DNA from: Prorocentrum cordatum
Lineage: Eukaryota
Assembly (NCBI GenBank): GCA_963575745.1
Contig: CAUYUJ010000183.1
Coordinates: 1 to 64,000, forward strand
DNA length: 64,000 nt
Direction of reading: 5' to 3'
Made by a program: the position numbers and the translations under genes. The notes under the pieces were generated by a model that had not been told where the DNA came from, made no database searches, and worked only from the letters and a program-made list of their open reading frames with translations. Shown piece after piece: positions 1 through 64,000 of the stretch. Every line of letters begins with the position of its first letter. Within the stretch, counting starts at the first letter, position 1.

Positions 1-32
<32 letters not shown>

Positions 33-33
33 C

Positions 34-73
<40 letters not shown>

Positions 74-156
74 TAGTAGTAGTAGTAGCAGTAGTAGTGG
101 TAGTAGTAGTAGTAAAAGTAGTAGTAGTAGTATTCGTGATATTCGTAGTGGTAGTC

Positions 157-203
<47 letters not shown>

Positions 204-678
204 TGTCGTAGTAAGAGTAGTAAGAGTAGTAGTAGTAGTAGTCGTAGTAGTAGTGGTAGTAGAGGTAGTCGTAGTAGTAATAGTAGTAGTGGTAGTAGTA
301 GTAGTAGTAGTAGTAGTAGTAAGAGTAGTAGCAGTAGTAGTAGTAACAGTCGTAGTGGTAGTAATAGTGGTCGTAGTACAAGTAGTCGTAGTCGTAGTCG
401 TAGCGATAGTACTCGTTGACGCCATAATGGTAGTAGTAGTCGTAGTAGTAGTAGTAGTAGTAGTAGCAGCAGTAGTAGTAGTAGTAGCAGTCGTAGTCGT
501 TGTCGTAGTCTTATTCGTAGTCGTAGTAGTAGTCGCAGTAGTAATAGGAGTAGTAGTAGTAGCCGTCGTCGTCGTAGTCGTGGTGGTAGTAGAAATAGTA
601 ATAGTAGTAATAGTAGTAGTAGTAGTAGTAGAAGTAGTAGTACTAGTAGTAGTAGTAGTAGTAGTAGTAGTCGTAGTC

Positions 679-719
<41 letters not shown>

Positions 720-754
720 GGTGGTGGTGGTGTAGTAGTAGTAGTAGTAGAATC

Positions 755-793
<39 letters not shown>

Positions 794-960
794 AGTAGTA
801 GTAGTCGTAGTCGTAGTGTAGTAGTAGTAGAAAAGAAGCAGAAGTAACAGTCGTAGTGCTAGTAGTAGTCGTAGTAAACGTCGAAGTAGTCGTAGTAGTA
901 AGTAGTAGTATAGTAGTAGTAGTACTAGTACTAGTAGTAGTAGTAGTGGTAGTGGTAGTG

Positions 961-1004
<44 letters not shown>

Positions 1005-1063
1005 CGTAGTAATATTCGTAATATTGATATTAGTAGTAGTAGTAGTAGTGGTGGTCGTAGTAA

Positions 1064-1112
<49 letters not shown>

Positions 1113-1135
1113 GGTGGTGGTGGTGGTGGTGGTAA

Positions 1136-1188
<53 letters not shown>

Positions 1189-1230
1189 ATATGTGGTGGT
1201 AATAGTAGTAGTAGTAGTAGTAGTAGCAGC

Positions 1231-1265
<35 letters not shown>

Positions 1266-1358
1266 TAGTAGTAGTAGTAGTAGTAGTAGTAACCGTAGTT
1301 GTAGTCGTAGTCGTGGTCGTGGTCGTGGTCGTAGTCGCAGTAGTAGTGGTAGTAATGG
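1..1358. repeat. Degenerate (GTA)n/(GTG)n microsatellite
   Basis: Direct reading; it produces the spurious poly-Val/poly-Ser ORFs. Confidence 0.97.
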
Positions 1359-1680
1359 TACGCAAAAATGCAATCCGCGAGCGGGCGGGCCCCTCGGCAT
1401 GTGAGATGGCGCAGGCCTGTAGGCCAACCGACAAACCAATCAACCAGCAAGGCAGGCAACCAACCAGCCAACCAGCCAGCGAGCCAACCAAGCAGCCAAC
1501 CAGCCAAAGAACCAGCCAGCCAGCCAACCAGGCCACCAACCAACTGCCAACCAGCCGCGAGGGGGCGGAGCGTGCCGAGAGGAATCTCTGAATAAAACTG
1601 GTGGTGGCGGCACGCAAAAATGCAATCCGAGATCGGGTTTTTCTAGCCACGGCGGCGAGCGGTTGTCCCCGCGGGCAGCT

Positions 1681-1845
1681 GAGGAATTCCGAAGAATCCG
1701 AAGGAATCCTGAGGAACTCCGAAGAATCCGAAAGAATCCTGAGGAACTCCGAAGAATCCGAAGGAATCCTGAGGAATTCCGAAGAATCCGAAGGAATCCT
1801 CAGGAATTCCGAAGAATCCGAAGGAATCCTGAGGAATTCCGAAGA
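1681..1845. repeat. 30-bp tandem repeat (GAGGAATTCCGAAGAATCCGAAGGAATCCT), about 5.5 copies
   Basis: Near-identical units visible at 30-bp spacing. Confidence 0.95.
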
Positions 1846-3299
1846 TCCCATCCATGGTTGTAATTGGTCTCACTTCTGGTTGGAATTGGTCTCATTTCTG
1901 GTTGCAATTCGCTCCGAACGGTTGGAATTGGGACCAGTCGGTTGTAATTCGTTCCATTTCGCCCCCGCCCCCCCGCGGCGTGCCTGGCGGCGCACGTGTG
2001 CCGCGGGCCCTCGGCGGCCTCTGCGGGGTTCTGCCCGGCGCGCTCTCCCGTCGCGTCCGCGCCGCCCAGCAGTGGACGCACCCACCCACCCTGAGGACTG
2101 CGGCGAGCGCATGCGATCAGAAAGCTTGGTGCAGGGAGTGGTGCAAAGGGCAAGGCCGTCGTCTGTCGCGGCGCTTCCCGAGGTGCCGCCCCAAAGGCCA
2201 TCGGGGGAGGAGGCACCTCTGTGGGCCGCCTGCGGGCGGGCCGGCTTCTCGTGCCTGCTGCGCTCCGCGCCCCCACCAGGGGCTGCAGCTTCACGTCCGG
2301 CGCCGCTCTCCAAGGCGTTTTCCTCCTCCTCCTCCTCCTCCTCCTCCTCCTCCTCCTCCTCCTCCCCCTCCTCCTCCTCCTCCTCCTCCTCCTCCTCCTC
2401 CTGGGCTGAAGCTTCACTTCCGGCGCCGCTCTCCAAGGCCCGTGTGGTCCCGTCGAAGTTACGCCCGCAGCAGGCGTTGCGCTCCAGTTGCGATGATCTC
2501 CCCCCCCCCCCCCTGCGCTCCAGCCTCGCCCTCCAAGGGATCGACGACCTTCTGGGCTTCCGACGGCTCGGGGTCGTCGAGCGCTTCCAGGGGCCGTTTT
2601 CGGGGGCACTGGGGCAGTCAACCAGTGCCCCCGGTCGACTCACTGCCCCCAGGGAAGGGGGCGGGAGACGTCTGGCGCCCGCGGCGTCAATCCGAGCGCC
2701 TGGCTTGACTTTCCCTCCTCGGTGAAGGGGGGCGGGGGGCCAGCGGACACAAAATGTGGGCAGGAGCCAAAAGTTGCTCCCCCCCCCATCTCTAAGAAGG
2801 GCCATGGCCTGTTCTGATTGACGGCAGTATGTCCCCGTACTGCGCTGGTCAGCCCGTCGTCGCCTTCCCTGTTAGTACCCATCCACGAGAGTCAAGACTC
2901 GAATCCAGAAGAGCCGAGTCGGCGATCGAAATTAATCGCATCGGCGGAAATCTGCAACCAAGTCGGGAGAAGTCGAATCGGCGGACATCGGCAAGCTAGC
3001 TGCAGAACTTCGTGACCTTTGTTGAGCGTCGACATCTGTTTATGAGATGGGAGGAAGTCTGGGGACAAGGGCGAGGAACAGGAGGATGAGAACGCCACTT
3101 TTTGAGCCGCTTACCACTCCAGTGCGAATATTGGGCGAGGCGCTGGACAACCGACGGATCCCTGGTACGCACTACGGCGAGGCTGCAGCCAGGCCTTGGC
3201 CTCGTGCTTCTACTCGTCGCCCTCGCCCCTCTCGCCAGTCCTCCTCTCTCATCTCTGGCGCTCCTCCTCCCTACCCCTCCCTTCTCTCAGTCATCCTGC

Positions 3300-3965
3300 G
3301 GTTCCTCCTCCTCCTCCTCCTCCTCCTCCTCCTCCTCCTCCTCCTCCTCCCCCATCCCTCCTCCTCGCTCCTGCTCCCTCTCCGATTTCATCCACGTCCT
3401 GATCTCCCTTCTCCTCGGTCTAGCCTCCCTGCCCTCGTCCTGGAACCTCGGTCGCTCCTTCCACCTCCGCCTCTTCCTCCCGCCTCCTGGCCCTCCCGCC
3501 GTGTGTGTTCCCGTGCTTCCCCTCCCCCTGAGACTCCTCCGCCATCCTCCTCTTGGATCCCCCCTCCCCATGGTGCTCCCGCCGTTCCTCCTCTCCCCTC
3601 CTCCTCCTCCTCCTCCTCCTCCTCCTCCTCCTCCCTCCTCCCCCCTCCCCCTCCTCCTCCTCCTCCTCCTCCTCCTCCTCCCCCTCCTCCTCCTCCTCCT
3701 CCTCCTCCTCCTCCTCCTCCTCCTCCTCTCCTCCTCCTCCTCCTCCTCCTCCTCCTCCCTCCTCCTCCTCCTCTCCTCCTCCTCCTCCTCCTCCTCCTCC
3801 TCCTCCTCCTCCTCCTCCTCCTCCTCCTCCTCCTCCTCCTCCTCCTCCTCCTCCTCCTCCTCCTCCTCCTCCTCCTCCTCCTCCTCCTCCTCCTCCTCCT
3901 CCTCCTCCTCCTCCTCCTCCTCCTCCTCCTCCTCCTCCTCCTCTCCTCCTCCTCCTCCTCCTCCT
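3300..3965. repeat. (TCC)n/(GGA)n purine-pyrimidine microsatellite tract, one of many (e.g. also 25180-25440, 27140-27450, 38344-38760, 62975-63480)
   Basis: Direct reading. Confidence 0.95.
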
Positions 3966-4959
3966 CTCTCCCCTTCCTTTACTCGCTCCCCTGCCCCCTG
4001 GGGGGACGAAAACCTACCCACTCCGCTACTCCGTGTGACCCCTCCTGGGATGCCGAACCCAGACGCGATGACATCGGTACCTCTTCCTCCTCGTGATCCC
4101 CTGCCCTCCCCCCTCTCGCTCACGAGCGGCGAGAACATGTCCGTGCCCGCGCCCCTCGCGGTCTGGACCCACGGGGCGCGCGCCCGCGGATACACGAGAT
4201 CGCACGGAGCACGTTCCGCGCGGAGCATCGGAGAACAAGTGTCGCGCATCCGCAGGGCCCCGCCCGCGAGGCTGCGGATGCGGAGATGCGATTCTCGAGC
4301 GGGGACCGGTCGTCCTGGCATTCCTTCAGGCTCACCACGAAATGAGAGCCGGGCTAACTTCTATAATGACACTTGCTCCGACGGAAATTGGGACCTCACA
4401 GGAAAACCTACTCATCTCGCCCGTCGCCCTTTTCCTCTTCGACTGGCGCAGGCCCTCCTCCCGCTCTTGCGTCCTCCTCATCATCATCGTCATTATCGCC
4501 CTACCCGTTCCGTTTCTTATCCTCCTTCTCCTCCTCCTCCTCCTCCTCCTCCTCCTCCTCCTCCTCGTCCCTCTCCTCCTCATACTCCCCCTCCTCCTCC
4601 TCCTCGTGCTTTTTTCCTCCTCCACCTCCTCCTCCACCTTACCCTCCTTCTAACCCTCATCGCCATCCCGCCTGCTCTCCTCATGCACCTCTTTTTCCTC
4701 CTGACAGGGGCGCGCATGTCGACTTTCCACATCCTCTTCCCCCTCCGCCTCACCCTCCTCCACCACGTCCTCACACTCTTCCTCCTCCTCCTCCTCCTCC
4801 TCCTCCTCCTCCTCCTCCTCCTCCTCCTCCTCCTCCTCCGCCCCTCACTCAAACCTTCTGTCCACTGGCGCCTCTGCGCAGCTCCAGACCAGCGCCAAAG
4901 AGACCCCGGAAACGACCCCCTCGCCATGCAAGCCTGCGCCGTCACACGCGATGCACTCA

Positions 4960-6170
4960 CAGACGAAGCTCCCACTCGAGACTTCCTCCATATTCAAGCC
5001 TGGGAAGCTCTAACATGACGACAAATACAAGGATCCCGATGACCCGCTCGGATTACCAACATGACGTGCGGGCCCCATAGGGAAGGGGCTTCCGCTCGAG
5101 ACATCCTCCGCATTCAGGCCACAGGAGCCCAACAACGACGACAGTTACAAGATCACGATGGCCCGCCTCGGAGTCGAATATGAAGTGCGGGCCCCAAAGG
5201 GAAAGGGCTCCCGCCTGAGACGTCCTCGCGACTCACTCACAGAGGAGGCCCCCGCCTGAGACTTCCTCAAGATTCAGGCCTGAGGAGCTCAAAAGTGAAG
5301 GCAGTTACAGGATTTGGATGACCCTCTCGGATTCCAACATGAAGTGCGGGCCCCATAGGGAGGGGACTCCCGCTTGACATTCGTCGCGATTCTCTCACAA
5401 ACGAGGCTCCCGTCTGAGACTTTCTGTATGTCCGAGCCTGAGGAGCTCAACAGTGACGACTGCGATATGATTTGGATGACCCGCCCGGATTCGAACATGA
5501 ACTGCAAACCCCAAGGGGGGGGGCTCCCACCTGAGAGTTCCTCGCGAGTCACCCACAGACGAGGCTCCCGCCTGACACTTCCTCTACGTTCAGGCCTGAG
5601 GAGACCCAAACTGACGACAAGTGCAGGATTCGGATTACCCGTTCGGCTCTCCCGCATGAGACTTCCGCAAGATTCAGGTCTGAGGGCCTCACACATGACG
5701 ACAGGTGCAAATCTGCAGGACCCGCTCGTATTCGAACATGTCATGCGGGCTCCACAGGGAGGGGGCTCCCGCCTGAGATTTCCTCTAAATTTATGCACAG
5801 ACGAGGCTCCCGTCTGAGACTTCCTCAAAATTCAAGACTGAGAATTCGTCGCGATTCTCTCACATACGAGGCTCCAGTCTGTGACTTCTTCTATGTTCAA
5901 GCCTGAGAAGCCCAAACATGACGACTACTACATGATTTGGATGACCCGCTCAGATTCGAACATGAGATGCTTGCCCCATACGGGGGGGTCCCGCCAGAGA
6001 TTTCGTCGCGATCCACCCAAAAACGAGGCTCCCGTCTGAGACTTCCTCAAGATTCAGCAGGCCTGGGGAGCCCAAAAGCGACGACAATTACAGGATTTGG
6101 GTGACCCGCTTGGGTTCGAACATGAAGTGCGGGCCCCATAAGGAGGGAACTCCCGCCAGAGACTTCCTAC
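4960..6170. repeat. Degenerate tandem array of ~120-160-bp units (core GGCTCCCGYCTGAGACTTCCTC...ATGACCCGCTCGGATTCGAACATGAAGTGCGGGCCCC)
   Basis: Core motifs recur about 7-8 times; related motifs occur in reverse orientation near 62350-62640. Confidence 0.8.
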
Positions 6171-8149
6171 GGGCGATGACTTGACGATGAGTGAGTGGGT
6201 GATGAGTGAACGTGACTGCGCGAGTGAGTGAAGTGTGAGTGGTTGATGACGACGATTGCCGGATGAAATGACATGAGTGATGGTGAATGTTAATGCTATG
6301 GTAATGAATGAGTGGGTGTGAATAAATGATCGAGTGAGCGGGCAATCAGGCTGATCGGTGATCATGATGGGATGGTGACGACAGGAGGAGGGGATGAGGT
6401 GTGAGGTTCCTACGCTGAGGTATGCAAAGAAAGCAAGAACCTCACGTAGGATGTGGGCGACAACAATGATCTTAGAACATAAGCCCGATGTATTAAAGCA
6501 AGACGGTCTCAGACAGACATATTCTAACAACAGCTCGCGCAAACCACTCGACGCTCTTAGCACAGTCTTTGGTGGGCCGGTCGACCAGCCGAAACGTCTC
6601 GCAACTGCTTGATATCTGCCCACGCACGCCCTGTGCTCCTCCTCTCCTGCCCCCCCCCTCCGGCTGCGGTGGCACCGCCGGGGCCGGGCCAGCGTCGCTG
6701 CTCTGCGCACGCCGCCCGCGGCCACGGGGAAACGCATACAAGAAAGAACGAGGGCCGCCTCCGCCGGCCGCCTGGCGCGGGCCTCAGCCGTCGGGAAAAT
6801 GCAGGTGCACGGGTCTCCCTCCCTCCTCCTCCTCGTACTTTTCCTCCTCCTCCTCCTCCTCCTCCTCCTCCTCCTCCTCCTCCTCCTCCTCCTCCTCCTC
6901 TCCCTTATCCTCCTCCTCGTCTTCCTCCTGCTCCACCTCCTCGTCGTCCTCCTCCCTCCGTCTCCTACGTTGGCTCTTCCCCTTCTCTCCCCCCTAACCC
7001 CTTCCCCGTCCTCCTCCGACCCCCCCAAATGTCCACACACACACACACACACCTCGCAGTCCATCCTTGTCCCCACCACCGTCATCTTCCACCTCCTTCA
7101 CCCCCCTCCTGTACCCGATTGGCCACCTCCGTCTGCGAAACGAGGTTTTGCTGCGAATCAAGGTTTAGCTTTTCAGTCGATTTAGATTTGAGGCTCCATT
7201 ATGATGCATTGCCTTGTCTTGTCGCATCTTCGTGCTCCTCCTCCTCCTCCTCCTCCTCCTCCTCTTCCTTCTCGCCTATCTCGTTTTCCTTCTCGCCTAA
7301 CTCATCCACAGGCTCAGCCTTCTCCTCCTTCTGTTCCGCCTCTTCGTCGTCACCATTCTCCTCCTCCTCCTCCTCCTCCTTCTTCTCTTATTCCGAATGC
7401 ACGTGTCCTGCGCAGCTCCTGGGAGCGCAGGAGGACCAACGCACGAACAGCAGTGGCACCACGTCTGGGCGAGGCGCAGGCTTCAGAATTCGAAGGGTAC
7501 AAACAGCGACCCCCCCGGAGCCCTCCCCGTATGGCGTCTCCTCCTCCTCCTCCTCCTCCTCCTCCTCCTCGTCCTCCAGCCCTTCCCCGAAGCTCCGACG
7601 TCCTGACTTTTGCGCAGCGCGGATCCCCAGAAATCCGGACCCAGGAGCAGATGTTGCACCCCGAGTCGTTTTTTGACGGCCCCGCGACCCAGTAAGGGCC
7701 CCCCCTGATTGCCGAAACCGCCCAAGCAAGTCCCGTCGATACTTGGTTCACGTCGCAAGGGAATATGTGTCTTCTCGCCCCACTGTTTCTTCTCCTCCTC
7801 CTCCTCTTCATGCTACAGTTCCTTCTCTCGATCTCATCCCCGTCCTCATTCCCTGCGTCACCCTCTAGCTCCTCCTACTCATCCTGCTCCTGGCCGCCGT
7901 GCTCCTTTTCTCCTCCAGGATTTCTCCAACCCATTTCCTCATTACCCTCCTCCTCATCCTCCTCATTTACCTTCTCTTCCTCCCCGTGTCTTTTCTCCCC
8001 TCTCTGCTTGCTTGGCTTCACTATTATAAGCCAATCCTTTGGGTCTACCCCTCCTCATTTCATCATTCCTCATGCTGCTCCGCCTTCTCTTGATCCTACA
8101 CCTCCTCACCCTTCTCCGTCCCAGCTGCCGCTGCTCACTGGGTTCCCCC

Positions 8150-8358
8150 ATCATCATCAGCATCATCAGCATTATTACTATTATCATCATCAGCATCATC
8201 ATGATCATCATGATCATCATCATCATCATCATCATCAGCATCAGCAGCATCATCATCATCATCAGCATCATCATCATCATCATGTTCATCATCATCATCA
8301 TCATCATCACCATCATCAGCATCATCATCATCATCATCATCATCATCAGCAGCAGCAA

Positions 8359-8425
<67 letters not shown>

Positions 8426-8770
8426 GTCACCATCAGCATCAGCAACATCATCATCATCGTCAGCATCAGCATCCACATCATCATCACCACCACCACCACC
8501 TCCATCATCATCATCATAATCATCATCATCATCATCATCATCATAATCACCATCATCATCATCATCACCATCGTCGTCATCACTGGCACCGACACCATCG
8601 ACATACAAGTCCATAGCATCAGCATCATCATCACCACCATCATCACCTGCATCATCATCCTTATCATCATCCTCATCATCATCATCGTACTCAGCATCAT
8701 CACCATGATCACCACCACCATCACCATCATCATCAATCACCACCATCATCAGCATCATCGACCACCAACA
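8150..8770. repeat. Degenerate (CAT)n microsatellite
   Basis: Direct reading. Confidence 0.95.
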
Positions 8771-10094
8771 TGAATGGGCGTCAACTGGTTCGACCACGAT
8801 CAATTATCGGAATCACATTGTGCACCCCACTGCATCACCGTCACTGGGTCTGCAGTGCGGCTTTGAGGGGGCTGGCATCGTAAGCTGGCGGAAAGGTCTA
8901 TTGATATGAACATCGATTGCATCCACGCGTTCGCATGTCATGTGCCCCCATCTCGATGTCGTACTTTTGGCACCCGCAGACGCGAACCACCGTAACGACA
9001 TGTTGCACCCCCCCACTGCCCACATGCCATACAATGCGAAACCTCCTTCTCCTCCTCCTCCATACCAACGCAACGTTTTGGTACCGACACGGCTGTTCAA
9101 TGAGCGCTGTTGTGTTCTTGGTGCCAGCCATTTCAAAAACAATCCGCCGACCCTGCTGGCGTGTGTGAGGCTTTTCCGTTCGAGTCGTCGTCGTCGCTGC
9201 CGCTCCCCCCCCTGACGCTGTTCCGTCTGAAATGACGTCGTCGTCGTCGCCGTCGCTCCCCCCCTTTCCCTCTGCCCTCGACCTCAAGCGTTCCAGCCCA
9301 GAGGGGAATCGAGCAACGTCGTCATCGAGCCGAACGAAGCCCCATTCCTTTGAATCTCCCCCCGCCGAGTGAGTGGGAGTTGGGCGAACAGTGGGGGGGA
9401 GCGAGGGGGGGGGGGGGGCGTCCTGTGGGAGGTCCTCGTGAAGGAGCACCCTCCCCTGGGAGAAGCAAGCTTGCCCACTTGTACCGCGGCTTGCTCCAAG
9501 AGGGCCCTGACACAGCCAGCCAAAGGTCGCGTCAAGACGGCATAAGGTAACCTCGAGACATCCTCGGAAACCCTCAAAACGCTCCAAGAGGGCGCCATGC
9601 GGACCCCAAAGGGGGCCGAAGAGGGCCCCCAGAAGCGAACATCACGGATTGCAACTCGGATGCTATGTGCTTCTTCCCATGCTCGCCTTCTCGTCTTCGT
9701 GTCGTTGCCGTCGCCGTCGCAGTCGCCGTCGCCGTCGCCGTCGCCGCCGTCCCCCTTCCGGGTCGGCGGCAGCGGCCGTAGGGCCTTCGCCATAGCAGGG
9801 TGCACCCCCACCCCGCCAAAGGCGAGGCAAAGGTGCTAGACCAGCCTTTGCCGCTCTCCACTCAGGTCTAGCATCGATCCGTTGCTGAATCCAGGTCCAC
9901 CCCCCAAATCCTGGGTCCCCCCTCCCCAGAGCTCAGAGCTTATCACAAGCGCCGAAGGGCCAAGCCTCCCAAATACCTCTCAAAAGTGACGCCAGATCTT
10001 CCGCCACACAGTTGGAGGAGGGTCACACACACACACACATTCTCCCCTCCTTCTCCCCAAATTTCGCCCGCTCCTCCTTCTCCTCCTCCATGCC

Positions 10095-10750
10095 CTTTCC
10101 TGATGAATAACTCCTCCCTGCCGAAAGGCGGGGCGGGCGCTTCGCCTGAGACTTCCTTACCCCTCATGAGCCTGAGCTTTCAAAACTGACAAGAGCTTCG
10201 GACGGTTCGTTTTCAACATGTGGCTCTCGCATGAATGCCGCGCACGCTCGCTCCAAACATCTGCAAGATCTTCGCGGATTGGGGGCAAGTGGTTTTCAAA
10301 ATGGTGGCTCTCGCCGGATCGCCGCGCACATTCGTTTTAACACCCTGCAAGGGCTTCACGCATTGAGCACAGGTGGTTTTCAGAAAATGGCTCTCGCTTT
10401 AGCGCCGCACACACTCGCTATACACATTCGAAGAACTTAGCATATTGAGGGCGGCTCCTTTTCAAAATGTGGTTCTCGCCTCAGCGCCACGCGCATTCGA
10501 ATTAAAACTTTGCAAGGACTTCACGGGTTGAGGGCGGTTCCTTTAAACAAATGTAGCTCTCGCCAGAACGCCGCGCACATTCGTTTGAACATAGTTGGGA
10601 AAATTTGACTGATTCTCATGGTGAACGTGGTCTGGCACGATGCATGATCGTCAAGACGCAACAGTCAGGTTTACCCGTGGCGTTGACGTCATGAGAATGG
10701 TGCTTCGGCACGCTTTAGGATCGTCAAACGGTCGTCTCCCAACGGGGTCC
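10095..10750 (+). repeat. Composite repeat copy A: left flank, ~5 units of an ~82-bp minisatellite, right flank
   Basis: Unit TTTTCAAAATGTGGCTCTCGCCTGAGCGCCGCGCACATTC...; flanks TTTCCTGATGAATAACTCCTC and TCTGGCACGATGCA...TCTCCCAACGGGG are shared with copy B. Confidence 0.8.
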
Positions 10751-12656
10751 TTCCTTCAGTGGATCTGAACCAGTGTATGGAGCCTATGCCGAGGGAGCTG
10801 TGAGGGAGGGTCGATTCCAACATCTTTGACAAATATTGGGTTTACATTGTTCACCCTCCTCCTCCTCCTCCTCCTCCTCCTCGTCCTCGTCCTCCTCCTC
10901 CTCCTCCTCCTCCTCCTCCCGCACGTGGGAGAGCACCGCCACAGGGTCCGCACCTGGCGGCTAGCTTCCCCAGCGCCGCGCGGCCAAGCCTGCTCAGGGC
11001 TCTGGGCCACACAGAGAATCTCGAGTGGGCAGCAGACCGATCGAGGTAGAGAAGCACCGGTTCGAACGGCCAAGGACCCATGGGGCTGTTGAAAGTTCCC
11101 ATGCCTCGCAGGTAATTTCCCATGCCGCCCACCCCCAGTCGCATTTGCATCGGGATGGTACGCATTCGGGTAAAACTCGAGTCACGAATGATCCAATGTG
11201 AATGCAAGTGGCCATCTCAAATGCGAGTCGAAACCGACCCGCGTTAGAGTAACCAACGCATCGCGTTCGACTCACACTGAACACCAAGAACCCCACACAA
11301 GACGCCTGTGATAAGCGAACACAACTATGACCGTGACATCGACGAGTAAGCGACCGTCCTGAATGCGCATATCCCTGGAGGTCCAGACGGCCAGCGATAC
11401 TGTATTCACACAGCGCACGACGATGGAGACAGGGGGGGAGAGGGATGAGAGGGAGGAGGCGAAGGAGGAGAAGGTCGAGCACCACAGGGGACTTGCGGAT
11501 CGGCCCTTACACCCGGAAGTGACCTGCGAACCCCAAATCCAATGTGCTTCACGTTTGGCAGCAGCATGAAGTATACTTATACTTGAATCGCACCCAACTT
11601 GAAATGCTACTCATGTTTGGGTAGCGGTACAGCCCACTTGTGGCAAACATGTGGTTCACAGGATCCCTCCATTTGATTTGCCGTTCCATCACATGTGTTT
11701 TAGATTAGCTTGGGAGCACCATATTGACGGTCAATTCGCATTGGACGTACAGGTAGTCTACAACTGTCTGCAAGACCTTATAGACGTCAGGACACCATAG
11801 GGGCACAACTAGGAAGCCATAGGGAAACAACCTCGACGTCATCAACTGGCCGCCAATACACCACCAACAGACCATCCAGCCACCATCGGCGCACAATCCT
11901 TACCCTGGGGTTAGCCTTCGGGTCGCCATCACCAAGCATCGGGGCGCTGCCGCACAACCGAGGCGCACAACCGAGGCCGCCTACCACAGTCACGAAACTC
12001 GAGATGTGATGTTCTAGTCTGGGAGGCCTAGCAAGTGCTTCGCTACCTCGATCTCTGGTCTGCGCGGTGCGCTGCGGGGGGCATGTTCATAAGAGCAAAC
12101 TGCAACATGCAGCGCCACGGACGGCTCAGCATCCCGAAGCGGGGCACATGGGTCGTGCCTTCTCCAACTCCACTCTGTTTCCCTGACCGACCCGAACCCA
12201 AAGCAGAGCCGAATCAGACACCCCGCTGTGCTCAGTCCATCTCGTCGAAGATCAGCGCGAGTACCAGCAACGTGCCGCCACAACATTGAGCTGCTCTCCA
12301 CCCCCGGTTCACCCACTTCTCCCGCTCCACTGGGTCTTTCGGGAGGACGCAGTCGGCATTCATGAGGGACTGCGGGAAGCTGAGACCCCACTGAGACTCT
12401 GGCGGGTCCGTGTCCTTGGATAGGTCTGCATAAACCTCCCCTCCTTCTCCTCTCCAACCTCCTCCTCCGTTCTGTTTGCGCAGACTACAACTTCGGATAC
12501 ATATTACCCACGTCCTCGTCGGAAGAGTCGTCATCCTTCTCCTCCTCCTCGAGGCACCCGCGGTCGAGCTTGTGAGGGAACATGAACCCCTCGTACCTGC
12601 CGCGGCACGATCGGGCAGGCAGCTGTCATGTTGGGGCGAGCCACGCGTCCTCCATT

Positions 12657-13975
12657 CATTTTCCTGATGAATAACTCCTCTCTGTCGCGCCCACAGACTT
12701 GTCCGTAGGGCGGGCCAGGCGTTTCGCCTGAGTCTCCCCTCCGCTTACGACCTTGAGCTTAAAATCTGGAACTGCTTAAACGACGGAGGACGGGTAGTTT
12801 TCAACATGTGGCTCTCGCCTGAGCGCCGAGCAAATTTGGTTCCAACAGTTGCAAGAGCTTGACGGATGGAGGGCGGGCCGTTCACAAAATGTGGTGCTCG
12901 CCTGAGCGCCGCGCACATTCGTCTTGAAAATTGCAAGAGCTCCTCAGATGGAGGGCGGGTCGTTCTCAAAATGTGGCTCTCGCCGAAGCGCCGCGCACAT
13001 TCGATTCCAAGAGTTGCAAGAGCTGCACGGACGGAGAGCGGTTCGTATTCAAACTGTGGGTCTCGCCTGAGCGCCGAGCACATTCGGCTTGAAAAACTGC
13101 AGGAGCTTCACAGATGGAGGGCGAGTCGTTTTCAAAATGTAGCTCTCGCCTGAGCGCCGCGCATATTCCTTCAAACGTATGCAAGAGCTTCGCGGATTGA
13201 GGGCGGGCCGTTTTCAACACGGCGGCTCTCGCCTTACGCTTCGCACATCAGTCGTACAAGTTTGCAAGAGTTTCACAGGTGTACGGCGGTTCGTTTCGAA
13301 GTGTGGCTCTCGCTTGGGCGCCGCGCACATTCTTCTTAAGCTTGTGCAAGAGCTTCACGCATGGAGGGCGGGTAGGTTTCAAAATGTGGCTCTCACTTGA
13401 GCACCGCGCACATCCATCTTAAAAGTACGCAATGTTTTCACAGATGGTGGGCGGGTCGTTTTCAAAATGTGGCTCGCGGCTGAGCGCCGCGTACCTGCGT
13501 GGAGGGGGGGCGCGCCGGATTCAAAATGTGGCTCTCGCCTTAGCGCCGCGCACATTCGATGTCAACAGCTGCAAGAACTGCGCGGATTCAAGGCGGGTCG
13601 TTTTCAAAATGTGGCCCTCGCCTGAGCGCCGCACACATTCGTCCGAAAAGCCAGCAAGAACTTCACGGATCGAGGGCGGCTCATTTTCAAAATGTGGCCC
13701 TCCCCTTAGCGTCGCGTGCATCCGGCGTTCAAACAACAGAAATTGCTGAACCGATTCTTATTGTTGACATCCCGGGACTGAATTCCGGCACGACGTAGGA
13801 TTGTCAGGGCGCAAAAGTCAAGTTCTTTCGCTGAGTTGAAATCACAGGAACGGCGTTCTGGCACGATGCAGGATCGCCAGGACGCAACAGGAAAGTTGAT
13901 TCGCGGCGTTGACGTCGAAGGAGTGGTGTTTTGGCACGATTCAAGATTCTCAGACGTTTGTCTCCCAACGGGGCA
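12657..13975 (+). repeat. Composite repeat copy B: same flanks, ~11-12 units of the ~82-bp minisatellite
   Basis: Unit spacing 82-83 bp (e.g. 12886, 12968, 13051, 13134); flanks homologous to copy A. Confidence 0.85.
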
Positions 13976-14942
13976 CTTCCAGCAGCATACATTGGGAACT
14001 TAATGGCAGGGTGTGTTGCAATATCGTTGTGTCTTGGATTTACTCTTGTCCTCCTCCTTTCCCTGGCTCCTGGCTCATTCTGCCCCCTGCTCCAGAAGCC
14101 CCCCCTCCTAGTAAGGAAGAAGAACATGAACAGGATGGGCAGGATGAGAGGGGGGGGCGGAAAGGACAAAGAGCAGCATGAGGGAAATGTCTCAGACGAT
14201 TCACAGGACCCCGAACGGTGTAGACACCTTCCCCGGTACCCGCTTGTCAACCTGGGATTTTGATGATGGCCCTGGCACCTGGCGAAGGCCTCTGCAGGGG
14301 ACCCGAAAGGGCCGACACGACATGGTACAAAAAGGTCGGGGATGAGAAAGGCACTGAATCTCAAACCCTGTTGGCCGAATCCCGGCTTGGGAACGGCATG
14401 AATCAGATCGGATGACAAGCATCACCGCTACCACAGACATGTACAATCAGACGAGACAAACGATCGCAAACCACATTCTGGGCAACCAGGCAAGGAAGCC
14501 CACCTGCGCCAAAACTTTGTCGCTTTTCGGCTGAATGTGGACACATTAGCAATCAGGAATGCATGAAGGAATCACATAACAAGGTGATATACGTGCCAGT
14601 AGGTGTATACATAAACATGGTGTGCGTACAACTTCGTGCGTGAATGATGTAAGATTTGAACCTCGACAGAACGACTAGAGGCGATCGACTCGGTGTTTGC
14701 CAGCGTGGGCCTAAAACAGTCAGATGTTGCACTCTGGATGTGCAAGCTTTGTGGTGTGATACACAAAAGGGTGATCTATGTGATGTGATGTGAGCTGTGA
14801 GATGCAAACTCTGCAGCGCAACATGTGTAGTGCCATATCCGCCACCGCGTGCCCCAGGTCGCTTGCCTAATCCCTCAAGTCTCAGTCCTCAATGACGAGG
14901 ATTATCTCAAGGGCCTGGACCACAACTAGAAAAGAAAAACTG

Positions 14943-15107
14943 CATAAACATAAACTTGTGGCGCTCCGCGCGGATTTCTTGGACATGCGCTGGACCCCCC
15001 TTCCCAGCGCACGGAGCGCGCCAGGGGCGGCGCCGGAGGCGCCGCGGGGGTGGGCCCAGCGCAGATTCAAAAAATCCGCGCGCAGCGCCAACAGTTTATG
15101 ATGTATG
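14943..15107. mobile_element. Foldback/MITE-like element with ~60-bp imperfect terminal inverted repeats
   Basis: Left CATAAACATAAACTTGTGGCGCTCCGCGCGGATTTCTTG; reverse complement of right end CATACATCATAAACTGTTGGCGCTGCGCGCGGATTTTTTG. Confidence 0.7.
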
Positions 15108-17706
15108 ATAAAACCTGTTCTCTTCTTCAATGATTAACGCGTGGACCACAACTTCCTGGGGTTCCCGGCGCACCTGGGGCGCATCGAGTGTTGCAGAAGA
15201 TTTTGGGGCCAACGAGGGCGCCAGGAGGCCGAACGGACGGTCCAAGACGGCATCAAAGTCGCCGAGTGCACGCTCCAAGACGGCTCAAAGCAGGGCCCTA
15301 AGACGGCCGCAGAGGCCCCCAGAACGGCCCAAGAGGCAAAATCAGGGATTTCCCGTGAGGTTGTCAATGTGTTTGCGGTTCTCGACTTTTCGAGCTTCCG
15401 GCGCTCCAAGACGTCCCAAAGAGGCCCCCAAGACGGCCAAGAGGCCCCCAAGAAGGCCACAAGACGGCCCAAGAAGGCCCCAAGACGGCCCTAGAAGCGC
15501 CCAAGGCGGCCCTAGAAGCGCCCAAGGCGGCCCAAGTTGGCCACAAGAGAGACCCAAGAGTGGGAGCCCGAACCAACAGTTCGAGCTTCCGTCCCAAGAT
15601 GCTCCCAGGAGGCCCAAAGAGCCACCCAAGAGGCCCCAAGGAGACCTCCAAGACGCCCCACGGGGCCCCAAAAAAGAGCATCCTAAAGGCCCCCGAGAGA
15701 CCTCCCGCGACATCCTAACGAACAGCCTAGAGGCCTATGACCCACAACCCAGGCACGGTGGCAGGATGGGTCGAAGGCCATTAGATATGTGGTGTGAGAT
15801 ATACGGTGTAAGTTATGTGGTTTCACCTACGTCGTGGTCTAATCGATGTGGTGTCAGCAATGTGGTGCAACGTGTGCGTTGTAAGCTGTGTGGTATAAAC
15901 CAGGTGGGTGCGGTCTGCGTGGTGTGAGCTCTGTGGTGCAAACTTGTATCTGTGGTGCAAATCTAATTGGTGTAAGATGGACGCCATGCGCCGTTGAAGC
16001 TACGTGGCTCAACCTAAGTGTGGTGCGAGCTACGACGCGTGAGCCATGCGGTGCAGCCGCTGTGATGTGAGCTGTCCGGTGCACGCACGGTGCGGCCACG
16101 GGGCGGCCACGGGCGACGGCGTGGCGAAACCTTGCCGGCTTCGGTGGCCCATCCAGCGCAAGATGCGGCCACGAGGCGGCCACAGGCGATCCCGTGGCGA
16201 ACACCTCCCTGGAGCCGCCCAGCGCACGAGGCGGCCGCGAGGCAGCCACGGGCGACAACGTGGAGAAGTCCTCGCTGGACCCATCCGAATCCAATCCTCT
16301 AATTAGGGGTGCAAACCAGAGCCCCCAAGTGCAAGCACTATTTTTTGGGGGTCGGAATAGCGGAGTTATTGCCTGGCACGAATCCGCCCGCGCTGGTAAC
16401 GACCCCGCGGCTGGCCGCGGGGGCGCCCTCGCTCGGCTGGTCGGCCGCGCGCTGGCCGACCCGCGTCCGCCTCCTGCTCGCGTCGTGTGGTGCGGTGCCG
16501 TGCCGTGCTTCCTCCGCCTGGTACTAGGGCGGAATATAAATACCGTGCCGTGTGTCGGGTTTCGGCCCTCCGCCCGCTGGGGCTTCGTTCGGCCCATAGT
16601 GGCTTCGTTCGGCCCATAGTGGCTCCGTTGCGGCCCATAGCGGCCTGCTGCGTTCACTTGCCCAATGGGGCCCTCTCCTCAGGTCCTCGCTTTGGACTCC
16701 CCCGGTCCGCCGTGACCTCGCGCCCAGTGGGGCCTCTTCCCTGGTCCATGGCGGCCACTTGCCTTCGGGTCCACTGCGACCACGCCCGCTGGGGTCCCAG
16801 GTCCTGGGTGGCTCAGGGGAGCTTGCTGCGTTGTGCCCCTTCGTGGCCCGTAGTGGCCATCAGCTGACGTGCAGCTCTCCTCTCGTCCTCCTGGCGCGTC
16901 GGCGTGCAGGCGCGCGGGCTTTCAGCTGGCGTGCAGCTCTCGCCGGTCGCGCGGGATTCCTGCGTGCGCCCCGTGGCGCTGAGCTTGCGTTGGCGATGCT
17001 TGCCCTCTTGCAAGCTGACCCTGTTGTGGGCGCGAAGTGGAGTGAGATCCAGTTCAAGGGCGCGGTTGATTTGAAGGGGAACTGGGACACACAAATAAAT
17101 ACACACAAATAAAAATATCCCCCATATTTTCCCATATTTTCTGGGTTTTTGTCTTCCCCCCCACTTCCCATATTTTCCCATATTTTCTGGGAATCGAGGA
17201 TTAATTGTGTCTGTGTGTTTCTTTTCCTCCTGATGATTGCCTGGCAGCCAATGGGCTGATGACAGCGGCCTCCCCCCGGTCGGCGACGACCGACGACGGG
17301 GAGGACGACGACGTCGACGAGGTGGCGGACGGTCGGATCGAGACGGATCCTGGTCGGGGCGGGTCGGGGCCCGGGGCCGCGGAGAGAAAGCGAAGGAGGG
17401 ACGGATCGACGACGAGATGCCGAAATCCCCCGGGACCCCCCTGGAGCCACCAGGGATCTCGGAGGGCGCCCAGAAACCGAAACAGGCAGAAACAAAACAT
17501 CGGAAGCCGCCGATGAGCACATCAAAACAAACAATCACCAAACATCTGTCTCCAGACCGCTTCCAGGGTCCATCCGACGCAGCTGTTCGCCCTGGATCGA
17601 TTTCCGGCGGCCCCGGGGCCCAGAAGCGGCCTCCAGGGGCCGAACATAACGAAAAACCTTCTCGAATCTCGACGCCTCGATCGTCGAACGACGCCTCGAT
17701 CGTCGA

Positions 17707-17773
<67 letters not shown>

Positions 17774-17892
17774 CGCGGCCAGGGCCGTCGCAACCTCGAC
17801 GCCCTGGGCCCCCGCCGCGGGTGGCCCTGCTCCTCGTTCCTCCCCCTCTTCCCCCTCCTCTTTCTCCCCCTCCCTTTTCTTCTCTTCCAACG

Positions 17893-18304
17893 CAGACCCC
17901 CTCGAGTAATGAAAAAATCACGACGGGAGGTTTTTCCTAATTTTCGGCCTCCGGGGGCCCTCGCCGGACCTCGGGACCGTGAAAAAACGACTCAGGATGC
18001 AAAGCCGGTCCAGGGGAATGGGTCGAGACCTCCAGGGGTCGACGTAATGAAAAAATTAACAGGGGATGTGTCGACCCCTATCCCAGGCTTCGTGGGGTTT
18101 CCAAATGGACCAGAAATTTGGGGCCCAACCCTGGGATATACGATGGGGGGGGTGTCCATGCTCGACAGGGGTGCGTCCGAATAGCCCCCTCGGGATGTAT
18201 CCCAAGATTCCTCCCCTTTTCTGAGCGACCAAACTTTTCTGGCGGAAGTCGGGGATTGGGGGAGAGAAATCGCCTGCGAAAAATCATGACGTCGGGGGTC
18301 TGGG
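17893..18304 (+). mobile_element. MITE family A-related element with an extra ~230-bp internal segment
   Basis: Shares the AAATCACGACGGGAGG...GGGACCGTGAAAAAACGACTCAGG core; ends CAGACCCC / GGGGTCTGGG. Part of the internal segment recurs at ~28800-28880. Confidence 0.6.
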
Positions 18305-18339
18305 AACGCAGACGGGGCGCCCAGCGTCGCAATCGAACT

Positions 18340-18675
18340 GAACTGGACCGGTCGGACCGAACCGAACGGGACCGGTCAATCGAATCGAGCCGCCCCGGCT
18401 CCTCCTCCTCCTCCTCTTCCTCCTCCTCCTCCTCCGAGACATCGGCATCGAACGGAGGGCAACGAAATCGGATCGGCTCGGGTCGGAACCGCTCCTCGAC
18501 GGCGATCTGGCCGGAACAAGACCGAACCGGAACAGGAACCGGTCCGAACCGGAAACAAAAAATAGACGCACCGAACCGAACCGAACCGAACCGAACCGGA
18601 AGATTACGACACCGAACCGAACCGAACCGAACCGGAGGCACTTCGGAACCTAACCGAACCGAACCGAACCGGAAC
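18340..18675. repeat. (GAACC)n pentamer-rich repeat
   Basis: Direct reading (CCGAACCGAACCGAACC). Confidence 0.85.
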
Positions 18676-18692
18676 TTTCCTGTTCCTCTGCC

Positions 18693-18729
18693 CTTGATCG
18701 CAAAATCCTTGAGCCAAAACGGCTACGGC
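18693..18729 (-). other. Genomic dinoflagellate spliced-leader copy (18708-18729, one mismatch) followed by a degenerate second relic
   Basis: Minus strand reads GCCGTAGCCGTTTTGGCTCAAG-GATTTTGCGATCAAG; DinoSL is DCCGTAGCCATTTTGGCTCAAG. Confidence 0.85.
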
Positions 18730-19226
18730 AAGTGCAAGCACTGTTTGGGGGACACAAAAACAAAAAACAACCCAGTGGCACCCCGCCGAGTTGCAACGAC
18801 TCAAAGGTGCGACCTGTAAAAGGGGCGAGCAGCTCGATCGACACGCGCGCCCGCGTCGCCCGCCAACCGCTCCTTGAGATTGCCCCTCCCCCACCCCAAC
18901 GCGCCTCAGGTCGCCGCTGCTCGCAGTTTCCAGAGGCCTCGACGGAGGCACGGGGCGGGGGGAGGCTGTAGGGATGGAGAGGGGGAGGGGAGGGAGGCAC
19001 CCGTGCGAGCGGAAAACCGACTCGGTGAGCTGGCCCAATGGCGCTTCACGGCGCACCCACAGCTGAAGCCGAAGCCCTGAAGTGCATAGGAAAACAGTCG
19101 TTGAGCGGTGCTGCAGCCTCCCCGGAGCACAGGTCACCCCCCAGAAGCCGATAATACGAGTCCACGAGAAGCTGTAAAAAACTACTGGGCCAATGACTAT
19201 ATAGATATATATATATATATATAAAA

Positions 19227-19271
<45 letters not shown>

Positions 19272-19754
19272 AGCTGCCCAAAATCGCCGGAGCGGCGTCT
19301 TTCGATGTCACGCGAATCAAAGCAGGCGACCCGAAGCTGAAACTCCGCAGCTCAGTAGCCTCCGTAGCCGCGGGGGGAGAACCATAAATCTTGCGCCGCC
19401 AGGGGCGCTGTTCGCACCATCCCCCCCTTAGAGAGGACATGGCGGGGTCCTCCCTTTTCGGTCGGCGCGGAAATGATTCGAACTTGTTCCAAACTTTGTC
19501 CGAACTCTTTTCTCGCCGCCGATCTTTACCCGAACTTTTTCCGAACTTCAGAATTTCAACAACCTTGAACTTGAACTTCGTAAGATGACTTTGTTATCAC
19601 GATGACCGTTTCTGCCCCATCAGCCACTTACAAAGAAAACCTTACGGCAGGTTTGGGTCGTGACGGTCCTGGCGCCGGCTTCTGCCACCGCGGCTTCCCG
19701 AGGGCGCAGATCGTTCGACGTCGGCCGGTCCCGGGCCTCCGGCGGCGTTGAATC

Positions 19755-19915
19755 TTAGTTTTGGTAGGGTCCTGTTTAGTTTTCCTAGGGTCTCGTTTAG
19801 TTTTGCTAGGGTCCTGTTTAGTTTTCCTGGGGTCTCGTTTAGTTTTGGTCGGGTCCTGTTTAGTTGTCCTAGGGTCTCGTTTAGTTTTGCTAGGGTCCTG
19901 TTTAGTTTTCCTGGG
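19755..19915. repeat. 21-bp units in a 42-bp higher-order repeat (TTTAGTTTTGCTAGGGTCCTG / TTTAGTTTTCCTRGGGTCTCG)
   Basis: About 7-8 monomers. They lie downstream of a MITE-B-like terminus (TACGGCAGGTTTGGGTCGTG at ~19643). Confidence 0.85.
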
Positions 19916-20599
19916 GTCACCGTTGCCTCGACATGACAGGTGGGAGGCCGAGGACGGAGGGACGGAGGTGGAGAAATTTGGGGAGGACCGGAGTGGAGGG
20001 GACGAGGAGGAGGGGACGGAGGGATGGAGGGAGGCGCGAGGGTGGATGCGCTGCTCAGGTGGGAGGAGGAGGACGGAGGCATGGAGAGCCAGGAGGGGAC
20101 GGAGGGATGGAGGGAGGCGCGAGGATGGATGCGCTGCTCAGGTGGGAGGAGGAGGACGGAGGCATGGAGGGCCAGGCAGGCCGTGCACACAGCGGGAGGT
20201 TGCGATGGGCCTTTCCCCCAGCCATGCTGTGGTCTGGGGTCCCTGCTTTGAAGCAGCAGAGCTGTGCGCAACTCCTCCCGCCACCTCCCTCCCTCCCTCC
20301 GCTCTCCTCCCTCCTCCTCGTCATCCTCACTCACAACCGAACTGTGGCGTTGGGCCCTCTTTTTGGAACAGCAGGGGTCCGCGACATTCCTCCCTCTTTC
20401 CCTTCCTCCTCCCATCTCCCTCCTCGGCCCATTCAGACGTTCGACGACGACCGACCTCCTCCTCCTCCTCCTTCTCCTCCTCCTCCTCCTCCTCCTCCTC
20501 CTCCTCCTCCTCACCCTCATTCCCAACCATCCGGTGGTGACGAGTCGTCGTTTTGACTCAGCAGAGACCCGCGTCACTCCTCACGCCTCCTCCATCGCT

Positions 20600-21000
20600 C
20601 CCGTGCACGCTTTGTGGCCCCATCGGGAACTCTACCGAGGGCCCTCGTGGCAGGGTTCGCCCGCGCTCCCGCCTCCCATTTCGACCCCCTCCCCCCTCAA
20701 ACGTTTCGTGGCTCCACGGGGACTGGCATTTCACCGAAGGCCCCAGCGGCAGGGTTCGCACGCGCTGCCGCATCTCATGCCGGCACTCCCCCGACACGTT
20801 TCGACGAAATGTGCCGACGAATCGTGGCCCCGCATGGAGCTCCACCGAAGGCCCCAGTGGCAGGGTACGCGCGCCCTCCCGCCTCCCATTTCGGCACACC
20901 CCTCACGCGCTCCGTGGGCCCCGTAGGAAACTCCACCGAAGGCCCCCAAACGGTTGGGCCCTTTTCGGCGCACCTCTCACACGCTTCGTGGCCCCGAGTT
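20600..21000 (-). repeat. Diverged inverted copies of the 90-bp GGGGCCACGAA satellite
   Basis: Recurrent GTGGCCCC...GAGCTCCACCGAAGGCCCC, the reverse complement of the 38965-40262 unit core. Confidence 0.7.
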
Positions 21001-21179
21001 CCCCCTCCCTTCGCCCTACTTGCCCTGCGGGACTCACACTTGCATACGGCTGGGCCCTTCGCCAGGATAAGTTGCTTCTTCTCCGCGCGGCCTGACCGGT
21101 CCTCTCTCTTCAGAGCTCTTTTGAGCTCACCTGCAGCACAGGCCACGCCAGGACGAGAAAGCCCTGAAAGGAGGATAGG

Positions 21180-21366
21180 ACCCAGACGCCCGACGTCATG
21201 ATTTTGGCATAACGTGGGCCCTCAGAGGTCTCGACCCATTCCCCTGGACCGGTTCTCCATCCTGAGTCGTTTTTTGACGGTCCCGAGGGCCGGTACGGGC
21301 CTCCAGAGGCCGAGACTCAGGCAAAACCTCCCGTCATGACTTCTTCATTGCCCCAAGGGGTCTGGG
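21180..21366 (-). mobile_element. MITE family A subfamily copy
   Basis: Ends CCCAGACGCCCGACGTC / GGGGTCTGGG; internal CCTGAGTCGTTTTTTGACGGTCCCGAGG shared with other family A copies. Confidence 0.65.
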
Positions 21367-21719
21367 GAGGGAGAGGGGGGAGGAACCCGACTGGGGTCGC
21401 AGAAGGACCCGCTGCGAGCCCAGGTGGCGGCAGCGCTTCTACCAGGCGGGTGGGCTCGTGGCCCCACGCGTCGCGCCCAGGCGGCAGAGCGAGCGCGGGG
21501 CCGCCGGCCGCGGCCGCGGCTCCTGCCCGCGCCCCGCTTGCACAGCCCCTCGCCGTCGGCGTCGGGCTCCTCCTCGGTGCCCTCGCCCAGTGGTGCATTC
21601 CACTCGCGCTGCTTCACCCTCCTCCGGAGAGGCACGCGCTCGAGCCCGACCGTCTCCTCGCTCTCCCGTGGCTCGAGATCGCCTGGGGCCACCGCTCGGG
21701 GTCAGGAGGGGGGCGAGTA

Positions 21720-22895
21720 CCAAACCGCCCGTCGCCAGGCCTGAGCAGATGAGCATCGCCAAGCGGATGCCGTCTGGCGTCGCGGGCTGCCCAATCACGA
21801 AAGGCATGACCATGGGGCCGATTGTCGCACCGAGCTTCCCCGCTGCAGCCGAACAGCCATGCAAACCGGCTTTGGCCTGAGAAGGGTCCGGCCCTCCAGG
21901 AATTGCGCACGTGGAAACATCGAGCCCAGCATCTGCGAAGAAAACCATCAACCCATAAACAATAACGAAGAGTCCAGGCAGATCCTTAGACTGGAAACGA
22001 GTCTCCCACACACTCCGAACCAGAGGCTTATGCTGCAGAGTATGTGAATATGAGTGGCCTTACTGCCTGACTGGTGAATGAGTGCGACGCCCACGAAACA
22101 GCCAGGGAGCATGATGAGTGGTTGAGAACTGCCACGAGAGTTTTCAGCATCACCGACTTGAGGCCACCAGGCCCCACACCAATCATTCTGAGGGCGTCAG
22201 CATTGAAGAGGGAATTCGCGTAGAAAACTATGTCGAAGATGAGCATACTGCACACGGTCCCCAAGACGTGACATGCGTACGGGTACGCAATTGAAGCAAT
22301 GTCCACACCGCGGGCGCCATAGACCCTGGACTCCAGCACCTTAGTAAAATCGTAGCTCACGTGAATCTTCACGCAGAAGAGCCAAGAGAGACTTGGCAAA
22401 ACCATGCCACAAAAATGGGAAACGCTAACAACAACAACAATTACACCTCCATGCAGGCCGGTATCATCATGATGCTTGGGGCCAACAGATACCCGAACCC
22501 CTGGTTCGGGAAGAGCAATACGACATAATCGTCGCTCGCTTGCGCGGTGCTGTACCCTCTGCGCCGATGCCGATGCCGACGCCGAGGATACAACAGATCA
22601 CGACGAGCTGGTTGAGCATGAAGTCAGGCCCCTGCCCAAGCGTCTGGAGAGGACAAATCGTCAAAGACGCCAAAACTACCAATGAAGATGAACATGTTCC
22701 TGCGCCCAATCCGGTCCGCAAAAATTCCACAAATGATCTGTCACGCTACCGCGCCCCAAAGAGCGGCAGACGGAAACATTGCGAAGAACCCCTTAAACTC
22801 CTCCTCCGTTACGCAGTCGCCCTCGTCATTCGACCAGCCATAGACATAGTTCGTCTCGAGGACCTTCTCCACCTCGCCGATGAGGTAGAGGTCTT
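21720..22895 (-). pseudogene. Intronless, frameshifted MFS inorganic phosphate:H+ symporter (Pht1/PHO84-like) pseudogene
   Basis: Minus-strand fragments in collinear order: DLYLIGEV; GAVA*QIICGIFADRIGRRNMF (MFS motif A); ILGVGIG...RKRATIMS; LGTVCSMLIFDIVFYANSLFN; HGCSAAAGKLGATIG. These resemble the Pht1 motifs DLFCIS, GQLFFGWLGDKLGRK, LLDIAFYSQNLF and HGISAAAGKAGA. Stops and frameshifts are present. Confidence 0.8.
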
Positions 22896-22899
22896 ATAG

Positions 22900-23101
22900 A
22901 GGCCTCCCAGATGGGGTCCGAGTAGATGAGGTCGGAGGATCGCGTCGCATCGACGATGCATCGGCGATGCATCGGCGATGCAGCGGCGACGTCGCCGATG
23001 AATCGGCGACGCCAGCGCGAACAAAAGTCGGGCTCCTCATCGAGCCGCCGATGCGGCGCGATCCTTCGACCCCATCTGCTCGGACACCGTCTGGGAGGCC
23101 T
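22900..23101. mobile_element. Foldback/MITE with ~55-bp TIRs abutting the 5' end of the phosphate transporter remnant
   Basis: AGGCCTCCCAGATGGGGTCCGAGTAGATGAGGTCGGAGGATCGCG versus reverse complement of the right end AGGCCTCCCAGACGGTGTCCGAGCAGATGGGGTCGAAGGATCGCG. Confidence 0.8.
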
Positions 23102-23225
23102 GGATCTCAGCCTCCCGCCAAGAGACCGCTACCACCCACGGTCACCAGGGCCCACCTCTGTCTGCAGACAGTCCAGAAAGACATCCCAGGTGGTGCAGCT
23201 CGCCCTGGCGGGGGCGTGGCCCTGT

Positions 23226-23302
23226 ATAAATATATATATATATAGAGAGAGAGAGAGACATACATAGATATATATAGATATAGATATAGATATCGATAGA
23301 TC

Positions 23303-23333
<31 letters not shown>

Positions 23334-23415
23334 GTAGCATAAAGATACATAAACATATAGAATATATATATGTCCATACATATATGCATATATATAGATA
23401 GATAGATAGATCGAT

Positions 23416-23472
<57 letters not shown>
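23226..23472. repeat. (TA)n/(GATA)n microsatellite
   Basis: Direct reading. Confidence 0.9.
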
Positions 23473-23985
23473 AGAGGTGCAACTTGAGGCAAAGTGGCTA
23501 CGTAATGAGATGTTGTTGGGTGCCTTGTCGGGCCTCGGGCGCCACCACAGAGCACAAGGACTGTCACACCTCGGCCCGCGGTGTGTAAAGCCAGTCCCGT
23601 GGAAGGGGTCGCGACCTTCGCGGATCCACGTCGTCACACCTGCACGGATGGAGATAAAGGACCGGCCCTTCCCCCGAGCGACATCTGCATGCACATCCCA
23701 AAATGTTACTGCCACTTCCTGGCTGGGTGCTATCTGAGGCAGGGTCCCGGCCCACGTGCAACCACATGCAGGTGCCCATGAGCTGCAGCAGCCTACAGTT
23801 CGGTCTGTCCTGACCTGCGTCCAGGGCGCGGATGGAGATAAGAGGATGTGCGTGGCAATGATTTATGATCCTCGGGGGGCCTGTTGAGGCCAACCGGGAC
23901 TACCAGAGGGGGCTGCAAGCCAGTCCCGTGGAAGGGGTCGATGCCTTCGCGGATCCACGTCGTCACACCTGCACGGATGGAGATA

Positions 23986-24173
23986 CGGCAGGTTCGTGTC
24001 GTGCCGACCCCAGCGTTGGTTTTTGACACCGCAGGGATCGTTCCACCTTGAACGATCGGCCGCTGCCGCAACGTCCGATCGTTCAACATCGATCGATTCC
24101 GGGTCGCCGGCGGCGTTCAACCTTGAACGCCCGCGCTGGGGTCGCCGCTGGTCGACACGACGCAAACCTACCG
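23986..24173. mobile_element. MITE family B (188 bp, ~24-bp TIR CGGYAGGTTYGYGTCG), inserted at a TA dinucleotide
   Basis: Near-identical copy at 40790-40976; the empty site GGAGATA|AGAGGATGTG is present at 23834-23850. Confidence 0.85.
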
Positions 24174-26419
24174 TGAGAGGATGTGCGTGGCAAAGATTTG
24201 TGATCCTCGGGGGGCCTGTTGAGGCCAACCGGGACTACCAGAGGGGGCCGCCTGTGCGCAACCCGAAGCGCCCGACCACGGTGGAGACAGCGGCCTCAAG
24301 CGCACGGAAGGTTCTGCTGGGCTGCGCCCGATTTGCGCTCGCCGTTTGGTTTGCTGGCGGGGCCCAAGCAGCGAGCTGGCATGTATTCTCGTCAAAAAGC
24401 GAGGAGTGACGGGAGGAATGGACGCGTGGTGGTAGCAAAAGGCAGGGGGGCGCGCGCAGGGATGGACCCCACATCCGACGACGCGTTTATTTCAATCCGC
24501 GGCAATCCGCAGCCCCCAGACTCCCGCCCCTCTCTGGAAGGACAATTTTTCGTGCCATAACAATGTTTGATGACCCTGGGAGCGAACTGGGGATGCCGGA
24601 AGCCGAGAATGCGGACCAAACGCCAGGATGGAACAAGAACCATCCTGGGATGTCTGGGAGCGGGGGCCGCGAAGCGTGCGGCGACAGACCGGGCGGTGAC
24701 CTCGAACCCCCCGAGCACCTCACCGCACGGTTTTGGGGGCTTTTCGAGGCCCACGCCGCCCGAGACGCACCCTGACAGGAGAACCCAGAATCGAATCGAT
24801 CTGTCGGATCGGCGATCGAAATGAATCAGATCGGCGGAAATCGGCAGCCGAGTCGGGAGAAGTCGAATCGGCGGAAATCGGCAGGCTTGCAGGCCTCCGC
24901 TGAGAGATCGGAATCAAATCGGAATCCCAAGTCGAATCGAATCGGAATCGGAAGCCGCCGAAATCGATTCGAATCGAATCGGAGGAATCGAAATGACCCC
25001 TGTCTGGATGGGGACCCAGCACCCCGAAGCCCCGCCGAGTCACCGCGCGGCGTGGCCCCTCTGCACCGTTCTGGGGGCCCTCCGGCGGGAGCCGCGCGCG
25101 GACCGGCGGCCTCTCCGCCGCGCCGGTCTCGCCGCGGAAGTGCGGGCCTGGCGGAAGGCTGGGTGGGGGGGCAGAGGGTCCTCCTCCTCCTCCTCCTCCT
25201 CCTCCTCCTCCTCCTCCTCCTCCTCCTCCTCCTCCTCCTCCTCTCCTCCTCCTCCTCCTCCTCCTCCTCCTCCTCCTCCTCCTCCTCCTCTCCCTCCTCC
25301 TCCTCCTCCTCCTCCTCCTCCTCCTCCTCCTCCTCCTCCTCCTCCTCCTCCTCCTCCTCCTCCTCCTCCTCCTCCTCCTCCTCCTCCTCCTCCTCCTCCT
25401 CCTCCTCCTCCTCCTCCTCCTCCTCCTCCTCCTCCTCCTGGTCCCTGGCCCGCGCGCGGGGGTGGGCAGCCAGGGTGGGGCCGCAGGCCGGCGGTGAAGC
25501 GGCGCGGAGGGGAGAGCGAGGGAGACTGCAGCGGAAGCCCGTGCCAAGAGGCACCCTGCTCGCCTCCAGGGTGCCCCGGGCTTCCTGGGCTTCGATGGGT
25601 GTGCCATGGCATGCGTGGCGTTCCCACACCAGAAATCAAGCGGCATCCTGGGGTCTCGGGGCTGTTTTTTTTTGTGGACGGGTCCTTGTGGAGTGGCCTC
25701 CACTGCAGCAGGAGGACAGGGGGCTTATACAAGACCCCGCCGTTGGAGAAATACGCTGCCGAGAAAGCCCGCATGCTTATTTTAGTTATTATGTGGTCAT
25801 GTAGCATGAACGCACTATCCTGCTGTGTGAACGTTCAACGGCTATGTTGTTCAGAGTGTCATCAAACGCACAATGGCTTGAAGCCCTTCCCTCCTCTCCA
25901 TCATCTTTCCTCCAGCAGGGCGGGATGCAGAAAGGTTGCCGAAGGCCGTTCCCGGGAGCGGCATTTACAATGAAATGGTGCAAGATGTTGCCACGTCGCG
26001 GTGAACCAGGGCATCAGCTGTGAAACTCTGTGCATCGCGACCAGCAGCAAATGGCTCCTGACATGTGTTGCAGTCCCTTCCTCGTCCTCCTCCTCCTCCT
26101 CTTTCCTCCTCCTCCTCCTCCTCCTCCTCCTCCTCCTCCTCCTCCGCCTCCGCCTCCTCCTCCTCCTCCGCCTCCTCCTCCTCCTCCTCCTCCTCCTCCT
26201 CCTCCTCCTCCTCCTCCCAGCAGGACCTCTCTGCCGGCAGCCCTCCGTCGCGAGGCCCGCGCTGTCCCCGTCGGTCTGCTCCGCGGCCGGCTGCCTGTGA
26301 GGCCCCGCGGTGGCCACGGAAGGGGGGAGGGCGCCGGGGCAGCTCTGGTGGAGCGCACGAACAGGGGGGACGGCAGAGGGAAAAGGCCTTCGCAGAAGGC
26401 TCCAGGGACCTCTGGCCTT

Positions 26420-26695
26420 CTGACAAGTGTAACAAACAAAAGTGCGATGCAAAAGTGTTATGAAAAAACAAGTGTGCGAACAGACAAAAAACTTTGGCAA
26501 AAACGTGTGATACCACAGCGTGATGAACAGGTGTGATAAAAACGAGTGTGATACAAAAGCAGGTGTGATAAACAAACAAGTGTAATAAACCATCAAGTGT
26601 GATCACACTTGTTTTTTGTCACACTTCTGTTTATCACGCTTGCTTCTTCTTTACCACACTTGTTCTTTATCACACTTATCACACTTGTTCGGAGG
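26420..26695. repeat. AT-rich foldback of GTGTGATAAA-like units centred on the 18-bp palindrome CAAGTGTGATCACACTTG (26594-26611)
   Basis: Left-arm motifs GTGTGATA(A); right-arm motifs TTATCACAC. Confidence 0.75.
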
Positions 26696-29179
26696 TCGAA
26701 TTCTCCGAAGAAGACACAGAGGGCGCCTCAGAAGGCCGTAGAGCCTCCGAGAAGCCCCGTCGCCTCTTCAGGAGGCCTGCCCGCTCTGCCTTTCCCCCCG
26801 AGCGCACCGCCTCTCCTGGCGGAGCGCACGACCTGGACGTCCGACGTCTGAAGCAGCTCTCCATCCCGAAGACCGAGGATGAAGGAACCAAGCCCGAACG
26901 AGATTCGAAGATCGAGGATCGAGCATCCCGAAGATCGAGGATCGAGGAGCGAAGATCCGGGTTCGACATCTGGCCGAGATTCTCCACCCCGAAGGCCGAA
27001 CATCGAGGTGCTGCGTGTAACATTCTTAGCAGGTCGTATGTGGGCCTCCTCGCGGCGACGGGGCTGGGTCCGCCTCGACCTCCGTTTGCCGGAACGCACC
27101 CCTGGGCAGGTCGAGAGGAGCGAGGACTTTTGAGAGGAGTAGGAGGAGAGGAGGAGGAGGAGGAGGAGGAGGAGGAGGAGGAGGAGGAGGAGGAGGAGGA
27201 GGAGAGGAGGAGGAGGAGGAAGAGGAGGAGGAGGAGAGAAGGAGGAGGAGGAGGAGGGGGGGGGGGAAGGAGGAGGGAGGAGGGAGGGAGGGAGGAGGAG
27301 GAGGAGGAGGAGGAGGAGGAGGAGGAGGAGGAGGAGGAGGAGGAGGGAGGAGGAGAATGGGAGAATGAGGAGGAGGAGGAGGAGGAGGAGGGGGGGAGGA
27401 GGAGGGGAGGAGGAGGAGGAGGAGGAGGAGGAGGAGAGGAGGGGGAGGAGGAGGCGCCTCGAGAGAATCGAAGCGTAGATCTTTGCGCCGTCTCCGGCCC
27501 CTTGGACCCCGTCGCCAAGAAACGTCTGTACATGGAGGGCAGGCCCGAAGGAGAGGGTCGACATGTCCAGGGGCCCCATACCAAACAGATCCAATGCATC
27601 GGATCTCTGGGAAGAGTGCAGGCTCTTCCTCTTGGAAGGGGCCGGATACTTCTGAGAGGGCTTCTCGGGAGGCGGGGGGACTCCTAGGGAGCCTGGCTTC
27701 TTAGAAGGCCTCCCTCCCTCCTTTTCTTTGAGAGAGCGAAAAAACAAGGTCTGAACACATGACCCAGACCTCATCGGGGATCTGGGTTTACTGCGGAGGA
27801 GTAGAAGCCCCCTCAAACCCATTCGAACCACCAAACAAACAAACCCACACACACACACAGATGCATCACGAGCCACGAGGCCATCGAAAAAAAACATAAC
27901 AGCTGACCGGACCGTGTAGAACATTCCTCCTACTTCTCCTCCTCCTTCTTCTGCTCCTCCTCCTCCTCCTCCCTTTACTCCTCCTCGTCTTCTTCCTCCG
28001 ATGTCGCCGACGTCGCCGACGGCGGCGACCGCGATGATGGCGACGACGACGACGAGGCGACGGCAAAGACGACGGCGGCGACGACGACGGCGGCAGCAAA
28101 CTCGACGGCGGCGACGACGATGCGGGCGACGGCGGCGACGACAGCGGCGACGACACGGTGGCGATGACGGCGGCGATGACGGCGGCGGCGACGGCGGCCG
28201 ATGCCCTGAGAGGGCCTCGAGCTCGCCTCGCAGGCTGCGCCGCAATCGCCGTACGCCTCCGCTCCCAGTCCCGGCCGAAGGTGGGTGTGGGCCGCGAACC
28301 CTGTGCTCCTGCAAGGCTTTTGGGCCTCAGCCCTCCTATGTCCATCAAGGTATTCCCGCCTGTTGCGAGAGACACGCCAGGCTGACACCCCTGACCTGAC
28401 ATGCGTAGCTTATCACGGCCCGCCTCCTGGTGGGAAGGAAGGGGGAGCCGTGCGACATGCGGGGGTGCGAGTAGGATTCGGTCGGGCATGTTCTTCTACA
28501 GGCGGATGTTCAAAGATTTTGTTTTCAAAAAATATCCAACAATCCTTCAAACATGGCAAAACATATGGTTACAGCAATCGTCCCCGGAGTATTTGTTATG
28601 CTATGTTTGAAGATTCCTCCTGCAGAGGGACAGGCCCGGCTTAAGAGTAGGAGGGAGGAGTGGGGAGGCGGGCAGCAGCCCGGGGAGAAGGAGGACGAGC
28701 AGGAGAGGACGCCGGGTGGCCGACCTCGGCGCGCTGGAGAAGTCAGCGCGCCGCCCCGCTGAAAGCAAATGCCACCCCGCGAGCCGAAGGGTACTCTTGG
28801 CAGGGGACGTGCCGACCCCTATACCAGGCTTCGTGGGTTTTCGAATGGACCAGGAATTCAAATCGGGGGTGGGGGGTGCAAAGATCGCCTGGCGAGGGCG
28901 CCTCGCGCCTACGCTCGCCGGCACCGTCGCCAGGTCGTGCGCGAAAGCGCGGTCGCGTAGCTGGCGCAACGCTGGGTCGAGTCTCCAGGGGAGAGGTCGC
29001 GCGAACATGGATTAGCGACCAATCGATTTGACGCGCGGTCGCCAAATGCATGGATCGGGGGAGGTGCAATCCGGGCCGCCTCTTTCGGCGGCGGATATAC
29101 GCGCCTTGCCATGGGAAGGGGACCAATCGCTAATCCACGCCCCCTTGGTCCATCTTCGCGATCGCCTGACTGAGGGAGA

Positions 29180-29800
29180 GGTCCAGACAAGCGGCACAGA
29201 GCAAAGGCGATAACGCCTTTCCGGATCCCCCTGGTCAGCGCGGAATCCCCACATCGTGCCCCCGCCCAAGAAGTCTCGGGATACTTGCTCGCGTACAGGG
29301 CCCTGATGAAGTTGATCAACAAAAACGGCCATCCCAGTTGTTGGACGAACACGATGGAGAGCTGCTGCTCAATGGAGGGAAGGCTGCGGCAGATGCAAAG
29401 AAAAATGCCAAGCCCCCTGTGCCTGCAGCCGCGCAGCGAAGCATCCCCTCTTCAATGTCCACGATGTTGCTGAGCATCGAGCGCCCGCGAATGAAGCCCT
29501 TCTGCTCCTCGGTGATGAGAGGGCCGAGGGTTGGCTCCAACAGCCATCGGCAAGCGCTGGCCATTAGCATGGTGTCGGTGTTGGTAATGCTGAGCGGCCG
29601 CGCGCAATCCACGGCGTGGGGCGCTGTCCAATGTTCGATCTCCCCGCTGGGCTGCGTCGGGAAGCAGACCAACGGGCTGGAGCTGAAGTCCGCCTAAAGC
29701 TCAGGCAGCGCGCTGGCGCCGTTCACGCCACAGATCTCCAAGTTCGCGCCGTGTTGCATAGGGGATGCCGCCGGCGCCAGGGGCCAAATGGTTCGATCGC
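29180..29800 (-). mobile_element. Decayed non-LTR retrotransposon reverse transcriptase fragment (L1/Tx1-like motifs)
   Basis: Minus-strand motifs across frameshifts: PGAGGIPY (PGPDG-like), RPLSITNTD, EQKGFIRGRSMLSNI, FAAAFPSIE, TRGIR. Confidence 0.8.
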
Positions 29801-29844
29801 TGCAGGGCTTGCTGGATGCGACGTCGTTTGATCCGAAGCTCCTG

Positions 29845-30026
29845 AAGTTTCGGGGATGGACAGACCCCCCTTTAGTAAAACGTGGTTTGGTGAAAACGAC
29901 CCGAGGCCCAAACCTGGCGGGCGCAAGCCTGGAAAATAACGGCCACGGCGCCCTCTCGAAAACCGAAAACGGACAATTCACTAATCGACGTGTCGCTGTT
30001 GGGGGTTCTGTCCACCCCCGAAAGTT
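29845..30026. mobile_element. MITE-like insertion with ~26-bp TIRs inside the decayed LINE region
   Basis: AAGTTTCGGGGATGGACAGACCCCCC versus reverse complement of the right end AACTTTCGGGGGTGGACAGAACCCCC. Confidence 0.7.
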
Positions 30027-31689
30027 GCTGGTGGGAGGGGCCGTGGGCATCTCGGTCAAGCGTCAAGCCCCTCGTCCTGCAGCCCCTCCCGCAGCAACGC
30101 CCCGCCGACTCCCCTGGCGGTGGCGCCTGCGCGATCGCCCCAGGCATCAGGGAGGTGCTCGCCCCGGGCCGACCGCGCCGCCCTGAGCGACAAGGCCTGC
30201 CATGGGAGGAGGCAGTGAACAGAACTGCGTACCCCAGATTTCGTGATAAAAGGGAGGGGGTCACAACCCTCCCAGACGAGACGTTTTAGACCCCCCCAGA
30301 CGATCCATGACAGGGCGGCCCTTTGCCCAGACCCCCCCCGAACCTTCCAAGACAGCTCAAATTAGACCCCCCCCCGAATGTGATCCCCCCACTTTGTTAT
30401 GGAATCCGGAGTAGCTTTCCACCTTCGCCTCAAGGCAAGGTCGCGGGCGCCCTCCTGGAAGTCGGGGCGCGTCGCGTTTAGCCCGTCCACCGCGCGCTCT
30501 CTGGCCACCTCGATAGCGCGATCGCGAAAAGGCCTGAGCCATCTCGTAGTGTGCGCTTGCTTGTCGTACGGGTTAGCCAGCAACGCCCCCAGGGAGGGGT
30601 ACCGCTCCAGGAAAGCTGAAATTGTGGCTCCGGCCTCCGCTGCCCGACGGAAACGTGTCGTGATGCACAGGCGGGCCACGAGGCTCGCGGCTGGCGTCGT
30701 CTGAGAAGGGCCCTTCAAAATGCTGGCGGCGACCTCCCGCGTGGATTCAAAAGTTCGATGCGGCAGATGGCCGTGCCCCTCTCCAGCTCAGCCCGCCAGC
30801 GATCGAAGCGAGCAGCCGAACCCTGCGCGCGAAGCCCGGTGGCCGGACCTGCGCGTCCGTGCGCGGCCGCTCCTGCTGCGGGAGGTGCTGAGGCTAACGC
30901 CCCAAGACAGCGCGGCCCTGTGGCGGCCCTGTGGTCCGAGGCCTCTTTGAGCAGGGGTCGACCGTCCCGGCGTTCCTAGAGTCCTACCACGCAATGCTCT
31001 TAGAACCCAGGAAGGTTATGATAACGAAAGCAATGCTCTCAGAACGTGGGCCCCATGTGTCAAAACAGGGCAGCCCCAGCCAGAAAGCCGTTCTATGAAC
31101 AGGTCGTGGACGCCACGGAAGGCTCTCAGAACACTACCTCGGTGGGCTTGCAGGCATGCCAGCACGCCTCGCCACTGCCTGACCTCTGGCTTCCGCTCCC
31201 ATCGGGGAGACGTAAGACCCGGTTACGGGGGACTCGGAAATCCCCGACGAGGTCGTCAACAAAAATGACGAGGCCGAGCCTGCATTTTGACGAGGCCTCC
31301 CGCTGCAGACATCCAACGAAACTCCTACTCGTCAAAATCCGAGTCGCGGTCGTCAAAAAACGATGGCGAACCCGGGTCTTACGCTCCCCCGATCCCAGGC
31401 CGCCGCCCTCCCCTCTCTGTCCAGCTGCTCCGCGGCGGGCCGGCTGCCGCAGGTGCGGTGCCCAGGCGCGGCCTCGCGCCAGCCGACGCGAAGGCCATCT
31501 CCAGTCGGTGTTCGCTCCGGCATGTCCTCCTGCAGGCGGCTTTCCGAGGACCAATAAAAAAAAGAATACTCAAAGCAGAATCCCAAATGGCCACGAATAG
31601 TCCAAACCTCGCCCCCCGACTCTTTTGTCATCATTCTTGAACGTTCCTCCCGGAGAGGGACAGGCCCACCTTTTAAAGTTGGTGCATCT

Positions 31690-32335
31690 CCTGCATGGCC
31701 CGGCGCCTGCCGAGGACTTCCTGGAAGTGCGCCTCGTCGTGCTCTGGTCGCGGCGCCGACCGCCACGCGCCGCAGTGGAGCAGGAGCCACGGTCGGCGTC
31801 CACCGTGGCCCAGCGTATAGGTCACCTCCGAGGAGCGCCGGGGCAGCGACCTCGCCACGGGTGAACTTACCCGACCGCGGGCGCATGATCTCTCTCTTGT
31901 GGCCCGGAAGGTGCGGCAGCGCTGCGCCTGCTCCGCGGTAGGCTCACAGCGGTCCATCTCCTGCACCTCCGCGCCCCACTGGAAGAAGCAAGCAGTGAGG
32001 TCGAAACTGCCGAGGGGGCCCGCTAGCTCCAGCCGGGCAACGCGAACAAGCCAGAGAATCTTCCACGCGACCTCCGTGAACCTGCTCAGCAAGCTCTGCT
32101 TGACAACTATCCCCACGCCCGCACGTGGCCCGCTGGGTTCGGGCGACCACCACGCAGAGGTTCCACATGGGGGAAGTCCACGCGGCATGCTGTCCAACAC
32201 TGCCGTGGGCCTCCATGGTCAGCACCACATCACAGCGGGTCAGCAGCGTCGCCAAGTGGGCAACCTTCTTCTTGCGACGGTGCTCACTCATTGGCGAAAA
32301 AGGCCTTCGCATTCCAAGTGATGATTGCTGGGTCA
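31690..32335 (-). mobile_element. Decayed APE-type endonuclease fragment, probably of the same old LINE
   Basis: Minus-strand motifs ITWNAKAF, DVVLTMEAHG, RAGVGIVVK and LLGGDL (GDFN-like) in collinear order with frameshifts. Confidence 0.7.
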
Positions 32336-33929
32336 ACCCGGTATTGGCCGGGCTGCGCCAACTGCAAAACAGGCGCGGAAGCGGTCAGAGTGCGGGCAAG
32401 CGGAGGGATGCGAGCGCGCCCAAGTAGGCCCAAGGCTCGGTAGAGCCGCTGACGCCGATAAACTTCGAAGCGGAGCGTCGTCCAGGCAGGAGCCCTGTTC
32501 CTGCTCCTGTTGCTCCTCGTCCGCATACGCATCCTCTTGTTGCTCCTCCGCGCCGTCCTGACCATCCACCTCTGACTCATCATCCTCCTCCTCCTCCGCC
32601 TCGGCGTGGCCTCGTCCTCGCCTTCATCATCGAACTCCTTTTCCTCCCTTTTTTCCTCCTCCTGCTCCTTCTCCTCCTCCTCCTCCTCCTCCTGCTCCTC
32701 CTCCTGGTCTGCCTCGCGGACTCTCTCCCCGCGCACCGTCCTCACGCCCGCGCATCCTCGTCGTCGCTGCCGGCATGGCAACCGTCGTTGTTCTCCTCCT
32801 CCTCCTCGCCCCTCCTCGGCCTCCTCCTCCTCCTCCTCGCCCCGCCTCCCGACGCTGTCCCTTTCCCCGCAGGGGCAGGATCCCACACCGTCCTGACATC
32901 ATGAGGCACGGCAAGGGGGGCAAACATTCTAGGCCTGCGTCGTGGAGGTAAGGGGGACTCCTCGCCCTTCGGAATGCTGCCGCGGGCAAAGAAGGTCTGC
33001 GCATGGATCTTACATGACAGAAACATGAGGATGTGGCGCGAGGGCATGAACGCAAACCACTCTTGGAACAAACATCGGCAACTGCAAATAATGTTCGTTG
33101 TTCCTTGCAAATTGCTCATTCCATATTTTCACCCTGCTCACCATTCTGTTAGAATCGTGCGACGCTTCTATGTGCGCATGTGCGAGAGATGGCCAGATCT
33201 GTGAGGGGGAGGAGGAGCGGGAGGAGGAGGGGGAGGAGGAGGAGGAGGAGGCGGAGGAGGAGACGCTGGAGAGGAGGAGGAGGGAGGAGGAGGAGGAGGA
33301 GGAGGAGGAGAGGAGGAGCGGGGAGGAGGAGGAAGGAGAGGAGGCGGAGGGGGAGGAGGGGGAGAGGAGGAGGAGGAGGAGGAGAGGAGGAGGAGTGGAG
33401 GAGGAGGAGGAGGAGGGGAGAGGATGAGGAGGCGGAGGAGACGGAGGAGGAGGAGGGGGAGGGGGAGAAGGCGGAGGAGGAGGAGGAGGGGGAGGAGGAG
33501 TATTTCGTAGAGCGAGGCGCCAAACAGCCGATGCGAGCTTAGGCTGCTCCGAGCCTGCGAGGGGCGCGCCTTGGCGGCCCAGCCCTCCAACAGACCGATG
33601 CCAGACTTCTGACGGCCTCTCTGCGGGACCTGGGACCGGCCCACGACACAGGTCGAGAGGGAGGAAACACGCCTGAGCCAGAAGACCCACTACTCGGGGA
33701 GACGTAAGACTCGGGTACGAGGGACTCGGGTTGGCCTGAAGGGGCCATCATAAGAGATGGCGAGACCCAATCTGAAATGTGAAGCGAACTCCCGCTGCAA
33801 ACATCCCACGAAAGCTGGACCGTCAAAATCCAGGACGCGCTCGTCAACACATGTCGGCTAACCCGAGTTCTGGCTTTGTCGAATCTAACGTTTCCGAAAA
33901 CTACGCCCGAACAAATCTCTTCGGCGCCT

Positions 33930-34162
33930 CGATGATAAGAAGAGCCGGCATGGAAGGATCAGAAGGCAAGGTGGCTAGGAACGCCCGGCTGCCACGAACA
34001 CAGCTGTCCCTGTGGTAACTTTCCTGACACCCCTGGCTGAAAGGACATCGCATACTTAACGGATCCACAGGCTACAGGCCCACAGCTTGCATTCGCACTG
34101 AAACAATAAGAACCACGCAAACGTTTTCACCCTTGTTCGTTCGCATGAGGCTTCTGCTCTTC
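33930..34162 (-). pseudogene. Degenerate large-subunit (28S) rRNA fragment, domain V region
   Basis: Plus strand resembles the reverse complement of conserved eukaryotic LSU: ATGATAGGAAGAGCCGACATCGAAGGATCA...GGCTGCCACAAGCCAGTTATCCCTGTGGTAACTTTTCTGACACC...CACTGAAAAT, with many substitutions; no flanking rDNA. Confidence 0.8.
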
Positions 34163-36590
34163 TTGGGGTGCCGCCCCACCCCGCGCCGCAGACGCCATCG
34201 GGCCGGCGCGCCAACCCCGCCGCGAGGAGCTCGAGCCCGGGCTGACGCGGCTGCACTCTGCGTCCCTCGCCCCCTCCCCCCCCCTCACGCCCTCACGTAG
34301 CCATAAACATCCTGCGCCTCGGCAGAAAAACAGAGCGGCGGGTTTGTCATCGCCGTGTTCGTCCTCTGGGCTCTGGAGGTCGGTTTCCGGCCCCGAGGCC
34401 CCCTCGGGGTCGCCCCCACCTCCCCCTCCCTCTGCTCCTCCCCCTCCTCCCCCTTCCTCTCCTCCCCCTATCCCCCGTTCCTCCGCCATTTTGTGATTGC
34501 ACATGACACAATGTGATGTTTTGGTTGAAGCTCCAGGTCCGCTATGACACGCGTCCGCGGAGAGAGAAACTTCAGCGCAATGGGAAGGGATGTGTGGGGC
34601 GGGGTAAGATGTCAGATATGGCGCTGTGCTGCCCCCCCCCCCCACACCCCTTTCCTCCACCTCCCTCCGCCATCCCCTGGGATCCGACGTGCGAGCGTGT
34701 CATGGCTGGAGACCTGCGCGCCGTCTTTCTGTATCATTTTTAGAGCCGCGGCAACACGTGTGTGCCCCGGACCCGAGACCGGGCGAACCCGTCTGGCGTG
34801 AAGGAACTGCACCGCCTGGATCTCAGGGACCCTCCTCCTACCGGACCCCCCCTCTCCCGGTATGCCATGCCCCATGTGCGCGAAAGGCCACACGCGACCA
34901 GCGTCCCCAGACCCCCAACGTCATCTTCTTCTCACGGAGTATACGCCACCACCTCCTCTACCCTCCTCTTCCCCTCCTTCCTCTTGAGGGAGGGATGGGG
35001 CGAGGGAGGTGGTGGTGGTGGTGTATATTTTTGGGCCCCGATGTGAGGGCCCTCAGAGGCCGGAAGCAGCAACACATCGGAAGGGCTAGGACGAGGATAA
35101 ATCCGTTCCAGAGCGTTCGGGCACGCTCTCTGAAGAATTCCGAACGCTCTGAGAATGCCGCGCAGCCCAATACATCCTCCTGAGCCGCAGGATCTGAGAG
35201 CATCTCGATTCATAAAATCTCGAATGTGTCCTCGTCCTGGCCTCGTTTTCACACACACACACACTCCTGAATGGTTCAAGGCTCGAGGTCCGCCGCGAAA
35301 AGACGTACACAGGCACCCTCCGACGAATTTCGCATGTACCTCCAGTGGGGGCGGCGGTGTATGAAGTCGCTGGCTCTCAATGGTGATGAATCTATACACT
35401 GCCAACCTCCCCTTGAAGCCCAGGAACAATCCATTCGAGGGCATCTGTGTGTATATAGATGTATACATACATACATATACGTGGCGGGCGAGGGGTCAGG
35501 GGTCAGAGGTCCGCCGCTCCCGAGGCCGCCTCCGGCAGGCTCCGCTTTGATCGAGGACGGCGGCCGACCCCCGCAGCCCCCCGCGGGCTGTTGCCCGGGC
35601 CACGCGGGCTGTGGCGGCCAGGCGATCGCCGAGGCAAGACGAGGCCGAGGCGGCGACAACATCTGGGGCACCCGTCTTCGCGCTGCGCGCTCCGCGAGGC
35701 GCGATTCCCTTGGCGCTGCCGCGCCGCCCCCCCGGTGGAGCAGCATGAGGGCCTCGCGCCTCGCCCTGCCATCGCCCAGAGCGCGAGTCGCGAAGCGCGG
35801 CAAGCTTCTGACCTTCGTGGTGGCCCTCGTAGATCGGCGATCCCTGGGATTTCGGCAGCTCTGGAGGATGTGTCGGGCGCCGCGGCCCTTCCAGAGCGCT
35901 GCGGAAGGCACTGAGAGCGTCCCGGAGCGCTCTGGAACGGTGCAACCTGGGAGTCCCAGCCCCGCCCGCATCTCGGGATCATCAGTCAACACCGAATCGG
36001 GAAACGGGATATCGCGTCGCAATGGGCGTCGGATCGGGCTGCATCGGCACGGAGTCCCAATGTCGAGTCGGATTGGCTGCCCCAGGGTGCACAGCAGCGC
36101 CATGCAGGCATCGGGACACATCGGACCGCCGGAGATCGGCAGCGTCCAAGAGGGAGGTGTCCAAGAGGGGTGTGTGCGCAAATCATGGCCCGAGGCATGT
36201 GCGCAGACCAGTGGGAGCCAGGGAACGAAGTGGAAGAAGAAGAGGCGCCATGAAATCTAGGGAGATATCATGGCTTGGCCCCCGCCACGATATCCCCCCC
36301 CCTAGTCATCCCCCCCTCCTTGCCCCCCCCCCTCCCCGAGGAGAACTCCCAGCAACAGCTGGCCTTGCTCGACGATATCGAATCGGATCGATCACACCTC
36401 GAAGTGAATGCTGCGATCACCCTGCCCCGGCTGCGCGCACCAACGGGATGCGTGCGCGGGGTGTTTTTTTGTTTTCGTTTTACTCCCGTGCGTGGTGACC
36501 GCAGTGCCATCGGGTGCCTACGCAGGCCGGCGAGGGGGAGGGGAACGAGAGAGCGAGAGAGGAGGAGGACGGGAAGAGAGAGCGCGAGGA

Positions 36591-36608
36591 GGAGGAAGGG
36601 AGGAGGAG
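36591..36608. repeat. Candidate target-site duplication (3' side) of the atpC retrocopy
   Basis: GGAGGAAGGGAGGAGGAG, identical to 38341-38358, which abuts and overlaps the SL; low complexity lowers certainty. Confidence 0.6.
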
Positions 36609-36871
36609 CGCAGCACAGGGCCCCTTACACACGGCCCGAGGAGACAGAGCCCCTCCGACTTCTGGTGACCACCGCTCGTCCACTGCACGCTAGCATAAAA
36701 ATCCCCTTGCACGGTCACGCCGAGACGAGCTTCCTGCAGTCACTGCAGAACTGCGTAGGCCATCCCAGTGCCTCCCAGGGCCTCCCCCCTGCCGAGGTGG
36801 AGGAGCGATTAGATCAAACAAAGACAGCAGAATACACCCTCTTGTGAATCCTGCACCCGGAGCGCGGACGC

Positions 36872-36952
36872 TCACTTGAGCGTCTCCCCGGTGAACCTCC
36901 AAATTGTGCTGTCGGCGTCAAGGATTGGGGGGGTCCGGAATGCCGAACTCCT
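36872..36952 (-). pseudogene. Degenerate tandem duplicate of the last ~27 codons and stop of atpC
   Basis: Reads EFGIPDPPN/fs/LDADSTIWRFTGETLK* versus the genuine EDGSIPDAPVSPDLDSDIRMFTGDTLK*. Confidence 0.75.
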
Positions 36953-36974
36953 GGACGCTCTAGCGCCCGCGCGC

Positions 36975-38243
36975 TCACTTGAGCGTGTCGCCCGTGAACA
37001 TCCTGATGTCGCTGTCGAGGTCCGGGCTCACGGGAGCATCCGGGATGGAGCCGTCCTCCAGCTCCGTCATGAAGTCCGCGCCCACGGTGTCCTCGTTGTC
37101 GAACTCGCCCAGCATGGTTCCGCTGCGCGTGCCCTTCTGCTCGACGCAGAGGCATCCGGCGGTGATCTCGCAGAGCTCCTGGGTGATGGCGGCCTGGCGC
37201 TTCTTGTTGTAGAGGATGGTGAGCCTCTCCCCGAGGTCTTTTGCGTTGTCCGTGGCCGCCTTCATCGCGGTCATGCGGGACCCGAGCTCGGAGGCCTGGG
37301 CGTCAAACAACATGGAGAGCAGCTGCGAATTCAGGTACAGCGGCAGCATGGAATTCAGGATAACCTCCGGGGGCTGGTCGAAGATCACGTCAGACTCGAT
37401 CTCCTTGGCATCCACCTTCTTCACCTTCTCCTTCTTCACGGACAATTTGCCGTCCTCGGAGGTAAGGGCGAAGGTCTCGTCGTCAGGATCCTCGATACCA
37501 GTGGGGCTCAGCGGCAGCACGGTGCGGACCTGCGGTTCGTTCAACAGCAGGTTAATGAACTTGGCGTAGATAACCTCCACCTTGTCCACCTCTCCCGACA
37601 GGAAGAGGTTCCTGAGCTCGTCGCCAATTTCAGCGATCGCGGCGGACGTAATGGAGTCAGGCATTCTGATGAAAGTCCCGGTGTAGTTCAGCTTCACCTC
37701 CTTCAGCTTGGTGTTCAGACCAGACAAAGCCTTTTTGCCGACGATGATCATCTTCGGCACGATACCCTCCTTGTTCAGGTCCTCAATGCGAGCAGCCGCC
37801 TTTTTCATGATCCTTGCGTTGTAGCCGCCGCAGAGGCCGCGATCGGATGTGATGAGAACGATGCCGACGTTGCTGACCTTCTCGGGCACGCGCAGCATCG
37901 GCAGCTCCGACTCCAGGCCGCTGCCCTTCAGCCTCTTGACCAAGCCCTTGATCATGGAGGACAGCTCGTCGCTGAATGGCCTTGCCTTCTCAACGCCAGC
38001 CTGCGCGCGGCGCACCTTGGCGGCGGCGACGAGGCGCATGGCCTCTGTGAGCTTGCCCGTCTTCGCAACGGACGCGATGCGCTCCTTCATCGCCTTGTCG
38101 ACGGCATTGGTCTGCACAATCGGCTTGCGACCTGCCCTTGCGGCTGTGCTGCCCACAAAGCCCGTGATGTCGCGGAAGTGCCAAAGCGAGGCGAGCAGCA
38201 GGCAGCCTGCAAGGGCGATCGCGGCGGATCCTCTGCGAGCCAT
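36975..38243 (-). CDS. atpC: Chloroplast CF1 ATP synthase gamma subunit, nuclear-encoded, plastid-targeted, intronless retrogene (422 aa)
   Basis: Motifs KERIASV..TGKLTEAMRLVAAAKVRRAQ, ITSDRGLCGGYN, LPLSPTG..DDETFALTSEDGKL (plastid/cyanobacterial insert), ASELGSRMTAMKAATDNA and YNKKRQAAITQE. N-terminal signal peptide followed by an FVG-type transit motif. ATG at 38243 lies ~50 nt downstream of the SL relics. Confidence 0.96.
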   Translation of the reverse strand: MARRGSAAIALAGCLLLASLWHFRDITGFVGSTAARAGRKPIVQTNAVDKAMKERIASVAKTGKLTEAMRLVAAAKVRRAQAGVEKARPFSDELSSMIKGLVKRLKGSGLESELPMLRVPEKVSNVGIVLITSDRGLCGGYNARIMKKAAARIEDLNKEGIVPKMIIVGKKALSGLNTKLKEVKLNYTGTFIRMPDSITSAAIAEIGDELRNLFLSGEVDKVEVIYAKFINLLLNEPQVRTVLPLSPTGIEDPDDETFALTSEDGKLSVKKEKVKKVDAKEIESDVIFDQPPEVILNSMLPLYLNSQLLSMLFDAQASELGSRMTAMKAATDNAKDLGERLTILYNKKRQAAITQELCEITAGCLCVEQKGTRSGTMLGEFDNEDTVGADFMTELEDGSIPDAPVSPDLDSDIRMFTGDTLK

Positions 38244-38292
38244 GACGCAACGAAGTCGAGCGGATCGCGGGTCGACCCTGAAACCCCGTGGT

Positions 38293-38343
38293 CTGAGCAA
38301 AAGATGCTTGAGCCCAAATGGCTTGAGCCAAAATGGCTACGGA
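38293..38343 (-). other. Three stacked spliced-leader copies upstream of atpC
   Basis: Minus strand: TCCGTAGCCATTTTGGCTCAAG (perfect, 38322-38343), CCATTTGGGCTCAAG (38307-38321), CATCTTTTGCTCAG (38293-38306). Confidence 0.95.
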
Positions 38344-38964
38344 GGAAGGGAGGAGGAGGAGGAGGAGGAGGAGGAGGAGGAGGAGGAGGAGGAGGAGGAG
38401 GAGGAGGAGGAGGAGGAGGAGGAGGAGGAGGAGGAAGGGAGGAGGGAGGATGAGAATGATGATGATGATGTTGATGATGAGGAGGAGGAGGAGGAGGGGA
38501 GGAGGAGGAGGAGGAGGAGGAGGAGGAGGAGGGGGAGGATAGGAGGAGGAGGAGGAGGAGGAGGAGGCGGAGGAGGAGGAGGAGGAGGAGATGAGGAGGA
38601 GGAGGAGGAGAGGAGGAGCGGGAGGAGAGGAGGAGAGGAGGAGGGGAGGAGGAGGAGGAGGAGGAGGAGGAGGAGGAGGAGGAGGAGGAGGAGGAGGAGG
38701 AGGAGGAGGAGGAGGAGGAGGAGGAGGAGGAGGAGGAGGAGGAGGAGGAGGAGAGGGAGGAGGGGGGGAAAGAGAGAGCGATCGAGAGAGGGGGGTCAGG
38801 CACGCGGCGGGTTCACGGGCGACGGAGGCACCACGGCTCAAGAGCACAGCGGAGGCACCACGGCAAGGCTGCGCGCCACCACGCGCGTGCGAGGCACGCC
38901 TGGGCAGCCGGCACGAAACCTGTTGTTGTGAGGAGCGTGCCGGGATAGGTGGCGGGGACGCATG

Positions 38965-40262
38965 TGAGCGCGGCCGCTGGGACCTTCGGTGGAGCTCCCT
39001 ATGGGGCCACGAAGCGTGTGAGGGGTGTGCCGAATTGGGTGTGCGGGACGCATGCGGGCGGCAGCCCTGGGGCCTTCGGTGGAGCTCCCTATGGGGCCAC
39101 GAAACGTGTGAGGGGTGTGCCGAATTGGGTTGCGTGACGCATGCGGGCGGTGGCGCTGGGCCTTCGGTGGAGCTCCCTATGGGGCCACGAAAGCGTGTGC
39201 GGGGTGTGCCGAATTGGGTGTGGCTGACGCATGCGGGCGGCAGCACTGGGGCCTTCGGTGGAGCTCCCTATGGGGCCACGAAGCGTGTAAGGGGTGTGCC
39301 GAATTGTGTGTGCGTGACGCATGCGGGCGGCAGCACTGGGGCCTTCGGCGGAGCTCCCTATGGGGCCACGAAGCGTGTGAGGGGTGTGCCGAATTGGGTG
39401 TGCGTGACGCATGCGGGCGGCAGCCCTGGGGCCTTCGGCGGAGCTTCCTATGGGGCCACGAAACGTGTGAGGGGTGTGCCGAAATGGGTGTGCGTGACGC
39501 ATGCGGGCGGCAGCACTGGGGCCTTCGGCGGAGCTCCCTATGGGGCCACGAAACGTTAGTGAGTGGTGTGGACCTGAATTGGTGTGGCGTGACGGCATGC
39601 GGGCGGCAGCCACTGGGGCCTTCGGCGGAGCTCCCTATGGGGGCCACGGAAACGTTGCTGCGGTGTTGTGCCGGAATCTGGCGTTGTGTGCGTGACGCAT
39701 GCCGGGCGGTGCAGCACCTGGGGACCTACGAAGGGCATACCTAAATGGGGCCACGAAACGTGTGAGGGGTGTGCCGAATTGGGTGTGCGTGACGCATGCG
39801 GGCGGCAGCACTGGGGCTTTCGGTGGGGCTCCCTATGGGGCCACGAAACGTGTGAGGGGTGTGCCGAATTGGGTGTGCGTGACGCATGCGGGCGGCAGCA
39901 CTGGGGCCTTCGGCGGAGCTTCCTATGGGGCCACGAAACGTGTGCGGGGTGTGCCGAATTGGGTGTGCGTGACGCATGCGGGCGGCAGCACTGGGGCCTT
40001 CGGCGGAGCTCCCATGGGGCCACGAAACGTGTGAGGGGTGTGCCGAACTGTGTGTGGGTGACGCATGCGGGCGGCAGCACTGAGGCCTTCGGCGGAGCTC
40101 CTATGGGGCCACGAAACGTGTGAGGGGTGTGCCGAATTGGGTGATCGCGTGACGCATGCGTGGGCGCGGCGGCGCATGGGGCCTTCGGTGGAGCTCCCTA
40201 TGGGGCCACGAAACGTGTGAGGGGTGTGCCGAATTGGGTGTGCGTGACGCATGCGAGCGGCA
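38965..40262 (+). repeat. 90-bp tandem satellite, ~14 copies
   Basis: Unit GGGGCCTTCGGYGGAGCTCCCTATGGGGCCACGAAACGTGTGAGGGGTGTGCCGAATTGGGTGTGCGTGACGCATGCGGGCGGCAGCACT; period 90 at 39241/39331/39421. Confidence 0.95.
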
Positions 40263-40601
40263 GCAAGGAGGCAGCGGGAGGAAGTAGAACGCGGGGCACC
40301 GTCTCTTCAAAACGAGGACCCAACACCACAGGATGGTTGGGAAAAAAATCGTCGGGATATCCGTTGTGAGCCTTCGGCCATGTCCGGCGGATTCTTTACA
40401 CGGCACGTTCTCGGAATGGTCGCATGCTCTCACATTCCCCAATCAGTGCTTGCACTGAAAGGGGTCCTAGCGAAAATTGAAAAATTTGGCGAAAATTTCC
40501 CGCCGATCTTGTTTCTGGGCCGATTCCGGTGGGCTCCCGCGTTCCCGGGTTCCCGGTCGATCTCTTTACCGATCCCACTTCGAAGCATCCACTGATGGGG
40601 T

Positions 40602-40788
40602 ACCCAGAGATGCGACGTCCTGATTTGTTCAGGACGGCGTCCCTGCAAGTCCCGACCCCTTCCCTGGGACCGGCTTTTCGTCCTGAGTTGCTTTTTCACG
40701 GTCCCGAGGCCCGGCGAGGGCCGCCCGGGGCCCAAAAAAGTAAAAAACCTCCCGTCCTGATTTTTTCACGACGCGATCATGTCTGGGT
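40602..40788 (-). mobile_element. MITE family A (~187 bp, TIR ACCCAGACATG)
   Basis: Ends ACCCAGAGATGCGACGTC / GACGCGATCATGTCTGGGT; homologous to 49675-49860, 50478-50664 and 58380-58557. Confidence 0.8.
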
Positions 40789-40789
40789 G

Positions 40790-40976
40790 CGGCAGGTTCG
40801 TGTCGCGTCGACCCCAGCGTTGGTTTTGACACCGCAGGGATCGTTCAACCTTGAACGATCGGCCGCTGCCGCAACGTCCGATCGTTCAACGTCGATCGAT
40901 TCTGGGTCGCCGGCGGCGTTCAACCTTGAACGCCCGCGCTGGGGTCGCCGCTGGTCGACACGACGCAAACCTACCG
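40790..40976. mobile_element. MITE family B, second copy
   Basis: Near-identical to 23986-24173; flanked by TG / TA. Confidence 0.85.
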
Positions 40977-41898
40977 TAATGTTTTCGTATCGTTCGTTCC
41001 CTCTGGCCTCCGCCAATCCGCCCCCCCCCCCCAGCCCCACGGCAAGCTGCGGGCTTACGGCGGGGTGCCCCCTCCTTGCTTCTATAGGGGCTGGGGTCGT
41101 CCTCCTTTCACACTCCCCCTCCGGCTAATACCTCTTCTCCTGCTCCGTCCTTTTCCTCCTCCTCCTCCTCCTCCTCATACCTCCTCCTCCTCCTCCGCCT
41201 CCTCCTTCTAATGCTATACACTCTTCCTACCTCCTCCGCCGCATAATGATACTGCTCTGTCCTCCGTACTCATCCTACTCCCGCATCCTCCTCCTCCACC
41301 TCCTCTCCGGCTCATCCTCCTCCTCCTCATTCTCCTTTCTTTTCATCTTCCTTTTCCTCCTCCTCCTCCTCCTCGTTCTCCTCTTCCTTCTCCTCCTCCT
41401 CCTCCTGCTCCTCCTTCACCTCCTCCTCCTCCTTCTCCTCCTCCTCCTGCTCGTCCTTCTCCATCCTGCTCCTCCTTAACCTCCTCCTCCTTCTCCTCCT
41501 CCTCCTCCTCCTGCTCGTCCTCCTCCATCCTCCTCCATCCTGTCCCACAGGCCTTGTGAATCATCCGATCCTCTGCTGGTCATCTGTTTGGCACGATGGA
41601 TGGCGGAATGCGGTGTCCAACCCGACCATGGTCTTCCTCCCTCGTTCCCCTCCTTTCCACATTCAAGGTCACCTCCAATCTCTGTTCAATTTCGCTATTC
41701 TGCTCATCTATTCATCCCCTCCTCCCCCAAAACGACTGCATGGGAAACACTGTCGCCTTACCACCACGTTCCCTTGCCCCTGCGTCTGCCCTTTTTCCCA
41801 CTCCTCATGTTTTGTTTCGGTTCCCACCTGTACCCGGCTCCCGGAATATTCCGCCGTACATGTCCACACGGAGAGATACACATTCACAATTATATGAC

Positions 41899-41930
<32 letters not shown>

Positions 41931-42149
41931 CGGAGGTGAGGGGGTGAGATCGAAGTGGAACGGAGAGCCCCCCTCTCGGGAAATCGGTTTCGGTTTCGTG
42001 TTCGTGCGCGCCGTGCGTGCGGCCGGCGAGGCGAAGCTGCGTGGGCGGGAGAGAAGAAAGTATTCTCTGGCTGAGGAGCGGCCGGACCAAATGATTCCTT
42101 TCCGGGGGCCGGTGGCCCGCGGTGTCCCGCCAGTGTCCCGTCGGTGTCC

Positions 42150-42174
42150 CGATGATGATAATGATGATGATGAA

Positions 42175-42226
<52 letters not shown>

Positions 42227-42423
42227 TCGATGATGTTGATGATGATGGTGATGGTGGTGATGATGATGGTGTCCAGATGATGCTGATGATGATGATGAAG
42301 ATGATGAAGATGTTCACGATGTTGATGATGATGATGACGGTGATGGTGATGGTGGTGATGATGATGGTGTCCCGATGCCGATGATATTGATGATGATGTT
42401 GCTGATGATGATGATGTTGTCCC

Positions 42424-42462
<39 letters not shown>

Positions 42463-42885
42463 CATGATGGTGTTCATGATGATGAGATGATGATGAGGTG
42501 ACGATGATGATGAAGATGATGATGATGGTGTTCCGATTATGCTGATGAGGTTGATGATGATGCTGTTGATGATGGTGATGATGATGATGGTGTTCCGATG
42601 ATGATGATGCTGCTGATGATGATGCAGACGATGATGGTGTCCCGATGCTGATGATGCTGATGGTGAGTATGATGATCAGGTGGTAATGCTGATTTTGCTG
42701 ATGATGACCCGATGATGGTGATGATGATGCTGATGTTGATGATGATGGTGTCCCGATGATGATGGTGATGGTGATGGTGACGATGATGATGGTGCCCCGA
42801 TGATAATGATGATGAAAAAACGATGTTGCTGATGATGATGATGATGAAGATGATGTTGATGATGTTGTTCATGATGATGATGATA

Positions 42886-42916
<31 letters not shown>

Positions 42917-43380
42917 CGATGAGATGATTATTATGGTGATGGTGGTGTTCCGACGATGATGGTGTCCCGATGATGATGATGTTGATGATGGTGACGATGA
43001 TGGTGTCCCGATGATGATGATGATGGTGATGATGATGTTGATGATGATGGTGATGAGGTGATGCTGATGGTGTCCCGATGATGATGATGTTGATGACGCT
43101 GATGACGATGATGATGATGATGATGATTTTGATGATGACGTTAATTGTGAGATCGGTTGAGATATCGATAGTGAGACCGAATGTGAGATCGATTGTGGGA
43201 TCGATAGTGAGATCGATAGTGAGATCGTCTGTGAGATCGATAATCAGATCGATTGTGAGATCGATCGAATGAACTAGATCGAGTGAGATCGATTGTGAGA
43301 TCGATCGAGTGAGATCGATCGAGCGAGACCGATAGTGAGATCGATAGTGAGATCGATCGTGAGACCGATCGAGTGAGACG
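42150..43380. repeat. Degenerate (GAT)n microsatellite followed by GTGAGATCGAT-type 12-mer repeats
   Basis: Direct reading. Confidence 0.9.
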
Positions 43381-44157
43381 TTGGTTCCTCCCCCCGAACC
43401 TCCTTATCACCCGAAGGGTGGCCGTATGGGTACATCTATATAATGATATGTATGCATGCGTGTATACCTGTAAGCACCATTTCTCAAGTTTAACGTACCC
43501 TTTGGTAATTTCTGCGCACCTGGCATGCCGCCTCCCCTGACGCTCTGGTCATCTGCCGCCCTGACTCTCTGACTCTCGCTCTCTCTCTCTCCCTCTTTGT
43601 CTCTCTCTTGGTCTGCCATCGTCCTCCCAATCCTGATCCTGCGGCTGCTCGTCCTCCAGCTCTCCCCCCCTAGGGAGCCGCCAGAGACCTGCGGGAACCT
43701 CCAGAAACTCTCCGAGGACCTCCAGTCACCCAGACACCCCAAACCTTGAGGAATCGCAGCAGGACGACTTCCTCCGAGGGAGACGTCCTCCGAGAACCTC
43801 CGAGGGCCCATCCGAGGAAGACGACGACGACAGCGCAGACGCAGGCAAGGACGACGGCGAGGACGAGAACGGGGACGACGACGGTGACGACGACGACGAG
43901 GACGACGGCGGCGAGGGCAACGGCGGCGAGAGCGACGCCGGGATCCACGAGAACGGCGACGAGCACAGCGAGCCCGAGGGCAGGTGCACGCCACGAGGAC
44001 CACGACGCGGAGGACCACGACGCAGCCGCGAGGCACCCCGCGGGCGCCGCCTCGCGCGGGGCCGGGGCACTCGTCCCTGATCTACGGCCTCGCGGCCAGG
44101 GACTCCTGATGGGGGCACTGTTACAGGCGCGGGGGGGGCGGGAAGCAGCTCACCGGG

Positions 44158-44222
44158 GTGGTGGGTGGTGGTGGTGGTGGTGGTGGTGGTGGTGGTGGTG
44201 GTGGTGGTGGTGGTGGTGGTGC

Positions 44223-44285
<63 letters not shown>

Positions 44286-44452
44286 TGGGTGCGTGGTGGT
44301 GGTGGTGGTGGTGGTGGTGGTGGTGGTGGTGGTGGTGGTGGTGGTGGTGTCGGTGGTGGTGGTGGTGGTGGTGGTGGTGGTGGTGGTGGTGGTGGTGGTG
44401 GTGGTGGTGGTGGTGGTGGTGGTGGTGGTGGTGGTGGTGGTGGTGGTGGTGG
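44158..44452. repeat. Compound (GGT)n-(GCGT)n-(GGT)n microsatellite
   Basis: Direct reading. Confidence 0.95.
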
Positions 44453-45287
44453 CTCGGGTAAGCAGTGGGTGGGGCCGCGGGCACGGCCCCTTCAGCGACA
44501 CCTCCCACTCGGGAATGGCTGGGGGTTAGGTGGCTCACCACCTGTCGGGGGGGTCTAATGCCGCAGCGTCACGGCGCCACTCGATCCGAGAGGCCACCCG
44601 GGCGAGGGGGACGAAGGGATCCCTCCAGAAGGGCCCCAGGGGACCCCCGTGCCGGGCGGACACCAGCAACACAGGGGGAGGCCATCGACCCAGAGTCGGC
44701 GATACGTCGGCGACAGGTCGGGCAGGTCATGGAGCTCCCGCAGGCCCCTGAAGGCCACTTGGGGACGAGAGGCTGCCGTGGGGCACCTGCTGGCAGGCAA
44801 GGTTCGCGCTTGAGGTGCCTGCTGCATCGGCGATCCATGGGCGATTGCGAGTGCATGCAGCTCCCCCCCTGGGCCGACGGTCTGAAATTTTAGCTTCGCG
44901 TATCGCGGCGGCGGTCCCAGCGACACGCCACGCCCTGGGAGGTGATGGATCGGGTGTCGCCCCGCTCCGCGGGGCGGGAGGCTGGAAGAGGCTCGGGAAG
45001 TTGACGCTGGGGGTCTGGGACGTGGTCAGCGCCTCGCGCCGAAGCATGGTGGGCCAGCACTGGCGGAGCGACCATCCCTACCTTTCGCACTGCACGGCGA
45101 CCGTGCAGGCTCGGCGAGCCATGGGCGGCTGGGAGCCCACGCGCCGACCCCCCTCCCCCCGGAGAGCATGCGGCAACTTCGCGGCGTGACGACGCCACCT
45201 CGGCGGTGGTCTCTGACGCCGCGTGGGCCGCTCGCCCTGAGACGATCGGCGGCGTCTGCCTCGCAGGCTGGTGCCATAGTGGCCGAT

Positions 45288-45437
45288 GGGGGGCCACACG
45301 CGAACCCTACCCCTACCCCCCACGACTTCTGAGGGGGGAGGGCGGGGTTCACTTCGCTCGGGAGAGCTCCCGAGCGAAGTGACCCCCCCCCCCTCAGAAA
45401 CCGTGGGGGGTAGGGGGAGGCTTCGCGTGTGGCCCCC
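45288..45437. mobile_element. ~150-bp near-perfect hairpin (foldback MITE-like)
   Basis: Outer arms GGGGGCCACACGCGAA; central perfect 16-bp stem TCACTTCGCTCGGGAG-AG-CTCCCGAGCGAAGTGA. Confidence 0.75.
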
Positions 45438-46494
45438 TAGCCGACTCTGGGCCACGGGGCGGCGCTGCACCTCGGAGCGCCCGGCGCGCGGCTCGTCGCC
45501 GCACCGACCCGGCACGCAGCTGCCGTAATTACCCAGGCCTGCGCCGTCCTGCTGCTTGCAGCACGGCGCCCCTGGCAGTCCCGACCCGTTCCCCGGGACC
45601 GGTTGCTCGTCCGGAGTCGTCTTGTTGACGGCCTCGCGAGGCCCGGCGAGGGCCCCCCCGGGGGCCGACAGTGGGTCAGAGCCTTCCTTGCTGATGTTTG
45701 GTTTTACGACGCGACCACGGCTGGTCCCCCCCCCCCCCGGCGCTGCCCCCCGATCCTCGGCCGCGCCCCCCGAGGCCGCGCCCGCGGCGTCGGGCCTGCG
45801 GGCCGGGCGTCTCGGAAGCGCCTCGGGCGCGAACCCCCCCGGGGGCGAGGAGGCTCGTCGCCTCGGGAGCTCTCCGTGTGGCCTCCGCCGCCTCTCTCGG
45901 GGAGGGGGCCCCTGGCGCCGCGGGGCTTTCTCTCGGAGGCCCCCGCCGCTACGGCCGGACGCGGCCAGCTGGGCGCGCGGAGGGCGCCTCGGCAGTTCTG
46001 TGCTCGGGCGCTCCCCCCGTGGCGAGGAGGCTCGTCGCCTCGGAGGCTCCCCGCGAGCGTCGTCATGGGGGAGGGGGCCCTCGATGGGGCCTTCGGAGGC
46101 CCTCGCCGCCACCTCCGGAGGCGACTCGGGGAACCTGCCAGGCGAGCGTCTTGTATGCAGCGTCTCGACACTGGGCGGAACGGGGGGGGGGAAGGGGGGC
46201 GTCTGGCTCTGGACCTCTGCTGAACGCGACTGTTTGCAGCAGTGCGTCGCCATGGGGGAGACTCCACCTGCTCGAAACAGGCGGCAAAAACAGCCGAGAT
46301 CACTTCACGGGGGGTGGGGGAGGGGGGGTGCGAGGGCCCGCGCCGATCGGCAAACGAATGAATAAAAAAACGCTCACCAGGATGGATCCCGGGAGGTGGC
46401 TGGGCACTGACTTCCAGCGGGCACTGCCCACGCGTCCCAAACATCCGACGCATTGTCGTTCCATGCGTGGCTCTCCAGAGGCAGGAGAGCCCAG

Positions 46495-46830
46495 AACTGA
46501 ATCGATAAGTCGGATCGACGATCGAAATTAATCGGATCAGCGGAAGTCGGCAGCCGAATCGGGAAAAGTCGAATCGGCGGAAATCGGCAGGCTAATATGC
46601 CTCCATTCAAAAGTCGGGAAATCTGAATTCCAAGTCGAATCGAATCGGAATCGGAAAGCCATCGAAGTCGAATCGAATCAAGTCGAAGGAATCGGCAGGA
46701 GAGCCCAAAATCGAATCGATAAGTCGGATCGGCAATCGAAATGAATCGGATCGGCGGAGATCGGCAGCCGAGTCGGGAGAAGTCGAGTCGGCAGAAGTCG
46801 GCAGGCTGGTGGGCCTCAGTTGAGAAGTCG
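46495..46830 (+). repeat. Dispersed AATCG-rich repeat (also 2900-3000, 24785-24995, 47010-47090)
   Basis: Shared core GATCGAAAT.AATCGGATCGGCGGARATCGGCAGCCGAGTCGGGAGAAGTCGAATCGGC. Confidence 0.75.
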
Positions 46831-47239
46831 GAGCCCTGGGGAGACCGAAAGGTACCGATGCCGCTACTTCCCGGAGCTCTCCTGGGGTGCGCTCTGAACA
46901 AGATGTCGAGGCGAATCCAGCGGTGGCGACGAGGACCTCCCAGGAGGCCCAAAAAGAGGAAAACGAGGGCAGGGTAGAGGTATGGGTACCTGTTCCTCCT
47001 CCGAAGCCCGAATCGGGATCCCAAGTCGAATCGGAATCGGAAACGGAAGCCGTCGAGATCGGATCGGATCGGAGCGGAGAAATCGACACGGGGCCTGCCC
47101 GCGGGGCTCGACTGCCCTCGCGCCGCACACGGGCGCGCCGCTGGGGAGGAGAGCGCCCCGACCCGTCCGCCCGAGGCCGCAGCGCGCCGAAGCGCAGTTC
47201 TTGCGGGGGCCCAGAGACAAGCACACATCAAAAGACACA

Positions 47240-47342
<103 letters not shown>

Positions 47343-47861
47343 CCCCTTCAGTGTCGCCGGCACCGACCGTACGGCCTTCCCAACCAGTCCCCAGATCACC
47401 CTTGGAGTCCACACGCGCCAATTCTTCGAGCTGCGACCAGCCGTGGCGACGAGGGCCCCGCCGAAGGTCAGCTGCTGTTGCCTCCACTAGCTCTCGCCCG
47501 AGCAGATGTGGCGCAGGAGCAGAAGGAGGAGGAGGAGGAGGAGCAGGAAAGAGGAGGAGGAGGAGGAGGCGAAGGAGGCGGCGGGAGCGGCAATATGCCT
47601 GCGACGACGACGGCGACGGCGGTTGAGCAGGGACCGACTGTCCCAACACCCCTATAGGCCTACCACGAAATGTTCTTGGAACCAGAGAACGCTCGAACGA
47701 CAAAACCAACGCTCTCAGAACAGCAAGCCAGCATGTGAGAACAAGGCGGCCTCAGGCGGAACTGATCTGGGAACACTCCGCGCAGACCATAAGAGGATAT
47801 GACCCCAGACATGCGACGTCCTGATTGTTTTCAGGACGGCGTCCCTGCTTCGGCAACTTGC

Positions 47862-47961
47862 NNNNNNNNNNNNNNNNNNNNNNNNNNNNNNNNNNNNNNN
47901 NNNNNNNNNNNNNNNNNNNNNNNNNNNNNNNNNNNNNNNNNNNNNNNNNNNNNNNNNNNNN
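47862..47961. other. Assembly gap (100 N)
   Basis: Run of N. Confidence 1.
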
Positions 47962-49674
47962 CATCTAGGATCGGATCGACTCGGCATTGTGCGCTCGTTC
48001 AGGGCATGAGCAACCAACATCACGAAGACACGCTTGCTGGCAGGTGAGGACAGATGCGGTCGAATGAAGGCGAAGGGAGGGTGAAGGCCGTAGAATTACA
48101 GGATTCTGGGTTGGCCTGGCGCACGCCCGCGCAGGGGCGCGGGGTCCAGGCAGAAGGGACCAGTGCGGCCCACGACTCTGACGACGGCGGGGACGACGGA
48201 GGACGACGGCGAGGACGACAGGAGGAATGAAAGGGAGGAGGGGGGAGGAGGCGAGAGGGAGGGGGGGAGGGGGGGGGGAGGGCGAGGGCTGAAGGGAGGA
48301 GGAGGGAGGGAGGGGATGGTGGTTTAGTTATAGGAGAGGCATTGGGATAGGTAGGAAAGGGGAGGGAAGGAGGACAGGAAGGAGGAGGGAGGAGGAGTGA
48401 GGAGGAGGGGGAGGGGGAAAGGAAAGGGGGAATGGGGGGCGCCTCGCCGTCCTTCGGCTTCTCTTCCTCCACCTCTCCCTGGGGTCGGCTGGCCGCTGGC
48501 CGACGGGCCCAGGAGAGTGGCCCGAGGAGCCCAACAGGCAGACCGTCCCGAGCATGAGAAGAGAGGCCCCCGCCTCCTCCTCCTCCTCCTCGTCCTCCTC
48601 CTCCTCCTCCTCCTCGTCCTCCTCCTCCTCCTCCTCCTCCTCCTCCCTCCTGCCATAGCTCCCTCCTCTTGCTTGTCATCGTCCTCACTCCTCCACCTCC
48701 ACCTCCGCCTCCACCTCCTCCACCTCCTTCCCCTCCTCCTTTTTCCGTCAGGCAAGCATCAGCGGCGGGGCTGCTGCGTTCCAGCCTCCTCCTCCTTCTT
48801 TTTCTTCCTCCTTTTCCTCCTCTTCCTCCTCCCCTTCCCTCGCCAACCTGCGTCCCTCGCGAACCCTCCTCAGACACCTCATTTTCCATCATCTCTTCCT
48901 CCTCCCCCCCCCTCCCCGCCCCCCCATCATCTCCTCCTCCTCCTCCTCCTCCTCCTCCTCCTCCTCCTCCTCCTCCTCCTCCTCCTCCTCGTCCTCCTCG
49001 TCCTCCCCCGCCCCTCTCTGGGGAGGCGCTAGGCAGGGTTGGGGAGAGGCACGGCCAGAACCGACGCGGGTTTTTGTTGTTGCTCCAGCATTTCCGGAGG
49101 ATCTGCTTGCCTGTCTCGTTGGCCCTCCGCGCCTCCTGTGCCCGCCACTGCGTCCCAGTGACTGACCGCTGCTTGGAAACTGATCGCCGCCAACGAAACA
49201 TGACTGTCGTGTTGCCCCCTCTGGCCGTTCCCGGGCTCCCCCGCTCGCGCGCGGCCCGAACCTAGAAGACCAACAGATCTACGGACACACGTGAGCATGA
49301 TTTGTTGGAGGTCCGCGCAGACGTCCTGGGGTCCGCGCTACGGTCGGGAACTTGGCGTTCGGTCGGGCATGCCCCACACAGGTGGATGTTCGACGAAGCA
49401 TCCAGAGAACGGTCAAAAAAAAACAAAACAGTCAAAACGTGGTCGAACATCGTCCCCACATTTGTTGTTGCCTATGTTTTTGAATTTTCCAAAATAGAGG
49501 GACAGGCCCGACTTAAACCTCGCGTGCCGCGGCGGCGGCCCTGGCAGCACGCCACCCCTTGCGGGTCGCCCCGCCCCGCGGGGCTGGAGGCCGGGAAGGG
49601 CTCGGGGCGTCGACGCTGAGAACCTGAAAGTGGACGGAGCGCGTCGCGCCGAAGCCGCGTGGGCAAGAACCGGC

Positions 49675-49860
49675 CTCAGACATGCTCGCGTCGTAAAAGA
49701 AATCAAGACGGAAGGTTTTTGACAATTTTCGGCCCCGGGGGGCCCTCGCCGGGCCTCGGGACCGTCTAAAACGACTCAGGGCGAAACACCAGTCCTGGGG
49801 AAAGGGTGGGGACTTCCAGGGGCGCCGTCCTGAAAAGCTCAGGACGTCGCATGTCTGGGT
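49675..49860 (+). mobile_element. MITE family A copy
   Basis: CTCAGACATGCTCGCGTCG...AGGACGTCGCATGTCTGGGT. Confidence 0.8.
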
Positions 49861-50477
49861 CCACAAATCCTTAAGAGCTCACGACGTACGGCGGGGGCGT
49901 TGGACAAGGAAACCTTGGATAAGGAATCCAGAGTCTGGAACTGGAAGCACTCGGAAACTCCATTGCGGATCGGCAGTGGGCATCGCCGCCGCCCTCATCA
50001 GATAAGAAATTCCTCAAGGTCTGAAGCCTCCTGGGCACATTCCGTAAGCAATACCCCCACCGTATGAGTTCTTCCGAGTCTTGGAGGGTACAGACAGACA
50101 GACAGACACTCAATGTCGGGCAGCGCCCGGCCCTGCCCCTGCGCGGGGCCTGGGCGGATGGCACCGCAGTGCCTCGGGTGGACTCGTGCACGAAACCGCC
50201 CTCAAGCGGCTCGTCCACAACTCCGTATTGCAAGCGTGTGTAATCCAGACCCCGTCAGGGGCGTCACAACCTGCAGCACGCAAAAAAATACCAAATCGTC
50301 AGCCCAGCGTTGTCGAGGTCTCCCGGGCAGCCTCGCGCCTGCGGGCGTCCGGCTCCTCCGGCGGAGAGGAGTGGCTCGCCACAACGGACTCCCAACAGCG
50401 GAGGAGGCGCGTCGTCGCTGCCAGCGCTCCCCCCTCCCGAGCGCATTCCGCGGTCCGCGAGAAGCGCGGTCCCCATG

Positions 50478-50664
50478 CAGACATGATCGCGTCGTAGACA
50501 AAAATCAGGACGGGAGGTGTTCGGCTATTTTCGGCCCCGGGGGGCCCTCGCCGGGCCTCGCGGGACCGTCAAAAACGACTCGGGACGACAACCCGGTCCC
50601 GGGGAAAGGGTTGGGACTTCCAGGGGCGCCGTCCTGAAAAGATCAGGACGTCGCATGTCTGGGT
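50478..50664 (+). mobile_element. MITE family A copy, 15 bp upstream of the LINE target site
   Basis: CAGACATGATCGCGTCG...AGGACGTCGCATGTCTGGGT. Confidence 0.8.
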
Positions 50665-50679
50665 CCCTCTCCTGCACCT

Positions 50680-50696
50680 CCCGGCAAGGGGAAGTC
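50680..50696 (+). repeat. 5' target-site duplication of the SL-capped LINE
   Basis: CCCGGCAAGGGGAAGTC versus CCCGGCAAGGGAAAGTC at 57785-57801 (16/17); the last two nt overlap the SL. Confidence 0.9.
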
Positions 50697-50716
50697 CGTA
50701 GCCATTTTGGCTCAAG
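50695..50716 (+). other. Perfect DinoSL at the 5' end of the retroelement
   Basis: TCCGTAGCCATTTTGGCTCAAG, 22/22 match. Confidence 0.97.
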
Positions 50717-50883
50717 GTTTTGGTTTCCCCTGGGAACAAAGTGGATACCGCTAGTCCGCGGCCAGCTTTCATCCTTCGCCTGGTTCGCCCCAGGCAGAGC
50801 GGTGCGTGGTCCGCCCCACGCATCGCAGCTTGCGGCACGGCCTCCCAGCACAGGAGCCCGTGGCCCAGTCTCCTGCGAGCGCC

Positions 50884-51933
50884 ATGGCTCCTCGGAGGGT
50901 TGCTGCTGACGAACCGTGGATATGCAAGTCGTGTGTCCACTCTGTCACTGGCAAGCCGTGGTTCAATGCAAGAGGTACGTTGTACTGCAAGCAGTGTCAG
51001 CTTCATAAGTCGGTGGTGTTCAAAGAGTACAAACGAGGTAAGGTCCCTAGTGTCCATGCTGCGGGATCCAAGAGCCCCAGCCAAGTGGACAAAGGCCTCG
51101 CCGCTCGGTGTGCACAGCTCGAAGAACAGGTCAAGAGGCTCACCGCAGAGAAGGCTGAGCCATCACCTCCACCACCATGGGCGCAGTCACAGCCTGACGG
51201 AGCTGAAGAGAAACGCAAGCGCATCAAGGAGCTGGACTCCATCATGCGCCTGCTCTCCTCCGACAGGGATGCGACGGTGCTGGCCAATTATAAAAAGGAG
51301 AAGGAGACCTTGGAGCGGGAGCTGTTTGATGGACGCCCGATTGAGGACCAGGCTCGATCGCTGGCGGCGAAGCTCCAGCACGCGAGGTCCCACGAGTCCA
51401 GCGTGCGCAGGGCGGTCGAGGAGCAGAGAGCCAAGATCCTGGAGCTGCAGGGACACTTGGACAAGGCTGAGGCCAAGCTCGTGGAGGCGTCCGCTGAGGT
51501 GGTTAGGCTCGAGGAGGACACGCGCAAAGCCATGTCCCAGGCCCGCCCGCCAGAGCAGGAAAGGCCGCCCACGCTCCATGAGATGCTTCCTGGGTTCGCG
51601 GTGTCGGTGGAACAGTTGGGGCGTGTTGCCAGTACTCTGGGCTTGGGGCCTGATCTTACGGCAGGGCTACAAGCTATGGCGGAGACGGTCACCAAGCTGC
51701 AGCAGGCGCCGCAGGCAAAGCCACCCTCGCCCCATGCCCCAGAGCCCCCTGCACAAGAGCCTGAAGATGATGAAATTTCAGACATCGAGATGGGGGAGGA
51801 AGACATGCGGGCCACGCTCAATGCTGCAGGAATCCCTACGGACGAGAACGTCTCCGCCGAGGCAGTCACGGAGAGGTTCAAGAGGTTCCAGCCGACGTGC
51901 ATTGAGGCGTGCAAGAGGGCTCGCAAACAATAG
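50884..51933 (+). CDS. Retrotransposon ORF1 (349 aa): N-terminal C4 zinc finger, long coiled coil, acidic/basic tail
   Basis: GCCATGG start. W-I-C-K-S-C...W-F-N...Y-C-K-Q-C motif; heptad-rich E/K/L/A region (e.g. LELQGHLDKAEAKLVEASAEVVRLEE); C-terminal KRARK. Confidence 0.85.
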   Translation: MAPRRVAADEPWICKSCVHSVTGKPWFNARGTLYCKQCQLHKSVVFKEYKRGKVPSVHAAGSKSPSQVDKGLAARCAQLEEQVKRLTAEKAEPSPPPPWAQSQPDGAEEKRKRIKELDSIMRLLSSDRDATVLANYKKEKETLERELFDGRPIEDQARSLAAKLQHARSHESSVRRAVEEQRAKILELQGHLDKAEAKLVEASAEVVRLEEDTRKAMSQARPPEQERPPTLHEMLPGFAVSVEQLGRVASTLGLGPDLTAGLQAMAETVTKLQQAPQAKPPSPHAPEPPAQEPEDDEISDIEMGEEDMRATLNAAGIPTDENVSAEAVTERFKRFQPTCIEACKRARKQ

Positions 51934-51955
51934 ATTTGCCAGCATCGGGATTGGA

Positions 51956-54900
51956 ATGTTACTCAGTTCTGCAGCAGCAATGGCGGCAAGCAATGATGTG
52001 TCCCCTCGAAGCGGGGTATCAGCTTCACTCGCGACTCCAGGGAGGACTACGGCGTCGGCGGCGAGTACTACACCGCGGGCAAGTGTCTCCTGGGATGTGT
52101 CTGAGGTTATTGGCACGAGTCGGCTACCCCCAGGGAGGCTCACTCGGCTTGCCGAGCAGAGGCCTGAGGCGGAACCCCGTGCATCGTGTACGTCACGGGG
52201 GGCGGCTGCGTCTACGCCATCGGCGCATGTCTCTTGGGATGAGAATGGTATTGGCACGAGCTGGCTACCCTCAGCAATGCTCACTCGGCCTGCCGAGCAG
52301 AGTGCTGAGGTGGAACCCCGTGCATCGTGTACCCTGCAGAGTGCGGCTTCTGCTTCGCAGACGGGGTGTGCACCGATGACATTCTCAGCCCCAGGAGGTA
52401 CGCACTGCTCACCGTCCGTCGACAGCGGGCAAGCAGCAATGAGGACAACTGAGGGCGGAGAGTACCGACCGCGGGAGGCCAGGGGCCCCCACGGCACGCA
52501 CCACTCACCCTCTTCGCCTCGCTGTGAGCCTGCCCCGACATCGGACGGCAGAGGGTACCGACCTACTGGGGCCATGGTGGGATCAAACATGGACGGGGAG
52601 TACGACCCGTTCGAGTTTCTTGACGCAGATCGAGAAGCTGACGACCTCTTCCCCACTATTTGCCCGAACCCCTTGGAAATACGTCAGTCAGAACGCGATG
52701 AGGCTGCAAGTGCAGCCTCTTCATCTCCCTCCGCCCCCGCTGATGAACATTTGGATCTCGGACGTGGTAGCATGAGCGTCGGGTCCGATATATCTAAGAC
52801 GGGCGAGTTGGAGGGAAAATCTTCTTCACCCGCCATTGCGGGAACAATTATGTCGGTGAATGCAGGCTCCTTCGGGCCATTGTTCGACTTCCTGGCTGTT
52901 GCGAAGGCCAAGATCATCTGTGCACAGGAGACGAGGATTGTGGAGTCACGCCTCGGGGAGTTCCAGCACCGCGCCAAGGACCTCGGCCTCCACGGGATGT
53001 GGGCACCAGCCCTGGCGACCAACGCCAGGGGCCCGCAGGCCAATCACTGCGGGGTCGCCATACTGGTGCCCACGAACGTGATGATCACGAAGCCTCCTGA
53101 CGGCGACCCCATCATCTACCCAGGCAGAGTGGTTGCCAGCTTTGTCAATTGGGGCGTCCCTGGGGGGGGTGATTGTGGTCAGTGCATACTTGGTGACGAG
53201 CATTGGGCTGACGGGTGAAAACCTTTCCATTCTGTGGGCCATAGCGCAGAGAGTTGCGACCTGGAGCGCTGCGGGTTTCGATTGGATCTTAGCAGGTGAC
53301 TGGAATTCTGACATAGCAGCTCTGAATGCGAGGAGGTGGATTGAGTCTCTTGCTGGGTTGTCTTACACGCCAGCGTCGGCCACGTGCTGCAAGGAGGACG
53401 GCAAGTCTACGATCGATTACTTCATCGCGTGTGCAAATCTGTCGTCTAAGCTCGGGGCTGCAGTGGTGGAAGATATGTGCGGCACAATACCACCCCCGCA
53501 TTACCCAGTTAGTACCGACCTCCTGGGCAAAGATAGGCCAGCATGGTGTCTCGTGCCAGACGAGCCAAGGGCTTTCCCTGTTACTCCGCCATGTGGGTGC
53601 GCCAGGTTCCCGTACCCGTGGGAGGCAGTGGACCATGTTTTTCTGGAAGTCAAGGAGGTTACAGATTTGGCCCTGCTGTGGGACACAGTCCTGGACGGTA
53701 TCGACTTCGAGCTGGCAGGGAGGTATGACAAGGTTGACAAGGACGCGGCCCCTTTCGTCGGCAGGTCAGGCCCTCCACGTTTCAAGTGGAAGCTGCTGGC
53801 ATGGGAACCTCCGCGTCGGCGCACGCACCGCGAGCCCAAGGTCTATGCTTGGGCGACGGCCAAGAGATGGTGTCAGCATCTCAGGTCGGAGCGGGACCGA
53901 CTGGGCAGGTTTTGTCAACGGTTGCAGTTGGCTTCAGTGGTCTGCCAGCTAACGCCCCTGCAGCACGCCAAGGTGTTGCAGGCCTTCTACGAGGTGGACC
54001 AATATTGCCGCAGGATCGCCCGCGACAGGAAGACATGTCACTACCTTGATCAGGACACCGTAGACTTCCTGCTGCGGGGCCTGGGCATGATCGGCGATGC
54101 TGACTTCGACTCGGGCCTGGACAACATCACGAGGAAGGCCGATGAGGTGCTGAAGGCAGCGGGAGGGGCCTCGGAGAAGGCTTGGCGAGGCTGGGCCAAG
54201 CAGGCTTTCCTGGGTGGGGCCAGTCGGGCCCATGCAGCCTCCAAGGTGCGCGGCAAGCAGGAGCAGCTCAATTTCGACGTGAACGCTCAGCCGTACCTGC
54301 TGGCAAACCACACCCTTGACGCGTGGGAGGGCGCATGGCGGCATCACGACCTTTTGCCCCCAGGGCTGCCGCCAGGCCACGAGAGCTGGCCTGCTCTGCC
54401 CGAGCTCGACCACCAGCAGGCGCGGGCTGCCATTCGCAAGTTTTCGACGCGGACGGCAGCTGGGCCGAGCAGAATTTCACCCAGATGCCTGGACGCTCTG
54501 TCGGACCAAGCGCTCGAGCGCATGGCCAAGATGTTTATGTTTTTCGGTCAGTGGCTGTCCTGGCCTCCTGAGCGGGTTTACAGTGAAATGGTTCGCTTAC
54601 CCAAACCTGACGGGGACACACGATTGATTGTTCTATCTCACGCTTTGGTGCGTATCTGGGGCAAGCTCAGGATACCAGTCTCGGCAGCGTGGCAGGCTGG
54701 CTACCAGCGCGACCAGATGTGGGGCACGAGAGCGGGCCACACGTCGACGGACTCGGCGTTTGATCATAATATTCAGCAGGAGGTTGCGCAGTTGTTGGGG
54801 GAACAGACATGTACGATCTTGCTTGATATGAGCAAGTGTTACGACATGGTGGACCCACATGCGTTGCTCCGAGAAGGCCAGGCTCTGGGGTTTCCACTAC

Positions 54901-57623
54901 GTCTGCTGTGGCTCCTCATTCAGAGCTACCAACAGCCCCGTCGTATAAGGGCCTTTGGGAGTGTATCCAGAGGGTTTCGGTCCTTCCAGGGGATCTTAGC
55001 TGGGTGTACTCACGCTACGTACGTCTTGTACTTGCTTACCTATAGGTCGGTGCATAGGGTCTCGAAGGTCTCCCCCACGGTGACCCCGAGGACGCTCATG
55101 GACGACATTGGGCTCCAACGTACCTCCCAGGACCCCACGGAGGCCAAGTACCTTGCGCTGGCGGCGAGGGGGTTCATCCAGGACTCCAAGGGCCTCGGCA
55201 TGATCTTGAAGGCTTCCAAGTCTGGGGCTGTTGTTGGTTCTCGGAAGTTCTGGAAGGGGGTGCAGCGCCACATGGGCTCCATGAAGATCCCGTACAAAGG
55301 CCACATGAGGAACCTAGGTCACGAGCTCACGGGGCCCAAGGTGATTCGAGGCATGGAAAAGAAGCGTCTCAAACAGCTCAGGGAGAGGGAGGCGAGGTTT
55401 TCCATGCTGAAGTCTGCTGTCGGCAAGGTCGCGACGGCTCTGTGGCGCACAGGCGCCCTCCCATCAGTGGCGCACGGTGCTGCAGTTGCTGGAGTAAGCG
55501 ACGTTGCACTTCGAGAGTTGCGTCTTTTCGCCGCCGTCTTGAACGGCGCGCCAGGTAAATTTAATACTGGTGTGACCGCCTACTTGGTTAGCCACAAGAG
55601 CGATTTCTACGATCCTATTTACCACGCCACTCTAGCCATTGTCATCAAGTTTGCGGAGTGGGTCTGGGACAGGAGAATACCCGACAGTCGTTTACATAGG
55701 GCTTGGGAGGCTCTTCGAGATAAGATTGGCACACTGTCTTGGGCAAATACTCGAGGCCCGATCGGGGCCTGTTGGCTGACCTTACGACGTATTGGGTGGA
55801 ATCTAGTATCTAGCCATATGGTGGCTGATGATGTAGGCAACGTTTTCGATCTGCGAGTTATGTGCCCTGCCGACCTGAAGGTCTTCCCCACTCAGGGGAT
55901 CCAGCGTTGGCAGGACGAGCGGCTGCTCAAGCATTTTTATACTGCTGAGCCTGGCGAGCAGATGTGGCACCGAGGCTTACGTAACTCGGTGAAGAGCATC
56001 AAGTGCGTTCGTAGACTCGGGGCCCTCCAAGCGCACTGGTCGGGAAACCTCCCCATCCCTCAGCTCCAAGATGCCCGCCATAAGGTACCAATCAGGCCGT
56101 GTGCTGCTTGTGGGGCCCAGTCTCAGGGTATTTGGGGCCACGTGCTCTACGACTGCCCCGAGCTGCTCAAGCAGCGCGAGGACTTCTTGGACATCTCAGA
56201 GGACTTGGAGGCAACCAGAGGCATGCTCCTGAAGGGGGGCGAATGGTATGATGGGCGTCTGGCTTGGGACTCCAGTTATCTGGTCTTCGGGGTCCCTGCT
56301 CCTCCTGTGGGTATTCCTGGGCTCGACACTATAAGCACAGAAGTTCTTCTTTGGGGCGATACCGACGGGCCTTGGGGCCCCAAGAGCTACACCGACGGCT
56401 CGGGCCTCGCATCCAGCGTTCCAGAGACTAGGCGGTGTGGGTATTCATGCATCCAGCTGGACCCCAAGACTCTTTTGCCTGTCCGTGCTGTGTACGGACC
56501 CCTGCCCTTCTATGTGCAGACTGTTGGCCGTGCTGAGAGATATGCGATCAAAATGGGTTTGGAATTTCATCCAGATCACGAGCTGTTTGTGTCTGACCTC
56601 CTGGGACTGGTTACCGAGGGCAACTCCTGGGACCAATCCCTCCAGCACGGCCGAGGCAAGCACGCCAGGATATGGCGAGAGATTTTTCAGGCTGCGCAGC
56701 GTCGGGTACTTGAGTACCCTGTTCGTTTTGAGTGGACTCCTGCACACCGTGACATCGACAGTGTGCTGGAGAATCCTGAAGAGGTGGATAACTGGCTCGG
56801 CAATGCCTGGGCTGACTATTTCGCCAAGGCGGGTGCGGCGCACCACATGATCGCCAACACGGTTCCCCAGTCGCTCTCGGAGGCCCTGAAGGTCCATAAG
56901 GCCACGTTGCAGTTTGTGTCTTGGGCGTGCTTACGGGTTATCGTCTCGGAGAGCTGGGGCCGAGGTCCCCCACCACCTGTCCAGGATCCTGAGGCTCGTG
57001 AAATCCTGGGGCAGCCAGTCGTATTCGGACGGGGTTCTGACCATGAGCTTTGGTGGTGCAAGAGGCTCAACGAGCACAGGTGCAGGAGTTGCGGGAGATC
57101 GGCTCGATCGGACTCGACCCTAGCGTGGCTTAGGACGGGGTCGGGAAGGAGATGTGAGCCCTCTAGCCTCCAGAGGGTAGCCTGTGCGGAATGGTTTAAG
57201 AATTCGGTGGAGGTCTGGGTCAAAGTGTCGGACCCCCGCGTCGCCCCGTCGCAGGTGATTGTCGCGGAGTTTCTTGGGGAAGGGCCTTCAGAGGCCTCGG
57301 AGGGTCCCCTTCCTGGGCCCACGGACCCTCCCCAGGAGCCTGCCGTAGGCGAGGTTTCAAACAGTTCGGGGTCGAACGAGTTCATTGCCGAACTTGCGGC
57401 ATTGGGCCATGACGTTTTTCGTGTGAATTCAGTCTACTGCTGCCGCAGGTGTGCGGGCACGACGACCCTCGAGACGTCACGGAGCGTTCGGAAGCTCCGT
57501 CGTCCCTGTGCTGGGCTCTCAGAGAATCCGAGCACGAGGGCTAATCAGCTGGGGTTGATCGACAGGATCTTCCACGGCCGACCAGGGCGCCCCAAGCGCC
57601 CCGAGGGCAAGGCGCAGACGTAA
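51956..57623 (+). CDS. Retrotransposon ORF2 (APE endonuclease, reverse transcriptase, CCHC zinc finger, RNase H, C-terminal Cys/His motifs), split by one extra G at 53162-53169
   Basis: APE: IMSVNAG, ICAQETR, GVAILV, AGDWN, TIDYFI, PHYPV. RT: LPKPDGDTRLIVL, LLDMSKCYDMV, GILAGC, LMDD, RNLG. Zinc finger CAAC..H...C. RNase H: YTDGS, RAE, FVSD, PAH, GNAWADYFAK. Start uncertain (51956 or 52850). Confidence 0.9.
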
Positions 57624-57784
57624 CGTGTCTCGCCCTCCTGGGAGCGGTTTTGTGGCGTCGGTTTTCCCTGGCCCCCGCCTGCCCTCCCAGTTCATAATAC
57701 TTCCGCCGCGTTGCGGCCCTCAGGGTCCCATCTGTTCCTGAGGCGTGTTCGGATCGGACGCGCTCTCGGTGGCCCTCACCCTCA

Positions 57785-57801
57785 CCCGGCAAGGGAAAGT
57801 C
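57785..57801 (+). repeat. 3' target-site duplication of the SL-capped LINE
   Basis: CCCGGCAAGGGAAAGTC, 161 nt after the ORF2 stop. Confidence 0.9.
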
Positions 57802-58379
57802 GGCTTCAGGACAATGCGCAGATGCACGCTGGAGTCGGATGTACCCTCACAGCGCGTCTCCAACGCTCCCAGCGTCTCCTCGGACGACGAAGACGAAGCG
57901 CAGAGCAGTTCCCGTTTGGGAAGAATTCAGGACGTCGCATGTATGGGGGAGCCAGGTGTCGACCAGGGCCAGGACGAACACACATCCCTTGAAGGGCGCT
58001 CCGGATCGCTCTGCAGGGTATTCCGGAGCGCTCTGAGAAGGCCGCGGCGCCCGAAGCGTTCTCCAGAGCCGCCGGATCTCAGAGATTCCCGATGCGCCCT
58101 CGCCCAAAGTTATCCTCGTCCTGGCTCCGTCGTACAGTGGGGCCGGCCGGGCTCCGTGACGGGGCCCTGGCCGAGCCTGGCTCGGGCATGCCCGGGCTCG
58201 TGCGTGCCCAAGGCGTTCCCTGGTCGTGGCCTCTCGTCCGCTCGAGACCGCTCAGAAGTGTTGGTCGAGGCGGGTGGGGGCGGTGGGTCGCGCCGCATCG
58301 CTGACGCATCGGCGGTCGGGCTCGACTCGGAGCCCGATTCTCCCCATCCCGACTTCGGCGACGCGGCGCGATGCTCCGA

Positions 58380-58557
58380 CCCCAGACATGCGACGTCCTG
58401 ATTTCTCCACGACGGCGTCCCTGGAAGTCGGGACCGCTTTTTCGTCCTGAATCGTTGCTTGACGGTCCCGAGGCCCGGCGAGGGCCCCCCCCTGGGTCGA
58501 ACATAGCTCAAAACCTCCCGTCTTGATTTTTTACGACGCGAATAATTATGTCTGAGT
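58380..58557 (-). mobile_element. MITE family A copy
   Basis: CCCCAGACATGCGACGTCCTG...TATGTCTGAGT. Confidence 0.75.
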
Positions 58558-58989
58558 CCCAAACCCGGGTTAGCCAGAAGGGATCAGCGGACCACCGTGA
58601 ACAGACCCCCGTGGCACGTGAGCCCCGAAGCATACCGATCCTGGCGGCGCGTCCCTCCACAGGCGAGCCCAGCCGCGGCGGCGAGGGAACCCACCTCCTC
58701 TCCCAAGGGGGGTGGGCACACGAATGAGCCTTCATCCTCGCCTCCACCCCTTCCCCTCCTACCTCCCCCCCCTCCCCCTCGCCCCGCAATTCAGGATAAG
58801 AGTGAGGGGGCGGGCGCGGGCGACGCGGGCGTCGAGCCGGCGGAACTCGTGGCCCTCACCTTCCCTGTCGATGGCGCTCTCCTCCTGCTGCTCCTCCTCC
58901 TCCTCCACCTGCTCGTCCTCCTCCTCCGCGTCCTCGTCCTCATCGTCGTCGTCGTCGTGCTTTGACAAATTCAGCGCGGGGGGGATCGC

Positions 58990-59600
58990 TGGTGGGCCAC
59001 CCGGAACGAATGCAAAAACAGCCCGCCGCAGGCGCCGAATTTTTGGCTTGTTCAGTGAACGTAGTTTTGGTTCGCGGGTGGGTCGCGGGCTCTCCACCTC
59101 CACCTGGAATCTATTCAAAAGCAGCCCGCCGCAGGCGCCGAAAATTTAGATTTGCACACTGTACGCGGTTTGGGTCGCAGATTCTCCACCTGGAACGAAT
59201 GCAAAAGAAACCCGCCGCAGGCGCCGAAATGTTGACTTGTTCAGTGAACGTAGTTTTGGTTCGCGGGTGGGTTGCGGGCTTTCCACCTCCACCTGGAAGG
59301 AATTCAAAAACAGCCCACCACAGGCGCCGAAAATTTTGATTTGTACACTGAACGCGGTTTGGGTCGCGGGTGGGTCGCAGGTTCTCCACCTGGAACGAAT
59401 GCAAAAGAAGCCCGCCGCAGGCGTCGAAAATTTTGGGTGGATCGCGGGGTGGGTCGCGGGCGCGTTTGGGGTCGCGGGTGGGTCGCAGGTTCTCCACCTG
59501 GAACGAATGCAAAAGAGACTCGCCGCAGGCGCCGAAAATTTTGGGTGGGTCGCGGGGTGGGTCGCGGGTGGGTCGCAGGGCGGGTCGCGGGTGGGACGAC
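58990..59600 (+). repeat. Degenerate tandem array (CCACCTGGAACGAATGCAAAA...GCCGCAGGCGCCGAAAATTTT...GGGTCGCGGGTGGGTCGC)
   Basis: About 6 units of ~90-125 bp. Confidence 0.8.
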
Positions 59601-59756
59601 AACAACAACAACAACCACCAACAACAACAACAGCAACACGAATCCGCATCGCGGAATTCCACTTCAGCCATGCACCCAGGGACAGTGAATGACCGTTCGG
59701 TTCAGCCCCCTTCACTCTGACAATGTATTACTACCATGCGTTATCATCATTGATAT

Positions 59757-59817
<61 letters not shown>

Positions 59818-59818
59818 T

Positions 59819-59890
<72 letters not shown>

Positions 59891-59892
59891 TA
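59757..59892. repeat. (AGT)n microsatellite grading into AT-rich degenerate sequence
   Basis: Direct reading. Confidence 0.95.
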
Positions 59893-61093
59893 AGTAATAG
59901 TATTATGAATATTGCTATTCGGATTCATGCTAGTATTACATGTACTATTATTGTTATTATTATTGTATGAATATTATTCTTAGTATAGTACTGTTTTTAT
60001 TGGTGCTATTACTGTTCGTACGATTACTATTCGTTTTATTTTGGATAATTGGAGTCATCCCCCAATGTTGCTTAGTATGCTTGTTTATTACTCTTATGCT
60101 CATGGATAGTAAGGGTATTCGTCTTATTGTCATGACTGAGTTTGTTTTATCTTTGTTGATATAATGCTTATGCCACTTATGGTTATTAGTATTATTATTT
60201 GTCATCGCATGTTGCTTCTCATGATTATTGATATTTCTCTTCTGCTTCATACTTTTTCGTTCCCCCGCCCCGGGGGGAGGCCCGCGGGGGCGGTGGGCGA
60301 GGGAGGGGCCTCGGCATCAGAGGGCCTCCAGCACCAGACCCCCGACGTCATGATTTGTCATGTCTCCCCCCAGGGCTCTCGCCCCATTCCCCAACAGCTG
60401 GCAGCTTGCCCCGAGAGTGGCCCGAGGGGCCCCCAAGAACCCTCATCCCCCTCTTCCTCCTTGTTATCCTCCTCCTCCTCCTCCTCCTCCTCCTCCTCCT
60501 CCTCCTCCTCCTCTTCCTCGTCCCCGTTGTTCCCTTCTCCTGCTCCTCCTCACCCAGCCCGCTCTCCTCCTCTCCCCAGACCCCGGACGCCATGACTTCA
60601 TACTTAATTGGGCTGACCTGGCCCCCGGAAAACTTGCACGAGACTGCGGCTTGCTTTTAACATGTGGAAGATGCGCATCGAGCGCGCCATTTCACGTCGC
60701 AGCGCCAGGGGGGGGGGCATGATGCTCGCTTTTGCGCGGGCGCGACTGCGAATCTGACGACGACGACAACGACGACGACGGCAACGGCGACGAGGAGGAG
60801 GAGGACGACGACGACGACAACAAGAACAACAACACTCATTTCAAGACTGTTCGCTCTTATCTACTCGAGTGCCCGTTAACGCGTATTTCCCAAACCCTCG
60901 ATGCCCGCCCTCTTCGTCTTCGATCGTACCCCTTTGGGGGGTTATACCTTTCTTCCCTGCAGGCCGGGCCCCGGCAAGCGGCGGAGCGGCCGCGGACCGT
61001 CGGCCTGGCCAGCGGCAGCGCTGATCGGTGGCAACCCGACCCCAAGAGGGACGGACAGGGGACCGACCACGACGACGACGACGACGTCGACGA

Positions 61094-61124
<31 letters not shown>

Positions 61125-61169
61125 AACGACGACGACAACGAGCCAAAGCAAGAGCGAGAGAGAGAACGA

Positions 61170-62337
61170 CAGCAGGGCCACGAAGGGCACGAAGTAGGCC
61201 ACGAAGGGCAATAGCGGGGACACGAAGGGAATGCGTATGGGGCCGCGAAGAGCGCGAACGAGCGGGGGCCATGAAGGGCAGATCATGCGGGGCCACAAAG
61301 AGCAAGGACGGGGCCACTGATGGTAGCAACTGGGCCACGTAGGACAGCGAGGGGGCCACAAAGGGCGACAGCGGGGCCACGAAGGGCATGCATATGGGGC
61401 GACGACGGGCGCGAACGAGTGGGGGCCACGAAGGGCACACGTATATTGGGCCGCGAAGGGCAAAGAGGTGGCCACTGAGGGCAGCAACGGGGCCACGAAA
61501 GGCAGCGAGGGGGCCACAAAGGGCGAACCCGGGGCCACGAAGAGCATGCTTCTGGGGCCACGACGGGAGCGAACGAGCGGGGGCGACGAAGGGCATACAT
61601 AAATGGGGCCACGAAACAAAGCGAGGGAGCCACGAAGGGCTTCAACGGGGCCACGAAACAAAGCGAGGGGGCCACGAAGGACTGCAACGGGGCCACGAAA
61701 CAAAGCGAGGGGGCCACGAAGGGCTGCAACGGGGCCGCGAAGGGCAGCGAGGGGGCCACGAGGGGCTGCAACGGGGCCACGAAACAAAGCGAGGGGGCCA
61801 CGGAGGGCTGCAACGCGGCCACGAAGGGCAGCGAGGGGGCCACGAAGGGCTGCAACGCGGCCACGAAACACAGCGAGGGGGCCACGAAGGGCTGCAACGG
61901 GGCCACACAGGGCAGCGAGGGGGCCACGAAGGGCTGCAACGGGGCCACGAAACAAAGCGAGGAGGCCACGGAGGGCTGCAACGGGGCCACGAAACAACGC
62001 GAGGGGGCCACGAAGGGCTGCAACGCGGCCGCGAAGGGCAGCGAGGGGGCCACGAGGGGCTGCAACGGGGCCACGAAACAAAGCGAGGGGGCCACGAAGG
62101 GCTGCAACGCGGCCACGAAACAAAGCGAGGGGGGCCACGAAGGGCTGCAACGCGGCCACGAAACACAGCGAGGGGGCCACGAAAGGCTGCAACGGGGCCA
62201 CGAAGGGCAGCGAGGGGGCCACGAAGGGCTGCAACGGGGCCATGAAACACAGCGAGGGGGCCACGAAGGGCTGCAACGGGTCCACGAAGGGCAGCGAGGA
62301 GGCCACGAATGGCTGCAACGGGGCCACGAAGGGCAGG
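61170..62337 (+). repeat. 21-bp monomer / 42-bp dimer tandem array (GGGGCCACGAAGGGCTGCAAC / GGGGCCACGAAACAAAGCGAG)
   Basis: Direct reading; dozens of monomers. Confidence 0.95.
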
Positions 62338-64000
62338 GAGATCCCGATTCCTAATTATCTGTGAGGGAGTCCTAAGCGTGAGCGCGACTCCTGGGTGCCT
62401 GAGTGTCGGGAATGCGGCGCCTGAGCAAATTGCGGGAAATTCCAAAGCAAGGGCGCTATTCTTGAGTGAGTTGCAAGCAAGTCTCCAGCGACAGCGCGAC
62501 TCCAGAGCGCCGAGAGAATGATTCCTGAATGAATTGAAAGGAAGTCCCAAGCGAGCGCGCTACTCCTGAGTAAAATGCGAGGAAGTCTCAGGCGGGAGCG
62601 GGGGTCCTGGCAAAATTGCGGGAAAGTCTCAAGCGGGAACCGTTGTTGTTGTAACCCGGGGGCCAACAGCGCAGCTTGAGGACGAAGACTTTCCTTTATA
62701 AAACAGGGTGCGAGCGCAGGCAAGGGCACTTCATTAAAAAAACCAACATGTTTTTTCTTCGGCAAACAAATCCATCTCTCAAGAATCCGCTGCCCCTCGA
62801 CGAGGCTTTCCTGAACTCCGCGCACGACGCACAGAACCTGGCAGAGAGCAAACACCAACGGCCCAGGACACGCAGGGGGAGTCCTGCGCACGTGGCCGAA
62901 ATTCTGCGTGAGAGGCCACGCGGGGAAAGGGAGGGGGGATCAACAACAATTGTTCTTCAGTGTGAGAGTTCGACTCCTCCTCCTCCTCCTCCTCCTCCTC
63001 CTCCTCCTCCTCCTCCTCCTCCTCCCCTACTCCTCCTCCTCCTCATCCCCTCCCTCCTCCTCCCTCCTCCTCCTCCCCTCCTCCTCCTCCTCCTCCTCCT
63101 CCTCCTCCTCCTCCTCCTCCTCCTCCTCCTCCGCCTCCGACGACGACGACGACGACGACGAGGACGACGACGACGACAACGACCACTTCGAGGCAGCACG
63201 CGGGCGCTCCACCACGACCGCACTGGGCGCTGCAGCTTGCGGGAGGAGCACACGGCGCAAACGTGCCGCCGGCGCGCCGAGGTGGCGCGACGCAGCCCCG
63301 CCCTTGCAGGAGAGGGGCGGTGACGACGAGGAGGAGGAGGAGGAGGAGAGAGGAGGGAGGAGGAGGAGAGGAGGAGGAGGAGGAGGAGGAGGAGGAGGAG
63401 GAGGAGGAGGAGGAGGAGGAGGAGGAGGCGGAGGAGAGAGGAGGAGGAGAGAGGAGGAACAGCAGGAGGAGAGAGGAGAGAGGGGCGGTGACTGCCAGCG
63501 CCACTGCCGCGCGGGCGCCAGCGCGCGTGGGGGCGCAAAACAGCGCACCCCCACGCGCGGCGGGGGCGCCTCATCCCCGCCCGCGTGGGCACGAGATGGG
63601 AGAGGAGGAGGACGTCGACGACCGAAAGCAGCCCGCGCGCGCGAAAACACGACTCCCCGACATAGGCCGAACCGCCCTGGAGCCCCAAGCGCTCACGCTC
63701 GAGGGGGGCGGGCTCGTGGACAGAAGAGCGACGGGCGCGAACAGGGGGGATTGGCTGGAGACGGATAGGGACAGGAATGCGACAGCGGAAAGAGGATCGG
63801 CAGAAGGAAACGGCACGGAAACGAGGGCACACGCGCGGAATGGAAGTGCCAGAGAGGCCACGAAGGAGGAGGGCGCAAAGGTGTCCTGCACAGACACGCG
63901 AGCAGAGGGCGAACCCGACGGCGGGGTGGCGGAACGAGGGGCGAAAAAGAAACTCGGAGGGGGGCCACCGGCGAAGGGGCGGGGGGAGCGGGGGGGGAAA

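What the first reader, a model, noticed from the sequence alone, without database searches (positions are those of the whole stretch)
36591..57801. Shared junction signature links the SL-LINE to host-gene retroposition (candidate engine of mRNA recycling)
Seen: the LINE and the atpC retrocopy each have a full-length SL at the 5' junction and a 15-bp duplication outside the SL (CCCGGCAAGGGRAAG; CTCCTCCTCCCTTCC in sense). In both, the duplication extends 2-3 nt into the SL 5' end (TC / TCC microhomology), and neither has a poly(A) tail. Inference: the same RT/endonuclease acts in cis and in trans, anchoring second-strand synthesis by microhomology to the SL cap end. This would supply a concrete mechanism for the known abundance of SL-relic retrogenes in dinoflagellates.
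Basis: partly seen in the sequence, partly recalled or inferred. Interest (0 to 1): 0.85.

Follow-up and report, generated by a model that had tools for sequence, protein, structure and literature searches.

The report
Spliced-leader LINE and retrocopy junctions
A dinoflagellate jumping gene (LINE) was copied back into the genome from a messenger RNA that still carried the host's spliced leader, and a second, unrelated leader-tagged insertion nearby has the same kind of flanking duplication, which hints at, but does not prove, which machinery recycles dinoflagellate mRNAs into genes.

Summary
The LINE part holds. A 7,090-bp element (50695-57784) begins with a perfect 22-nt dinoflagellate spliced leader (SL). 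It encodes ORF1 and an endonuclease/RT ORF2, has no poly(A), and is flanked by a 16/17 duplication that is unique in the window and above chance.

The atpC part does not hold on sequence alone. Its exact 18-nt repeat sits in CT-rich simple sequence, and 30% of shuffled flanks and 89% of neighbouring words match as well. RNA contigs run through the repeat to an A-rich site about 130 nt further on. Context keeps it open at about 50%.

I found a better case in the same window. A 2.4-kb non-LINE SL-headed insert (18729-16352, minus strand) has a non-repetitive duplication (a unique exact 14-mer, about 23 nt in all) and no poly(A). Its duplication starts T|CCC, as the LINE's does.

So integration of SL-capped cDNAs by a LINE-type mechanism is supported (n=2, plus one ambiguous). 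Action of this particular LINE in trans, and microhomology to the cap end, remain inference.

In 71 SL retrocopies from metagenome contigs, simple repeats abut the SL 5' end in 14. No enrichment of flanking duplications was detectable there, but the test was underpowered.

The parts
50680..50696 (+). 5' copy of the LINE target-site duplication (17 nt; its last 2 nt, TC, are also the first 2 nt of the SL)
50695..50716 (+). Perfect 22-nt dinoflagellate spliced leader at the 5' end of the LINE
50717..50883 (+). LINE 5' UTR
50884..51933 (+). LINE ORF1 (349 aa; CxxC pairs at the N terminus; no Pfam family)
52574..57623 (+). LINE ORF2. The N-terminal half of the endonuclease is in one frame and the rest (endonuclease C-half, RT, RNase H-like YTDGSG region) in the next. 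The single frame change falls exactly at a G8 run, 53160-53167.
57624..57784 (+). LINE 3' UTR, ending in (CCCTCA)2 with no poly(A)
57785..57801 (+). 3' copy of the LINE target-site duplication (16 of 17 identical to the 5' copy)
38322..38343 (-). Perfect 22-nt SL heading the atpC retrocopy, followed by relic SLs at 38321-38307 and 38306-38293
36975..38243 (-). Intronless ATP synthase gamma (atpC-type) ORF, 422 aa
38341..38358 (-). 5' copy of the candidate atpC duplication (18 nt, at the end of a (CTC)n tract)
   Evidence: not above chance
36591..36608 (-). 3' copy of the candidate atpC duplication, at the start of an 84-nt CT-rich tract
36464..36590 (-). Stretch beyond the candidate duplication that RNA contigs still cover. 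The contigs end at 36471-36483 in an AAAAC-rich site that is followed by an A7 run.
18729..18751 (-). 5' copy of the duplication flanking the third SL-headed insert (CCCCCAAAC + AGTGCTTGCACTTG; the last G is also SL base 1)
16352..18729 (-). Third SL-headed insert, about 2.38 kb. It has an SL with 1 mismatch and one relic. It has no Pfam ORF, no LINE similarity and no poly(A).
16326..16351 (-). 3' copy of that duplication (CCCCCAAAAAAT + AGTGCTTGCACTTG)
23483..23504 (-). Old, degenerate SL (3 mismatches) followed by (TATC)n. No flanking duplication was found (best score 8).

Best explanation
The window holds three young insertions of SL-capped cDNAs.

(1) An autonomous non-LTR retrotransposon. 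Its layout is SL, 5' UTR, ORF1, then an ORF2 with an APE-type endonuclease, an RT and a probable RNase H. Its RNA was trans-spliced with the host SL and copied to its very 5' end. It was inserted by target-primed reverse transcription at a cut staggered by 17 bp, without a poly(A) tail. This step is shown.

(2) A 2.4-kb non-LINE SL-headed cDNA inserted in the same manner. It has a duplication of about 23 bp, no poly(A), and the same T|CCC start of the duplication. This step is shown. It means a LINE-type endonuclease/RT also acts on other SL-capped RNAs.

(3) An atpC retrogene that lies in CT-rich simple sequence. Its 18-bp duplication may be real or may be chance.

Three further points are inferred. 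The enzyme may come from this LINE family. It may nick the bottom strand at 5'-GGG^A-3'. It may join the cDNA end at the SL through 1-3 nt of overlap.
For: LINE
- The SL is exact.
- The duplication is 16 of 17 and unique in the window. It is reached by 3 of 500 shuffled flanks and 0 of 36 neighbouring words.
- RVT_1 scores 31.5 bits, above its cut-off.
- The relative P0006 (35% identity over 98% of ORF2) carries Exo_endo_phos and RVT_1 above cut-off and a weak RNase_H. Its endonuclease N-half aligns to the window at E 9e-20.
- There are no terminal repeats and no second copy in the window.

Third insert
- The exact 14-mer occurs only at the two junctions.
- 0 of 500 shuffles and 1 of 36 neighbouring words reach its score.
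- CCCCCAAA precedes the 14-mer in both copies.
- It has no similarity to the LINE beyond the SL.
- Both clear duplications start T|CCC.

The duplications of 17-23 bp fit a LINE endonuclease. They do not fit the 4-6 bp made by LTR-element integrases (established knowledge).

atpC context
- CT-rich sequence lies on both sides.
- Two metagenome retrocopies, L053 and L071, sit inside simple repeats with the repeat on both flanks and no poly(A).
Against: - Only two clear events were seen, in one window, and no genome was available.
- The atpC duplication is not above chance. RNA contigs from 3 of 4 runs cross it.
- The three inserts share no 3' tail sequence, so there is no SINE-like recognition signal.
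- In metagenome contigs, anchored flank matches were 3 of 33 at SL junctions against 6 of 76 at decoy positions. All 3 were tandem-array repeats. None of 3 loci with 2.6-8.6 kb of downstream sequence showed a duplication.
- The T|CCC motif is post hoc (n=2).
- The LINE ORF2 has a frame change at a G8 run. This copy may be dead, or the assembly may be wrong there.
Confidence: 0.6

Rival explanations
1. The atpC 'duplication' is a chance match between two CT-rich simple-sequence tracts. On this view the retrocopy runs from the SL to the mRNA's own poly(A) site at about 36471, and the A7 run is what is left of the tail. It entered beside a (CTC)n tract without a target-site duplication. The LINE and atpC then share no junction signature.
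For: - 148 of 500 shuffled flanks and 32 of 36 neighbouring words match as well.
- Better or longer matches exist at 33304-33276 and 38445-38425.
- Contigs X2 36471-37241 (4 differences), X1 36477-36674 (0 differences) and X3 36483-36899 cross the repeat and end at an AAAAC-rich site beside the A7 run.
- All four runs differ from the window at the same CDS sites. The expressed copies are therefore not simply this locus, yet they share this 3' end.
- 14 of 71 SL retrocopies elsewhere abut simple repeats on the 5' side.
Against: - The repeat is exact over 18 nt and flush with the SL.
- CT-rich sequence resumes exactly at the proposed 3' boundary, as the flanking repeats do in L053 and L071.
- The other two SL inserts in the window have real duplications and no poly(A).
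- No duplication flanks the SL-to-A7 version either.
- A retrogene can read through into its flank to the next poly(A) site.
Confidence: 0.5
2. Many SL retrocopies, possibly including atpC, are captured at breaks in simple repeats by host repair. This would be endonuclease-independent insertion, and LINE-type integration would be only one of two routes.
For: - Low-complexity flanks occur right at the SL in 14 of 71 retro-type loci. This compares with 4 of 132 at 150-290 nt upstream (Fisher p 1.3e-4) and 0 of 29 SL RNA genes.
- Among loci with at least 230 nt upstream, the counts are 9 of 44 at the junction against 1 of 44 further out.
- 0 of 3 long loci have a duplication.
Against: L053 and L071 are compatible with a duplication hidden in the repeat period (7+10k nt in L053). 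An endonuclease with a taste for simple repeats would give the same picture. The contigs are short and come from other species.
Confidence: 0.3
3. An LTR retrotransposon (Ty1/copia-type) or a retroviral RT and integrase made these copies, as proposed in the literature (PMC6050394).
For: The only support is the published suggestion, which rests on expression of copia elements (PMC6050394, passages read).
Against: The duplications are 17 and about 23 bp, not 4-6 bp. The inserts have no LTRs. One of them is itself a non-LTR element.
Confidence: 0.05
4. The SL on the LINE is not from trans-splicing. Either the element landed in an SL RNA gene, as SLACS/CZAR/NeSL-type elements do, or the RT switched templates onto SL RNA.
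For: None was found.
Against: The duplication lies outside the complete 22-nt SL. The 3' flank repeats the 5' flank and is not the SL intron. The 30 SL RNA genes in the metagenome loci all continue GTA...CCTTTT after the SL. Only the exon part of SL RNA is present in the LINE.
Confidence: 0.03

Closest known systems
L1-mediated formation of processed pseudogenes and retrogenes in mammals (recalled; mentioned in PMC12014239 and PMC5585692, passages)
   Same: A LINE endonuclease/RT acts on its own RNA and on other mRNAs. The inserts are intronless cDNAs with target-site duplications of roughly 7-20 bp. Short microhomology at 5' junctions is known for L1 (recalled).
   Different: There is no poly(A) tail at any of the junctions here. 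The full capped 5' end (SL) is retained rather than truncated. The duplication starts at T|CCC instead of the A-rich L1 site. Trans action here is inferred from one non-LINE insert.
Dinoflagellate mRNA recycling: relic-SL retrogenes (Slamovits and Keeling 2008, cited in the papers read; Song et al. 2017, PMC5585692; PMC12014239)
   Same: DNA-encoded SL and stacked relic SLs lie upstream of intronless genes. atpC here has one full SL and two relics.
   Different: Those papers identify retrogenes by the SL only. In the passages read, they state that the enzyme is unknown. They report no flanking duplications, tails or SL-headed LINEs.
SL-gene-specific non-LTR elements (SLACS/CZAR/CRE of trypanosomatids, NeSL-1 of nematodes; recalled)
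   Same: A non-LTR retrotransposon is physically associated with spliced-leader sequence.
   Different: Those elements insert inside SL RNA genes and use a restriction-like endonuclease. Here the whole SL is part of the inserted cDNA, the site is not an SL gene, and the endonuclease is APE-type.
LINE clades with an APE endonuclease, RT and RNase H and with non-poly(A) tails (I, Tad, R1/LOA-like; recalled)
   Same: The domain order is the same, an ORF1 is present, and the 3' end is a short repeat rather than poly(A).
   Different: The clade was not determined. The window copy's own RNase H region and endonuclease C-half score below Pfam cut-offs. The nearest relatives are unnamed proteins labelled Prorocentrum cordatum and Symbiodinium.

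Membership tests
APE-type non-LTR retrotransposon (LINE) | Reverse transcriptase domain | tested here: met
   RVT_1 E 1.8e-7, 31.5 bits against a cut-off of 29.6, at ORF2 residues 490-701.
APE-type non-LTR retrotransposon (LINE) | Apurinic-like endonuclease N-terminal to the RT | tested here: met
   The window's endonuclease C-half scores 17.3 bits for Exo_endo_phos, below the cut-off. The relative P0006 scores 31.3 bits, above the cut-off. Its endonuclease N-half aligns to the window at 37% identity, E 9e-20. The frame is broken once, at a G8 run.
APE-type non-LTR retrotransposon (LINE) | No long terminal repeats; flanked by a target-site duplication of variable length | tested here: met
   Self-BLAST shows only an internal 108-nt duplication. 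The flanking duplication is 16 of 17.
APE-type non-LTR retrotransposon (LINE) | Many dispersed copies with a shared 3' end | not testable with these tools
   No genome is held. There is no second copy in the window. Protein relatives exist.
LINE-made processed retrocopy (L1 type) | cDNA of a mature mRNA: 5' end of the mRNA and no introns | tested here: met
   A full SL heads atpC and the 18729 insert. The atpC ORF is uninterrupted. The parent's intron content is unknown.
LINE-made processed retrocopy (L1 type) | Target-site duplication flush with both ends | tested here: inconclusive
   Met for the 18729 insert (0 of 500 shuffles reach its score). For atpC it cannot be distinguished from chance (148 of 500).
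LINE-made processed retrocopy (L1 type) | Poly(A) tail before the 3' duplication | tested here: not met
   There is no A run at 57784, 36609 or 16352.
SL-gene-specific LINEs (SLACS/CZAR/NeSL) | Insertion inside an SL RNA gene | tested here: not met
   The duplication lies outside the complete SL. The 3' flank is not an SL intron.
LTR-retrotransposon or retroviral integration | 4-6 bp duplication and LTRs | tested here: not met
   The duplications are 17 and about 23 bp, and there are no LTRs.

The most novel reading that the evidence does not exclude
A dinoflagellate LINE family uses host SL trans-splicing to obtain a precisely capped, full-length RNA, so it needs no promoter of its own. Its endonuclease/RT nicks at 5'-GGG^A-3', makes 17-23-bp duplications, needs no poly(A) and favours simple repeats. 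On this reading that enzyme is the long-sought engine that recycles SL-capped host mRNAs into the thousands of relic-SL retrogenes of dinoflagellates.
Probability: 0.25. Interest if true: 0.85.

Novelty: new variant of a known kind. Interest (0 to 1): 0.6.

Why it matters
About a fifth of dinoflagellate genes are said to be retrogenes (PMC5585692, PMC6050394). Reviews up to 2025 say the responsible reverse transcriptase is unknown. One of them favours LTR elements (passages read). Junction anatomy is the only sequence-level trace of the enzyme.

Two clear SL-headed inserts, one of them a LINE, carry 17-23-bp duplications. This points to LINE-type target-primed reverse transcription and away from integrase. 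It also turns the question into a simple genome-wide test. Separately, an SL-headed LINE shows how a retroelement can define its 5' end through host trans-splicing.

Tried and rejected
- Own-genome search: none is held.
Only 36200-38370 was laid. The LINE's RNA, and its 5' and 3' ends in other copies, were therefore not examined.
- In X15, the bin depths suggest the 3'-UTR contig stops near 36615, and nothing covers 36492-36564. In X1, contig depth falls from about 209 to 65 over the same stretch. A part without cover proves nothing, so this is at most a weak hint of a major RNA end at the proposed boundary.
- One X1 contig matches only up to 36615, has a T insertion at 36601, and then runs on unlike the window. 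It is uninterpretable from 30 letters.
- A metagenome scan for an atpC 25-mer gave 0 hits.
- A search for LINE ORF2 in viral contigs gave no match.
- tblastn of the LINE proteins against the 127 fetched loci gave no hit.
- PDB sequence searches gave nothing for ORF2 and one chance-level hit for the RNase H-like region.
- Pfam found no RNase H in the window copy.
- No 3'-tail similarity or common 3' fold was found among the three inserts.
- A Pfam scan of 95 ORFs of 200 aa or more found no other credible gene in the window.
- Notes from earlier scans gave nothing on this genome or on this LINE.
- Literature searches and passages of eight papers gave no report of an SL-headed LINE or of duplications flanking dinoflagellate retrogenes. 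Supplements were not read, and subscription journals are not covered.
Full report
What is in the window

The 21-nt core of the dinoflagellate spliced leader (SL) occurs four times. No occurrence is expected in shuffles (relic search).
- 50696-50716, plus strand, exact.
- 38322-38342, minus strand, exact.
- 18708-18728, minus strand, 1 mismatch.
- 23483-23503, minus strand, 3 mismatches.

No whole genome is held for the window. Apart from the two genes below, a Pfam scan of 95 ORFs of 200 aa or more found nothing credible.

The LINE

From 50695 the sequence reads as follows.
- The full 22-nt SL.
- A 167-nt leader.
- ORF1, 349 aa, with no Pfam family.
- ORF2, from about 52574 to 57623.

ORF2 scores above the RVT_1 cut-off. 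Its closest full-length relative, P0006, shares 35% identity over 98% of ORF2. P0006 carries Exo_endo_phos and RVT_1 above cut-off and a weak RNase_H. The endonuclease N-half of P0006 aligns to the window in one frame (E 9e-20), and the rest aligns in the next frame. The frame switch falls exactly at a G8 run, 53160-53167. It is either a 1-nt mutation or an assembly error.

Other relatives are unnamed proteins labelled Prorocentrum cordatum and Symbiodinium.

The element ends ...CCCTCACCCTCA at 57784, with no A run. It has no terminal repeats and no second copy in the window.

The 17 nt before the SL recur directly after the last base, with 16 of 17 identical. The last two of these 17 nt, TC, are shared with the SL. 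The two copies are the only matches in the window. Only 3 of 500 shuffled flanks and 0 of 36 neighbouring words score as high.

The flanks lie in a dispersed 165-nt repeat family, but the duplicated word is not part of it.

Because the duplication lies outside a complete SL, the SL was part of the RNA that was copied. The alternatives of insertion into an SL gene, or a template switch onto SL RNA, are excluded by the 3' flank and by the absence of SL-intron sequence.

atpC

On the minus strand an exact SL and two relic SLs precede an uninterrupted 422-aa ATP synthase gamma ORF (E 9e-81). The 18-nt word is present at both stated places and is exact. It ends a (CTC)n tract on the 5' side and begins an 84-nt CT-rich tract on the 3' side.

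Controls show that this is not more than chance.
- 148 of 500 shuffled flanks reach its score.
- 32 of 36 neighbouring words reach its score.
- 60% of 55 random low-complexity anchors have an anchored match of score 18 or more.
- A better match lies 5 kb away.
- A longer exact match lies 85 nt upstream of the junction.

Contigs of four public runs cover only about 36471-38343, as expected for RNA. In three of the four runs a contig crosses the repeat.
- X2: 36471-37241, 4 differences from the window.
- X1: 36477-36674, 0 differences.
- X3: 36483-36899.

These contigs end in an AAAAC-rich site beside an A7 run. All four runs differ from the window at the same CDS sites. The expressed copies are therefore paralogues or copies from other strains.

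But the transcript also runs about 130 nt beyond that point. That fits either read-through from a retrogene into its flank, or a retrocopy that really ends at the A7 run.

Context favours a real insertion into simple sequence. CT-rich DNA resumes exactly at the boundary. Two metagenome retrocopies show the same layout (below). I leave this case at about 50%.

A third, clearer case

The SL at 18729-18708 has a G as its first base and is followed by one relic. It heads a 2.38-kb insert with no ORF family and no LINE similarity.

The 14 nt before the SL recur at 16339-16326, and those are the only two occurrences in the window. CCCCCAAA precedes the 14-mer in both copies, with a small indel between. 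The duplication is therefore about 23 nt long. No shuffled flank (0 of 500) and 1 of 36 neighbouring words reach its score. There is no poly(A).

Both clear duplications begin T|CCC. This was noticed post hoc, with n=2. The overlaps with the SL are 2 nt (LINE), 1 nt (this insert) and 3 nt (atpC). They give p 0.004 for three events and 0.05 for two, without correction for C-richness.

The three inserts share no 3' sequence or fold.

Other dinoflagellates

I sorted 136 distinct SL sites into three classes.
- 78 retro-type sites.
- 30 SL RNA genes.
- 28 AT-rich sites.

Simple repeats abut the SL in 14 of 71 retro-type sites that have at least 30 nt upstream. The share falls with distance to 1 of 47 at 150-180 nt. 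It is 0 of 29 for SL RNA genes (Fisher p 1.3e-4). Among sites with at least 230 nt upstream, the counts are 9 of 44 at the junction against 1 of 44 further out.

L053 (a 10-nt minisatellite) and L071 ((CA)n) have the repeat on both sides of the retrocopy and no poly(A). These are insertions into simple repeats.

A scan for anchored duplications found 3 of 33 at junctions against 6 of 76 at decoy positions. All three were tandem arrays of flank plus SL. None of the three loci with 2.6-8.6 kb downstream had a duplication. The contigs are short, so this test is weak, but it does not support a universal duplication.

The first SL base is A in 30 of 30 SL RNA genes. In the 78 retro-type sites it is T in 49, A in 19, G in 5 and C in 5. 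That base may therefore not be a faithful copy, which weakens arguments built on overlap with it.

Mechanism

Shown: SL-capped RNAs, including a LINE's own RNA, are copied to their 5' end and inserted with duplications of 17-23 bp and no poly(A). That is the footprint of target-primed reverse transcription by an endonuclease-bearing LINE. It is not the footprint of an integrase.

Inferred:
- The same enzyme served both inserts.
- It comes from this family.
- It nicks at 5'-GGG^A-3'.
- Short overlap helps join the cDNA end.

Literature

Passages of PMC5585692, PMC6050394, PMC12014239, PMC8045281, PMC7245778, PMC3229502, PMC10666404 and PMC11453091 were read. These passages were found through four searches. 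They call the enzyme unknown, and one favours LTR elements. They mention neither SL-headed LINEs nor flanking duplications.

Verdict

This is a new variant of a known kind (LINE-mediated retroposition). It is of moderate to high interest because it makes an open question directly testable.

Noticed in passing
window 16326-18751 (minus strand): A third SL-headed insert of about 2.38 kb with a significant flanking duplication of about 23 nt and no poly(A). It became the main support for trans action.
   Followed up: yes
L002-L127 (metagenome loci): Simple repeats sit directly upstream of DNA-encoded SLs in 14 of 71 retro-type sites, against 0 of 29 SL RNA genes. The share decays within about 150 nt. 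L053 and L071 show the repeat on both sides of the insert.
   Followed up: partly
L019 (also L003, L125, L044, L062; L001 from IMG/VR): AT-rich (GC 0.16-0.36), giant-virus-like contigs. L019 has an intronless RPB2, eIF4E and a RING protein. Exact host SLs are encoded 39-76 nt upstream of ORFs, each behind a conserved AT-rich word. The first SL base is A, as in SL RNA genes. An earlier scan note describes such promoter+SL cassettes in lake giant viruses.
   Followed up: partly
L002-L127: The first SL base is A in 30 of 30 SL RNA genes. In the 78 retro-type genomic SLs it is T in 49, A in 19, G in 5 and C in 5. This would fit a modified first nucleotide that reverse transcriptases misread.
   Followed up: no
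window 49698-49859, 50500-50663 (+); 58381-58531, 40623-40760, about 47824 (-): A dispersed repeat of about 165 nt with TCAGGACG / CGTCCTGA palindromic ends. The LINE sits 17 nt from one copy.
   Followed up: partly
window 53160-53167: The only frame break of LINE ORF2 is at a G8 homopolymer. It may be an assembly error, so the copy may be intact.
   Followed up: partly
window 36869-36914 and 36972-37017: The atpC 3' UTR holds an 80% identical 46-nt copy of the end of the ORF, including the stop codon.
   Followed up: no
window 52084-52191 and 52228-52332: An internal tandem duplication of 108 nt (83% identity) lies between LINE ORF1 and ORF2.
   Followed up: no
window 36471-38343, runs X1, X2, X3, X15: All four runs differ from the window at the same sites, mostly A>G and T>C on the plus strand. 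At least two 3'-UTR types and several 5'-UTR variants of atpC are expressed. This points to a multi-copy family. RNA editing was not examined.
   Followed up: no
L007, L038, L045: In three loci the SL is preceded by the same palindromic word (TTTAAAAGGACCCCGGGGTCCTTTAAAAGG-like). These may be insertions into a repeated palindromic element.
   Followed up: no
L002, L029: Flank plus SL recur 0.7-0.9 kb downstream. These are tandem arrays of SL-bearing gene units, that is, DNA-level duplication after retroposition.
   Followed up: no
window 23204-23504 (minus strand): A degenerate SL is followed at once by about 280 nt of (TATC)n / (TA)n simple sequence. No flanking duplication was found.
   Followed up: partly

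What the first reader, a model, noticed from the sequence alone, without database searches (positions are those of the whole stretch)
50680..57801. Full-length LINE-like retroelement that begins with a trans-spliced dinoflagellate spliced leader
Seen: a perfect 22-nt DinoSL sits exactly at the 5' junction, between the left TSD and the 5' UTR. The element has ORF1, an APE-RT-RNase H ORF2 and a matching right TSD (16/17). Established: DinoSL is added to mRNAs by trans-splicing, so a genomic SL marks a reverse-transcribed mature RNA. Inference: this element's RNA is trans-spliced and copied to the cap end. It could therefore do without an internal promoter, being excised from read-through host transcripts by trans-splicing (possibly at the AG inside its own integrated SL) and regenerating a precise 5' end each cycle. 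It looks recently active, and I do not know of a characterised dinoflagellate family with this layout.
Basis: partly seen in the sequence, partly recalled or inferred. Interest (0 to 1): 0.92.

Follow-up and report, generated by a model that had tools for sequence, protein, structure and literature searches.

The report
Dinoflagellate LINE copy starting with spliced leader
A young jumping gene (LINE) in a dinoflagellate genome begins with the 22-base leader that these cells splice onto their messenger RNAs, so its RNA was processed like a host message before being copied back into DNA; this is real and neat, but only one copy could be examined.

Summary
A perfect 22-nt DinoSL lies at 50695-50716. 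It directly abuts a 17-nt target-site duplication (16/17 identical; 50680-50696 and 57785-57801). These enclose a 7.1-kb non-LTR retrotransposon with ORF1, APE, RT and RNase H, a 3' UTR and no poly(A).

Two corrections. ORF2 in this assembly is split by a 1-nt frameshift in a G8 run (53162-53169); public contigs with one G fewer keep the frame open. The first two SL bases overlap the duplication.

The SL lies inside the duplication, so it was on the RNA that was reverse-transcribed. The most likely source is ordinary SL trans-splicing of the LINE mRNA. An unspliced SL-RNA chimera is less likely: only GT matches the conserved GTACA start of the SL intron.

No other copy's 5' end or RNA read could be obtained.

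The layout is not unknown. SymbioLINEs share APE-RT-RNase H, duplications and no poly(A), and Hydra TE transcripts are known to be trans-spliced. I found no paper describing LINE copies that start with DinoSL. Interest is moderate.

The parts
50680..50696 (+). Left target-site duplication (17 nt). Its last 2 nt (TC) overlap the first 2 nt of the SL.
   Evidence: (D15): 16/17 identical to 57785-57801. Control: 3 of 20000 random 17-mers.
50695..50716 (+). [quoted passage not shown]
   Evidence: exact match, expected by chance 0.00.
50717..50883 (+). 5' UTR (167 nt), beginning GTTTTGGTTTCCCC. It holds no SL relic.
   Evidence: In one search the best local SL match scores 12, and 1502 of 2000 shuffles reach that score.
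50884..51933 (+). ORF1, 349 aa. N-terminal CxxC...CxxC motif and charged, coiled-coil-like middle (both read by eye). No known family.
   Evidence: ORF. (no Pfam family at E<=0.01). (no usable Atlas hit).
52108..52358 (+). Internal tandem duplication (two units of about 110 nt, 81% identical) in the low-complexity stretch between ORF1 and the APE domain.
   Evidence: D1.
51956..53169 (+). ORF2 part A (frame 2). 51956 is the first in-frame ATG after the ORF1 stop; the true start is not known. The APE N-terminal half lies at about 52850-53165.
   Evidence: Its alignment to P0002 is read by eye.
53162..53169 (+). G8 homopolymer where the reading frame shifts from frame 2 to frame 0.
   Evidence: table 4: one letter left out here in X1 (depth 47.1 of 73.6, 1 contig) and X2 (3.12 of 6.42). 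With one G fewer the frames join.
53170..57623 (+). ORF2 part B (frame 0). APE C-half (about 53223-53441), RT (54600-55235), RNase H (56322-56894), Cys-rich C-terminus, stop at 57621-57623.
   Evidence: Open frame 53085-57620.
57624..57784 (+). 3' UTR (161 nt) ending in (CCCTCA)2. No poly(A).
57785..57801 (+). Right target-site duplication.
   Evidence: D15.

Best explanation
This is a young copy of an APE-type non-LTR retrotransposon (ORF1, then ORF2 with APE, RT and RNase H), inserted by target-primed reverse transcription.

Its template RNA carried the 22-nt DinoSL at its 5' end, and the reverse transcriptase copied that RNA to, or within 2 nt of, its end. The SL was most probably added by ordinary SL trans-splicing of the LINE transcript at an AG just upstream of G50717, as happens to host mRNAs. 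The element's mRNA therefore gets its capped 5' end the host way.

Shown: the SL is inside the TSD; the domain set; the element is multi-copy.
Inferred: that trans-splicing, not another route, put the SL there.
Open: whether all full-length copies start this way, and whether the integrated SL is reused as the splice acceptor in the next cycle.
For: - Perfect SL abutting a 16/17 TSD that recurs right after the 3' end.
- RT, APE and RNase H. No long terminal repeats.
- The element has the same G+C as the window, 0.60.
- Two other SL sites in the window also have direct repeats abutting the SL. One is the ATP-synthase-gamma retrogene: an 18-nt perfect repeat at 38358-38341 and 36608-36591, whose last 3 nt are the start of the SL. 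The other is the SL site at 18728(-): an exact 14-mer found again at 16339. Copying SL-capped RNAs to their 5' end with TSDs therefore recurs in this window.
- Only GT is shared between the sequence after the SL (GTTTT) and the conserved dinoflagellate SL-RNA intron start. That start is GTACA, read from probe dinoSLa/s (14 nt of SL plus 5 nt of intron) in PMC3101222.
- Further copies exist. In one search table 8, X1 records 1 and 2 cover 51009-51289 with 9 and 35 differences. A version with one G fewer keeps ORF2 open (table 4).
- Relatives are many: 3367 cluster representatives at E<=1e-3 and 180 at E<=1e-30. The nearest named ones are from Prorocentrum cordatum, whose LINEs are reported as young, Kimura 0-10 (supplement 1 of PMC10666404).
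- In Hydra about 30% of TE Iso-Seq reads carry an SL (PMC12220107, passage).
Against: - Only one copy was seen. No other copy's 5' end could be fetched.
- No RNA evidence.
- The SL is followed by GT, as a splice donor in an SL RNA gene would be. F. kawagutii SL-gene introns are diverse and U-rich, e.g. GUUUUC (PMC6616646), so an unusual SL RNA is not excluded.
- There is no SL relic after the SL. If the source copy also began with a genomic SL, the internal AG behind published relics was not the site used.
[quoted passage not shown] In contrast, Song 2017 found 'RNA-dependent DNA replication' enriched in the retrogene bouts (PMC5585692).
- None of 138 DinoSL sites in IMG/VR loci is followed by a relative of this LINE. 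Those contigs are AT-rich and virus-like, so this says little.
Confidence: 0.7

Rival explanations
1. The SL is now a hard-coded, inherited part of the element's 5' UTR. It was captured once from a trans-spliced RNA. An internal promoter starts transcription at the first SL base, so each RNA begins with an SL-like sequence without new trans-splicing, and all full-length copies start with an SL and never gain relics.
For: - No relic follows the SL, which fits inheritance better than repeated splicing at the internal AG.
- LINEs commonly carry internal promoters. L1Tc Pr77 gives unspliced transcripts in another SL organism (PMC1874656, title and abstract start only).
- Genome-encoded DinoSL placed 37-50 nt in front of ORFs occurs in AT-rich giant-virus-like contigs, so parasites of these hosts can hard-code the SL.
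Against: - No promoter can be tested here.
- The SL is perfect (22/22) while the TSD already has a mismatch, though 22 nt is too short to weigh.
- An RNA that merely begins with the SL sequence would lack the SL RNA's own cap modifications (general knowledge, recalled).
Confidence: 0.15
2. Template-switch chimera. At the end of reverse transcription the RT jumped from the LINE RNA's 5' end onto an SL RNA, or onto the 5' end of another SL-capped RNA. This would resemble human U6-L1 chimeras (recalled). The LINE RNA itself was never trans-spliced.
For: The SL is followed by GT, the donor dinucleotide of SL RNA genes. U-rich intron starts exist in F. kawagutii SL genes.
Against: - The conserved dinoflagellate SL-RNA intron begins GTACA, and the probe built on it detects dinoflagellate SL RNAs. 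Here the sequence is GTTTT.
- The following 167 nt run without a break into ORF1.
- A jump that copies exactly the 22-nt exon of another mRNA and nothing more is unlikely (inference).
Confidence: 0.08
3. One-off by-product. The canonical element has a longer 5' UTR with its own promoter. This copy arose from a transcript that was trans-spliced at a cryptic AG inside that UTR, so SL-bearing copies are a 5'-shortened minority and are dead on arrival.
For: - Nothing here shows that other copies start at G50717.
- SL retrocopies of ordinary genes are common in this window.
- Depth in run X1 rises about two-fold towards the 3' end, as with 5'-truncated LINE copies (table 2; depth is not copy number).
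Against: Contigs with a variant of the very first UTR bases (G inserted after 50718, one base missing at 50724) occur in 3 of 4 runs (table 4). This hints that the UTR start is shared by other copies. The hint is weak, because generic SL-bearing contigs can align there.
Confidence: 0.2
4. Site-specific insertion into an SL RNA gene (as with SLACS, CZAR and NeSL, recalled), or an assembly or chance artefact.
For: A scaffold gap (N run 47862-47961) lies 2.7 kb upstream, and a homopolymer discrepancy lies inside the element.
Against: - The whole SL is inside the TSD.
- The sequence after the right TSD (GGCTTCAGG) is not an SL intron.
- The endonuclease is APE-like, not REL-like.
- Chance expectation for the SL is 0.00, and for the TSD 3 of 20000.
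Confidence: 0.02

Closest known systems
SymbioLINE / SymbioLINE-Dnmt of Symbiodinium (de Mendoza et al. 2018, PMC5890265; passages and a search of 3 supplementary files)
   Same: ORF1 plus an ORF2 with Exo_endo_phos, RVT_1 and RNase_H. Flanking TSDs, UTRs on both sides, no poly(A) tail.
   Different: ORF1 here has no DNMT or any other Pfam domain. That paper mentions no spliced leader at the 5' end. RT relatedness to SymbioLINEs could not be tested because no sequences were available.
Dinoflagellate SL-bearing retrogenes ('recycled cDNAs', Slamovits and Keeling 2008, as cited in papers read; Song 2017, PMC5585692)
   Same: A genomic DinoSL at the 5' end of a reverse-transcribed RNA. Examples with TSD-like repeats lie in the same window.
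   Different: Here the retrocopied RNA encodes the machinery itself (RT, APE, RNase H). There is a single SL without relics.
SL trans-splicing of TE transcripts in Hydra (PMC12220107, passage)
   Same: TE RNAs use the host's SL trans-splicing (about 30% of TE Iso-Seq reads).
   Different: That is RNA-level evidence in an animal. The passage read does not report genomic TE copies that begin with the SL.
L1Tc/ingi Pr77 of trypanosomatids (PMC1874656 and PMC8190864; titles and abstract starts only)
   Same: LINEs living in a host whose mRNAs are all SL trans-spliced.
   Different: L1Tc carries an internal promoter and gives unspliced transcripts, which is the opposite solution to the one inferred here.
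SLACS/CRE/CZAR and NeSL (SL-gene-specific LINEs); R2 5' processing by a self-cleaving ribozyme; human U6-L1 chimeras (all recalled, from no call)
   Same: They link LINEs with SL sequences, or define the LINE RNA's 5' end by RNA processing of a co-transcript, or add a small RNA to the 5' end by template switching.
   Different: This element is not inserted in an SL gene and has an APE-like, not a REL-like, endonuclease. No ribozyme was looked for. The sequence after the SL does not match the conserved SL intron start.

Membership tests
APE-type non-LTR retrotransposon (LINE) | Reverse transcriptase domain | tested here: met
   Pfam RVT_1, E 1.6e-7, 31.7 bits against a cut-off of 29.6.
APE-type non-LTR retrotransposon (LINE) | Apurinic-like endonuclease N-terminal to the RT | tested here: met
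   Weak for this sequence alone: Pfam E 0.0094, below cut-off, and PDB exonuclease III E 0.0021. Relatives P0002, P0004 and P0007 carry PF03372 and were aligned with this sequence.
APE-type non-LTR retrotransposon (LINE) | Target-site duplication and no long terminal repeats | tested here: met
   16/17 TSD. The largest direct repeat is an internal 110-nt tandem.
APE-type non-LTR retrotransposon (LINE) | Poly(A) or simple-repeat 3' tail | tested here: inconclusive
   No poly(A), only (CCCTCA)2 at 57773-57784.
APE-type non-LTR retrotransposon (LINE) | Several diverged copies in the genome | tested here: met
   tables 3 and 8: contigs over the same internal stretches differ from the window by 0-15%. 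The counts are not copy numbers.
SymbioLINE (de Mendoza 2018) | APE, RT and RNase H in ORF2; TSDs; no poly(A) | tested here: met
SymbioLINE-Dnmt | Cytosine methyltransferase in ORF1 | tested here: not met
   ORF1 has no Pfam family at E<=0.01.
SymbioLINE (de Mendoza 2018) | RT groups with SymbioLINE RTs in a tree | not testable with these tools
   No SymbioLINE, Repbase or Dfam sequences are available. The protein libraries carry few names.
SL-gene-specific LINEs (SLACS/CZAR/NeSL; features recalled) | Insertion inside an SL RNA gene, with the SL intron downstream | tested here: not met
   The whole SL is inside the TSD. The right flank is unlike the GTACA intron start.
SL-gene-specific LINEs (SLACS/CZAR/NeSL; features recalled) | Restriction-enzyme-like endonuclease C-terminal to the RT | tested here: not met
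   APE-like domain N-terminal to the RT. The C-terminal part contains an RNase H fold followed by a Cys-rich tail.
Dinoflagellate SL retrocopy | Genomic DinoSL at the 5' end of an intronless reverse-transcribed unit | tested here: met
Dinoflagellate SL retrocopy | SL relics from repeated cycles | tested here: not met
   No relic in the 167-nt UTR. Compare the retrogene at 38342-38300, which has relics.

The most novel reading that the evidence does not exclude
A LINE family whose life cycle runs on SL trans-splicing. Every full-length copy carries the SL. The SL's terminal AG acts as a portable splice acceptor, so any read-through transcript through a new insertion is cut and capped exactly at G50717, and no internal promoter is needed. 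The same machinery, which copies SL-capped RNAs to their 5' end and makes 14-18-nt TSDs, would also be the long-sought source of the abundant SL-retrogenes of dinoflagellates.
Probability: 0.25. Interest if true: 0.8.

Novelty: new variant of a known kind. Interest (0 to 1): 0.55.

Why it matters
It is unknown which reverse transcriptase makes the very many SL-tagged retrogenes in dinoflagellates. Reviews lean towards LTR elements (PMC6050394).

Here a LINE has demonstrably copied an SL-capped RNA, its own, to the 5' end with a TSD. Two SL retrocopies in the same 64 kb show similar flanking repeats. This makes the LINE hypothesis directly testable by comparing TSD length and target motifs genome-wide.

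It also raises a second testable question: how does a LINE keep a defined, translatable 5' end in a host with weak promoter control? The options are host trans-splicing or a hard-coded leader.

Tried and rejected
**Searches for other copies of the element**
- No whole genome is held for the window.
- The scan's earlier notes gave nothing.
- A 22-mer from the 5' UTR found nothing in genome contigs.
- ORF1 found no relatives in JGI metagenomes.
- An ORF2 profile found one 1.3-kb 3' fragment in metagenomes (L001), nothing in IMG/VR, and one 3.5-kb distant RT fragment in a MAG (L002). None reaches a 5' end.
- The first profile, A1, was too diverse to search with.

**Sequencing runs**
- No RNA holder was listed.
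- Four runs were laid as contigs. The shown tables hold no row for loose ends at 50695 or 50717 and no empty-site joint (50696 to 57802). Most rows were not shown, so nothing follows for the 5' junction.
- Run X6 (kind unknown) covers only the 3' half. That could be a 3'-biased RNA or 5'-truncated DNA copies. I make no claim from it.
- The joint 50560 to 57924 in X3 (1 contig, side 22) lies in flank repeats and is not an empty site.

**DinoSL sites in IMG/VR**
- Of 138 distinct sites, 0 are followed within 7 kb by a relative of this LINE, and there is no LINE relative in the 1.29 Mb fetched. Those contigs are AT-rich and virus-like, so this does not test dinoflagellate nuclear LINEs.
- The MAG behind L002 has two SL-like sites, neither in front of a LINE.

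**Other checks**
- Rfam around the SL gave only chance-level hits.
- ORF1 had no Pfam family and no Atlas hit.
- A search for an SL relic in the 5' UTR found none.

**Literature**
- Seven searches found no paper describing LINE copies that begin with DinoSL.
- Zhang 2007 (PNAS) and Zhang 2009 (MBE), which hold SL RNA gene sequences, are not held.
- Table S23 of PMC10666404 (dinoSL-bearing transcripts per gene model) was too large to read. It may bear on whether RT gene models have SL transcripts.


Full report
**What is there**

The window is G+C-rich (0.60). It holds four DinoSL-like sites. The one in question, 50695-50716 (+), is a perfect 22-nt leader; the chance expectation for the 21-mer is 0.00 in 100 shuffles.

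Immediately 5' of it lies CCCGGCAAGGGGAAGTC (50680-50696). This recurs as CCCGGCAAGGGAAAGTC at 57785-57801, 16/17 identical (repeat finder family D15). Of 20000 random 17-mers from the window, 3 reach 16/17 in the 400 nt around the 3' end. The last two bases of the repeat (TC) are also the first two of the SL. So 20-22 nt of SL belong to the insert, and the 5' join may have used 2 nt of microhomology.

**Anatomy of the 7.1-kb insert**

- A 167-nt 5' UTR (50717-50883).
- ORF1 (50884-51933, 349 aa), with no Pfam family and no Atlas hit.
- A low-complexity stretch with an internal tandem duplication (52108-52358).
- ORF2.
- A 161-nt 3' UTR ending in (CCCTCA)2. There is no poly(A).

**ORF2 domains**

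- RT is certain: Pfam RVT_1, E 1.6e-7, above the cut-off.
- The endonuclease is only weakly seen in this sequence alone: Pfam E 0.0094 and PDB exonuclease III E 0.0021. However, relatives covering 59-99% of the query (P0002, P0004, P0007) carry PF03372.
- RNase H is missed by Pfam. The AlphaFold model of 56322-56894 (pLDDT 91.6) matches RNase H1 and retroviral RNase H domains only (best E 2e-6, probability 1.00).
- No long terminal repeats exist.

**A correction: the frameshift**

ORF2 is not one open frame in this assembly. The APE N-half is in frame 2 up to a G8 run (53162-53169), and everything after it is in frame 0.

In public contigs laid on the element, one letter is left out at 53162: in X1 at depth 47.1 of 73.6 (one 237-nt contig with 1 other difference), and in X2 at 3.12 of 6.42 (tables 4 and 8). 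With one G fewer the two frames join, and the reading then parallels the relative P0002 at this point. So either the assembly has a homopolymer error or a near-identical copy has an intact ORF2.

**Is it a family?**

- Contigs over the same internal stretches differ from the window by 0-15%. For example, X1 records 1 and 2 over 51009-51289 have 9 and 35 differences, and X6 record 28 has 0 of 319.
- At many places all runs agree against the window, e.g. 51043, 51044, 51937 and 55120 (table 3). This fits private mutations of this copy.
- The RT-RNase H part has 3367 cluster representatives at E<=1e-3 and 180 at E<=1e-30 among 1.84 billion.
- The nearest named relatives are unnamed proteins of Prorocentrum cordatum, at 33-57% identity and 39-41%. 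That genome's LINEs are reported as little diverged, Kimura 0-10 (supplement 1 of PMC10666404).

**How the SL got there**

The SL lies between the two TSD copies, so it was part of the reverse-transcribed RNA and not of the target. That excludes an SL-gene target. The sequence after the right TSD is also not an SL intron, and the endonuclease is APE-like, not REL-like.

Three routes remain.

(a) *Ordinary trans-splicing of the LINE transcript.* This is what established knowledge predicts for any translated nuclear mRNA of a dinoflagellate. I rate it most likely.

(b) *A template switch onto an unspliced SL RNA.* The GT right after the SL made this worth testing. The conserved dinoflagellate SL-RNA intron starts GTACA. 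I read this from probe dinoSLa/s in PMC3101222, which is 14 nt of SL plus 5 nt of intron and detects SL RNA in dinoflagellates. Here the sequence is GTTTT, and the next 167 nt run straight into ORF1. F. kawagutii SL genes have diverse U-rich introns (PMC6616646), so this route is lowered but not excluded.

(c) *A hard-coded, inherited SL transcribed from an internal promoter.* This cannot be told from (a) with one copy.

**The same process elsewhere in the window**

- The single-exon ATP-synthase-gamma gene (36978-38336, minus strand; Pfam E 1.1e-80) is preceded by an SL plus relics. It is flanked by an 18-nt perfect repeat whose last 3 nt are the first 3 of the SL. That repeat sits in CT-rich low-complexity DNA, so it weighs less.
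- The SL at 18728(-) abuts a 14-mer found again 2.4 kb downstream, after a short A run.
- The fourth site (23503, 3 mismatches) has no such repeat.

So 3 of 4 SL sites look like TPRT-type inserts with 14-18-nt duplications.

'No internal promoter, cut out of read-through transcripts at the SL's own AG, precise regeneration' stays inference.

One point can be sharpened. Published SL relics start with CCA, after the internal AG of the SL (PMC6616646), as in the retrogene at 38342-38300. Splicing there would leave SL plus a 15-nt relic. This copy has no relic: 1502 of 2000 shuffles reach the best SL-to-UTR score. So either the terminal AG was used, or the source copy had no SL, or the SL is inherited.

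I could not fetch any other copy's 5' end. No genome is held, metagenome, MAG and viral scans gave only fragments, and the single read-laying output does not show the junction. No RNA run was listed.

**Comparison with what is known**

- The layout equals that of SymbioLINEs: Exo_endo_phos, RVT_1, RNase_H, TSDs, conserved UTRs, no poly(A) (PMC5890265). This element has no DNMT in ORF1. That paper and its 3 held supplementary files never mention a spliced leader.
- SL-tagged retrogenes are well known.
- Song 2017 noted 'RNA-dependent DNA replication' enriched in the retrogene bouts, an indirect hint. A Symbiodinium preprint saw no overlap between functions of DinoSL-relict genes and of RT genes.
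- In Hydra about 30% of TE Iso-Seq reads carry an SL.
- In trypanosomes, L1Tc instead uses an internal promoter that gives unspliced RNA (listing only).
- Seven literature searches found no description of LINE copies that begin with DinoSL.

I therefore class it as a new variant of a known kind: a SymbioLINE-like LINE with an SL-defined 5' end.

**Verdict**

The core inference, that an SL-capped LINE RNA was copied to its end, is well supported for this copy. The life-cycle model is open. Interest is moderate (0.55). It is expected from first principles and partly anticipated in Hydra. But it is a clean, testable handle on which machinery makes dinoflagellate retrogenes and on how a LINE secures its 5' end in an SL host.

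Noticed in passing
IMG/VR loci L005-L123, e.g. L017:1-14021: The exact 21-nt DinoSL occurs in 119 IMG/VR stretches, 138 distinct sites. Nearly all lie on very AT-rich contigs (G+C 15-27%), mostly giant-virus MAG bins. The SL is almost always preceded by A and by a few recurrent AT-rich motifs such as ATATAAATTTTA and TTTACTAAACCA. In L017, three of the four SL sites lie 37-50 nt upstream of intronless ORFs, and ORFs in that locus encode an NAD-dependent DNA ligase, NADAR and a GT41 glycosyltransferase. This looks like giant-virus-like genomes that hard-code the host's spliced leader in front of their genes. A search for giant virus + spliced leader + dinoflagellate listed 16 papers, none on this by title.
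   Followed up: partly
window 36591-38358 (-): Single-exon ATP synthase gamma gene (Pfam E 1.1e-80). It has a full DinoSL plus relics upstream and an 18-nt perfect flanking repeat that overlaps the SL by 3 nt, with no poly(A). It is a retrogene with TPRT-like hallmarks, though the repeat is in CT-rich DNA.
   Followed up: partly
window 16326-18742 (-): DinoSL with 1 mismatch at 18728-18708, followed by a degenerate relic and CGGTT-type simple repeats. An exact 14-nt repeat abuts the SL and recurs at 16339-16326 after a short A run. This is probably a 2.4-kb retrocopy; its content was not identified.
   Followed up: partly
window 50478-50667, with copies at 49677-49862, 40599-40785, 45531-45723, 58381-58541, 17913-18056 and 21178-21342: A dispersed repeat of about 190 bp lies just upstream of the LINE's target site. 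It has at least 6 further copies in the window at 74-88% identity and very high summed depth in all four runs laid (table 2). It may be a SINE- or MITE-like element.
   Followed up: no
window 50717-50734 and 57646-57671: The start of the 5' UTR (GTTTTGGTTTCCCCTGG) resembles a motif near the start of the 3' UTR (GGTTTTG ... GGTTTTCCCTGG). It could be a shared protein-binding site or chance. It is not among the top repeat families.
   Followed up: no
L002-L004 (handle G001): A MAG labelled as an uncultured Rickettsiales bacterium holds a contig with a LINE-type RT (24% identical to this ORF2) and two DinoSL-like sites. One of them lies in front of a charged, repeat-rich ORF. This points to dinoflagellate DNA in the bin.
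   Followed up: partly
window 47862-47961: A run of 100 N (scaffold gap) lies 2.7 kb upstream of the element.
   Followed up: no
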